From NCBI GenBank assembly GCA_000442015.1, contig KE561200.1, positions 62,001 through 96,851 of the forward strand: 34,851 nucleotides of DNA, written 5' to 3'. The notes under the pieces were generated by a model. That model was not told where the DNA came from. It saw only the letters and a program-made list of their open reading frames with translations, and did no database searches. Shown one piece after another: positions 1 to 34,851 of the stretch (the stretch's first letter is position 1; every line of letters starts with the position of its first letter). The stretch is from Rozella allomycis CSF55. Taxonomy: Eukaryota. The translations under genes and the position numbers were made by a program.

Positions 1-3000
1 AACCAAACCCCATCCATTGACATTCCTTATAGTTAGTTTATGTAGAATCTGTTCAAGTAAATCAGAAACTGTTGTCAATGAACCAACAGCATATTTTTGT
101 GATGATGCGTCCATTGTTTTAATGCAAACAAGAGTTCTTTCATTCTTTATTATTTGTGAAATTTCCAATTCATTTAGAATAAACTTTCTGTTGCCTTTGC
201 CAGTCAATTCTTTAAAATATTCTTCAACTGTATTATTTTTACGTTCAATTAGAAATGATAAAACATATTTATTCATATTCTATTGATATATAATAAAATT
301 GTTACTTTTGGCGGCAAGATGCAATTACACATGCTTGAAAGTATATCCCACAAATGTAGTTCGTAATTGTTAGATTTATCTATAGGTGTATTATTCAATT
401 GCTTAATTAATTGAAAATAAACTTCTTCAGACAAATCTGGATTTTCATGAATCAATTGCAAGAGCTTATTTATAGAAATCAAATAATCATCGACATTTTT
501 AGTTTCACAAATTTTATTTATTAATTTAAATGTTTCAATAGCCAAATTCTTTATTTTAGAACATGAAATTGTTAAACTGTTATCAATAGACTTTGAATAC
601 GTTAAAATAGATTGAATGGCTTTTATTTTAGCATCCATGTCGTATTCATTCACGCCTTGAATCAAAAGAGATTTTTCAGCGTATAAATAGATTGGATAAT
701 TTTCTACAAATTCTTTGTTTTTAATTTCTCTCTTTTCAATTTCATCTTGAGTTTGCTGTTGAACAGAAGAATTATTTAAATGAAGGCCTTTAATTTGTGC
801 TTCCTGTTGAGCATTGGAAATAATATTTGGTTGCAATTCAATTTCAGCCTCAATGGCCTCTTTAAATATTTTTGGCTCTGATGAAATTTCAGTTAATTTA
901 ACATCAACAGATTGTTTATCTTCTTCTTGATGTTTTTGTTTTTGTTCATCAACCACAAAGTCATCCAGAAATGAGAAAATATTGGCCACCTCATTAACCA
1001 AATTGGATTCCATTTTAATTGAATCATTTTGAAAAAGTTCAGGCAACTCATCAATATCATTTCTAAATTGTGTATCATTTGCGGTATTTGTCACGTCAAT
1101 GTTTGAATATTGCTTCCTAATCGCATTGGTCAACTTGAATTGCTGTAATTTATCCATTTTACCGCTTTTATATGCTTTTCTTCCGACGCAACTAAATTGT
1201 TTTCGTTGATTGGCTCATTTTGTTTCCTATTTGGAAATCCTAGTCGAACCCTTGTATAGTGACCCCGGTAAACTTGCTATGAATAAAATTATCTTTTTAC
1301 TTGACTGAATTTTAACAATTGCTTTCTTTTTTATTAAAAATCCTCTATAGCCCAAAAACTTGAGACATTCTAAAACAATGTCATGAAGCTACGCTTACCA
1401 TTTTGAAGGCTACGCATTGCAGAAATCGCTTTACTTCTTTGTCTTACTTTGAGAACAGTTCTAACCCATCCACCAATTCTACTTGAAGCTTCATTCTCAA
1501 TTTCATTTGATACTTGTTCCAATCTAAGATACTTTATAATCGTAAGTGAATTTAACTACACATTCAGTTTTTAGAAATATCTTTGTCTTTCCAATTGCCA
1601 ACTTTTCAGGCAATTTGAATTTAAAANTTAATTCTTGAAAATCGTTGGTGTTTGATTGAATAAACAAGGGATGATATCATTTTAGATTTAATGTATTTTG
1701 ATTACCTTGAACGAAATTCAGCAACAGTGAAACGATAGGGATATCCCAATTTTCTTATTTGAATTGTTTCCATCATCCCAGAGTATCTCATTTGATCTTT
1801 TGAATATTTGGACTTTATTTTACCAATAACCATCTCTGGATTAAATTCGAATGCTTTCTTTTCACTATTTGGCTTAATGCAGCGAATGTAGTGAGGAGTT
1901 GTTGACTTTAAGATATCAACAAGAGAATAAAGCTGAGACTTGAAACTGGACCCACAGCTAGACTTTTTACTTGAAACATTTAAACTTTCATTTAAGCTTT
2001 CATTAAAAATTTCTTTTACAAATTGATTCTTTTTCTATCAAGAATGTTTCTTACTGATGAATTTTCGAAAATAGAAAACAATTCTTCATCAACGGCGTCT
2101 TTATTCTTTTCCAAGAAACTTTCCACTTGATAGAAAACTTCTCCAGCGTAATGAAAAACTCCAAATTGATTCTTTAAAGTTTTTGGTTTTAAAAATCTAT
2201 TTTTATTTCCCAATGATTCTGTAAGTTTTAACAAGAAACTCTCATCTGTTCCCTTGGGAAATTTACACTCTTCATCCAACAATGCCAAAATTCCTTCTTT
2301 ATAATAGATNATGCCAAAATTCCTTTTTTATAATAGATTTAATTTAATACCCATTTTCCCTTCAATCACATCAAGACTTGGCTGGTTGTCGTTAAATGAA
2401 ATTTCTGTCCAATCTAATCCTTCTTGTTGGTATTGTTCTTGTTCAAGTTTAAAAATGAAAAGATTAAAAAATTGTTGCAGTTTTTCATTGGCGTAATTAA
2501 TACACAATTGTTCAAAACTATTAATCTTTTAATTAACGACTTCACAAAATACCTGAAAGTTTTCAAACCCAAAAATGTCCAAAATGCCAATGTATTTGTC
2601 ATCCATTTGTTCACTACTGGTTGAACTATTAATCACATCAACTAGATGCTGAAACAATTGATTGTAAATAAACTTTGCAATTGAATCTCTATTATCCCAA
2701 ATCTTTTAATTTATTCAAATTTAAAATACTTGAATTTCCTTTATTGGTATGAAAGTAGTTTCTCCCCTAACATTCATCTTCTTAAACAACAAAACCCTCT
2801 TAAACTTTTCAAAATCTATTCCCATCGATATTGAGATTTTCTCAACTAAATCTTCATTCGACAACACCAAAGAATCAGATTCATCCTTTGTAAACTTTAT
2901 ATTGCCAAACAACAGAATCGACGACACAAATCTCATCAATTCAACAATCTTCTCTTCCTCAAACCCTAGAATAGTCAACGAAATCTTCAATTCAGAAAAC

Positions 3001-3777
3001 TTTTCACATTCATCAATCCCTTGCACATTCTTTGTTCCATTCTTATTTAAATACTCATAATCTTCAAATGGCAACAGCCCATACATCTCCGCTTCTTCTT
3101 TACTGCATCCAAGTAACATTTGATAGAAAATATGATAATTTCTTTCATTTTTAGCTTGCTTTGAAATTCTACTCTTTTCCAACAAATAATTTTGCATTGT
3201 CGCTCCTTTAATAACATTATTATCATCAAAATGAATCTTTATAAACTTTCCAAATCTGCTCGAATTGTGGTTTCTCACGGTTTTGGCATTCCCAAAACTT
3301 TCCAATACTATATTCGCCTCCATTATTTTTCTAGATATACTAAGACCATTAGTTCGCATTATACTGCTCAGATACTCCAAGATCAACTTTGTGGACTCTG
3401 TTTTTCCAGATCCACTCTCTCCACTGATTATCATTGACTGACATTTCCCAGTAGAAACAAGATTGTGATATGCTTCTTGAGAAAGTGCATAAATGTGCGG
3501 CGGCAAGTCTCGTATTCTTGCACTGGAGTACGCTTCGACATATTCCTTTTACAAATCAATCAAAGATTTACTCTATTGTATATCGGGAGCAGTGAATATG
3601 GGTTCAAAGCAATCAATATGGTTCCACAATACGACTATAACCAGCAAAAACAATCCTTACATAAATTTTCTGTTGACTATATCTACTTCCCAGCGCATTC
3701 AAAATTGAATCATCCGTAAGCAAAGTCAAATTTGTCATATCGTCTATATCTTCCTCATTTGATCCTGCTCCAAACAT
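1..3777 (-). CDS. Unconventional myosin with motor, IQ, MyTH4 and start of FERM domain (myosin VII/X/XXII-like); runs off the left edge; about 13 introns in window
   Basis: Spliced translation starts [17 protein letters not shown] and contains GESGSGKT (P-loop), [41 protein letters not shown] and IQ-like VKIQSIYRG. MyTH4 motif [13 protein letters not shown]...LWDILS follows, then a FERM-like segment ([14 protein letters not shown]) at the edge. Confidence 0.92.
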
Positions 3778-3855
3778 TGCACAATCCAAACAATAACACG
3801 CTTCTTGGAAACAGCAAATAGCATTTCCATTGGCATTGCCAACTTTGCGAATTTT

Positions 3856-4551
3856 ATGAAAGAAAAGATTAGAGTTTTGGTTCTAGGAGATTATGGTATC
3901 TTTTGGTTTGGTAAATAACAAAAGCATCTGGAAAGACAAGTTTGTTGGAAGCGCTTACTGGAGAAAAGCAGCGCAAGATTATGGGGTGCCAGCCCTATGT
4001 ACAGGTACGCTGTTTTAAATTTCGGTATAGATTATAGAAAAAGATTCGAATGTATTGGTCGTGGAATGGCTTGAAGTAGGGATTGATCCTACGGCCAAAT
4101 CTACGCAAAGTAAAGGCTGTGTGTTTCCTTTTGCAGAAGGTAATTTGGATTTGCGGGTGTGTTAGCCTTTGTATGTGTTCATGATTTATCCAATAGGAAA
4201 TCTTTACAGAACATGTGGAAAATTATTGCGGATGGACTGTCATTTCACCGAAGAGTGTCGTCTGCGTCTCATGAGAAGCTATTGCATATTGTAAATACTA
4301 CTGAAAAAGAGGTCTTGCCAATTCTTTTAGTTGGAACAAAGCAAGACAAGGCGAATTTTGATATACTTGTGAATAATCATTTGGAGGCCAATCTGATTGA
4401 AGAATACAAGGCACAGTCATTACATTTAACATGCAAGAATGGAATGATTGATGAATCTATGAGGAATGAAATTTATAAATTTTTGTTTAGTATTGTTAAA
4501 GATACATCCAGCCCCACATTAGTCCATAAGCGAAGAATATTTAAAGATTAG
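3856..4551 (+). CDS. Rab-like small GTPase, RABL3-like; 3 introns
   Basis: MKEKIRVLVLGDY/ASGKTSLL P-loop, then VHDLSNRKSLQN and LPILLVGTKQD, typical of RABL3. GT-AG introns of 29, 26 and 26 nt restore the frame. Confidence 0.75.
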
Positions 4552-4573
4552 AATAAATAGGATTAACAATATT

Positions 4574-6472
4574 TTATTTAATGTTTTGAGCTCCAAATAG
4601 GAGTGCAATAAATGAGTCTACAGAGCGCTGAATTTTGATATTCATGTGAATGTCTTGGTAAATATGCGAAAATGCGTACATAATCAATGGGCCAACGTTA
4701 TCATGAAAGAAATTGATATTTTTAGCCTTTTCAGCAATAAAATAGTGTTTTGAATAGTCTATAAGGCCTTCTTTGAGTTCATCAAAGTCGCGAATGGCAG
4801 CTCTTGGATTCCATAAAGCCCTCGCTGCTAGAGTGTTTAAGAATGCAGAAATAACGTAAAGATAATATTTCTTTGAAACCAAATCGAATAATTCTTTTGC
4901 GAGAGGTAAATAAATTATATCCATTTGAAGTAAATTATCGTTTAATTCTTTCTTGTAAACTTCAATTGAAGATTTGAATTTTAGTTTCTTTGAACCATTA
5001 AAAGATCCATCTTCATTAAAGTAAGATTGAAGAGAGTAAAATAATTCATCAATTTCTTTTTCTGTTATTTCATTAAATGTTGGATACTGTAGAACTATTT
5101 TTCTAAAATGATCTTTTTGAGATTGAGAAAAATCCAGATCTGTTTTGTAAATTTCCATAATAGATGCCTTTAGATAATTATCTTTCCATTCGCTTATCAT
5201 AGGCGATAATTTATTGATTAAACTATTTATTTGAGGCTGAATCGAATTTAAGTAATCTGTGGTTGATCTTAATATCAAATGAGCATCCAAGAGAACTTTT
5301 GGTTGTTCAACTTCAGCAACGTAAGGCTTTTCATCAAAATTATCTTTAGATGAATCATGAGAATTTTTAATTTGAATAAACCCATGGATTAGTTTCTTTA
5401 TTGTTTCCAAATCTGAACTTTCATTAATATGAAGCTTTAATCTCAATCCAAACAATAAATCAATGCTATTTTCAATCGCTTTATTTCTACTAAAATTTTG
5501 GATCGTTACAAAAATGTCCTGAAAAATGTCTCTAGCTATTTTTATTGCTTCCTCTTTGCTAAACTTGAGCATTGATTGTTCAAGTGCACAAGCCACAATA
5601 TACTCTTTAGGTATCAATGTATTAAAAAATGATGGTATTTTATTTCCTGTATGTTTAATCACCCTTTCAAAATGTTTTTGCAGCATTGAAAAGAAGATTA
5701 TATAATCTTCAGGTTGATTATACAATGGCCCAAATATATTATGTTTAAGCCAATCTAATACAGCATGCTTTTTAGCTCTAATCAAATCAGCTGAAACAAC
5801 AGAATACAAATTAAAACTTGTCTCACTCATTGAAGGATAATATTTTGAAAGTTTCTTTTCCATTTCTTCTAATGATAAAATTCTTCCATTTTCTTCGATC
5901 AAAGTCTTTAGTTTTGCCCACAGGATTGGAATATGCTCATTGTATGGTAAAATCCTCATTTCAAGCAAACATGGGTCATTCAATCCTGGTGTTGCAACAG
6001 TCGCCTCTTGATGAACTTTTTCAATTATTTCTGCAGGCTTTAATGCAAGCAAATCATTCTTTAATGATATTTGTTCCCTTACTCGCCTCAAAATAGTTCC
6101 AACCAAACAATTCTGACATTTCACCACGGCATAATGCTCTAATGTGCTTTGAACATATTTTTTATATTTTGGATCAGGATATTGTACTTGATGTTTTGCA
6201 ACTATAGCTTCATACCCTTCAGATACAATCCCAATAGTCGTATGTGACTCTTGTGATGTTTCAAATTCATTGAATATACTCTCAAGCATTTCAAAAGACC
6301 AATCTACTTGCTCTTGGTTCATGATAAAACCTTTTGTTTGCTCTTTTTTGGACTTTTCATGTAAATGTCCCTTGTCTCTTGGCGGTGTAGGCAGGTTTTT
6401 CAATGTTGCATAAACATCTTTGCAAATAACAAGCACTAATATAAAAATTGATAGCTTGCTATAAAATATCAT
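4574..6472 (-). CDS. Intronless 632-aa hypothetical protein with predicted signal peptide
   Basis: 1.9-kb uninterrupted ORF. The N-terminus MIFYSKLSIFILVLVICKDVYA looks like a cleavable signal peptide. No family recognised. Confidence 0.8.
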   Translation of the reverse strand: MIFYSKLSIFILVLVICKDVYATLKNLPTPPRDKGHLHEKSKKEQTKGFIMNQEQVDWSFEMLESIFNEFETSQESHTTIGIVSEGYEAIVAKHQVQYPDPKYKKYVQSTLEHYAVVKCQNCLVGTILRRVREQISLKNDLLALKPAEIIEKVHQEATVATPGLNDPCLLEMRILPYNEHIPILWAKLKTLIEENGRILSLEEMEKKLSKYYPSMSETSFNLYSVVSADLIRAKKHAVLDWLKHNIFGPLYNQPEDYIIFFSMLQKHFERVIKHTGNKIPSFFNTLIPKEYIVACALEQSMLKFSKEEAIKIARDIFQDIFVTIQNFSRNKAIENSIDLLFGLRLKLHINESSDLETIKKLIHGFIQIKNSHDSSKDNFDEKPYVAEVEQPKVLLDAHLILRSTTDYLNSIQPQINSLINKLSPMISEWKDNYLKASIMEIYKTDLDFSQSQKDHFRKIVLQYPTFNEITEKEIDELFYSLQSYFNEDGSFNGSKKLKFKSSIEVYKKELNDNLLQMDIIYLPLAKELFDLVSKKYYLYVISAFLNTLAARALWNPRAAIRDFDELKEGLIDYSKHYFIAEKAKNINFFHDNVGPLIMYAFSHIYQDIHMNIKIQRSVDSFIALLFGAQNIK

Positions 6473-6556
6473 CTTCTATAAACAAGCCCTGCCTTTTAAG
6501 GAAGAAAACTCTGCCACATGAAAGCGTGATCCGAAATTTATGAAACCAGTATTAAA

Positions 6557-7625
6557 CTATTTATTAAATTTCGTATTATAACTATTGGTCAAGTTTAAAT
6601 AAGTCGACATTGCAATCTGGGTAAAAAAGAATAACAATTTACATTTGTGACATCACATGCATTAATTTTCAAGATTTTTTCAATTTCGTTTTTATTTTCC
6701 ATCCATCTTGAATACTCTAACCTTATAGGTCGAAAATATTCAATCAATGACTCTGCTACAATATCTTTAAATTTGTCATATCTATTAAGATTTTCATATT
6801 CTAATTCAATCGACTGCAAATCCATTTCTTTAATGCCTCCTAGAATGGTCATCAAATTTGAAACACCGGACATTTTTACAGGATCATACAATATTTTCGT
6901 TCCAATATCAGTTTTCGCTCTCTTTACAGTTTCACGAATTGAATCTGGAGAATCTGTAATGAAAATACATCCATTCTTTGACTTGTCGGATTTTGACATT
7001 TTGCTAACCGGATCCTGAAGACTCTTAACCTTGGCAATCTCGGCTAACATTAAATCTTCATATATTTACATAAAATCGCTTCAGGAACAGGCAAATAATC
7101 TGGGGCTTCTAAAAATTGTCTGCATTTATTGGCTAATTTTCTAGTCAAAACCATATGCTGCGTTTGATCCTCGCCAATTGGAACATGAGTTGCTCGATAC
7201 GCGAGTATATCAGCTGCTTGTAGTATAGGGTATGTGAATAACCCCACATTGCCAACGTTACCCGATTTCAGCTTTTCTTTCCATTGAATCATTTGATTTA
7301 ATTCATTTACAGATAGCAGACAACTTAAAAACCAACTCAAGTTTGCGTGCACCAAATTATGCGATTGTACGAAAAGACTCTTTTGAGGAATTCCACATGC
7401 AAGTAATGTAGCTGCAGCTTCTATGATGAAATATTGAGAATATTTGTTTGATGTATAAGCATGTAAATCCATAATGCCAAAATAAAAGTTGTCTGTAGTT
7501 TTTGCCAACTTGACTGAATTTTTTATCACACCGAGATAATTCCCCAGGTGCATTTTTCCGGTAGGTTGACTAGACATTATCTTTAATGATACTTACATTC
7601 CGGTCAAAATTCGTTTCGCTTGCAT
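6557..7625 (-). CDS. MSW1: Tryptophanyl-tRNA synthetase, bacterial/mitochondrial type; 3 introns
   Basis: MQAKRILTGI/QPTGKMHLGNYLG (HIGH-type motif), GLFTYPILQAADIL, VPIGEDQTQH, KMSKS. Confidence 0.93.
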
Positions 7626-7883
7626 AAATTGCCAAGAAGAAAATTCGGAGATCGGGTATGAAAATTCCAGCAAATAGGATAATGCTTAATGAGAAAAGGC
7701 TATAAAGATTAATGAAATCGGTAGCATAGAATATAGATTTTGCGAACCCTTACTTGGTGATTCAATACTATGAGACTTGGAAAATTGGAAATAGTCACTC
7801 GAAAATATGACTTTCCTCCAATTATACATAATTGAAATAAAAAAGACTAGTTTGTCTGGTTAATCCAGACTTTTCCAAAATTG

Positions 7884-9051
7884 ATGACTGATTCTGTAAA
7901 TACCAATCATTATTGAAGATTAGCGTTCATTAGCCAGGAAAAATATCAAAAAAGGATTAAACTTTACAATTATGACTGTTGGTCATAGTGGATTGGGAAA
8001 AACAACCTTTGTTAACACATTGTTGGAGACTACAGTTATTCCTAAAAAGGAGATCCCAGACGGCTATCATTCATCTCTGCCTAAAGAAATTGACATTCAG
8101 ACATACACTTTAGGTAAATAGCATAAAATATAACCCATTAGATATCGATGAAGGTGGGAACAAGATATCCGTCTCAATTGTTGACACACCGGGATTTGGT
8201 GATTCTTTAAACAACACTGACAGGTACATTGCATCATTTATTTCTTTGAAAGCCCACAGAAACTAATGGAGTATTTGGAAACTCAGTTTGATGAATTTTT
8301 GGCCGAGGAAACACGCATCAAGAGGAATCCGAAATCTGAAGATAAAAGAGTTCACGTTATTCTTTATTTTATATCTCCATTTGGACATTCGTAAAATGAA
8401 ATGATGATATAGAGATAGATTGAAAGAAATTGATATTCAAACAATGAAACTTTTGTCCAAGAGAGCAAATATCATCCCTGTAATCGCAAAAGCTGACGGG
8501 CTCAATGCAACTGAATTGCAACATTATAAGAGAAGAGTAACTGATTAATCAGGTTATTACAGATCATGGAAGACATCAGAAAGTTTCAGATCCCAATTTA
8601 CGATTTTCCGTTTGATCCAGAAGAGGACGATGCTGAGTTTATCAAGTTGAGTTTAGAAATGAGGGTAAATTATAAGCATTAGTAATGATAGAATTGTTTA
8701 CCATTTGCATTGATAGGTGCTGATCATGAAATGGTAGAGAATGGTCGTCGCAAAAGAGGTAGAATGTACCCATGGGGTTTTGTCGATGGTAATTGCATGA
8801 TTATTTTTTATTAAAGTCGATAATCCAAAACATTCTGACTTTTCAAAGCTAAAGAAAGTATTACTCAAGTAATTAAAATACAACATCGATAAAGTACCAA
8901 TCTAAATGACTTGAAGGAAATAACGCAACTAATTTTGTATGAAAACTATAGAACAGAAAAGTTGAGCGAAGGAATGTAATATTTGTTAAACAAAATCAAT
9001 AGGGAAATGGAGGAAGGACAGCAAGTTCCCGAAGCTGAAGTGTCTGCCTAA
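7884..9051 (+). CDS. CDC11: Septin, Cdc11/Spn3-like; 9 introns of 26-29 nt (absent from the ORF track)
   Basis: Spliced translation: KKGLNFTIMTVGHSGLGKTTFVNTL, IVDTPGFGD, EETRIKRNPKSEDKRVHVILYFI, NIIPVIAKAD, GRMYPWG, HSDF, LYENYRTEKL. Subgroup assigned from the RIKRNP and FPFDPEEDD motifs. Confidence 0.9.
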
Positions 9052-9101
9052 ATGTTAATAAAAATGATTTCTTGAATAATATATTAAACAATGTCATGTA
9101 A

Positions 9102-11025
9102 ATGGTTTTAATGAATGTTGGGGACCCCTGCAATCTCTCGTATTCTATGCTTGAATGTAATCTTGACCCTCGTCTTCCAGTTCATGCCAAGACAAAGGAG
9201 AAAATAGTGATGGTGCCAGTACCACAAATTAAAATGGATGAATATTTTTTCGAATGGCTGTTTTCTACCGACGCAATACAATTATTGGAAGACAACAACA
9301 ATTTTGATACCCAAACAGACGAAATAGAAGCTATAGAAAATAATAATAAACTGGAAGATCATCCCCCGATGTCGCCTAGATTGAAGAGAACTACAGAGTT
9401 GTTGTCATCAGATGTGAAGAGACTGAGTATCCTAGGTAAGAAGAGATTATTTGAATGATAAAGAAGAAAATAGTTTGATAGGAGAAAAGTGCTCCTTTGA
9501 AACCGACAAGGACAAAACAAAAACGATAGACCGTTTCCATTTTCCGTTTGGAAAGCCCATCCCTGAATACGAAAAGAAGAATCGATTAAGAATTATTTTG
9601 GTATGCAATTGATATGCGATTAACAAAGCATGCTGCGAGAGAGAGATTTCCAGATCATGGATTGTCATGCNATTTCCAGACCATGGATTGTCATGCTCTG
9701 AGTTTGCCGCCATTACAAAAATCTGCAACTTGCCAATGTATTTAAATCAGTGTTTATTTAAGAAAATGGAGAGTAATGAAAATGCAAAAGTGAAGTATAT
9801 GCGATTTGCAAAGTAGAAAAATACAAAGATTGTGTTTTAGAGTATATAAAGATTTGTATATGAAATATCATGATGAAGTTTCATTAATATTTGGGATAAT
9901 AAAAAATGACAATAATAAATATTTTACGCGCGATGATTTGGTTCCCTTGATTTCTGAAATTTTGGAAAAACATGCTGGGTTAAAATTTCTGGAGCAATTG
10001 CCAATGTTTCAAGAGAGATATAGTAATTATGTATGATTTGATTGATTTCTGTGGAGACTGTGATTTGTAGAATATTTTTTACGATTAACAAATCATGGAA
10101 TGGAAAGATAACGTTGAATGAGTTTAAGAGCAGCAATTTTGTGCAGATATTGAAAAAGTTGGAACAATATGATGATATAAATGAAGTAAAATTAAAATAT
10201 GAAATTAATGAAAGTGTCGTGATTATTTTAGTTATAAACATTTTTATGTAATTTATTGTAAATTTTGGGAATTGGATTCTGATCATGATTTGAAGATTAA
10301 TAGAGAAGCGTTACTTAAATATGATAATTATGCGCTTTCATCGAAAATAGCAGAGAGAATTGTTGCAGGGTATGGACTAGGAAAGAGCAAGAATGAAGTA
10401 ATGGAATATTCAGATTTTGTTTGTAAAATGAAAATAAATAAAATAAAGGGTTTTTGTTGGCAGAAGAAGATAAAGAGAATCCAAGGAGTATTGAGTATTG
10501 GTTTCGATGCATGGATCTTGATGGCGATGGAATCATTTCTATTTATGAAATGGATTATTTCTTTAAAGAGCAACAAAGAAAGATGGAAATGATGCAAGTT
10601 GAGTCAATTAATTTTCTAGATTGCATTTGTCAAATGTAAATCTTTTTTTTCATTTTTATAGATTTGATTCAGTGGCACCTCAGATACCCCTGCAATTGAA
10701 ATTGAAAGATTTGAAGAAAAGCAAAATAGCGCCACTATTTTTTGATATGTTTTTTAATTTTAGTAAATTTATAGCACATGAGCAGCATGAAGCATCGTGG
10801 GATGTAATGGCAGATAAAGAAATGAGGTAAATCAAATCTATTTGTTTAATTAGTTTGTGGGATAAATTTGCTGAAGAAGAATATGACAAGATGACGTTAA
10901 ATGACGACAATGAAGTTTCTCAAGGGTCTTCTGGAAATCCTTCTGTGGATGATTTTGCAATCTATGAAGGGCTTTGCGTTAATCGAAACTTTAATGAAGA
11001 TGATAAAAACATGACAAATCTTTAA
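9102..11025 (+). CDS. Protein phosphatase 2A regulatory subunit B'' (PR72/PR130 family, EF-hand); about 8 introns; true start may be ATG at 9210
   Basis: [91 protein letters not shown]. Confidence 0.92.
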
Positions 11026-11055
11026 TAAACTATTTTAAAAATCAACTAGATCTCA

Positions 11056-11082
11056 AAATAGATCAAATAGATCAAATAGATC
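11056..11082. repeat. Short tandem repeat (AAATAGATC)x3 between two convergent 3' ends
   Basis: aaatagatc aaatagatc aaatagatc seen directly. Confidence 0.8.
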
Positions 11083-11125
11083 ACAAATCACTCTGTACAA
11101 ATTATAAATTGTGCTATTTATTAAT

Positions 11126-13020
11126 CTAAACAAGTTCTGCATCTTCCAAGTATCGATATTCAAATGTGAATTCACTCTTCCTCCTTTGACACCACGATCC
11201 TTCATAGTCAAAATAAATATAAGTTCCTTGCTCATATTCATCTGTAATCAATTTAGGCTCATCGTGTCGCTGGAACCACGTTAGATATTTCTTATGAAAC
11301 CTCCAACTTTGTCTCTTCAATTCTTTCGCAGCCAAATACCTCCTTTCATCCCCACCAATTACTTACTGTTGATATGTCCTCTGCTGATAATAGAATATAA
11401 AAAATAATGTATCATTTTCAAATTTCTCATAAAGAACCGGATTCTCAAAAATTGGTAGTGGCTGAGTAGGATAATATGGCGGGGTGTTTACAGGATTCTT
11501 TGGCGAATAATTCAAACTTCTATTCATTCAATAATCAAAATTATTACTTTTCAGAATCTACAACGTCTGGAATGTTTTGAAACGATGAATCTACCAGATT
11601 CTGCATCATCGAAAAATCATTCTTTGCTACAAATAATAAACAGTCAACTTTGTTACGTTTCATTCTATTTGATGTTGACATGTAATCAGTCAACAAAGAA
11701 AATGAAAGATTCAAATTCTCACCGTCAGCATCCGAGCCTCTACTCAAAATATTTACAGGTGTTTGCGCTCGCTTTAAATTGGCTTGAATATCATGAGACA
11801 TTAAATGGCTTTCTGTAAGTTTCGAACTATTCGAATCTGGAATCGATGTTGACTCTGAAATTGACGGAGATCCTTCATCTTTCTTTTCAACACGCGGTAC
11901 AATTCCTTTCACTCAATTGATTATTCATTACCCTTGATCTTTGTTGTTGGCGATGGGGTAACTAGTGATGGTGGAAGTTGCTTGTTCCACACTTTATTGG
12001 TTTCATTTGAATTCGACTCTGTTTTCGAACTGATCATGGCAGAATAAGGCACATTCGGTTTGGGTGGTGGCGGAGCAGGCACCGGCGTTGGGGTCAACGT
12101 CTGTTTTATAAGCACCGGAGGATTCGATTCTATTTATCAATATCAAATATTTTTACTCTTTCTTATAATTGGCTCTTTAGGTTTCAAACTACTGGAATTG
12201 TTCAAAGGAGTTTTGCTTGGTTCAACTTCTACAGGCTTCTTCTTGATTTCAGGCTCATCGTCATCCTCATTTAGTTCATCCTCGTCTTCCATATTTAGCT
12301 CTTCATACATTTCTTCATCTTCATCGAAATCAGGCTCTTCATTGTTTTCAAGGTAATATTCAACGCTGTCTTTAATACCAGAAACCTGCTCATTGGTCAA
12401 AATGTCATTCTCCAAGTTTCTCAAAACATGCTCCAACTTGGCTTGATGGAACTTATATCTTTCCACTTTAGCCTCCAACTCTTTCCTCTTTTCAAGTTCA
12501 CTCTTTTTCTGCTTTTTTAGTAACAATGCTTCTATTTCCGCCTCCTTGGCATCTATTTGCGTATTAAGCCGATCAACACACCCATTAATCCACGAACACA
12601 AATCCGACTTTTCTTTTTCCCTGGGATCTATTTTAACAGCTGCGTTCAGTCCTTCTTTCGAATACGCTTTGGTTTTCATTTCGCGCTCGCAAGCCTTATT
12701 TCCATGTTTAAATTACCTTACTTTGAATTTCTCCATCATAGTTTCAATTGTTCGCCTAGATTCCAGTAAACTAGTCTTGTCTTTAATCTCGGTTCCCGCA
12801 ATCCATGTTTTAATTTGATCTCTTAGTCGCTGCAGCTTTTTAATTTCTCGCTTTAAATCATTCTCAAACTTTTCTTTCTGATTTGATGTCGTAGCCGCAT
12901 AAAGTTTATCAAATATTTCTTCAAAAACCGCTATCCCTTCAGTAACTTTTTTTAACGTTTTATCTATTTCGCCTGTCTTATACACCATAAATTTATACTC
13001 TGGAGCTTTCTCGTTGTCAT
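11126..13020 (-). CDS. NOT3: CCR4-NOT complex subunit Not3/Not5 (CNOT3); about 7 introns
   Basis: [50 protein letters not shown], and NOT-box [23 protein letters not shown]...[13 protein letters not shown]. Confidence 0.95.
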
Positions 13021-13099
13021 CTAAAACGTGGAAATTTACAAGAAAAGGTGCGCCGTTCGCAAAGCAAAGCAAATATTTAAAAACAAAATTTTATTGCTA

Positions 13100-13961
13100 T
13101 TACAAATACAATAACTGGACTTTGGGATATGATAACATTAATATTGACCTCCAAAGTAACCTAGATAAGAAACCTGCTGCAAGCACACCATATGCATTGA
13201 ATATATTCACATTTAAGAATGCTTTGATAGTAACCCTTGATTTAATTACCAGATAATGCTTCCGCATTAGATGTTAATACAAATACATTTATCAATGCAA
13301 AATAGTCAAGAGAGTTGTAATCCCAGATAACCATCAAGAGAACAATCAATTTAAAAAAGGAAGATATGATTAAAGATATGGAAATATAATTGTATCTATA
13401 TGGCAATATCATACGTTTTACTTGACAATAATAGTTTGAGACCATTTCATTGTTACAAGACACCAGACAGCGGCCAAAACACCCAAATGAAATACAAGAA
13501 CATCTAAAATTAGAATAACATATTTATATTACCGATTGTTGATATGACAAAAAGATAGATGTATTTAAAAATGAAGCTTGAGGTTTGAAAATCGACAATA
13601 AACCATTTAATATCTCTATTACAAAGCATTATAATGTACAAACATCAAATAGTATCAAAAGCGTCCCTATACGAAAAACAATGCTTTGAAATCCCTTGTC
13701 GACGTATTCCATTCTATTGAAAAGCAGATGCCTATAGACTTGAGATTTATGCAACACCATTTAAGTACTAAACATTACAATTACCATGTCTATGAATATT
13801 ATTATAAATTCCAACTCCACATATGGATCTGCAATAACCCTGCATTTTTCCTCATTGACAAAAATGCATAAACTTACACAAGGAGACAGCCTAATATTTC
13901 CTTTTGAATATTCTGTATATAAACTATTAACTGAATGACCGCATTGCACGCAAATGGGCAT
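13100..13961 (-). CDS. ARV1: Sterol homeostasis / GPI-related ER membrane protein Arv1; about 6 introns
   Basis: MPICVQCG...NIRLSPC/EKC..ADPYVE zinc-binding Arv1 homology domain, IDM/VLHKSQVYRHLLFN, LFDVYIKW, LLMVIWDY. Confidence 0.9.
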
Positions 13962-13996
13962 TTTTTAAATTTTGGTAAAGAAATTTCATAAAGAGT
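13962..13996. promoter_or_regulatory. 35-bp divergent intergenic region (ARV1/CWC22), putative bidirectional promoter
   Basis: ATGs at 13961(-) and 13997(+), with two AAATTT elements in between. Confidence 0.6.
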
Positions 13997-16355
13997 ATGA
14001 TGGCAGAAGAAACTGTTTCGGTGCCCGTGTTTGATCAAACAAGGTCAGGAGGAGCGTATATTCCACCTGCGAGACTTGCGCAAATGCAGCAAATAGTTAC
14101 TGACAAGAAAAGCGAGGCCTACCAGAGAATGGCATGGGAGGCACTTAAAAAGTAAAGGTAACACTAGTATAATATAGGTCTATAAATGGGTTAATTAACA
14201 AAGTTAATATTTCCAATATAAAGCATATTGTGCCCGAGTTGTTTAGTGAAAATCTCATAAGAGGAAGAGGACTGTTTGCGAGAAGTATGATGAAAGCCCA
14301 GTCTGCTTCTTTACCATTTACAAGAGTATATGCGGCTGTCGTGGCAGTTGTTAATACAAAATTACCGATGGTTGGTGAAGTGTTGCTGAAGAGATTAATA
14401 ATACAGTTTAGAAGGTCATACCGCAGAAATGACAAGGTAATGCTATATAATTTTTGTTAATAGGCTCAATGTTTGGCTGTGACAACGTTTCTTGCTCATT
14501 TAGTCAACCAAAGGGTAGGGCATGATATTATCGCATTGCAAATATTAACGCTGCTATTGGAAAAGCCAACCGATGATTCTGTAGAAATAGCTGTTGGTTT
14601 TATGAGAGAATGTGGTTTGTTTCTGCAGGAATCATCACCTGCAGCAACGAATACCGTTTATGAAAGATTCAGATCAATTTTGCATGAAGCGCAAATAGAC
14701 AAGAGAGTTCAATATATGATTGAAATTCTGTTTCAAGTCAGGAAAGAAAAGTTTAAAGTAAGCAATTTATGAAATTTCAGAAAGGAACATCCTATTGTGA
14801 TTGAAGAGCTTGACTTGGTAGAAGAAGAAGAACAAATAACGCATTTTCTTTCTATAGATGAGGAACTTGATGGACAAGATTCATTAAATATTTTCAAATT
14901 TGATTCTAGCTATCTTGAAAATGAAGAAAAGTATCAAAGAATAAAAGCTGAGATTCTTGGAGAAGATTCAGATGAGGAAGAGGGTTCATCTGATGAGGAA
15001 CAAGAAGAGACTGAAAATGCAAAGGTTGAGATACAGGACAGAACAAGTACTAATTTGGTGAATTTGAGAAAAACCATTTATTTGGTTGTAATGTCGTCTG
15101 TTGACTTTGAAGAATGTGTTCATAAGTTAATAAAGTTGAATATTGCAGAGGGACAAGAGGTATTTAATTTGTGAAATTTCGTAATTTAGATTGAGTTGTG
15201 CAAAATGTTAATTGAATGTAACAGCCAAGAGAGAACATATAATCGTTATTATGGATTGATTGGGGAACGTCTTTGCAAGTTGAATCAAATCTGGATGGAG
15301 CAATTTGATAAATCATTTAGAGAGACAGTAAATTTAGTAAATTTCAGAAATTAGTTTGAAACAATTCATAGATACGAAACCAGTAGAATAAGAAACACTG
15401 GCAGATTTTTTGGACATTTATTTTCAATGGATGCACTTCCGTGGTCAATATTTGAGATTATTCATTTAAATGAAGAAGAAACCACATCCGCTTCTCGTAT
15501 CTTTATAAAGGTATTGTTTCAAGACTTGTGTGAATCTCTTGGATTGAAAAAGCTTAAAGAGAGGCTTTCTGATCCGTAAGTTATAATTTAAAGATTTATT
15601 AAAGATTTATGCAAGAATTTTTCACTGGAATTTTTCCCAAAGAGAATCCAAGAAACACTCGTTTTTCTATCAATTATTTTACTTCTATTGGATTAGGTGG
15701 AATTACTGACGATATGCGTGAGTTTCTCAAGCAGAAAATTCAAGAGCAAGAAAGCAGCGATGAATCTGAAGAAGATTCTTCAGAATATGAAAGTTCCGAT
15801 CAAAGTGATTCTGAATGTGAACCGTCAAGTCCACGCAGAGATCATAATGGTAAGTTAGTTGAAGCAGAGTACAACTATCGCATGCGTTCACCAAGTCCTT
15901 CTCGCAGCCGAGGAAGGTCACCAAGTAGAAGCAGATCACCTGCTAGACGTCACCATGAAAGCAGATCTCGTCACCGTGAAACAGATAGATCTCCAGTCAG
16001 ACGTCATCGTGAGCATGAAAGAAGCAGATCTCGTCATCGACGCACTAGCAGATCCCCTGTAAAACGTCGTGATACAAGCAGATCCCCTGTTAGACGTCAC
16101 CGTGAAACAGATAGATCTCCAGTGAGACGTCACCATGAAAGAAGTAGATCTCGCCATCGTGAGACGAGTAGATCTCCAGTTAGACGTCACCGCGAAAGAA
16201 GCAGATCACCGGTGAGGCGCCGCCATGAAAGTCCATCAAGAGAAAGTAGCAGATCTCCAGCTAGAGAAAAAAGATCACGATCCATAAATCGTCGCTCAAG
16301 AAGCAGAACTCCAAAGCGTTACAATAAAAGAAGCAGATCTCGCTCTCGTCATTGA
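13997..16355 (+). CDS. CWC22: Pre-mRNA splicing factor Cwc22 (MIF4G + MI domains, RS-rich tail); 6 introns
   Basis: [92 protein letters not shown]. Confidence 0.96.
15925..16270 (+). repeat. Coding imperfect tandem repeats encoding [15 protein letters not shown] units in the CWC22 RS domain
   Basis: Recurring agatctccagt-agacgtcac-cgtgaaa units. Confidence 0.85.
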
Positions 16356-16459
16356 ACTCTAAATAAACAATACTTTATTATTGATTAATCTAGTCAAAGA
16401 TATAAATGAAAGAAGTAAACTTTTATTGAGTATTTCCCTCAACCTGAATATCTTCAAAA

Positions 16460-18301
16460 TCAAAAGCTATAAAATTTGACCTTTGCAATCAACTTTTCAT
16501 TAAAGATAAAATTTCCCTGAAGATTTAAATGAGATAAATTTGATGTTTTCATGCTATCAAACAAATGAGTAGCGCCTAAATCGTGGATCTGATTGCATTC
16601 CAAGTCAAGAGCCCTAAGCATGCATGATGGTAATATTTGTGAAAAACGGATAGCTGTTGCATCAGTAAGTAAATTCTTTGACAAGTCAAGAACATGCAAC
16701 CTTTCAATAAGAGTGAACAAAGATTCAATATCCTCATCACACAATCTGTTTCCAGAGAAATCAATTTGTTTCAAAGATATTGGCAAACTTAAAGATGCAA
16801 AAGCATGCTTCAAACTTGGCTTTATTTGAAACTTGTCGTAAAACGATTGTTGTTGAAGTCCAGACACACATAATTCTTCAAGTTGTAAACCTCCTAGATT
16901 GAAAAAGAATGGTTTGATGTCCTGACTTGGCATTCCTTCCATGCAATCAAAAGAAAGTGATTTCAAGAATATTTTATTGCGACTCTTGAATATATTGATA
17001 ATTTGGTTTAAACTTCCTGCTTGAAATGATCTCGCTTGAACAGAAAGTGTTGTTAAATAATTCTTCTTAAATCTCAAGGCTTTTGATAAAGCTACAAAAC
17101 TCGTTTTCCTGATTTCTTTTGTTGCAACGCTCAATGATTGCAAAAAGTAAAGTCTTTTGCCCAACAATTTAAACGCTCTTTCATCAATATCGTAAATTGA
17201 AACAGTAAAGTCCCTTATTCGGCTTTTGTGCAGTCGGTTGAATAAACAGTACAGTCCATTATTAATTTGAGTTGTATTGCAGTACCTTCTATTCAATCCA
17301 ATCGACATTGTTGTGACTTTACACTCTTTAAGTGCTTTTGAAAGATAGATGAGCCATTCGCTGTCAAAATTATTGTCAGATAAATCAAGAGTTGTAACAG
17401 GTAGAGTTCTTATACAATCAACCAATTCAAATGGTAACATGGTCTTAATTCCAGTCAATGATAATACAGAAAGCCTATCTAAACATAAAAATGATGAAAT
17501 ATTGATATTGCAATTAATGTTGCACATTTCTACATTCTTAATACGTCTCGATAACTTTAAAATATCCAAAAGTTCTGTATTTTTGCAATGAGATTTCAAA
17601 TTCCAAAAAACAACTCTCTCCAATTGCTTAAAACAAGGGTCATTAAATTGATACTTTCCACATGGAATATTACCATCCGTAAATGTTACTGATTTCAAAG
17701 TGTCCATTGAACTAAGCGATTCTATAAACTGTTTAAACCCACGGCTTTTTAAAAGTGAGCGCCCAATAACAATTTCTTTGATTGCAGACTTTTTCATCGC
17801 TACTTGAAGCTGACCAATCTCGTCACCACGAAATTCCAAAAGTGAAAAGTCAATGAAAGTTACTCTTGAATTTGGAAGCTCATTTATGATCTCTTTAATC
17901 TTTTTGGAAGATATCGCACGTATTTCTTCCTCTTCGATATCATCGTCAAGTCTGGTAAAGTCAAAATGCAATATGAATCCAAATTTCTCAGGGAGATTTA
18001 ACGGTATAATCTTTTTCGAAAAGTATCTCATGTCTGATGCTACAATACATTTTAGCAAAGAAAGGGCATCTTTGGACCGACTAATGATTCTTGCCTTGAC
18101 TTGTGAAAACTTGGTGTCTTTAAGATTCAAATTTGGAAAGACATCGCTAAACTTTTCAATTTTCAGTTGTCTTTGGAGGTTCAATAACGGCCTGATCATC
18201 GTAAAAAATTTTCGGTTCGTCATTGAAAGGATCAAAAGGTCTGCAGCCTCCAACTGAAAGAAAATGATACGGATTGTTTCACTTGATAATACCGAGAGCA
18301 T
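16460..18301 (-). CDS. Intronless F-box-like plus RNI-type leucine-rich-repeat protein (613 aa)
   Basis: N-terminal LSVLSSETIRIIFFQLEAADLLILSMTNRKF fits the F-box pattern. LRRs include LDLSDNNF, IDFSGNRL, LDLSKNLL, LDLECNQI and LNLQGNFI. Confidence 0.8.
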   Translation of the reverse strand: MLSVLSSETIRIIFFQLEAADLLILSMTNRKFFTMIRPLLNLQRQLKIEKFSDVFPNLNLKDTKFSQVKARIISRSKDALSLLKCIVASDMRYFSKKIIPLNLPEKFGFILHFDFTRLDDDIEEEEIRAISSKKIKEIINELPNSRVTFIDFSLLEFRGDEIGQLQVAMKKSAIKEIVIGRSLLKSRGFKQFIESLSSMDTLKSVTFTDGNIPCGKYQFNDPCFKQLERVVFWNLKSHCKNTELLDILKLSRRIKNVEMCNINCNINISSFLCLDRLSVLSLTGIKTMLPFELVDCIRTLPVTTLDLSDNNFDSEWLIYLSKALKECKVTTMSIGLNRRYCNTTQINNGLYCLFNRLHKSRIRDFTVSIYDIDERAFKLLGKRLYFLQSLSVATKEIRKTSFVALSKALRFKKNYLTTLSVQARSFQAGSLNQIINIFKSRNKIFLKSLSFDCMEGMPSQDIKPFFFNLGGLQLEELCVSGLQQQSFYDKFQIKPSLKHAFASLSLPISLKQIDFSGNRLCDEDIESLFTLIERLHVLDLSKNLLTDATAIRFSQILPSCMLRALDLECNQIHDLGATHLFDSMKTSNLSHLNLQGNFIFNEKLIAKVKFYSF

Positions 18302-18437
18302 AAGAAATTTGTTTGCAAACCTACTGTAAAGGCGCAGTCAATCTGACAGGATGAAGCTTTACAGTTTAAAAAGTCAAAATTAATAACTAATGCAAATTAT
18401 TTAAACAAATTTATATGTATTTATTACAGCTCGTATT

Positions 18438-20106
18438 TTAATTCAATAGAAATTGTTGAGCCTGTTCTTTAGTGCCTTCTGGATTATCCAGTTGCCATTC
18501 AATCATTTTATTCGAGTAAAAAGAAATTTGTGTTTTTTCTATGCCTAGGACATCTATTAATTCATGACCCTATGATTTTCTTCATGTAACTCTTACATTT
18601 AATAATGGTCGCATGTCCCAGCATCCATCCAAGTTAAATAATTCAACGGATCTGAAAATCTCCTTGTTTATTTGCACAATCTCTTGAAAGCTTTTTATGG
18701 AATGTGAAACTTCATGAATAGAAGCCATCAAAAGGCACATAGGCCACAAGGGTCCTACGCTTCTTAAAAATAGACCAACATATTTTCTGGACTTTTGCAC
18801 CGGGAAATTATCCATAAATGATTTGGTATTTAAAAGTCCCGTTACGCATACCTTTAAATTTTTAATGTCTTTATTGGTAGCCTTTAAAGAATGAGTCGCT
18901 ATAAATGAAACTAGAGGAATTTCATTTCTTTTCTTTCCAGATGCGTTATTAACAAAATAGCCATGCAATGGCAATAATCCCAATCCATACATACAAAGGC
19001 GTTGGTCAATTGAATCGATTGATTGTTTAAACGGTTGACTGTCGATAAATCTGAAAGTGAAAATAAATTTATCAAGCGTACTTTTTATAATTTTTAAGAT
19101 ACAAGTCCACAAAACAATCAAATTTTTCTTCTGGGCAATCAACTGCATTGAATGTGTTAGAATCTTCGACTAATGAATCAAGTTTAAGTTCACATCCCCA
19201 TCGAAACACATTGGAACACATTTTTGTTTTGACAATCAAGTTTAAAGAATCAGTCCGATTTTTATGTTTAAACATTTTATCCAGCTCGGTTCGTACTCTT
19301 TCACGGCTCACTTTATCGTGAAACGCTTCGATAACACTCTTATCTTCAACTGCTTCAAAGATTTCTTTTTCTATCGAATAAGAAAATCTAGAGGCGAACC
19401 TTTTTCCATGATAGATAAACAGTTACCTTATTGTTCGTAATATTCTTAATGGATCGTCGAGAAAGGTTTCTTTTGGTGGCAAAGGTGTTCTAATAATTCG
19501 GTTCTTCAAATCTTCTAAACCTCTTTTTGTGAAGTCTTCCACAATCTTTGTGTGAATGTTGAAAAATAATGCATTTATTGTAATATCTCGGCGAAGAGCA
19601 TCTTCCAGAGGTGTACCAAATGTAACATGGGATGGTATTCTTGAATTGTCAGCATATCAACTATAGAAATAAATTAAGGAATTACTTTTCACTTCTCAAG
19701 TTAACAAAATCGATTTGATGTCCAAATAATTTAACAGTTGCTGTTTCCAGATGCTTACTTTTATCTGGATTACTTCCAATAACGCCGATTGAAATATGCG
19801 GCAACTTTAATTCATTCACATAAGAATCAAGCTTTTTGGCAAACTGTTCACCCGTCATGGTATCTAGCGCTACATCAATATCGTCACAAGATATGCCCAG
19901 TAACTTTCTCAAAGTGAAAAGCATCTTACTTTATCACGGACCCAGCCTCCAGCGATTCTACATACTACGTTCAACTTGTAATGTTTGACACAGTTAACAA
20001 GAACTTGACAAATTTGTTCTTCTGTTTTGTTCAAGATTATCATATTTTCAGGCGTCCGTAAGTCTTCGGGGCTTAGTTTGAACTGTGATCTATAAATATT
20101 TGTCAT
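18438..20106 (-). CDS. CCA1: CCA tRNA nucleotidyltransferase (class II); 5 introns; start codon approximate
   Basis: RIAGGWVRDK/LLG..DDIDVALD, NPDKSKHLETA, DFVNLRSE, EDALRRDITINALF, TFLDDPLRILR, VSRERV, EWQLDNP. Confidence 0.94.
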
Positions 20107-20233
20107 TTGATTAAGCGGATCATATGCATTCAAAATTTACAACGAATCAGTGATTCATGATTGAGATTTATTTGTGACAAAAACTGCCCTTTAAGGAAAT
20201 TAAAAAATTTACAGTGCAAGCCATTATCTGTCA

Positions 20234-21377
20234 ATGAACACAAAATATAGGCTAGTAGATCTTTTTGCGCAAGGTTCTTTTCAAGAAGTAATATCTAAGA
20301 AGTTATTTGAAACTTTTCACGAGAAGTTAATACAAGCGGACTCATACTTTTGCTTGGCGGAATACCAAAAGGCAGCTGTAACGATACTACAATAATTTAA
20401 AAGGGCTTATATTTTAAATTAACACGTGAGACCTCTGGAAAGCTTGTCTCATTGACTAGACTGGCGCAAGTAGGACTGCAAATGCCAAAGTTTACGGTGG
20501 AAGATAATGGCAAAGAGATTAGTCTTTTAACATATACTAAGAATATGATGGATCGATTAAATCATAAAAAGTAAATGTCTTCATCGTTCGAGAAAGAAAT
20601 AGTTCAATTATTGATAACAGATTTCATTATTTCAGAGGAAAACTAGAACTTTACAATCATAATTTTGAAGCAGCGCTGCCAGTATTTGAGCATATTTTAC
20701 CAAAAATGGACTCTTGGCTTCCGATAAATATCTTTGCCAATTATTACAAAGGCGTTTGTCATTTGCTAATGGGTAACAAAATTCAATAAAACCAAAAATA
20801 GATAACGATAAAAAATCCATGAAATGTTTTGAAGAGACGATTAGAGAGTATATGACATCAAAAGAAAAAATAGTCAATGATATGCCATTAATTTTCGATG
20901 AGGATATTATTGAATCACATGGACCGTTAAATAACGATCGTAGGATTTTTCGATGTATTAAATTCAGATATTATGGCTGCTAATTGCTTTGTGAATGCAG
21001 TTCTAAATCACTCAGCTTTATCTACCTCTATGGAATTGATAGATTATGATTTCATTATAACTCATTTAAAAGCCATTTTAACAGAAGAATACAGTAACCA
21101 TCTTACCTTTAAGCAGCGCGCCTTCGCGCATTATTTGATAGCAACTCTAATCTCTCGACAGAGTGACTACGAAGATTCCAAGAATCTTGCAAGGTTTCAT
21201 TTTACAAAATCAATGACTTGCGACGCTAAACTGTTAAATTCGGTTAATGCCAATGCAGAATGCGAACGCTTTTTCGCTTTCAATAACTTTCTTAAGACTG
21301 ACTTACTCATGTCAAAACTTTTAAGTCAAAATGCAAGACAAATGCCATTGAAATCATTTAACATTATGATTAATTAA
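20234..21377 (+). CDS. Hypothetical helical-repeat (TPR-like) protein; about 4 introns
   Basis: Exons join in frame through 26-29 nt GT-AG introns. TPR-like segments: ADSYFCLAEYQKAA, YYKGVCHLLM..DKKSMKCFEE, AHYLIATL. Confidence 0.65.
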
Positions 21378-21421
21378 TAAATTAGTTTATTATTGGGCAT
21401 TAGCTTTTAAGATGGGGTTTT

Positions 21422-21658
21422 CTAGGTTTGAGAGGTTGAAGTTGCGCTAATATACAAGACATTATTTCCTCTGACAAAAGCATCGCCATATTTATTTTTC
21501 AATTGTCCGTTCACATATTCTTCAGTGTTTTCCAAAACTAAATTCATGTAGCCGTCTAGGCAAACCAAGATTCCTTTGTAATCGACATTTGAGTTTAGTT
21601 TAACGTGTACTTGTTTACCAATTACAAGTCGCAAAAAATCAGAAGGAGTTTGAGCCAT
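21422..21658 (-). CDS. LSM6: U6 snRNA-associated Sm-like protein Lsm6 (intronless)
   Basis: MAQTPSDFL...VKLNSNVDYKGILVCLDGYMNLVLENTEEYVNGQLKNKYGDAFVRGNNVLYIS. Confidence 0.95.
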   Translation of the reverse strand: MAQTPSDFLRLVIGKQVHVKLNSNVDYKGILVCLDGYMNLVLENTEEYVNGQLKNKYGDAFVRGNNVLYISATSTSQT

Positions 21659-21694
21659 CAAATCCAAAAAGTTCAAACTTTTGGAAAATTCACA
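21659..21694. promoter_or_regulatory. 36-bp divergent intergenic region (LSM6/RAD23), putative bidirectional promoter
   Basis: ATGs at 21658(-) and 21695(+). Contains the inverted repeat TCCAAAAAGTT-CA-AACTTTTGGA and an AAATT element. Confidence 0.6.
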
Positions 21695-22854
21695 ATGAAA
21701 ATCACCCTTCGTACTCTTCAACAAAAGTCTTATCCTTTGGAAGTCGAGCCAGAATCAACTGTTTCTACTTTGAAAACTAAAATTGAGGGAGACTTTGGTC
21801 ATCCTGTAGCTTCTCAAAAATTGATATACTCTGGCCAAATATTGCAAGACGACCGCACTATCGCCAGTTACAATGTCAAAGAGAATGATTTTTTTGTTCT
21901 TATGATTACAAAGGTAAATTTCTTAGAAGCCCTTGTGATAGGCACCTATGAAAGCGCCGGCTGCTGTGTCAACACCATCAACGCCGGTAGCAAGCAATTC
22001 AAGCGTACCCGTGGCAAAAACTTCAAATCCCCCCGAAACATCCGGAAATGTGGCTTCAACTGAAAGTGCTACTGCTGCTGGAAATGCCCCCAGCCAACCC
22101 CATCCAAGTCAAATGTTTGGAGGTAAAAAAATGTATATAGTTACATTTAGTTTCAAGGGAACAATATGAAGCAATGTTGAACAATCTTGTTGAAATGGGT
22201 TTCCCAAAAGAACAAGTTGTTAGTGCATTGAAGGCTAGCTATTTCAATGCTGACAGAGCAGTAGAGTTTTTGATGAACGTAATCTTGTTTTTTAGTTAAA
22301 TAGCAGGGAATTCCTAGTGATGCCGCTGAAAACAACCAGTCACCACCAACTGCAACGAATCCAGTGACACCTGCAGCAACTGGGAATGCAGTCGCACAGG
22401 AAAGTTTGCCTTCAAATCCTAACGCACTGAGTGGAATTTCTTCTGACCCCCAATTACAACAGTTAAGGCAAATTGTTCAATCCAATCCGCAAGTTTTGCA
22501 GCCATTGCTTCAGCAATTAGGAATGAACAATCCCGAATTAATGCAAGTAATAGACCCACCTTTTGTAATAAAGGCAATAAGTGAAAATCCAGAGGCTTTC
22601 TTACAAATGCTTTCCCAGCAAGGTGAAAATATGGAAGAATACGATGAAGGTACTGAGCAGGAAGGCGTTCAATACATTCAAGTTACTCCAGAAGAAGAAG
22701 AAGCCATAAATAGAGTAATAACTCATTTTAAAATTCATTTTAGTTAACGGCACTTGGATTTGACCGTGCCAGAGCAATAGAAGCCTTTTTTGCTTGCGAC
22801 AAAAACGAGACTATGGCTGCCAATTATTTATTTGATAGCATGGATGAGCAATAA
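21695..22854 (+). CDS. RAD23: UV excision repair / proteasome shuttle protein Rad23 (UBL-UBA-XPCB-UBA); 5 introns
   Basis: [13 protein letters not shown] with [13 protein letters not shown]1 EMGF...[13 protein letters not shown]-binding [23 protein letters not shown]2 EAINR/LTALGF...[14 protein letters not shown]. Confidence 0.96.
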
Positions 22855-22981
22855 AGGTCTCTTTTAATTTTATTACTAAGATAGCTTTTAAATTAAACAA
22901 TACATGTCGCAAATGTCGTGTCGTTAGGTCCCCATCGAAATCGAAATGTTTGATAAAATTTATCCTGTCCCTGAAAGTGTA

Positions 22982-23054
22982 GCCTTCTTAGCTCAGTTGG
23001 CAGAGCGCATGCCTAGTAAGCATGAGGTCGAGTGTTCAAATCCCTCAGAAGGCA
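22982..23054 (+). tRNA. tRNA-Thr (AGT)
   Basis: Acceptor stem GCCTTCT/AGAAGGC-A, D-arm TAGCTCAGTTGGCAGAGC, anticodon stem CATGC-CT AGT AA-GCATG, T-loop TTCAAAT (one T-stem mismatch), and a T5 terminator about 10 nt downstream. Confidence 0.93.
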
Positions 23055-23096
23055 TATGTTACCTTTTTGGACTTTGTTTTCTATTTGTAAACAATA

Positions 23097-26000
23097 ATGC
23101 AAATGCAAGTTTTGCAGTCTACTAATATTCCCTGGAGCAATATTCTTTCATTTAACTTATTGAAACAACGAAACGATCCTATTTTTGATGAATTGATTGA
23201 CTCATTAATTGACAGCAATGCAACAAAGGATGATTTAAAGCGTTCTATTGATGAATGGGTTAACCTGTTTAATGTAAAGGGTTAAAGGATACAATATAGT
23301 TTATGAAGCAGGGTCTTATCCTTCGCACAGAGTATTTGGCCACGGCAGATGAAGAGATCACCCAACTTCAGGTATAAGTTTCCATAGAACTGGAAAGAAT
23401 GAAATTGATGCCCTAAAAATAAAATCAAGCCCTGACCAGATTTTTTTCGACAGAAATATCTCGGATTATGAAAGTCGACTGCAGGAATTGCAAAACGAGC
23501 TGACCGTATAACATAATATTGTACCTTTCCCATAGAATGCCCAAATTCAAAATTCAAAATATGAAGACCAAGTTATGGAACTGAAAGAAGAAAACAGAAG
23601 GTCCCAAGGTATGCAATGAAACTTCTACCATAACAAGATCTTTTGTGTGAAGAGTTGTCTAATGAGAATAAGACATTGGAGAGTGAAATTAAATCACTAG
23701 AAGACACTTTGCAGAAAGAAAGACTTGATTCTTTGAACCAATTACAAGTAAATGATTGATATTGCCAATATTATGAGTTTGAAACTAAAATTGAACGAAT
23801 ATGAACTCAAGTTGGATCAGTCAGAAAAGGAAATAAAGAATTATAAAAGCTCTCTTCAAAAAATAAAGGATCAGCTATCTTTAAAGAAGGAGCAAGATGA
23901 TGAATACAAAAAGATAATTAGAGACAAAAATTCAGAGGCATCTAGGTATTTGAAAGAAATCGAGGACACAGTACGCAAATACGACTCACTGAAACTGGAA
24001 AATGATAATAATATACTCTGTCTAAAGAAATTGAGGGACGATTATGAAAAGTAAGAAAGAAAATTACCTTACATCTTGAGTTTGAGAAACGAAAAAAGAG
24101 AACTTGAAATTGTCGTACAAGAAAATGACACATTGCTAAGATCATTAGAGAATGACAAGCAATCTTTAGAACGGAAATTAAATGAAGCATTGGCTAAACT
24201 GGAAGAGAGAAACAACTTGGATGAAGTTGTATTTGATGAAATAAAAGAGCAAATTGCGGAATGGACTGTAAAGATACTTTTGTATTTACCAAAGGATGTT
24301 CTAGAAACAAAAGAAAAGGAGATATGCCGATTGATTGATGAAAACGAGCGATTGAAAAATGATATGATTAAAAAGAATATAGAGTTAGAGGAATATGGAT
24401 TTAATCTACAAACAATCGTTGAAAAGGACGAAAAGATAAAGGAGCTTTCTGACGCACTTGATGATGCATATCAAGACTTTGAGGCCCTTGGAGGGACCAT
24501 GGTGAATATAGAATCACAAAGCAGGGAAAGAATATCTGAAAATGGAGAAATTAATGATTTGGCAAATAAATTGCGACATCAAATAAAATTAAACGAGGAT
24601 TTAGAAAGTCGTTGTGTACAATTGGAAACAGAAATAGTTCATTTTCGTTCAATGATTTACCGATACGAAAGTGGTAAATATTTATAGTTAGTTGAAATAG
24701 GTGAGTATGGATTGACTGAAGCAAACCATGAAATCTCCAAATTAAAGAAATCAATTCTAACGAAAGATAATGAAATAAATGAGCTTGTGCAAAATGTAAA
24801 TCATTTAGAACACGAAGTAAAACTTGATATGGAATTAAAGAGATCAACGACCTGGTCGAAGAGAATTTAGCGATAAAGGAAAAATACAATGTCAATGAAA
24901 ATGAATTAAGGAAAACAACTAGAGCATTAAGGGCTTTAGAGAGTGAAAAATTAAGGGCGGAAAACTATCAGTTGAGAAAAGAAATTGACGACTTGGAAGA
25001 AGAAAGGATCAAGCTGAAGAATCAAATCAGAGTCAAAGTTAAAGAAAAGGCTGAAGGTGCATTAAGCATTGGAATGAAAGTTACGGATATATTATATCTT
25101 GAAGAAGGAGTTCAACATGAACCCCAAGCGGAAGAAAATACGAAAAAGTTTGTTCAAAATGAACAGTTAAGGTTTTCAGACAAGAATATAATGACAGACA
25201 ATTTAACACAAATAAAAGATGATAAAAAAGTAACTAATTCATTCGTACAGTCCTCATTTGACAAATTTGAAAAAGCCATACAATCTGAATTGTCGACGTC
25301 CGAGCAAGAAATCCAAACGGTATTTTTTCAAAAGGGCCAGTCAATTCAAACGATTGAGCAAGGAGTCGGAGATTCTAAATATATCAAAGAGCTTGAAGAT
25401 CGATATGAGCAAATTAAAGAGAAATTAAGAAATGTTTTAAACAAGAGAATTCAAGAAGATGAAGAAAATAATTCTAGATTCATCGATTTGACTGACAAAG
25501 TAACCTTCAATTTAAAGTAAAAGAGTATGAAAATGAAATTAACCAATTGAAACAAGTGATAGAGAGTTATTCAAAAGGTGAACATCCCATAAATCAATTC
25601 TATAAAGCTTCCATGGAAACCCTGGAAGAGCAATTGAAATACAAGGAAAAGATAATTTTCAATTTAGAGAAACTATTGAAAGAGGCGCAAGNAGAGACAC
25701 TATTGAAAGAGGCGCAAGAATCGGTTTATGAAAAATTGGAAACTCGTAAATAAATATGCTTTCATAGAGTTAGAAAAAAATGAATTAAAGAATTACTATG
25801 ATACTTTAAAGGAGAAAAAAAATCTCCTTGTATCTCAAAGCCTGGTTGAGAAACCAGTTCAACTAGAACCTCAAAATAACTTGTAAACAAACAAAAGTTT
25901 CATAATAGCAACGACATTCGAATGCTAAAACAAGATTTTCATCAAACTGTAAAAATAAAAGTAAAGCAAAATGATCTTAATTAAAGGAATATGAAATCGA

Positions 26001-27568
26001 AACCCTTCAATTAACAATAAATACCCTGGAAAGAGAATTGAATTTAGAAAAACAGAAACATTCTTCATTAAATAAAGCCTTAGATCAATTGAAACATCAA
26101 ACAGACGAAAAAGATCTTGAAATTAAGGACTTGCAAAGAAAGGTAAGCACCTATAACGTTATGTAAAAGGTGGCCTTCTTGAAGCAAAAAGGAAAGAGTG
26201 AATTAGAGAAAGAAAAGAAGGATCTAGAAAGAATATCTTTAGAAAAGGAAAAGCTTCGTGTTGAAAATGAACAAAGAATATTGAAGAGATCAAATTCTTC
26301 ATTAACTGAAATCTCTAAATACAAGAGAGAAATGGAAAAGATGAAAGAGGAAATCAAAGAAAAAGAAAATTTGATCAATGAACTTTACCAAATAAAGGAA
26401 CAAAAAGATAAAATGGCCAATGATTTGGTAAAGAAGAGTGTTTTTGCCACAAATTGTTCAATTAAAATATCCAAATTACAAAATCAAATTTCTGATCTAA
26501 AAGAGGAAAATGCTAGAATAAAAGAAAGAGGTAATGTTCTATTGTGAATTTTCAGAGTTGATCTTAATGAAAAAGAGAGACCAGAAACAACAAGAGTAAA
26601 AACTTGGGAAGCCGAAAGAAAACTTCAAAGAAAATTAAAAACATGTCAAATTCAATTAGAAGAAACTGTATCAAAGTTAAGATCGAAAGAATCTGAAATC
26701 AATTCTCTAAAGGACTTGATTCAAAAACAAGCAACACCGTCAAATAAAAATGAAGTTGAAAAATTTAATCATTTACTAAAATCAATCGAATCTAAAAGTT
26801 TGGAAATCAAAAACTTAAAATCCCAATTGGATGCCCTGGAAAGCAAAGACTTTCACGACGAATTGAAAGCATCGAAAATCAAAGATTTAGAATCACGAAT
26901 AGAACATTTAATGGATATTTCCGAATCGTCGCGTGAAATTAAAGACTACTTGACAGAGATCGGCAATTTAACAAAAGAGGTTGTAGAATGGAAAAGTAAA
27001 TACGAAGCTGCCCAATTCGAGCAAACCAAAAACCAAAAAGAAATTGACCGCTTAAATCATAATATTAAAGATCTAGAAGGTCTTCTATTCACTAAAGAGA
27101 AGGCCAAGAAAATGTCTCTCGAATTGGAATCATTGAGAAAGGAAAATACAGAATTAAAAAATTGTCTTCTTGAGACTTCTAAATTTGAAAAGTAATGAGC
27201 GCTTTTCATAAATAATAAAGCCTTCAAGAAGAAAACCAAAAACTAATGTCTGAAATTTCTGTATTGAAATCTAAACTCCAGTCGTTTACAGGGTCTTCTA
27301 CAGTCGCACCCAAGAAGAAATGGGAATTCGAAGTAAGATTTTAATTAAATATTTAAACTAGATCGAGTCACTTCAATCGCAAGTTCAAAGTCTGTCAGAA
27401 AAATTAGAGAAACCCAAATCAGACGATTTTGAAAGTTTAAGACAAAAGGTTCAAAAATATGAAGACTCTAATGTTTTGTTGATCAACGAATTGAAAGAAA
27501 TCAGGGATAGTTATCAACTAATTAAGGCAGAGAATCTTAGACTCAAACAAGCCAAAAGTTTTGAATAA
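23097..27568 (+). CDS. CEP290: Centrosomal/ciliary transition-zone protein CEP290-like long coiled-coil; about 17 introns
   Basis: YESG/EYGLTEANHEISKLK...KDNEINELVQNVNHLE and LRAENYQLRKEIDDLEEERIKLKNQIR match the conserved CEP290 block as I recall it (YESGVYGL...RAENQILLKEIESLEEERLDLK). N-terminal NIPWSNIL and C-terminal WEAERKLQ also fit. Confidence 0.8.
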
Positions 27569-27656
27569 TCAATAAAAAATATTTCATTTTGTCTTCGCAT
27601 CCTTCTTATTTTTTCCATTTGTTTCCGCGAAATATCCGATATCTTAATTCAAGATC

Positions 27657-28821
27657 ATGCAAATTACGTTCGTCTTGGATAATGGACAGTTGAACACTAT
27701 AGACGTTGATAAATCCTTGAATGTAAGACTAAGAATTATTGCTTACAGATTTCAAGTTTAAAAGCACTTTTGGAGTCTGAAATGAAGATTCCACGCAGAG
27801 AAATCGTCTTAATTTACAACGGGAAAGAGATATCCAACAACGATCTTACCTTGGAACATGCCGGGATATCGAATTTCGACGTAATAACAATCCGTAGAAA
27901 GCAAAGTCAAATCCCTTCAGCACCTAACGTAACTGGAAGTAATCAAAATACGTTACAAAATATGTTACAAAACCCAGAACTAATGAGACAATTTCAGCAA
28001 ATGGTAAAACGTTTAATTCTGTATTTTAGATTTCAAACCAACAGATGCCAGGATTAGGAACCAATGATAGCATGAGCTTAGATTATCAAAAAAGGTTGGA
28101 AGAAAATATAAGAATGCAAAACGTTCAACAAAATATGGAATTGGCTATGGAATATTATCCGGAAATGTTTGGAAGTATTACCATGTTGTACGTAAATTGT
28201 CAAGTAAACGGAATTAACATCAAAGCTTTTGTTGATTCTGGGGCCCAAATGACAATTTGTAAGAAAAGTGTTTTACTTTTATTAGTGAACAAACAAACGG
28301 CTGAAAGATTGGGATTAATGGAGCTCCTAGACACACGATATCAAGGGAAAGCAGTCGGTGTTGGAACGGCCAATATTATAGGCAGGATTCACGCCGCAAC
28401 ATTGAAAATCGGAAATCAGCATTTGATGTGCTCGTTTACAGTAATGGAAGGCCAAGGTGTCGAATTTCTTTTCGGTTTAGATATGCTAAAAAGGCATCAA
28501 GTAAAAAAAGCATATTTCACCTGAAAGGCTAAAATTGATCTTGAAAAGAATTGTTTGAACATAAATGGTGAAGAAATCCATTTTCTTCCAGAGTCAGAAA
28601 TACCATTAAGTGGTTTAGCCAAGTCACCTTTACCATCACCTCAAGTGAAAGACCATCCAACCTCATCATCAAGTAAATCAACGTCCTTTGATGAAGACAC
28701 AATTCAAAATTTAATAAACTTGACTGGTGCAGGGAGAGATAATGTTATAGAAGCGCTGAAATTAGCTCAAGGTAATCCAGACCTTGCAGTTAGTTATCTC
28801 ATGGAACTTCATAATAAATAA
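27657..28821 (+). CDS. DDI1: DNA damage-inducible protein 1 (UBL - retroviral-like aspartic protease - UBA); 4 introns
   Basis: AMEYYPEMFGSITMLYVNCQVNG..KAFVDSGAQMTI, GVGTANIIGRIH, FLFGLDMLKRHQ, and C-terminal UBA AQGNPDLAVSYL. Confidence 0.96.
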
Positions 28822-28830
28822 AATTGATTT

Positions 28831-29925
28831 TTATTTTAAAAATCTTTTCAGACATTCTAAATTCCCACAATCACGAGCAACATCCAAAGCCGTCTTCCCT
28901 TGATAATCCTTTTGTTCAAGAAAGTGACTGCTAAAATGTATATCCTTGAAAATTTGTTTGAATATTGTGTCGCATGAGCTAATTAGCGCTAGAAAATGAA
29001 GAACAGTGGACTTTGAAAAATCTTGGCTATTTAATATCCACTGCGATTCATCGTTGTATCTCTCTCTTCTTTTATCAATTATCAATTGAAGCGTAGCTGG
29101 CATTTTATTCTTGACTGCAAGCAATACAGCGTTACATCCATCAAATGCTCTAGCATCCATGTCAACGTTGAAAGTTAATAATTCTTTAACGAAAAAAGTA
29201 AATCCATTTTCCACTGCTAATAAAAATGGTGTCCTGCCCATCCTATCACACGATTCTAGCCACCTCTTGTCTTTCTCGCAACAAAGTTTGATGACACTCC
29301 AGTATCCATATTTAGCTGCTTGATAAAGTGGCGATACCTTGTGAGAAAATGAATTATTCAAGTAAACAGATCTCCATTTTTCACTAAAATCATCAGCATT
29401 CCCTTTGATAATGTCCCATTTTGATATAGCGGGAAATGTATCAATATTAATAAGAGCAATAGCAGAAACGGATAATTTTGCAAACAATAGTCTTCCAAGT
29501 TTTCTTTTAGTCAATCCATAGATAACAGGTATATTTTTTGACTTGCATTTTTCAATGATGCTGTATACCGAACAGTAAAAGTGATCTATCCTTGAAGACT
29601 TAAGAAGATACCAGCTTCAGTATTTTTAGACAACTGGATATTGGTAGCCATGATTACACCAAACACCCTTAGTTGCGATTTTTCAAGCTGCTTCTGAATT
29701 TCTTTCATACCCACGATAACATATCTTTCGTTGAGGTTAGGATAACTTACTTGTTTTGATCATTAAGAAGGTTACATTTATGCAAGGCTGTTTGGGATTG
29801 CCAGACCTCGTTTATTAGATCAAAGAGTTGGTTTTCAAAGGTTTCAGTTATGATTTGTGTGACATACCAAAAAAGTATAAAAATTAAAGTTACGGTTGAA
29901 TTACTCGACAATTTTGTTCTTTCAT
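28831..29925 (-). CDS. SECIS-binding protein 2 (SBP2)-like L7Ae RNA-binding domain fused to C-terminal ankyrin repeats; 3 introns of 26 nt
   Basis: Spliced: (MKEQNCRVIQP)YVTQIITETFENQLFDLINEVWQSQ...KYVIVGMKEIQKQL...VIMATN...SIIEKCKSKNIPVIYGLTKRKLGRLLFAKLSVSAIALINID, then ankyrin motifs SPLYQAAKYG, GRTPFLLAVENG, GKTALDVA. Introns at 29586-29611, 29725-29750 and (non-canonical) 29868-29893. Confidence 0.72.
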
Positions 29926-29947
29926 AAAATTTCCAAAAGAATCAAAA

Positions 29948-30021
29948 TGTTTTCATCCAGACTTGAACTGGAGGCCTTCTGCGTGTTAAGCAGATGTGAT
30001 AACCAACTACACCATGAAAAC
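29948..30021 (-). tRNA. tRNA-Val (AAC)
   Basis: Minus strand GTTTTCATGGTGTAGTTGGTTATCACATCTGCTTAACACGCAGAAGGCCTCCAGTTCAAGTCTGGATGAAAACA: acceptor GTTTTCA/TGAAAAC, anticodon stem TCTGC-TT AAC AC-GCAGA, T-arm TCCAG-TTCAAGT-CTGGA. Confidence 0.94.
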
Positions 30022-30090
30022 TTGAATTTGAAGAAATTAAAGAGGGTCAAATTAAATAACTTTAAGGGTAGGCATAAAAGACCTTCTTTA

Positions 30091-32050
30091 TTATATTGGA
30101 GTCGTTTGCTCTTGCAGCCACTCGACGCACTCTTTTTCAAGAAGTGGTGAAACCTTCTCGTAGACCTTCTTGTGATACGCATTAATCCAGGCGATTTCGT
30201 CTGTTGTCAATAAGCTTTTCGTAATCAACTTTTTATGAATGGGAACCTTTCATGATAGCTTTAATAAGCGACTTACAACAGTGACAGCCTCAAATCCTAG
30301 AAATGAGTCGCCCATAACTGTGTATTTTGGAGTTACTTTCTTGACGACCAAAACATTTTCAATTCTAATACCGAATTTTCCGTCTTCATAATATCCAGGT
30401 TCTATTTTAAAATAAATTGTATCTTTTTACCATTGGTTACAGTCATATTAGGCTTTAATGGAACATTGTTGTAACCAATTCTTGGTCCAATTCCTTGTGG
30501 GCCTTCATGGACATTCAAAAAGCTTCCAACTCCGTGCCCCGTCCCGTGTCTGTAATTCAAGCCAACTTTCCACAGTGCAGATCTTGCCAGGCAATCAATG
30601 CTGTAGCCAGTAGTGCCTTCTGGAAAAATTAAAGAATCAATTGCAATATGTCCTTTCAAAACTCTTGTGAAACATTCCTTCTCATAATCAGTTGGGTTTC
30701 CAAAATGCACTGTTCTTGTAACATCAGTAGTGCCGTCAAGAAATTGTGCCCCTGAATCACATAAATACATTTCATTGACAGATAAATTTCTAGCGGACTC
30801 CTTTTTGGCATGATAATGGATGACTGCACCATTGGGCCCAGAACCTGAAATTGTATCAAAACTAAGCCCCTTAAAGTGCTTAACCTTTTCTCTAATAGAT
30901 TCCAATTTATCAGATACAAATACTTCATCCATAATTTTTCCATTTAACATTTCTTTTTCCAACCAACAAAAGAATGTACACTAATATAAACCAAAAAATG
31001 GCAATACCAAAGCAGCAGCGTCCCTTATATGGCATTGACGAAATCCTTCAATCTCAACATCGTTTTTTATAGATTTTAGCAAAGTTAATGGAGAAGGAGA
31101 TACAACTTTAACCTTTTCTTGATCCACTTGTTTTACCAACGCTACACTACATGTCGGCCCAACAAGAAAACTATGATCCTTAAAGTTCTCCAAATCTTCA
31201 AAGATTTGATCATAATTTTTTAATTCCACACCCTTTAACAAACTCAAAGCCTCCTTTTCAACTTGATCGACTTGACAGTAAATGATACAATCACTTTTAG
31301 TGATCAAAGCATACGAAAAGAAAACTGGATTCATTGGAACATCACTACCTCTTAGATTAAACAACCCTATAACAAATAAACGTCAAACGTTACAGGCAAT
31401 TTCATCAAGACTGGAAATTAAGTAGCCTTCGCTACTATTTTTCTCCAATTCTTTTCTAACATTTTCTAGTTTTTCTTCAAACGATTGGCCTGCAAATTGC
31501 AATGGTAAATTGAAGATTTTCTTATACTCTGGAGTTGGTCTGTTCTCCCATACTTTATCAATTAAATTTTCGGTTATATAAACCATTTCTATATTCTTAT
31601 ATTCTTGTTTCCTTGTTGATTCTATATCAATAAAAGATATACACTACCAAATGTAACAAGACGGGGGTCCACTCCAACACGCACGGTTTTTCCTGGAAAC
31701 ATTTTAGTGAGCCATTCTTGCCAACTAGGTGTTTCAGCCAATCCTTGTTTCATCAATGTCCATTCATTTTGATTAAGTTCTTGCGAAGCTTGTAAGAAAT
31801 ATCTTCCATCCGTCCACAAGGCGGCCTTTTCTTGAGAAATAACAGCGAAACCAGCTGAGCCCGTGAAACCAGAAATAAATGCTCTTCTAGCATCCCACGG
31901 TGCAATATATTCACTCTTAAACGTTTAAAACAATGTGTTAAATACCTGATGTGCGTCTTCAGAAGGAACAAAATAAGCATGCACATTGTACATTGGTAGT
32001 TTCATTAGTTCCCTCAAGTTTTTCAGTGATTTTGAGCGAACGGAAGTCAT
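30091..32050 (-). CDS. Xaa-Pro aminopeptidase 1 (aminopeptidase P, M24 family; XPNPEP1/Fra1-like); 6 introns
   Basis: [83 protein letters not shown]. Confidence 0.95.
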
Positions 32051-32096
32051 TTAAGAAAATTCAAAATCTTAATTGATTGAAATGGTCACGAAAAGT

Positions 32097-33155
32097 TTAT
32101 TTTGTTTTAGCGATTTCAGTGCCCCCTTTAGCACCAAGCATTCTTTTAATGTCTCCATAGATTGCAAATTGTCCAGCTGTTAAACTTCCAACCTAATTAT
32201 TTTTAAGAGATTCAATATTTACCATTACAATACGTGGACCAAGACCAAGGAACAAACCTCTTGGTCCCAAATCTTTTGCAATTTTTATTAGTCTTGTCAT
32301 GATTCCTTCTGCAGATGATCCCTTTGTCTTGTTTATTTTTGAAAGGAGGGTGTCTGCTGGCTGTGACACAATCGCGGCACAAGTTCCAGCAATTAAACCG
32401 CTTCCCAAGTTTACTGAAGTAACCATTGAATTTGAGAGATTTTCTTTTGGTGTAGAAAGGCTTTGATAGATCTTTTCAGATACAACTTCGTAGACGGCAA
32501 ACTTTGTCATTGTGTAAGGAACCTGTTTGAGGACAATAGGTCTAATATCAGATTTAAATTTAATGATTACCCAAACCCTGAGTAAAATCCTCTGAGAACT
32601 CCTTCTTCTTTTAAGATTCTGCCAAACCCAGTCAAAAGGCCACTTGCGAAACCAGGTTGAGAAACGAGTCGAATTCTTGTAGCTTCTAATGGACACAATG
32701 CGACATCAGCAATAAATTCAGCCAATGCACTTCCAGCCAAGTAAATAGCAATTCTATTTTGTTGAGCAGTTTCCATGCCTAGTCCTTCCACCAACTTCTT
32801 TTTAAAAAACTCGTACCCTCCAAATTTTAAAGCACCTTGAAGAAAATAACCGGCAAAAGTTGGTCCTATTTAATGATTGGTGGGATGATTACCGAATCCT
32901 GTTGCGAGTGCGCCGATGCCTTCAGATTTTACAATTTGTTGAGCCGAGCGCAGCATGCCTTGATTGTAGATGGTTGGTTCTAATTGTATTCTAGTTTTGA
33001 CGACATCCACTGGCGTGAGAACACCTTGATTAGTGAATGATAAAATTGGTACCATGGGTAATAGCGCAGCATAGAGCACCAGCTACAGCGAATCGAGAAT
33101 ACAAGTCTATTCCGGTAGGATTTGGTCCATGTGATGGTGCAGATGAATCAGGCAT
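32097..33155 (-). CDS. MIR1: Mitochondrial phosphate carrier (SLC25A3/Mir1 family); 4 introns; start codon uncertain
   Basis: [80 protein letters not shown]. Confidence 0.93.
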
Positions 33156-33383
33156 TGATACTGTTGCTAAGCCGGGGTTGTGAAAATCCGAGTATCTAAA
33201 TGGAAATGTTGGAATCACAAAGGAGAAAAATGAAAAGATTAAAAGGAGAAACAATGCTACAGAATATTAAATAAAAATATTAACATTTAATAGTATAATA
33301 CAAGAAACCGAAAAATATACACTCTCATATTCAATAATTTTTTATACAATTGTAAATATTTTTTATTCCATTGTAAATATTGT

Positions 33384-34851
33384 TTATTTGATTAGAAACG
33401 AGATGGATTGAATAAAGTTTCCTGGTTGCACCATAGAAGGATGATAAAATGAATTGAACAAGGTAGGATTAGAGCTATCTATAAGTTGGCATGATCCATT
33501 GATGGAAGAATATTTAAGACAGATGTATTCTTTGAGAATGTTTTCTACGTAAAAATTGCACTGATTAAATTGGAAGATTATAATTACTGTCAAAGATAGA
33601 GTAGAGTCTTCATAATTGATGCATTGAGCTTTGTGTTTCTGTAGAGGGAAGAATATTTTAACATTCTAATCTGAATAAATAATTTACTTTGTTTACGTTT
33701 GATATTTCATGAGAGAGAAGCGCTAGAGAAGACAATGCAGATTTTGGTGCTTTGAATAAACTGATTATTGAAGAGAATGAATGTTCATCCAAGAATTCAC
33801 CTTTTGAGAGAATTAAAGTTTTTAATGATTGTAAATCCATATCAGAAATTGAATCTAGAGAATATAAATCTATTTTAAAAGAAGAAGAAAAAATACCAGA
33901 AATTTTGAAATCAATTTTCCAATTGTTGGCCCTTGTAAAGTCAATGATGAGATTGATGTTTCCAACGTTGAAATTAGCAATTAGATTTGGAGATTCAATA
34001 ATTTTAAAATTTGAATCTGAAATATTTTCAAAGAAGATTTTAATTTTAGAGAGAGAATAAAGCGATTCTAATTGACCAGAAAGATCAACAAGAAGAGATT
34101 TTAATTCATCAATGAAAAATAAAGATTTATTTGGGAAATCTAGAAAAGGTTTTGAATTTTTATTTCCACTTTGTTTGTCTCTTTTGTAACCATCTTTAAT
34201 AATGAATGAATTGTTTGATAAACATTGAAAGACAATGACATTTCCAGATCTAAATCTAATTGTAAAACAATTTTTATAATTTGGAATAAAAGAAACAATT
34301 TGATTTTCAAGTTTAATAAAATATTTTCTACAAATCTTTAAAGGAACAAAAGTGTTTAAAATAAATTCAAAAATTTCATCAATTAATTTTTCTTCTTCAA
34401 TTTCTGAATTTGCTTTAATAAAATCTTCAATCATAAAATTCAATTGAATTGAAATTAATGAAAAAATATTTTCCTTTTCAATCAGAGTAATCCCATTGTC
34501 AGTTTGAAGAAATATAATTTCAAACTTTTCATCTCCAATTGAAAACAAAAATTTAAACTTTAAAATTTCAATCCAATTTATTTCACCAAACGATTTCAAT
34601 CGATGAGAAAAACAAAATAATTTTTTATACAATTTGAGAAATTTACAAATTTCAGAATTCTTATTATTCTTTAAAATTATCGCATTAATTGATTCATTAT
34701 AAAATAAATCATCTTTAAATTGTAAAGAAGAAAATATTAATTTTTCATTCAAGAAAATAACAGCAGTTGAAATGTTTGAAATTCTTATTAAAGTGTTAAA
34801 GAACAAAAGATGACCATTGAATGAACAAAATGAATCATCCAAACTTAAATC
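33384..34851 (-). CDS. Hypothetical protein, 5' end beyond the right edge; long AT-rich exon plus a probable final exon
   Basis: A 394-aa open frame (33658-34842) lies in the same frame as the downstream ORF 33384-33593 and can be joined to it by a GT-AG intron of about 48 nt. No family recognised. Confidence 0.6.

Follow-up and report, generated by a model that had tools for sequence, protein, structure and literature searches.

Ultra-short introns with a probable TG 3' end in six genes of Rozella allomycis

Six genes in a 34,851-nt stretch of Rozella allomycis CSF55 DNA (contig KE561200.1, positions 62,001 to 96,851; hereafter the window) carry short segments that begin with GTAA and end in TG. 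From reading frames, homology and gene modelling, we consider it probable (about 80%) that these segments are ordinary major-type introns of an ultra-short class with a UG 3' end, most likely spliced constitutively at the UG. They are the following.

1678-1705, minus strand: intron of a MyTH4 myosin gene, 28 nt, GTAATC...AAAATG
10023-10051, plus strand: intron of the PP2A-B'' gene, 29 nt, GTAATT...TTCTG
13758-13784, minus strand: intron of the ARV1 gene, 27 nt, GTAATT...AAATG
19658-19685, minus strand: intron of the CCA-adding enzyme gene (CCA1), 28 nt, GTAATT...ATAGTTG
23748-23775, plus strand: intron of a coiled-coil gene, 28 nt, GTAAAT...TTATG
29868-29893, minus strand: intron of an L7Ae-like/ankyrin gene, 26 nt, GTAACT...TTTTTG, following the first exon

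All six were found where the original prediction had placed them, with a GTAA start, a TG end and a length of 26-29 nt. Its claim that exact removal restores the frame or a motif was likewise borne out: the flanking frames join open in six of six cases, and a conserved motif is recovered in four. At those four (CCA enzyme, ARV1, myosin and PP2A-B'') the junction is fixed by homology, with exact excision giving a gapless fit to structures, Pfam profiles or homologues, and the segment so defined ends in TG in 4/4, a dinucleotide that makes up 6.4% of those in the window. Judged from the coding sequence, the mature message at these four loci would have to lack exactly these segments.

In the CCA-adding enzyme, the exon before the intron reaches residue 167 of PDB 9kma_A and the one after it begins at residue 169; against PDB 9ns4_A the exons run to residue 127 and from residue 129, respectively. 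Metagenomic homologues are uninterrupted at the intron position (8/8), and seven of the eight have exactly one residue between the flanking E and Y. An AG is present inside the intron, 3 nt upstream of the TG end, and its use as the end of a 25-nt intron would keep the frame; since this creates an in-frame TGA, the internal AG is presumably passed over. The ARV1 intron has a length that is a multiple of 3, yet it carries an in-frame TAA, and its two exons abut exactly on the Pfam Arv1 profile (positions 1-48 and 49-90). With an HMM built from 49 homologues, the TG model of ARV1 scores 164.1 bits and a 30-nt GT-AG alternative 138.1 bits. This alternative keeps the frame and uses a different donor, so that the earlier statement that no AG acceptor keeps the frame at five of the sites stands for the same donor only, and fails at ARV1 once other donors are allowed.

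The joined myosin model is gapless across the junction of EFRS with RYHPL and through to GKTKIFLK against all six myosins compared, while the downstream exon taken alone gave no match in PDB or Pfam. There is no AG inside this intron, and the first one downstream ends at +44. For PP2A-B'', the upstream exon ends at position 50 of the Pfam EF-hand_13 profile and the downstream exon starts at position 52, with one split codon between them; on PDB 4i5j_A, the alignment passes from residue 60 to residue 63, the latter being matched by the downstream exon's second residue.

For the coiled-coil and L7Ae/ankyrin genes the evidence is one of reading frame, and a frame-keeping AG option is absent from both. 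The donor of the coiled-coil intron is the sole GT ahead of an in-frame TGA, and the frame is kept by ends at 25, 28 and 31 nt, which read TT, TG and GT; an AG 2 nt downstream of the TG end is out of frame. The L7Ae/ankyrin intron contains no AG, the first downstream AG ends at +61, and the exon that precedes it is:

29894-29925, minus strand: first exon of the L7Ae/ankyrin gene, 32 nt, MKEQNCRVIQ plus 2 nt

This exon holds the sole ATG able to reach the downstream frame and lies 22 nt past the end of a tRNA-Val gene; an exon of the L7Ae gene searched against PDB gave no match. Across the myosin, coiled-coil and L7Ae genes, no GT-AG alternative was found among introns of 18-60 nt lying within 70 nt and leaving at least 25 open codons on each side. 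For the names CEP290 and SBP2-like, proposed earlier for the coiled-coil and L7Ae genes, the Pfam results contain no supporting family, and for the coiled-coil gene nothing that would support CEP290.

The window DNA is gene-dense. Ciliate-type DNA elimination and a ciliate code were considered and dropped: standard-code open reading frames reach 633 aa, and the best protein matches are to Rozella allomycis, which points to this species or a near-identical strain. With a gene model that has a length prior and allows only GT donors, 89 of the 90 modelled AG introns are 25-31 nt long, and 34 of the 90 pass over an earlier AG inside the intron. The first-pass intron set starts with GTA throughout (58/58), and with GTAA in 43 of 58. 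The TG introns share the donor (GTAA in 6/6) and the length (26-29 nt in 6/6) of the window's intron class and lack its terminal AG (0/6), with G at -1 in all six. No clear branch-point motif emerged from 89 aligned introns, the sole signal being enrichment of A at -4 (57/89). TG introns had been put at about 5% of the total; from the gene models of the window the figure is now about 6/94 (about 6%), two of the 90 modelled AG introns being the rejected CCA1 and PP2A alternatives.

When the gene model was made agnostic to the acceptor, it placed TG at normal length in myosin, CCA1 and the L7Ae gene and, two discarded picks aside, favoured no further class of dinucleotide. In a control run one dinucleotide at a time, TG gave the largest gain in score (14.4 nats, from three picks, all of 28 nt and including the coiled-coil intron). 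The non-TG picks fell mostly on the same donors and were almost always of a different length (25-58 nt). Those remaining were an N artefact at 2324-2350, a pick beside another N artefact at 9601-9627, an antisense model at 33831-33856, and 1419-1447 (GC, gain 0.6). As judged by the gene model, then, the choice of TG exceeds chance. Two agnostic picks ending in AA were rejected: 2324-2350 sits on an N between tandem duplicates, and 9738-9766 lies about 70 nt from a duplicate-flanked N, where the coding sequence appears to run on without interruption. Crude counts of segments bridging open reading frames showed no enrichment of TG; the method is noisy, its counts being dominated by antisense frames and by real introns with displaced ends.

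The expectation that standard gene finders would mis-annotate these genes is confirmed by public models P0001, P0121, P0122, P0146 and P0296, which differ from ours at the features below.

19640-19657, minus strand: 18 nt encoding the conserved YADNSR of the CCA enzyme, removed in P0001
13632-13757, minus strand: open frame 3' of the ARV1 intron (the span of the frame, not an exon limit), encoding VLHKSQVYRHLLFN...
1560-1677, minus strand: 118-nt myosin exon, RYHPLF...GKTKIFLK, skipped by the public models
1532-1559, minus strand: next myosin intron, a canonical 28-nt GT-AG
10031-10056, plus strand: canonical 26-nt GT-AG alternative in PP2A-B'', used in P0296

At CCA1, ARV1 and myosin these AG-only models use the same donors as ours, with introns of 46, 171 and 182 nt, and lose conserved motifs. 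P0001 takes a GT-AG intron at 19640-19685 that keeps the frame and deletes six conserved residues, P0146 skips VLHKSQVYRHLLFN, and P0121 and P0122 leave out the 118-nt myosin exon by way of an intron at 1524-1705. The PP2A-B'' alternative, whose existence had been foreseen, adds one residue (ERYSNYTV).

It could be argued that these public models are correct, a distant AG or another donor being used and the proteins truly lacking the segments. All four alternatives do keep the reading frame, and the one in PP2A-B'' is an intron of normal size that costs only the extra residue. However, each piece lost elsewhere has an open frame and corresponds to the best-conserved motif of its family (YADNSR, VLHKSQVYRHLLFN and RY..L...GKTKIFLK), the three long introns are outliers against the 25-31 nt of nearly all others, the ARV1 alternative scores 26 bits lower, and no AG alternative was found in the coiled-coil or the L7Ae gene. 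Because conserved protein segments would be damaged, the AG alternatives fit less well, and we regard this explanation as very improbable. We give as little credence to the idea that these are decaying introns, in which AG has mutated to TG and poor or cryptic splicing has harmed the genes or is turning them into pseudogenes. Cells cannot normally do without the CCA-adding enzyme, the exons beside the introns are conserved and undamaged, and six cases in 35 kb are too many for recent damage; on the other side stands the report by Szafranski et al. 2007 (PMC2374985) that human AG-to-TG mutations activate neighbouring AGs and not the TG.

A sequence or assembly error, with A as the true base at -2, is extremely improbable. 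The window does contain four Ns, three of them flanked by 25-28-nt tandem duplicates that resemble assembly artefacts, and run X1 lacks 27 nt at 25672; this last deletion was considered as an intron polymorphism and rejected, being one copy of an N-flanking duplicate. Against this, six independent and identical A-to-T errors are unlikely, and the TG sites other than myosin lie more than about 350 nt from any N (at myosin, position 1627 is an N, 51 nt away from the intron and without flanking duplicates). The genomic T that the original prediction wished to see confirmed is supported at the five sites other than myosin, where contigs of other runs show no listed difference or indel, although the best-matching DNA runs may be the very reads from which the assembly was built. 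In runs X1, X2 and X5 the contigs, at a depth of 75-300, have no joint and no indel at these five sites, and the terminal TG is free of differences among the 40 listed of 226 DNA differences; for ARV1, the list includes each of the five differences in the X1 contig that covers the site, and none of them is at the site. No RNA run turned up that contains the stretch: metatranscriptome X10 matched it over 20-26 nt only, although RNA-seq of Rozella allomycis exists according to the acknowledgements of PMC13393502. A metagenome scan for close relatives gave a best match of 71% identity. There is finally the prospect that the same segments are removed otherwise, through shifted boundaries (e.g. GG...AT), a U12-type spliceosome or a non-spliceosomal route. 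Protein-level fit does not separate GT...TG from the same deletion moved by one base, and a one-base shift to GG...AT yields an identical mRNA at myosin and ARV1; no shift preserves the CCA1 sequence, though, and all modelled introns start with GT, the only donor that the model permitted. The U12-type donor RTATCCT occurs in none of the six TG introns and none of 89 AG introns. The U12 branch site CCTTRAY occurs in one of the six (CCTTAAT in CCA1, at intron position 7, adjoining the donor) and in none of the 89, the usual place of this motif being about 10-26 nt from the 3' end. This route, too, seems to us a slim prospect.

We return to major-type introns ending in UG. Selection of the 3' site by distance, with U tolerated at -2, had been proposed with the original prediction and is consistent with the data, since 89 of the 90 modelled introns are 25-31 nt long and 34 of the 90 pass over an earlier AG. 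If the intron only just reaches across the catalytic centre, its 3' site would be fixed in the second step mainly by how far it lies from the branch point or the 5' site, with G retained at -1, and A preferred and U tolerated at -2. In the general form of this idea, a distance ruler would set the 3' site of the 25-31-nt introns of Rozella, with G at -1 as its one sequence requirement, and UG would be the sole constitutive acceptor in about 1/20 of introns genome-wide; we hold this to be somewhat better than an even chance.

The AG 3' end is among the most constant rules of major-type splicing. If our reading is true, free-standing TG in about 6% of introns offers a natural test of distance against sequence, of position -2 and of dependence on AG-reading factors. 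The distance ruler, if real, would be a natural case of AG-independent 3' site choice, possibly tied to loss or change of the AG-reading factors, and errors would be present in hundreds of published gene models. Within 35 kb, conserved protein segments are missing or altered in at least four public gene models on account of the AG rule, and such errors would carry over into studies that draw on the proteome of this lineage, which holds a key place beside Microsporidia. A literature search, supplements and the original genome paper aside, brought up no description of TG acceptors or of splice-site choice in Rozella.

Ultra-short, length-constrained introns are known from ciliates, nucleomorphs and microsporidia. 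The introns described here resemble them in their narrow length class (25-31 nt), AT-richness and lack of a pyrimidine tract, features that suggest a spliceosome working near its minimal span; to our knowledge, the ultra-short introns of those groups keep AG at the 3' end. U12-type (minor) introns, in which the 3' dinucleotide varies and the distance to the branch site determines the 3' site, share a non-AG end with the present introns, whereas donor and length here match the window's major class. Appendicularians and euglenids are rich in non-canonical introns, on which standard gene finders also fail; in those lineages the variation affects chiefly the donor or both ends, whereas here position -2 of the acceptor alone changes, and only to T.

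The closest likeness in detail is to the TG alternative 3' splice sites of human U2-type introns (Szafranski et al. 2007, PMC2374985), which likewise combine a GT donor with a TG acceptor, are used by the major spliceosome and keep G at -1. According to the same authors, the human TG does not occur as the only acceptor: a used AG is always found within 28 nt of it, and only about 0.01% of candidate motifs are functional, against the roughly 6% of introns affected here. An AG does lie within 19 nt of the TG end at four of our six sites. In contrast to the human TG-AG tandems, two introns have no AG inside or within 43 nt (myosin) or 60 nt (L7Ae) downstream, and the AGs near the TG introns of the window, unlike those at the human sites, break the frame or delete conserved residues.

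The window has a G+C content of ~33%, is fitted by the standard code, under which open reading frames reach 633 aa, and is packed with genes broken up by very short introns. The top protein match of the exon encoding a CCA-adding enzyme is P0001, a public model named Rozella allomycis CSF55 (96% identity); further matches are the Rozella allomycis models P0122 and P0296, together with P0121 and P0146, which are annotated on the window itself, all of them predicted with AG acceptors. In our first-pass gene model 58 of 60 GT-AG introns measured 25-31 nt, and the length outliers, 46 and 54 nt, both turned out to be erroneous. The refined model (gene models of at least 150 aa) gave 89 of 90, a narrow range partly built in by its length prior; the peak at 26-27 nt is also present in the weaker first pass and in a crude ORF scan. 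Donors of the AG introns read GTA, followed more commonly by A than by T. Their 3' ends follow the consensus A(T/A)AG: 57 of 89 have A at -4, and just 5 of 89 have C at -3, a departure from the pyrimidine usual there. Neither a pyrimidine tract nor a clear branch motif was visible in the 89 modelled introns examined, and an earlier AG is skipped inside 34 of the 90 AG introns.

The original prediction held that six genes here carry introns beginning with GT and ending with TG. Its coordinates proved exact, each segment starting with GTAA, ending with TG and measuring 26-29 nt:

1678-1705, minus strand: GT-TG intron of myosin, placed by alignment with myosins
10023-10051, plus strand: GT-TG intron of PP2A-B'', placed by Pfam EF-hand_13 and three PDB chains
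13758-13784, minus strand: GT-TG intron of ARV1, placed by Pfam Arv1 and a homologue HMM
19658-19685, minus strand: GT-TG intron of the CCA-adding enzyme (CCA1), placed by PDB chains and metagenome homologues
23748-23775, plus strand: GT-TG intron of a long coiled-coil gene, placed by reading frame only
29868-29893, minus strand: GT-TG intron of an L7Ae-like/ankyrin gene, placed by reading frame only

The predicted frame repair was likewise borne out, excision joining two open frames at every site. Protein homology at four sites and reading frame at two show that these genes need to lose exactly GT...TG, in segments that otherwise resemble the genome's normal introns, and we consider the GT-TG introns real with a probability of about 0.8.

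The joined myosin model runs without a gap through the junction to GKTKIFLK in all six myosins compared. The intron contains no internal AG, and a scan for introns of 18-60 nt within 70 nt found no GT-AG alternative; P0121 and P0122 share its donor and take a 182-nt intron (1524-1705) that skips a 118-nt exon. For the CCA-adding enzyme, the upstream exon ends at residue 167 of PDB 9kma_A and 127 of 9ns4_A and the downstream exon begins at 169 and 129, the one residue between them being the split codon. The junction is uninterrupted in all eight metagenome homologues examined of 80 fetched, with an E-to-Y gap of one residue in seven and two in the other. An AG lies three bases upstream of the TG and, if used, would bring in an in-frame TGA. 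P0001 uses a 46-nt GT-AG intron (19640-19685) and thereby loses YADNSR, although the DNA codes for it in frame.

Positions 1-48 of the Pfam Arv1 profile fall in the upstream exon of ARV1 and 49-90 in the downstream one. An HMM of 49 homologues (180-450 aa, from 150 listed of 203 matches) gives the TG model 164.1 bits in a gapless alignment; the alternative with a 30-nt GT-AG intron from a different donor reaches 138.1 bits and requires a deletion. P0146 keeps the donor of the TG intron, but its 171-nt intron leaves out the motif best conserved in the family. At PP2A-B'', Pfam EF-hand_13 positions 50 and 52 flank the junction, and on three PDB chains the positions are 60/63, 134/137 and 142/145 when the downstream exon is counted from its second residue, so that the TG model is gapless. 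The canonical alternative acknowledged from the outset does exist, as a 26-nt intron used by P0296 that adds one residue; from these alignments TG appears preferable, less strongly than at the CCA enzyme, ARV1 and myosin.

Two 27-nt GT-AG introns without an in-frame stop are variously treated in the public models: 1797-1823 (minus strand, myosin) is retained by P0121 as a nine-residue insertion and excised by P0122, and 13851-13877 (minus strand) is read through by P0146, again inserting nine residues. PDB alignment places a nine-residue gap exactly at such read-through.

In the coiled-coil gene the donor is the sole GT ahead of an in-frame stop, and the frame-keeping ends are TT at 25 nt, TG at 28 nt and GT at 31 nt. 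The only usable ATG of the L7Ae/ankyrin gene is at 29925, within a first exon of 32 nt that closely follows the tRNA-Val gene, and removal of 26 nt is needed for it to join the downstream frame. The names first given to these genes, CEP290 and SBP2-like, could not be confirmed; the latter (28831-29925, minus strand) has a short L7Ae-like N-terminal part and ankyrin repeats (Pfam Ank families). Between protein genes lie tRNA-Thr(AGT) (22982-23054, plus strand) and tRNA-Val(AAC) (29948-30021, minus strand), and at the former every DNA run has elevated depth and loose ends, which fits a multi-copy gene.

Were the endings a matter of chance, TG would be expected at its share of dinucleotides, 6.4%; it ends all four introns whose junctions are fixed by homology. 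An acceptor-agnostic model chose the exact TG at myosin, CCA1 and the L7Ae gene and a frame-equivalent end 3 nt shorter at PP2A-B'' and the coiled-coil gene, and produced no model at all for ARV1. Two other picks in long gene models were discarded, one resting on an N artefact and one cutting continuous-looking coding sequence; two more were in short models that run antisense to long ones. When dinucleotides were admitted one at a time, the gain was greatest for TG, whose three picks all measured 28 nt; nearly all picks for other dinucleotides returned to these donors, and their lengths were almost always abnormal. Errors in the DNA would be another source of false endings. Contigs of three studies span 9960-29959 without joints, covering five sites (myosin lies outside), and among the 40 differences listed of 226 neither a substitution nor an indel falls on a terminal TG; at ARV1 the covering contig's five differences are all listed, and all lie elsewhere. 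The window has four Ns, three of which (2310, 9671, 25692) are flanked by near-identical tandem copies of 25-28 nt with a one-base difference:

2282-2338, strand not given: tandem copies around an N, from sequence
9646-9696, strand not given: the same
25666-25718, strand not given: the same

They resemble variant bubbles that the assembler wrote out one after the other, and in a contig of the public run X1 27 nt are missing at 25672. In the myosin, PP2A-B'' and coiled-coil genes the artefacts disrupt the frame or add residues. The nearest N is more than ~350 nt from a TG site, except at myosin, where the N at 1627, 51 nt from the intron, has no flanking duplicates. The contig of another run, X5, differs from the window at 99 positions in 7.6 kb (~1.3%; 9960-17553), and a diverged strain is therefore present in the public data.

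A U12-type origin was rejected, none of the six segments having a U12 donor. The major spliceosome would splice the GT-TG introns; in introns this close to minimal length the 3' site would depend chiefly on distance, with G required at -1 and U accepted at -2. Such a distance ruler, as originally suggested, is a plausible conjecture. Our literature search found nothing on TG acceptors or splice-site usage in Rozella. Rozella gene models were curated with unpublished RNA-seq in a 2026 paper whose main text makes no mention of non-canonical introns (PMC13393502). The nearest precedent is the TG acceptors of humans, which are very rare and serve only as alternatives at most 28 nt from a used AG (PMC2374985); unlike those sites, two of the introns described here have no nearby AG, and the AGs near the other four are unusable for the protein.

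Follow-up and report, generated by a model that had tools for sequence, protein, structure and literature searches.

The 34,851-nt window, by which we mean the whole stretch of DNA analyzed, contains about 80 miniature introns in about 20 genes, and the sharp lower edge of their lengths at 26 nt was confirmed. The DNA is eukaryotic, uses the standard genetic code, and is densely filled with genes. Exons in the window matched named Rozella allomycis CSF55 proteins at 99% (P0121) and 86% (P0241); the remaining best matches of the window proteins were to chytrids and zygomycetes. Splice boundaries throughout were inferred from reading frame or homology, and the sample is one 35-kb window.

Gene finding returned 110 putative introns, from which 28 longer than 60 nt were removed because they bridged separate genes and 12 more were removed as spurious or unsupported; four introns found by homology were added. 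Among the rejected calls, a 20-nt intron with a GTT donor (1706-1725) was used by none of 24 myosin homologue alignments, and a 19-nt intron (9427-9445) was exchanged for the 28-nt choice of public model P0241. In the resulting curated set, 72 of 75 introns are 26-31 nt long (26, 20, 11, 9, 5, and 1 introns of 26, 27, 28, 29, 30, and 31 nt, respectively), the others measure 46, 49, and 54 nt, and none is shorter than 26 nt, just as the initial annotation had described. The most common lengths in the set are 26-27 nt, and the distribution breaks off sharply below 26 nt. The full histogram is partly circular because a length prior guided the choice in 35 of the 75 cases; the 40 introns placed without it are free of this circularity. 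The floor is "hard" only in the sense that 0 of 75, from one window, allows at most ∼4% of introns below 26 nt.

The floor could be an artefact of reconstruction, with shorter introns missed or re-read as 26-31 nt because GTA and the common length were favored. The use of the length prior, the removal by hand of the two short calls (19 and 20 nt), and the presence of in-frame AGs at 20-25 nt at seven junctions all point this way. Homology decided two of these seven, both toward the longer form (with 25 votes to 0 at 8391 and 13 to 5 at 2029, the latter with mean scores of 80.6 bits for the 26-nt form and 71.4 bits for the 20-nt form); the short form also fits the frame at 11340, 11906, 22279, 25746, and 33639. 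In addition, stop-free introns that are a multiple of 3 escape frame logic, and two were found only via homology or profile length (for 13851..13877 in ARV1, the sign was that 60 residues covered 51 Arv1 profile positions, a 9-residue excess). Against an artefact stands an ORF-rescue scan that used neither gene models nor a length prior. With a background of 4.27 events per length, GTA donors gave 5 events at 25 nt and 21, 20, 12, 13, 7, and 6 events at 26, 27, 28, 29, 30, and 31 nt. At 20-25 nt there was no excess for GTA donors (27 events versus 25.6 expected) or for all GT donors, and seven decoy dinucleotide pairs gave no peak of the 26-nt type. Introns below 26 nt were seen neither in the curated set nor as an excess over background in the scan.

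Spliced alignment to homologues with a flat penalty placed 19 of 19 tiny introns of the septin, Xaa-Pro aminopeptidase, and myosin genes at 26-30 nt. Among the 21 junctions under 60 nt that these genes contain, 20 gave no majority call below 26 nt. The remaining one is the aminopeptidase linker, where a 14-nt form (GTT donor, 31644-31657) was top-voted without a majority (36/95). At a further 21 junctions the reading frame left no second solution under 40 nt; 19 of these introns measure 26-30 nt and the remaining two 46 and 54 nt. Like the scan and the alignments, this frame test used no prior on length. In the independent public models P0001 and P0241, introns of 26-29 nt stand at 11 shared junctions. 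We therefore consider an artefactual floor very unlikely. The introns of the three genes, and those of the PP2A regulatory subunit (PR72-type EF-hand) and mitochondrial carrier genes, are as follows.

280..305, minus: myosin, 26 nt; 10/24 homologue alignments, only frame solution, same in the window's own model P0001
1634..1712, minus: myosin, 79 nt by homology, boundaries unsure; 15/24 alignments, 182 nt in P0001
1797..1823, minus: myosin, 27 nt, divisible by 3 and free of in-frame stops; 23/24 alignments, read through as coding in P0001
2029..2054, minus: myosin, 26 nt, in-frame AG at 20 skipped; 13/24 versus 5 for the 20-nt form, P0001
2297..2350, minus: myosin, 54 (or 57) nt; 10/24 alignments for 54 nt, 11 for 57 nt
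2526..2552, minus: myosin, 27 nt; 24/24, 117.9 bits versus 110.1 (15 nt) and 107.7 (12 nt)
2703..2729, minus: myosin, 27 nt; 23/24 alignments
3546..3571, minus: myosin, 26 nt; 21/24 alignments
3635..3660, minus: myosin, 26 nt; 20/24 alignments
8114..8141, plus: septin, 28 nt; 14/25 alignments, 10 begin downstream, 1 chose 40 nt
8224..8252, plus: septin, 29 nt; 24/25 alignments
8391..8418, plus: septin, 28 nt, skips an in-frame AG at 22 and another AG at 24; 25/25, none for the 22-nt form
8537..8562, plus: septin, 26 nt; 25/25 alignments
8665..8691, plus: septin, 27 nt; 24/25 alignments
8789..8816, plus: septin, 28 nt; 23/25 alignments
8869..8894, plus: septin, 26 nt; 23/25 alignments
9436..9463, plus: PP2A subunit, 28 nt; P0241 (a public Rozella model), gene finder preferred 19 or 22 nt
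9813..9840, plus: PP2A subunit, 28 nt; P0241, shorter in-frame alternatives exist
10031..10056, plus: PP2A subunit, 26 nt, GGAG acceptor; sole solution under 40 nt, P0241
10186..10214, plus: PP2A subunit, 29 nt; sole solution under 40 nt, P0241
10423..10448, plus: PP2A subunit, 26 nt; P0241, alternatives exist
10636..10661, plus: PP2A subunit, 26 nt; P0241, alternatives exist
10827..10853, plus: PP2A subunit, 27 nt; sole solution under 40 nt
30247..30276, minus: Xaa-Pro aminopeptidase, 30 nt; 94/95 homologue alignments
30402..30430, minus: Xaa-Pro aminopeptidase, 29 nt; 95/95 alignments
30981..31007, minus: Xaa-Pro aminopeptidase, 27 nt; 95/95 alignments
31367..31393, minus: Xaa-Pro aminopeptidase, 27 nt; 95/95 alignments
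31622..31647, minus: Xaa-Pro aminopeptidase linker; 26 nt (GTA) 26/95, 23 nt (GTG) 27/95, 14 nt 36/95
31916..31945, minus: Xaa-Pro aminopeptidase, 30 nt; 83/95 alignments
32542..32570, minus: mitochondrial carrier, 29 nt; also in public model P0121
32866..32892, minus: mitochondrial carrier, 27 nt; sole solution under 40 nt

The acceptor is almost always the first AG to end 26 nt or more from the donor. This holds for 39 of the 40 introns placed without the prior and, in the whole set, for 74 of 75; with the threshold set at 24 nt instead, the rule is correct in 35 of the 40. The frame test showed eleven AGs at 20-25 nt to be skipped, and the 46-nt intron (19640..19685) passes over an AG at 25 and splices at its next one, at 46. 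The early-AG skipping that the initial annotation had reported was reproduced at 24817-24842 (9 open codons after the AG at 24 versus 225 with the AG at 26), at 26531-26557 (14 open codons after the AG at 25 versus 211), and in ARV1 at 13614-13639, where use of the AG at 24 leads to a stop at the third codon and the upstream exon's alignment to Pfam Arv1 extends just to the proposed donor. The name CEP290 given earlier to the gene that holds 24817-24842 and 26531-26557 found no supporting family match, and we describe it as a coiled-coil gene. The introns of this and the other genes are as follows.

6617..6642, minus: class I tRNA synthetase (W/Y family), 26 nt; length prior, 35-nt alternative exists
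7044..7069, minus: class I tRNA synthetase, 26 nt, in-frame 14-nt alternative; Pfam exon coordinates 12-186, 189-291
11340..11366, minus: CNOT3, 27 nt, in-frame AG at 24 also possible
11520..11547, minus: CNOT3, 28 nt
11906..11931, minus: CNOT3, 26 nt, in-frame AG at 20 also possible
12130..12156, minus: CNOT3, 27 nt; sole solution under 40 nt
12695..12721, minus: CNOT3, 27 nt; Pfam Not3 coordinates 7-91 and 90-231 abut
13504..13532, minus: ARV1, 29 nt; placed manually
13614..13639, minus: ARV1, 26 nt, TAG at 24 skipped, GAG at 26 used; Pfam match end at donor, stop test
13739..13768, minus: ARV1, 30 nt; sole canonical solution
13851..13877, minus: ARV1, 27 nt, stop-free multiple of 3, TGAG acceptor; profile length excess
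14152..14177, plus: MIF4G/MA3 gene, 26 nt; sole solution under 40 nt
14437..14463, plus: MIF4G/MA3 gene, 27 nt; sole solution under 40 nt
14758..14784, plus: MIF4G/MA3 gene, 27 nt, AG at 23 (a frameshift) skipped
15160..15189, plus: MIF4G/MA3 gene, 30 nt
15328..15354, plus: MIF4G/MA3 gene, 27 nt, AG at 20 skipped; frame test
15576..15604, plus: MIF4G/MA3 gene, 29 nt; sole solution under 40 nt
18570..18596, minus: CCA-adding enzyme gene, 27 nt; sole solution under 40 nt
19051..19081, minus: CCA-adding enzyme gene, 31 nt; alternatives exist
19400..19426, minus: CCA-adding enzyme gene, 27 nt
19640..19685, minus: CCA-adding enzyme gene, 46 nt, AG at 25 (leading to a stop) skipped; sole solution up to 60 nt
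19904..19929, minus: CCA-adding enzyme gene, 26 nt, AG at 22 skipped; frame test
20378..20403, plus: unnamed gene, 26 nt; sole solution under 40 nt
20571..20596, plus: unnamed gene, 26 nt, AG at 22 skipped; frame test
20773..20801, plus: unnamed gene, 29 nt; sole solution under 40 nt
20940..20967, plus: unnamed gene, 28 nt
21914..21941, plus: RAD23, 28 nt
22123..22150, plus: RAD23, 28 nt; other donors would give 25 or 22 nt
22279..22306, plus: RAD23, 28 nt, in-frame AG at 25 also possible
23274..23299, plus: coiled-coil gene region, 26 nt; weak
23372..23397, plus: coiled-coil gene region, 26 nt; weak
23506..23535, plus: coiled-coil gene, 30 nt; sole solution under 40 nt
23609..23637, plus: coiled-coil gene, 29 nt; sole solution under 40 nt
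24051..24080, plus: coiled-coil gene, 30 nt, TGAG acceptor
24674..24700, plus: coiled-coil gene, 27 nt
24817..24842, plus: coiled-coil gene, 26 nt, AAAG at 24 skipped; sole solution under 40 nt
25500..25525, plus: coiled-coil gene, 26 nt, AAAG at 24 skipped; sole solution under 40 nt, 8 versus 75 open codons
25746..25773, plus: coiled-coil gene, 28 nt, AG at 24 skipped, in-frame AG at 22 also possible
25883..25908, plus: coiled-coil gene, 26 nt; sole solution under 40 nt
25961..25986, plus: coiled-coil gene, 26 nt
26143..26169, plus: coiled-coil gene, 27 nt
26531..26557, plus: coiled-coil gene, 27 nt, CAG at 25 skipped; other solutions need GTG donors
27192..27220, plus: coiled-coil gene, 29 nt; sole solution up to 60 nt
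27333..27361, plus: coiled-coil gene, 29 nt
28004..28029, plus: DDI1, 26 nt; sole solution under 40 nt
28501..28527, plus: DDI1, 27 nt; sole solution under 40 nt
29586..29611, minus: ankyrin gene, 26 nt, AG at 21 skipped; frame test
29725..29750, minus: ankyrin gene, 26 nt
33639..33687, minus: unnamed gene junction; 49 or 22 nt from donor 33687, 26 or 31 nt from donor 33696

The sole exception to the first-AG rule is the 54-nt myosin intron (2297..2350), in which an AG at 28 is unused. This intron contains an N between two near-identical 28-nt copies, and the exception is possibly an assembly fault; with one copy removed, one reading would give a 25-nt intron, which counts against the floor. 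At the myosin intron 1634..1712, there is an N at 1627, and the first AG from the GTAATC at 1705 lies at 72 nt.

There is no depletion of AGs at 20-25 nt (6 of 227 positions, similar to the frequency at 5-19 nt), and their contexts (ATAG in 5/18 and AAAG in 3/18) are the same as those of used acceptors, so that context does not explain the choice of AG. The initial annotation had proposed a ruler-like mechanism with reduced dependence on U2AF. The data support this in part: the choice of the first AG at or beyond 26 nt agrees with a ruler. For its downstream half the test of the rule is weak, with only 72 positions at 26 nt or more that could hold an earlier AG, ∼2.5 AGs expected there, and 1 seen.

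All 40 introns placed without the prior have a GTA donor. The donor consensus is GTA(A), with an A at intron position 4 in 79%. An A occurs at position 23 in 68% and at position -4 in 69% of 72 introns, the two positions being identical in a 26-nt intron. Among the longer introns (28-31 nt), 13/26 carry A at position 23 and 13/26 at -4, so that the conserved A fits a 5′ or a 3′ anchor equally well. Acceptors in the 72 introns are AAAG (25), ATAG (21), TTAG (11), and NGAG (6), with the consensus A-W-A-G; the earlier description of AAAG or GAG acceptors therefore stands for AAAG, whereas GAG is a minority.

We think it probable that the introns are spliceosomal and of the ordinary GT-AG (U2-type) class, and that in this Rozella allomycis-like nuclear genome they have shrunk to the smallest size the lineage's spliceosome accepts. 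The branch adenosine would be chosen mainly by its position, ∼20-23 nt from the 5′ splice site, with the A found at position 23 in ∼68% of introns as the candidate. Such a position may represent the least spacing at which a 5′ site bound by U1/U6 and a branch site bound by U2 fit into a single spliceosome. Splicing would then use the first AG to occur a few bases past the branch, and AGs that are 5′ of the branch or overlap it would be invisible, which would account for the 26-nt floor as well as for the bypassed early AGs. Most acceptors may be kept no more than 5 nt from this floor by deletion bias together with selection for compactness.

A less probable alternative dispenses with a ruler. 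A degenerate, sequence-defined branch site (for example A at -4 in a T/A-rich context) would be bound by U2, with the first AG after it used, and the 26-nt edge would mark where shrinkage ended, shorter alleles having been spliced poorly and purged, rather than a measured distance. The frequency of A at -4 and the equivalence of its 5′- and 3′-anchored readings are consistent with this alternative, as are YTRAY-like words in 20/72 introns and the retention of U2 snRNA and U2AF in other tiny-intron lineages (PMC13644364). However, the skipped AGs at 20-25 nt often share the A at -4 and the AAAG or ATAG context with used ones, CTAAC was found in 1/72 and CTRAY in 2/72 introns, and the onset is very sharp, from 5 to 21 events between 25 and 26 nt.

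The initial annotation was right that CTAAC motifs are few and that a polypyrimidine tract is lacking. Pyrimidine content in the 72 introns was 0.51 before the AG versus 0.52 in the 5′ half, and neither a CTAAC-type branch motif nor a pyrimidine tract was seen as a shared signal. The longest pyrimidine run is at most 4 in 54/72, and position -3 is C in only 5/72 and A or G in 34/72. These features would suit a tract-free, U2AF-free recognition of the 3′ splice site in which the U2AF subunits have been lost or repurposed and the AG is picked only at the second catalytic step. The intron data say nothing on the proteins, however, and the intron interior is 40% T, so that some loose U-rich stretch is always present. 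Moreover, U2AF1 and U2AF2 persist in myxozoans whose introns are just as bare (PMC13644364), and absence of a tract alone is therefore not proof of U2AF loss. We regard such U2AF-free recognition as very unlikely.

In myxobolids and Dicyema, GTa...AG is what remains of the splice signals, and as introns lengthen a weak run of A shifts away from the AG (PMC13644364). The Rozella introns offer a parallel, with minimal signals of GTA(A) at the donor and A-W-A-G at the acceptor. They are also comparable to the tiny introns of microsporidia, ciliates, and nucleomorphs, and the microsporidian comparison is more apt than it was when drawn from the letters alone, because the organism is Rozella. The searchable literature holds only passing mentions of short introns in Rozella. 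With the introns described here Rozella, a close relative of the microsporidia, joins the known tiny-intron lineages.

A sharply bounded class of tiny introns is visible in the window before any gene model is drawn. All GT(A)...AG pairs of 8–80 nt on both strands were scanned, independently of gene models and of any length prior, for excisions that link at least 30 open codons upstream with at least 30 downstream. The unspliced frame had to meet a stop inside the candidate intron or at most ~5 codons past it, and no stop was permitted in the junction codon. For GTA donors the background was 4.27 events per length, taken over the 67 lengths outside 26–31 nt. Lengths of 26–31 nt gave 79 events, an excess of ~53, with the peak at 26–29 nt. 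The GTA-donor scan of the window showed no excess at 20–25 nt (27 events versus 25.6 expected), and any excess hidden at these lengths was limited to 11.7 events (95% upper bound). None of seven decoy dinucleotide pairs gave a comparable length peak.

Table. GTA-donor events by excised length in the model-free scan
Length (nt): 20, 21, 22, 23, 24, 25, 26, 27, 28, 29, 30, 31, 32
Events: 6, 0, 7, 7, 2, 5, 21, 20, 12, 13, 7, 6, 3

The G+C content is 30–37% across the window. Long frames are already open with the standard genetic code; the ciliate code (table 6), which contributed noise only, was ruled out for the window on this ground. Exon-level Pfam scans of every stop-to-stop frame of at least 45 codons (273 frames) mapped ~20 densely packed eukaryotic genes. 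Family matches identified a MyTH4 myosin, a class I tRNA synthetase, a septin, a PR72-type PP2A subunit, CNOT3, ARV1, a MIF4G/MA3 protein, an F-box/LRR protein, a CCA-adding enzyme, an LSM protein and RAD23; DDI1, an ankyrin protein, a Xaa-Pro aminopeptidase, a mitochondrial carrier and a long coiled-coil protein were also mapped, and several further genes had no family match in these scans. The coiled-coil gene at 23752–27565 (+) had been labeled CEP290 in the initial annotation. It gave no significant family match even at an E-value of 1, leaving that label unsupported, and is treated here as an unnamed long coiled-coil protein. Successive frames matched successive parts of the same Pfam profiles, and the genes are therefore divided into short exons, with ~80 introns in ~20 genes, or ~4 per gene. 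An aminopeptidase exon was 99% identical to P0121, the existing R. allomycis CSF55 protein model for the carrier-aminopeptidase region, and a PP2A-subunit exon was 86% identical to P0241, the corresponding PP2A model. After Rozella, the best matches were to chytrids and zygomycetes, at 60–68% in one search and 49% in another. These matches assign the window to R. allomycis or a strain nearly identical to it, and they ruled out an origin in dicyemids or myxozoans, which had been considered first. Several other features of the window were recorded.

13961–13991: head-to-head packing and hardly any spacer, with the ARV1 (−) start ~30 nt from the MIF4G/MA3 gene (+)
13979–16352 (+): MIF4G+MA3 protein, a possible splicing-related gene; CWC22 and NOM1-type proteins share this combination of domains
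21425–21754 (−): LSM-domain protein, a possible splicing-related gene
21599–21754: LSM gene (−) and RAD23 (+), whose open frames overlap at the 5′ ends
22982–23054 (+): tRNA-Thr(AGT), between protein genes
29948–30021 (−): tRNA-Val(AAC), between protein genes

Spliced alignment of homologous proteins placed introns in the same narrow range. A local protein-to-DNA aligner, in which any GT...AG of 8–200 nt carried a single fixed cost, placed 19 tiny introns in the aminopeptidase, septin and myosin genes, every one of 26–30 nt. With 95 homologues of the Xaa-Pro aminopeptidase the introns were 27, 27, 29, 30 and 30 nt long (95, 95, 95, 94 and 83 of 95 alignments, respectively); at a junction in a variable linker the votes were divided among 14, 23 and 26 nt (36, 27 and 26 of 95). 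The septin was aligned with 25 near-full-length homologues. Its first intron was 28 nt in 14 of these, with 10 alignments beginning downstream and one taking 40 nt, and the remaining introns were 29, 28, 26, 27, 28 and 26 nt (24, 25, 25, 24, 23 and 23 of 25). An in-frame AG at 22 nt within the septin intron at 8391–8418 received none of the 25 votes. For the myosin (24 homologues), the first four introns were 26, 26, 27 and 27 nt (20, 21, 23 and 24 of 24), another was 26 nt in 13 alignments versus 5 for an in-frame 20-nt form, and further introns of 27 and 26 nt were placed by 23 and 10 of 24. Two longer myosin introns were also found: for one, 10 of 24 alignments gave 54 nt and 11 gave 57 nt, and for the other, 15 gave ~79 nt. 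A separate comparison of junction variants by blastp agreed with the spliced alignments. The sole match to the PP2A subunit in the final word-index search was the Rozella model itself.

Every intron boundary in the curated set was assigned from reading frame and homology within this single window; one RNA run compared with the window yielded chance matches of 18–26 nt and no spliced junctions. A naive gene finder that permitted long introns chained genes through noise and was discarded. A second version, with a flat prior to 70 nt, was also rejected, as it often took "introns" of 12–22 nt despite the presence of a 26–31-nt GTA solution; wherever homology could check these picks, the longer forms were correct. 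Nonsense gene-finder calls around 22928–23122 are explained by the tRNA-Thr(AGT) gene there. Gene finding with a length bonus taken empirically from the model-free scan returned 110 "introns." From the 110 we removed 28 of >60 nt that bridged genes and 12 more that were spurious or unsupported. Of these 12, three lay antisense to the 5′ end of the myosin, three followed the 633-codon frame, two fell in the neck of the myosin, which is poorly conserved, and one was at the carrier 3′ end; the others were a 38-nt case with a GTT donor and two short candidates. The two short candidates were a 20-nt intron with a GTT donor at 1706–1725, used by none of the 24 homologue alignments, and a 19-nt intron at 9427–9445, for which 28- and 31-nt alternatives were feasible. 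The 28-nt choice of P0241 at 9436–9463 was substituted for the latter, and four homology-found introns were added.

The resulting set contains 75 introns, of which 19 were placed by homology, 21 have no other frame-keeping GT...AG solution of <40 nt, and 35 were placed with the length prior. Their lengths are 26 nt (26 introns), 27 nt (20), 28 nt (11), 29 nt (9), 30 nt (5) and 31 nt (1), plus single introns of 46, 49 and 54 nt, with a median of 27 nt. The claim of the initial annotation that nearly all introns measure 26–31 nt, with an edge at 26 nt, is thus borne out by 72 of 75 curated introns in the window, by the scan peak, and by all 19 homology-placed introns (26–30 nt). Four hand-derived ARV1 introns outside this set, of 27, 30, 26 and 29 nt, fall in the same range. 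Stop-free introns whose length is a multiple of three are invisible to the frame, and frame logic therefore undercounts this class; those at 1797–1823 and 13851–13877 were seen only by homology or by excess profile length.

Acceptor choice was analyzed in the 40 introns placed without the length prior, by homology or by frame alone. In these introns AG dinucleotides end at positions 5–25 with a frequency of 2.6–4.1% per position, and no depletion of AG was seen near the edge (6 in 227 positions at 20–25 nt). A rule that takes as acceptor the first AG ending at or beyond position X performed best with X = 26.

Table. Introns for which the first AG ending at or beyond position X is the acceptor
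X = 24: 35 of 40 placed without the prior; 66 of 75 overall
X = 25: 38 of 40; 71 of 75
X = 26: 39 of 40; 74 of 75

AGs that end before position 26 are bypassed where the frame permits a test. Eleven AGs at 20–25 nt are out of frame or meet an immediate stop when used. Bypassing was reproduced in all three introns cited for it in the initial annotation: AAAG at 24 nt in the intron at 24817–24842 leaves 9 open codons versus 225; CAG at 25 nt in 26531–26557 leaves 14 versus 211; and TAG at 24 nt in the ARV1 intron at 13614–13639 leads to a stop at the third codon, and the upstream exon's match to the Arv1 profile runs exactly to the proposed donor. Similarly, AAAG at 24 nt in 25500–25525 leaves 8 open codons versus 75. 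In the intron at 19640–19685, where ATAG at 25 nt leads to a stop, the acceptor is the AG that follows it, at 46 nt. Skipped AGs at 20–25 nt have the same contexts as used acceptors (ATAG in 5 of 18, AAAG in 3 of 18), and position rather than context therefore decides AG use. Between 26 nt and the acceptor, the introns placed without the prior contain 1 AG in 72 positions versus ~2.5 expected, a comparison of low power. Frame alone does not decide at junctions 11340, 11906, 22279, 25746 and 33639, each with an in-frame AG at 20–25 nt; the last of these, 33639–33696, has several alternative intron readings (49 or 22 nt from a donor at 33687, 26 or 31 nt from a donor at 33696).

The 54/57-nt myosin intron as assembled violates the first-AG rule, with an AG at 28 nt. 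An N within it has a 28-nt copy on either side, and a single base distinguishes the two copies. This duplication, at 2283–2339 (−) with the N at 2310, covers the 3′ part of the intron and the beginning of the next exon, and probably represents two alleles put in tandem by the assembler. Deletion of one copy converts the junction to a 28-nt intron, or to a 25-nt intron by one reading. The other long myosin intron, close to the N at 1627, is free of AG for 71 nt after GTAATC, which is consistent with the rule. Further Ns are present at 1627, 9671 and 25692, and the first two of these are sites where public models and alignments require odd long introns. At 13739–13795 (−) in ARV1, the matches to the Arv1 profile that flank a repeated ATGGT have four positions in common; the junction best by homology is a 27-nt GT...TG excision, and the sole canonical GT...AG excision is 30 nt (13739–13768).

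The existing Rozella protein models are themselves predictions and were not treated as independent truth. The myosin model, P0001, has introns of 27, 27, 54, 26, ~28, 29 and 26 nt and two long gaps, of 182 and 122 nt, in the neck region. It retains the 27-nt stop-free intron at 1797–1823 (−) as nine extra motor-domain residues, which 23 of 24 homologue alignments remove. P0241 has introns of 28, 28, 26, 29, 26 and 26 nt plus a 162-nt gap across an N. P0121 ("mitochondrial carrier," 30094–33155 (−)) is a chimera in which the carrier is linked to the neighboring Xaa-Pro aminopeptidase by a 307-nt "intron," and its other "introns," of 43–123 nt, omit sequence taken as exon in the homologue alignments. 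Predictors that bar introns of 26–30 nt yield wrong proteins, as in P0121 and P0001, and such errors carry over to work on early fungi that relies on phylogenomics or gene content.

Splice signals are minimal. All 75 curated introns have GT...AG ends, the only ends allowed in the searches. The donor is GTA in all 72 introns of 26–31 nt, and the 40 introns placed without the prior, for which any GT was permitted, are all GTA...AG. Position 4 is A in 79% of the 72, with no conservation beyond it; the commonest donor hexamer, GTAAAT, occurs in only 12. Information past GTA(A) is near zero up to position 23 or −4, and the interior composition is 38% A, 40% T, 12% G and 10% C. At the acceptor, position −4 is A in 69%, and position −3 is T in 33 introns, A in 28, G in 6 and C in 5. 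Many acceptors had been described as AAAG or GAG: AAAG is indeed frequent (25 of 72), the GAG class is smaller (NGAG, 6 of 72), and ATAG (21) and TTAG (11) are also common. The polypyrimidine tract is absent, as had been noted, with a pyrimidine fraction of 0.51 at −14 to −5 versus 0.52 at positions 6–13; the longest pyrimidine run in the 15 nt preceding the AG is at most 4 in 54 of 72 introns. Reduced dependence on U2AF had been proposed for these tract-free acceptors, and a putative loss of U2AF is possible.

The introns are probably spliced by a standard U2-type spliceosome operating at minimal geometry. The branch adenosine would lie ~20–23 nt from the donor and be selected largely by position, and the acceptor would be the first AG a few bases past it. 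AGs ahead of or on top of the branch would be invisible, which would produce both the floor and the skipped AGs. According to the main rival explanation, the branch site is defined by sequence, in degenerate form, and 26 nt is an evolutionary stopping point. CTAAC is scarce, as the initial annotation had stated (1 of 72 introns). CTRAY occurs in 2 of 72 and YTRAY in 20 of 72, and no recognizable CTRAY or TACTAAC branch motif emerged from the 72 introns. Weak branch motifs are normal among intron-rich species, and their weakness here is therefore compatible with U2-type membership. The interior carries a single signal, an A that occupies position 23 in 68% of introns and corresponds to −4 when the intron is 26 nt long. 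Among introns of 28–31 nt, 13 of 26 have an A at position 23 and as many have one at −4, which favors neither a donor nor an acceptor anchor. The introns do not resemble U12-type introns, which have a highly conserved ATATCC/GTATCC donor and a TCCTTAAC branch site: CTAAC-like words are rare, and the 12 top donor hexamers, present in 54 of the 72 introns, all read GTAA.. or GTATTT; one curated intron, at 29586–29611, has a donor that begins GTATCT.

Within this window the length class, its 26-nt edge, the minimal signals and the position-dependent use of AGs are real and well supported. Selection of the acceptor by distance from the donor, the ruler-like mechanism initially suggested, accords with this use of AGs and with the 39 of 40 introns that obey the first-AG rule, and is a reasonable but unproven reading. 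Acceptors lie mostly within 5 nt of the floor, far above the 3–4% chance frequency of AG, which points to steady pressure to shrink. In yeast and mammals, scanning from the branch point selects the first AG past it, and AGs that lie ahead of the branch point, on it or too near to it are passed over. A sequence motif defines the branch site in those systems, and the distances exceed those seen here, whereas in the window the branch has no sequence motif and the usable zone begins at a fixed distance from the donor.

Narrow lineage-specific length classes, a hard lower edge and minimal signals are also features of ciliate and nucleomorph tiny introns, which measure 18–21 nt in the Bigelowiella nucleomorph and are likewise tiny in Paramecium. 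These lineages are unrelated to Rozella, their lower edges are at 15–20 nt versus 26 nt in the window, and many ciliates use other genetic codes, unlike the window with its standard code. Stentor introns of 15–16 nt are cited in PMC13644364. Ultra-short introns with GTa...AG signals occur in the myxobolids Henneguya, Thelohanellus and Myxobolus and in Dicyema, where the longer the intron, the farther a weak A patch lies from the AG, and where both U2 snRNA and U2AF are kept (PMC13644364). Median intron length in dicyemids and myxobolids is 22–27 bp (PMC13644364; PMC6543705); the latter paper gives a median of 27 bp for Dicyema sp., and a mean of 38 bp for D. japonicum is given in PMC6736024. 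The window resembles these genomes in its narrow class of introns under ~30 nt, signals reduced to GTA...AG, the absence of a tract, a weak 3′ A patch, many introns per gene, and a compact parasite genome. Dicyemids and myxobolids differ in being animals, with separate shrinkage, and myxobolid introns extend down to 20–22 bp, an edge below 26 nt; A at −4 of the acceptor and the sharp onset at 26 nt distinguish the window.

Rozella shares with its close relatives the microsporidia very short introns with GT-AG ends; Encephalitozoon cuniculi introns are 22–76 nt with strict motifs (PMC3629993). E. cuniculi has only ~37 introns with strict 5′ and branch motifs, whereas the window has ~4 introns per gene with degenerate signals. 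The microsporidian pattern, in which introns are few and carry strict extended motifs at the 5′ end and branch site, was not found in the window. Whelan et al. (PMC6349667) describe two Rozella S23 introns of ~30 nt without microsporidian motifs. Two other papers give a Rozella intron density of 2.5 per kb (PMC8476143) and median intron lengths of "29 to 197 bp" across genomes that include R. allomycis (PMC8042348). The word "intron" never occurs in the text of PMC5701793, and the list of exceptions in PMC13644364 comprises ciliates, microsporidia and dicyemids, with Rozella absent. Beyond these passing remarks on Rozella, no analysis of its intron length floor, acceptor choice or splice signals was found among the papers listed by full-text searches; the genome paper of James et al. 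(2013) may hold more.

Rozella is therefore an addition to the known tiny-intron lineages, a phenomenon with precedents in several lineages. Such lineages are natural experiments on the minimum sequence that a spliceosome requires, and Rozella, which adjoins the microsporidia and has a clean 26-nt edge, is a good system in which to study it. As an intron-rich, fungus-related case alongside the intron-poor microsporidia, it lets the timing and mode of intron miniaturization on that branch be asked. On a further reading, which we consider unlikely, the Rozella spliceosome has a true 5′-anchored ruler: the branch adenosine is set by donor distance rather than sequence, the acceptor is the first AG that ends at 26 nt or later, no tract is needed, and this mode already existed in the last ancestor that rozellids share with microsporidia. 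Microsporidian miniature introns would in that case not have been invented separately but would be remnants of an ancestor rich in tiny introns.

Follow-up and report, generated by a model that had tools for sequence, protein, structure and literature searches.

Putative GT-TG introns in ARV1 and other genes of Rozella allomycis

The second intron of the ARV1 gene of Rozella allomycis CSF55 begins with GT and appears to end with TG. Few signals of eukaryotic genes are as constant as the 3′ AG of major-type introns, and the locus raises the question whether such an intron could be removed at its TG, or whether another junction, a defective gene or an error in the sequence has to be assumed. The question was analyzed in the window, i.e., the whole stretch of DNA of 34,851 nt, which has a GC content of about 33%.

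The ARV1 gene and the local introns

The gene model of ARV1 comprises the following features.

13100..13961, minus strand: ARV1 gene, 7 exons, 6 introns, 232 codons
13961-13878, 13850-13785, 13757-13640, 13613-13533, 13503-13422, 13395-13250 and 13221-13100, minus strand: ARV1 exons
13851..13877, minus strand: ARV1 intron 1, 27 nt, GT..AG (ends GAG), in frame and without a stop, retained in the public protein P0004
13758..13784, minus strand: ARV1 intron 2, 27 nt, GT...TG, phase 0, T of the TG at 13759
13614..13639, minus strand: ARV1 intron 3, 26 nt, GT..AG (ends GAG)

Read from 13784 to 13758 on the minus strand, intron 2 is GTAATTGTAATGTTTAGTACTTAAATG. The exon before it ends ...ATA GAC ATG at 13785, and the next exon opens GTG TTG CAT at 13757. 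A sequence-only reading of this DNA had described a 27-nt minus-strand segment at 13784..13758 that starts with GT, ends with TG and lies between two ARV1 exons, and the sequence is indeed as described. Its assignment of the gene to ARV1, and of the segment to the second intron, was borne out by matches to the Pfam family Arv1 (PF04161) and by the spliced product of 232 codons, which is collinear with the homologues P0006 and P0028. Exon 1 matched positions 1-26 of the Pfam profile with 35 bits, and the stretch of exons 2-3 matched positions 27-90 with 58.5 bits (cut-off 20). Arv1 proteins have an N-terminal domain with two CxxC pairs. Both were found in the ARV1 product, CVQC in exon 1 and CEKC across the junction of exons 1 and 2, the first C of the latter being the last codon of exon 1. 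The remaining introns are canonical in five of five cases, and the remaining exons are all open. The placement of intron 1 is based on the profile, since exon 1 fits positions 1-26 and exon 2 begins at 27; in P0004 the retained intron is a 9-residue insertion versus the profile. ARV1, which starts at 13961, and a plus-strand gene at 13988..16349 are divergent, and their apparent starts are a few tens of bases apart.

The N-terminal translation of ARV1 matches P0004, which is annotated as 'hypothetical protein O9G_001969 / Protein ARV [Rozella allomycis CSF55]'. In this public model, intron 1 is kept, exon 3 is skipped, and exons 4-5 are in the wrong frame. When public proteins were searched for ARV1 exon 3, two weak, unrelated Arv1 fragments were found among 7 candidates scored, and none contained exon 3.

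Tiny spliceosomal introns, mostly of 26–29 nt and starting with GTA, interrupt the genes of this R. allomycis DNA in very large numbers. In the window, 61 training introns were obtained from the bridging of open frames, and a simple dynamic-programming gene model yielded about 88 GT-AG introns. The canonical set consists of 84 GT-AG introns of 25–31 nt that were hand-picked in recognisable genes, five of them from ARV1. Model introns longer than 34 nt, intergenic bridges and a few introns with weak GTT, GTC or GTG donors were dropped, and so was the pair 2350..2323 and 2266..2241, where homology puts one 54-nt intron. The lengths of the 84 canonical introns are as follows.

25 nt: 1 intron
26 nt: 27 introns
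27 nt: 21 introns
28 nt: 14 introns
29 nt: 13 introns
30 nt: 5 introns
31 nt: 3 introns

Lengths of 26–29 nt were found in 75/84 introns. The last three bases of 81 canonical introns are TAG (37), AAG (30), GAG (8) or CAG (6). Neither a pyrimidine tract nor a strong branch motif was found in these 81 introns, and the motifs TTGAT, TGATA and TTTCA were weakly enriched. Even for these canonical introns, the 3′ site seems to be defined unusually loosely.

Against this background, ARV1 intron 2 is ordinary in length, donor and base composition, and TG in place of AG is the single difference. Compared with U2-type introns, it has the GT donor, the local length and the local composition, and its 3′ end is not AG. 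Its donor is GTAATT, and GTAAT opens 12 of 81 local canonical introns. The combined score for donor, context and length is 3.99, compared with a median of 4.52 and quartiles of 2.32 and 5.42 for the 61 training introns.

Retention of the 27 nt was claimed to meet a stop, and an in-frame TAA is present at 13763..13761. The window contains open frames of 625 and 633 codons with zero TAA and zero TAG; therefore, it uses the standard genetic code, and the TAA inside ARV1 intron 2 is a stop. A ciliate-type code with TAA as Q was ruled out by the same two frames of more than 600 codons.

Two further claims about the boundaries were confirmed as well. The sole internal AG ends at nt 17, and its use shifts the frame into stops. 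Sliding of the boundaries gives no canonical pair, since the six boundary pairs that lead to the same mRNA are AT-AA, TG-AA, GG-AT, GT-TG, TA-GG and AA-GT.

Homology across the ARV1 junction

The removal of ARV1 intron 2 was analyzed with a query in which exons 1-3 were translated together with the two 27-nt introns, the TAA being written as X. A search of 1.84 billion representative proteins returned 447 Arv1 homologues at E<=1e-3, and the best 150 of the 447 were used. In many listed homologues, the query residues 1-107 are covered by their own residues 1-89, and the 18 fewer residues correspond to the two 9-codon introns, i.e., ARV1 introns 1 and 2.

The sequence-only reading had held that the junction peptide is the Arv1 motif without an indel. 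This was verified with the 149 proteins listed after P0004 (P0006-P0154), 142 of which have a [YF][RK]H motif that is preceded by 12 residues or more. D or E is found exactly nine residues before the Y of the motif (YRH) in 138 of these 142 listed homologues. Further residues were counted back from the Y in the 142 proteins: 140 share L at -6, 107 share K at -4 and 80 share Q at -2, and H at -5 and V at -1 are each present in 88. The GT-TG product agrees with the homologue residues at -9, -6, -4 and -2, and the motif spacing ID..L.K...YRHL.FN, taken from the homologue alignment, is found with the GT-TG product only. The protein P0006, the closest among the matches listed, reads FIDMVLHKPQVYRHLLFNR. 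The seven residues encoded just past the TG, VLHKSQV, rank first or second in frequency among the homologues at 6/7 positions, and on the aligned sequences this agreement exceeds chance. The four exceptions to the spacing, P0020, P0030, P0070 and P0093, come from other organisms and are longer by about 19 residues between KPQV and YRH. The additional residues most likely stem from introns retained in the gene models, at a position unlike that of the Rozella intron.

Alignment to Arv1 homologues, which had been named as a check of the GT-TG intron, was carried out with a scoring profile of 141 homologue segments that included zero Rozella sequence. The products of the different junctions scored as follows.

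GT-TG removal: 140.5 bits, gapless over all 89 residues
Retention: 125.1 bits
Canonical 30-nt GT-AG intron (13768..13739): 118.3 bits
17-nt intron ending at the internal AG: 81.4 bits
Canonical 90-nt GT-AG intron (13784..13695): 80.1 bits
Public model P0004: 75.3 bits

The 17-nt intron was rejected on its frameshift and score, a 46-nt GT-AG intron was rejected as it also shifts the frame, and the 90-nt intron was rejected as it removes conserved residues.

The intron had been called an obligate GT-TG intron. The term holds insofar as no canonical pair would give the conserved protein, and 'obligate' should be read as a statement drawn from homology. What had been overlooked were the two in-frame canonical GT-AG options of 30 nt and 90 nt, both of which score lower. 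The 30-nt option on the minus strand overlaps intron 2 and exon 3, and a cell that used it would make a protein with VIVMFI for VLHKSQV, which loses LHKSQV and is one residue shorter. This intron would be in frame, would remove the TAA, would have canonical ends and would be of a length found in 5/84 introns. However, it costs 22 bits versus the Arv1 profile, the deletion is absent in 138/142 listed homologues, and the discarded bases would have to encode 6/7 consensus residues in frame by chance. Its score for donor, context and length is -1.16, the worst value and below all 61 training introns (minimum -0.33). Use of this junction instead of the GT-TG pair is quite unlikely, and the 30-nt intron could be a minor ARV1 isoform.

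Retention of the 27 nt, with the TAA being read through or recoded and nine residues being added, is extremely improbable. The segment is a multiple of three with a single stop, and two other 27-nt introns without an in-frame stop are kept in public models. On the other hand, the long open frames without TAA and TAG indicate that TAA is a stop, the nine residues would be an insertion versus the 141-segment profile, the D-to-Y spacing is kept in all but the four exceptions named above, and the segment has the donor and the length of the local introns.

Further putative GT-TG introns in the window

The window contains the following additional genes.

4-3882, minus strand: MyTH4 myosin gene (Pfam/PDB matches)
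Tryptophanyl-tRNA synthetase gene (named from an HLGNY motif, which we take to be a mark of this enzyme)
Septin gene (Pfam/PDB match)
EF-hand_13 protein gene (Pfam/PDB match)
F-box/LRR protein gene (Pfam/PDB match)
CCA-adding enzyme (CCA1) gene (Pfam/PDB match)
RAD23-like protein gene (Pfam/PDB match)
DDI1-like protein gene (Pfam/PDB match)
Ankyrin protein gene (Pfam/PDB match)
M24 aminopeptidase gene (Pfam/PDB match)
Mitochondrial carrier gene (Pfam/PDB match)
22982-23054, plus strand: tRNA-Thr(AGT), in a short gap between protein genes
29948-30021, minus strand: tRNA-Val(AAC), in a short gap between protein genes

A survey of segments of 24-31 nt that start with GTA and bridge open frames without a GT-AG option returned ARV1 intron 2 and a myosin segment at 1705..1678. 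Together with the gene models and homology, the candidates in addition to ARV1 and the myosin exon concerned are as follows.

1678..1705, minus strand: putative myosin GT-TG intron, 28 nt, phase 2, GTAATCAAAATACATTAAATCTAAAATG
1560..1677, minus strand: myosin exon, end of the motor domain, skipped by P0155 and P0156
19658..19685, minus strand: putative GT-TG intron of the CCA-adding tRNA nucleotidyltransferase, 28 nt, phase 2, GTAATTCCTTAATTTATTTCTATAGTTG
23748..23775, plus strand: putative GT-TG intron of a coiled-coil gene, 28 nt, phase 0, GTAAATGATTGATATTGCCAATATTATG, joining open frames of 38 and 92 codons

The exon before the myosin intron ends ...AEFRSR. The nearest AG is 72 nt past the donor, and 44 nt without AG follow the TG. 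Removal of the GT-TG intron yields ...EFRSRYHPLF...IGKTKIFLK, which is gapless at the junction versus homologues of myosin VII and V, and the only equivalent boundary pair is GG-AT. A myosin exon matches P0155, which is flagged as the window's own protein, and P0156 (ROZALSC1DRAFT_25326) from the same organism. In both proteins, EFRSR runs directly into LEQVSNE, and the exon 1677..1560 is left out. Addition of this exon lifts the phmmer scores versus the homologues shown, e.g., from 71.6 to 82.6 for P0158 and from 68.2 to 78.9 for P0161. A PDB search with the 38-residue exon gave zero matches. On this comparison, the public models of ARV1 and myosin sidestep the TG sites by skipping real exons.

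Three other features of the myosin gene were observed. A 27-nt GT-AG intron at 1797-1823 (minus strand) is in frame and without a stop, and therefore it cannot be found from open frames alone. Its translation, GKIKSKYSK, is a 9-residue insertion versus PDB myosin Vc; it is removed in P0156 and kept in P0155 as nine residues. The 54-nt intron at 2297-2350 (minus strand) resembles a tandem duplication of about 26 nt with an N at 2310 inside, and the duplicated unit consists of the acceptor region and the first bases of the next exon. P0155 and P0156 are one residue apart (I or T) within their shared stretch.

In the CCA1 gene, the GT-TG intron was picked by the gene models, and Pfam PolyA_pol matches both exons that flank it. 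In solved structures, the match of the upstream exon ends at residue 127 (9ns4_A) or 167 (9kma_A), and that of the downstream exon begins at 129 or 169. Exactly one residue is left, and thus exactly the one split codon. GT-TG is the sole possible boundary pair, and an AG 3 nt upstream of the TG, which would make a 25-nt intron, would give an immediate TGA. Homology across the junction backs the myosin and CCA1 introns as candidates for GT-TG removal. The coiled-coil intron was picked in the gene models, GT-TG again being the sole possible boundary pair. Use of an AG 2 nt downstream of its TG would lead to a stop after 8 codons, and Pfam gave weak coiled-coil matches only for this gene. It is probably a fourth GT-TG intron.

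The sequence-only reading had treated ARV1 intron 2 as a single oddity, and this view was not upheld, as the window holds at least four putative GT-TG introns. The GT-TG reading of ARV1 therefore becomes stronger and its meaning is changed: to judge from the gene models, GT-TG is a recurrent class in the window and not a lone oddity. The four introns score 2.5-4.0 for donor, context and length, within the range of the training introns. In 4/4 cases, the TG that would be used is the first one at a distance of 20 nt or more from the donor. It lies at nt 27 or 28, within the modal range of length in the 84 GT-AG introns. ARV1 and myosin have zero AG between nt 18 and 45. The frequency is 4 versus about 84 GT-AG introns, and 4 in 88 is a rough value, hand-picked from our own gene models.

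TG at nt 20 or beyond is also present inside 27/84 canonical introns, and TG lies at most 6 nt downstream of 32/84. Therefore, TG cannot define the 3′ end alone. No motif was found in the window that sets the TG introns apart from the AG introns. U12-type introns have the 5′ consensus RTATCCTT and, 10-15 nt before their 3′ end, the branch site TCCTTAAC. The 5′ ends of the four GT-TG introns are GTAATT, GTAATC, GTAATT and GTAAAT, which do not have the form of minor-type donors. The CCA1 intron holds TTCCTTAAT at nt 5-13, which is like the minor-spliceosome branch consensus, and it has no minor-type 5′ consensus; this branch-like sequence is present in CCA1 only, among the four introns.

Two alternatives concern the TG of ARV1 itself. 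If the T at 13759 arose from faulty sequencing or assembly, or represents a minor allele, the true intron would end with AG. The window contains isolated N bases at 1627, 2310, 9671 and 25692, which suggests that the assembly contains polymorphic positions or ambiguities in the calling of the consensus. The assembly is therefore not flawless, and the I or T difference between P0155 and P0156 also points to imperfect or polymorphic assemblies. However, the same T-for-A change at the same intron position is found in four separate genes, and in the well-defined genes of the window no acceptor damaged in another way was confirmed. In each of the four introns, the A at -2 is replaced by T, and as damage of a single base of the AG has six outcomes, the chance of four identical ones is 6 x (1/6)^4, about 0.005. 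These four identical changes argue against a sequencing error, which we regard as very unlikely, and also against decay of ARV1.

In the latter case, ARV1 would be a young or crippled pseudogene in which a change from AG to TG killed the acceptor, and no functional mRNA would be made. In favour of this, Rozella is a reduced obligate parasite, and the public ARV1 model is aberrant. In addition, AG-to-TG mutations in human genes abolish the use of the site (PMC2374985). In contrast, the other ARV1 exons are open, five introns are canonical, and the 232-residue product is collinear with homologues. TG ends are also found in the CCA-adding enzyme and in the myosin motor domain, both without other signs of decay. 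A pseudogene is thus unlikely as the explanation of the TG.

Several other candidates for TG introns were rejected. The segment 7753..7725 lies upstream of the start codon of tryptophanyl-tRNA synthetase, 27939..27964 (plus strand) lies within a continuous open exon of DDI1, the segments 6082..6055, 3054..3026 and 17285..17257 lie within long open exons, and many further candidates are on the antisense strand. The DDI1 stretch 27939-27964 shares its first 13 bases, GTAATCAAAATAC, with the myosin GT-TG intron, and ATG is at the end of both; this identity is probably due to chance. When all ends were allowed in the model, the introns that ended with neither AG nor TG had weak donors or were intergenic bridges, e.g., 3900..4570 and 33250..33400, or a canonical alternative was at hand (10023 versus 10031; 2350..2324 versus the 54-nt GT-AG intron). 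They were rejected on donor, position or alternative.

Possible mechanism and comparison with known TG acceptors

Removal of ARV1 intron 2 and at least three other introns of the window at TG by the major spliceosome is the best supported reading, and we consider it probable. Use of the TG in transcripts, and the way in which the site is chosen, are inferred from the gene structures. The 3′ end of such short introns might be set largely by the distance from the 5′ site or the branch. The terminal G would be needed, and the base before it would be A or, less often, U. AG would be preferred when it is at a suitable distance, and TG would be used where there is none such. In spliceosome structures, the last G of the intron is paired with its first G, and the A that precedes the last G is paired with the branch adenosine; a U-A contact that replaces the latter pair seems feasible. 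In two introns, the TG would have to prevail over a poorly placed AG, which lies 3 nt before it in CCA1 and 2 nt after it in the coiled-coil gene. Competition from these AGs is to be expected and counts against the TG reading. With less assurance, we lean towards the view that UG is routinely accepted as well as AG in the ultra-short introns of R. allomycis, with a few per cent of constitutive GT-TG introns, some of them in essential genes, and with a ruler of about 27–28 nt from the donor that would select the site in place of the AG dinucleotide.

TG acceptors have been described for 36 human genes; each of them is accompanied by an AG at a distance of up to 28 nt, and none is the only 3′ site of its intron (PMC2374985, Szafranski et al. 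2007). About 0.01% of the human candidate TGs are used, and AG-to-TG mutants failed to splice at the TG (PMC2374985). The Rozella introns resemble the vertebrate U2-type TG sites of that account in the normal GT donor, in TG as the last two bases and in a purine favoured at +1 (PMC2374985). Like the human TG-AG tandems, the ARV1, CCA1 and coiled-coil introns have an AG at most 28 nt from the TG (PMC2374985). However, neither of the AGs near the ARV1 TG, one 10 nt upstream and the other 19 nt downstream, gives the conserved product, and in the myosin gene AG is absent up to 28 nt from the TG. Unlike the human sites, TG would be the only productive site in four Rozella genes, about 4 in 88 introns would be concerned, and the introns are 27-28 nt long and have no pyrimidine tract.

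A second system are the introner elements IE-B and IE-D of Micromonas, which have GT-TG ends, are repeated and mobile-like, range from 100 to 6,494 nt and comprise 31 members (PMC3879977). GT-TG appears to be a regular boundary pair there and not an alternative, as proposed here for Rozella (PMC3879977). In contrast, the Rozella introns are 27-28 nt long and, by eye, do not share family features beyond the donor. In a fungus, GT-TG exists at a low level: the RNA-supported annotation of Ganoderma lingzhi contains 22 GT-TG junctions of about 92,000, or 0.024% (PMC11590231). The Rozella value of about 4 in 88 would be roughly two hundred times higher if it held genome-wide.

For R. allomycis itself, putative introns of about 30 nt with premature stops have already been noted in S23 genes (PMC6349667). 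The organism and the tiny size are the same as here, and non-AG ends are unmentioned in the accessible text of that paper (PMC6349667). The acknowledgements of PMC13393502 indicate that RNA-seq data of R. allomycis exist. In the accessible literature on Rozella splicing, transcriptomes and GT-TG introns, and in the accessible part of Table S2 of PMC13393502, introns of Rozella with ends other than AG were not found to be reported.

If the TG reading is true, Rozella would be the first lineage with a non-AG 3′ dinucleotide as a regular and sole site of ordinary major-type introns. A free-standing TG acceptor in about 1 in 20 introns would be a natural system for splicing biochemists, and it would allow recognition of the 3′ site in the second catalytic step, and the substitution of length for sequence, to be probed. 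Rozella gene catalogues would also systematically skip or garble exons beside GT-TG introns. Rozella is a key reference for the origins of fungi and microsporidia, and therefore such model errors would feed into comparisons of gene content and into phylogenomic comparisons.

Follow-up and report, generated by a model that had tools for sequence, protein, structure and literature searches.

A probable GT-TG mini-intron at the flexible loop of the CCA-adding enzyme gene of Rozella allomycis

INTRODUCTION

The closest described parallels to the splice junction discussed in this work are the TG-AG tandem 3′ splice sites of human U2-type introns. According to the available text of the study that describes them, a TG can be cut when an AG lies within 28 nt, and these sites carry a pyrimidine at position -3 and a purine at +1 (Szafranski et al. 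2007, PMC2374985). The same text presents human TG acceptors as rare, found only beside a used AG and never as the sole site, and mutants in which AG was changed to TG activate neighbouring AGs, with no splicing at the TG itself (PMC2374985).

The protein concerned is best compared with the fungal eukaryotic-type CCA-adding enzymes. As set out in the available text of PMC7014341, these enzymes carry a flexible loop with the consensus Yxxx(x)SRxP, and a basic/acidic (B/A) motif lies immediately upstream of it. Through this loop the pocket is switched from CTP to ATP, and deletions and most point mutations in it strongly inhibit terminal A addition. In some eukaryotes CC addition and A addition are split between separate enzymes, and the eukaryotic CC-adding enzymes described in that text retain a degenerate loop and have not had it deleted. 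Rozella goes unmentioned in the available text of this paper and of a further paper on CCA enzymes (PMC4538823).

For Rozella allomycis, the available text of PMC6349667 gives two introns of about 30 nt in S23, and an intron density of 2.5 introns per kb has been published (PMC8476143). Our literature searches returned no report of TG acceptors, or of an intron length range of 26-31 nt, in Rozella.

GT-TG splicing itself is already known. What we describe in intron 2 of the CCA1 gene of Rozella allomycis CSF55 is a contest between an AG at 25 nt and a TG at 28 nt, located at a catalytic loop and accompanied by controls in the same stretch of DNA. The intron shares with the human tandem sites a GT donor, a TG acceptor and a nearby AG, as well as the T at -3 and the A at +1. 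However, in the human sites, as described in the available text of PMC2374985, the TG is an alternative to a used AG, whereas the CCA1 TG would, judging from the sequence, be the sole productive site; in this intron of just 28 nt, the nearby AG of CCA1 also leads to a stop codon. The predicted protein shares with the fungal eukaryotic-type enzymes, in the form in which PMC7014341 describes them, the PolyA_pol head, the R-x-E and Yxxx(x)SRxP motifs and the RRD motif. If the TG cut is used there is no difference at the protein level, whereas the public Rozella models lack the core of the loop.

RESULTS

By the window we mean the whole stretch of DNA that was analysed, 34,851 nt of Rozella allomycis CSF55 (contig KE561200.1, positions 62,001 to 96,851 of the forward strand), in whose numbering all positions are given. 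Its GC content is about 33%, and it carries about 20 genes on both strands, among them those for a myosin, a class I W/Y-type tRNA synthetase, a septin, NOT3/5, Arv1, Rad23, DDI1, an aminopeptidase P and a mitochondrial carrier. The window holds four Ns, and there is a duplicated segment around one of them. The genetic code is the standard one, because reading frames of 633 and 625 codons run without any of the three stops; these frames, together with the fungal top matches, rule out a ciliate code. TGA is the closing stop of 7 of the 18 window reading frames of at least 150 codons, including that of an LRR gene.

CCA1 occupies 18438..20106 of the minus strand in six exons, from a start ATG at 20106 to a stop TAA at 18440..18438. 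This map comes from a public Rozella allomycis CSF55 protein of 503 aa (P0002), which matches the window exactly, exon by exon. A search with the exon-3 peptide matched 770 proteins among 883 candidates, with the Rozella allomycis CSF55 protein at the top. Among the matches listed (the best 120 of the 770), those below Rozella are fungal CCA tRNA nucleotidyltransferases at 67-83% identity. Exons 2 and 3 match the Pfam PolyA_pol head domain (PF01743), exon 4 matches the Pfam RNA-binding domain PF12627, and the protein bears the RRD motif. By its domains and motifs the locus encodes a class II eukaryotic-type tRNA CCA-adding enzyme, with the corresponding predicted activity. Four of its introns are of the GT-AG type, all on the minus strand: intron 1 (19904..19929, 26 nt), which skips an AG at 22 nt and whose junction between RDK and LLG agrees with P0002, intron 3 (19400..19426, 27 nt), intron 4 (19051..19081, 31 nt) and intron 5 (18570..18596, 27 nt).

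At intron 2, three cuts have to be considered. The upstream exon reads ...IDFVNLRSE followed by two further bases, AA, with L-R-S-E plus AA at 19699..19686, and the GTAA donor follows at 19685..19682 of the minus strand. The downstream frame begins at TAT (19656), YADNSRIPSHVTFGTP..., and is read as YADNSRIPSHV. A first AG closes a TAG at 19661..19663 (intron nt 23-25). A cut after this AG would remove 25 nt and yields AAT followed by an in-frame TGA (19657..19659), so that translation from 19659 gives a stop and then YADNSRIP. A cut after the TG would remove 28 nt (19658..19685, GTAA...TTG, phase 2) and yields AAA (K) followed by TAT (Y). No other cut from a GT donor produces the K-then-Y junction with conserved spacing, and GT...TG is the sole 28-nt form with a normal 5′ end because sliding the intron by one base in either direction destroys the GT donor. 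The initial annotation of this DNA had placed a 28-nt GT...TG intron with a TAG ending at nt 25 on the minus strand at 19685..19658, and had stated that the AG cut brings a UGA into frame; both statements can be read directly from the sequence.

The third cut is the one found in the public annotation. A further AG at 19641..19640 serves there as the acceptor of a 46-nt GT-AG intron (19640..19685), which stays in frame and drops the six codons YADNSR; the TG is flanked by one AG 3 nt upstream and another 18 nt downstream. In P0002 the junction reads LRSEK and then IPSHV, and the protein maps to the window from 19638 onward. In a second assembly of this strain the corresponding protein (P0273, locus-tag prefix ROZALSC1) has the same junction and differs at 2 of 503 residues. 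The accessions of the public CCA1 models are EPZ31962.1 and RKP19249.1. This canonical, in-frame alternative is the main rival of the TG cut, and is absent from the initial annotation.

Intron 2 falls exactly between the two motifs known from the fungal enzymes. Directly upstream of the junction stands the B/A motif, R-S-E (19688..19696), and downstream the letters YADNSRIP (19633..19656) match the fungal flexible-loop consensus Yxxx(x)SRxP. As a reference set we used the 119 fungal homologs that are the non-Rozella proteins among the matches listed from the exon-3 search (best 120 of 770). The arrangement R-x-E, one residue, Y, three residues, S or C, R, x, P is present in all 119 of these listed homologs. 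At the six disputed positions the Rozella letter occurs in 119 (Y), 109 (A), 18 (D), 54 (N), 118 (S) and 119 (R) of the 119. The motif spacing was also examined in 80 loci from a metagenome scan that used an alignment as query, which are 31-51% identical to the Rozella protein and unsuited to intron comparison; a separate metagenome scan, with the Rozella protein as query, gave no close relatives. In 78 of the 80 loci the motif lies in one frame, always with one residue between E and Y, and the contiguous motif was not found in the remaining two. Alignments to PDB entries place the loop also in the Arabidopsis enzyme, in fission-yeast cca2 and in a bacterial enzyme (in its RRP form); fission-yeast cca1 lacks it.

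Set against this pattern, the three cuts give quite different proteins. With the 25-nt cut an extra residue stands between E and Y, one that is seen in none of the 119 homologs and in none of the 78 loci. The 46-nt cut takes away six residues of a loop that is absent from none of the 119 homologs and none of the 78 motif-bearing loci. The consensus is kept by the 28-nt reading, or by the 25-nt reading with a stop before it, and is missing from the 46-nt model. Against a profile built from the 119 homologs the 28-nt product scores 466.4 bits, the 25-nt product 460.4 bits (with X at the stop) and the 46-nt product 437.5 bits. The loose pattern Y[AST]..[SC]R occurs at 3 of the 69,698 positions of the six-frame window translation (mean over 50 shuffled versions, 4.18), which puts its chance at a given position at about 6 in 100,000, and the stricter YA..SR occurs once in the six frames, at the CCA1 loop. 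It is unlikely that an in-frame loop motif would lie inside a true intron by chance.

The lengths of the other introns in the window were obtained by listing all GT...AG stretches between 18 and 70 nt long whose removal joins two open frames. Strict flanks left 24 single-solution junctions, with lengths of 22 (1), 25 (1), 26 (7), 27 (5), 28 (1), 29 (5), 30 (1), 31 (1), 55 (1) and 61 nt (1). The outliers were rejected on inspection: those of 25 and 55 nt lie on the antisense strand of known genes, that of 22 nt falls inside the last Arv1 exon, and that of 61 nt (donor 28021, 50-61 nt) is superseded by an ordinary 26-nt GT-AG intron at 28004. Looser flanks, applied to 117 GTA donors on gene strands, gave 2 GT-AG candidates at 24 nt and 3 at 25 nt, then 20, 20, 11, 11, 5 and 6 at 26 to 31 nt, 1 at 32 nt, and a background of about 1-8 beyond. 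Two longer candidates from this range were likewise discarded, one of 56 nt at 10248 that is superseded by a 29-nt GT-AG intron at 10186, and one of 54 nt at 2350..2297 that contains an N and the duplicated segment. Among the window candidates inspected there is no convincing intron longer than 31 nt or of 25 nt. The introns of the window are 26-31 nt long, and the lower edge of this range, at 26 nt, is sharp. The 28-nt TG cut lies in the middle of the range; the 25-nt and 46-nt cuts lie outside it.

Within single-solution introns, upstream AGs are skipped at all distances from the donor up to 25 nt. At 24-25 nt this happens in six introns, with four AGs at 24 nt (three of them frame-breaking) and two at 25 nt; the decision rests on the reading frame in four of the six and on homology in a fifth, that of Rad23. 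One of the two at 25 nt lies in a 27-nt intron of a coiled-coil gene (26531..26557, plus strand), in which a CAG at nt 25 is skipped for an AG at nt 27. The choice follows from the frame, which is open for 121 codons upstream and 211 downstream. A rule of taking the first AG no closer than 26 nt to the donor accounts for nearly all other introns of the window; in CCA1 it would pick the 46-nt AG.

The Rad23 intron (22279..22306, plus strand) serves as a control, with a TAG at nt 25 and a CAG at nt 28. Tandem acceptors three bases apart are of the NAGNAG type. CCA1 intron 2 shares with this intron the TAG at nt 25 and a second candidate site at nt 28, but the second site is CAG in Rad23 and TTG in CCA1, and use of the first site adds one residue in Rad23 where it leads to a stop in CCA1. 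A representative search gave 92 Rad23-sized homologs, 61 of which match the motif used here and 31 of which do not. Two residues separate E[YF]L from GIP in 60 of the 61, and the one exception, with three residues, is the public Rozella model, which gains a Q through the 25-nt TAG. Homology therefore favours the second site, with the TAG at 25 nt apparently passed over for the CAG at 28 nt. The PDB and NCBIfam matches of Rad23 stop short of the GIP motif, and a word search with the 42-residue exon matched Rozella itself and nothing else.

A second candidate GT-TG intron lies in a coiled-coil gene at 23748..23775 (plus strand, 28 nt, GTAA...TG). Cutting at its TG joins two open frames, which an in-range GT-AG cut does nowhere, and an AG at nt 30, two bases past the TG, breaks the frame. 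A protein from the second assembly (P0275) starts inside this intron, and its letters are identical from intron nt 5 on, across the TG. An indel error is disfavoured because P0275 confirms these letters; that the protein begins within the intron also makes a gene start at an internal ATG a possible alternative. We regard 23748..23775 as a candidate only for a second GT-TG intron of the window, which brings the TG-ending candidates to 2 among roughly 60-70 introns.

Sequence signals within the introns were profiled on a curated set. There are 69 donors with exactly one in-range solution, a set that is limited to 26-31 nt by construction and includes a few doubtful members, and 10 of these were dropped by judgement before profiling, leaving 59. 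The 59 curated introns begin with GTA, have A at position 4 in 81% of cases, and carry T (53%) or A (32%) at -3. A search of them for a yTnAy branch point gave no preferred distance and no informative internal motif. The 3′ context does not separate the options at intron 2, with percentiles of 44 for the TG site, 68 for the 25-nt AG and 20 for the 46-nt AG. Length seems to be the main splicing signal in the introns of the window. When the features of these ordinary Rozella mini-introns are compared with those of CCA1 intron 2, the latter shares their GTA(A) donor (GTAA), their length of 26-31 nt, their AT-rich content and the T at -3; however, they end in AG and it ends in TG.

DISCUSSION

The productive CCA1 mRNA is probably made by the removal of 28 nt, from the GT at 19685 to the TG at 19658. 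Because both neighbouring AGs would yield an abnormal protein, the sequence argues for the TG as the main site of intron 2. The initial annotation had reached much the same view, that 25 nt is too short and the TG is used. The LRSExYxxxSRIP spacing on which it relied is borne out by all 119 listed homologs and all 78 motif-bearing loci, and the 28-nt product has the best profile score; the lower edge at 26 nt and the two skipped AGs at 25 nt point the same way. The main caution comes from the human sites, because there, in the available text of PMC2374985, a TG never stands as the only site, and in AG-to-TG mutants splicing moves to other AGs. As regards expression data, a search for RNA runs listed none that carries the gene and gave a single metatranscriptome (selected by a species-label match, with a share of 0.00); its comparison with 6500..25650 yielded nine chance fragments, each about 19-26 bases long, without any joint. 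That run contains nothing of the organism and weighs neither for nor against the TG cut.

That the public model is right, with a 46-nt GT-AG intron at 19685..19640 and an enzyme without the YADNSR loop core, is unlikely in our judgement. Its ends are canonical, it keeps the frame, it obeys the rule of the first AG at or beyond 26 nt, and it was picked by two annotation pipelines on two assemblies. Gene predictors allow only AG acceptors, so the agreement of the two public models is not independent evidence. The model would also discard an in-frame loop consensus with a chance of only about 6 in 100,000, its product falls 29 bits lower against the family profile and lacks a loop that no listed homolog or motif-bearing locus is without, and its intron would be the sole convincing one in the window outside 26-31 nt. 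Since the core of the flexible loop is missing, the product would be expected to stop at CC, and the final A would therefore have to come from another enzyme. Such a division of labour, with one enzyme adding CC and one adding A, is indeed known in some eukaryotes, but the CC-adding enzymes described in the available text of PMC7014341 keep a degenerate loop, where this model deletes it. A related idea, that the 28-nt TG competes with the 46-nt AG, so that one gene gives both a full CCA-adding and a loop-less CC-only isoform, seems to us highly improbable.

It is also conceivable, if very unlikely, that the TG is unreal and that a true AG stands at 19659..19658 (TAGTAG or similar), the T being a sequencing or assembly error or a strain polymorphism. 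A single change would give an ordinary tandem acceptor like that of the Rad23 intron, and the four Ns and the duplicated segment indicate that the assembly is imperfect. The second assembly, which differs at 2 of 503 residues elsewhere and so was called separately, nevertheless gives a 503-aa model and not the 509-aa model expected from an AG at 28 nt, which speaks weakly and indirectly against an error; across the TG of 23748..23775, moreover, the letters are identical in the other assembly. Least probable as the productive route, of the readings considered, is that the TAG at 25 nt is used, with the in-frame UGA read through or recoded, or with an unproductive transcript removed by NMD. The AG is canonical, its 3′ context is the one at the 68th percentile, and the product, with X in place of the stop, scores only 6 bits below the 28-nt product. 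Against this stand the added residue between E and Y, which is without parallel in any of the 119 listed homologs or 78 loci, the closure of 7 of the 18 long window frames by TGA and the long frames that are free of all three stops, a candidate count that is at background (3 at 25 nt against 20 at 26 nt), and the two other AGs at 25 nt that are skipped in the window. The view of the initial annotation that UGA readthrough is the less likely explanation agrees with the first two of these points. An NMD-targeted transcript from the 25-nt cut is possible as a minor by-product.

How the TG might be chosen can be pictured as follows. The Rozella spliceosome would pair with GTAA, in introns that carry little signal beyond GTAA and a length of 26-31 nt, and an acceptor less than 26 nt from the donor could not reach the active site. 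The AG at 25 nt would then be too close to the donor for use, so the cut would fall three bases further on, at TTG, a site that lies inside the range of 26-31 nt and still ends in G. The sequence, the reading frames, the conservation and, for this window, the length rule are observed; both the cutting at TG and the role of length as its cause are things that we infer. More generally, and only tentatively, 3′ site choice in Rozella may be made mainly by a ruler of 26-31 nt from the donor and not by AG, and TG would then constitutively be the one productive acceptor of a few per cent of introns; we are rather less than evenly inclined towards this general form.

If the TG cut is real, an essential enzyme relies on a splice site that neither standard rules nor gene predictors accept. 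A choice made by a ruler would, if true, break the rule derived from human introns that a TG works only beside a used AG. A genome with nearly signal-free introns of 26-31 nt would be a natural system for studying the choice of the 3′ site in the second step of splicing, and these introns could show how far the requirement for AG can relax. The findings also matter for the curation of this genome. Both public CCA1 models (EPZ31962.1 and RKP19249.1) look wrong at the intron 2 junction, where they delete the core of the loop needed for the final A of tRNA CCA ends. Both public Rad23 models look wrong at their junction as well, and carry an extra residue for a related reason.

Splicing signals and acceptor choice

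The mini-introns of this window carry very few recognizable signals. Across about 60 of them an internal signal is nearly absent, and we found no branch-point motif with constant spacing. Apart from a 5′ GTAA and a T or A at position -3, the only feature evident in this set is the length, which is 26-31 nt.

Several introns offer more than one AG. A minus-strand intron (33666..33696) apparently skips a CAG at 26 nt and ends at a TAG at 31 nt, an acceptor that seems to be preferred on the basis of the open codons downstream, 93 for the TAG versus 26 for the CAG. Acceptor choice thus does not come down to taking the first AG that lies 26 nt or more from the donor. On the plus strand, the intron at 26531..26557 leaves a well-formed TTTTCAG at 25 nt unused and takes the AG at 27 nt; this choice is dictated by the reading frame, which stays open for 121 codons upstream and 211 downstream. 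The plus-strand Rad23 intron (22279..22306) can be judged by homolog spacing. Both public Rozella Rad23 models end the intron after 25 nt, at a TAG, and have gained a Q ahead of GIP, whereas 60 of the 61 Rad23 homologs that match this motif favour the CAG at 28 nt.

There is also a candidate for a second GT-TG mini-intron in the window, 28 nt long, in a long coiled-coil gene (23748..23775, plus strand). Cutting here at the AG that follows two bases later would disrupt the reading frame. Alternatively, the gene may start within this stretch, as in the second-assembly model, which begins instead at an internal ATG.

Repeated intron units and assembly differences

Two loci on the minus strand contain repeated intron sequence. 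The ankyrin-repeat gene has a pair of complete 26-nt GTAA...AAG units arranged head to tail (29725..29775), with a single G in common. Removing either unit alone gives the same downstream frame, thus there are two equally good junction solutions. The myosin motor gene contains two tandem copies, around the N at 2310 (2284..2350), of a segment made up of the final part of a 28-nt intron and the initial 13 bases of the exon that follows; because of this duplicated segment the intron appears to be 54 nt long. The repeat reflects either an assembly overlap that was left unmerged or a duplication in tandem of the intron-exon boundary.

The two CSF55 assemblies also differ slightly in their proteins. 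The second assembly departs from the window at 2 of 503 residues in CCA1 (P0273 versus P0002) and at 4 of 349 in Rad23 (P0123 versus P0274), which may reflect errors introduced during amplification or variation between alleles of the strain.
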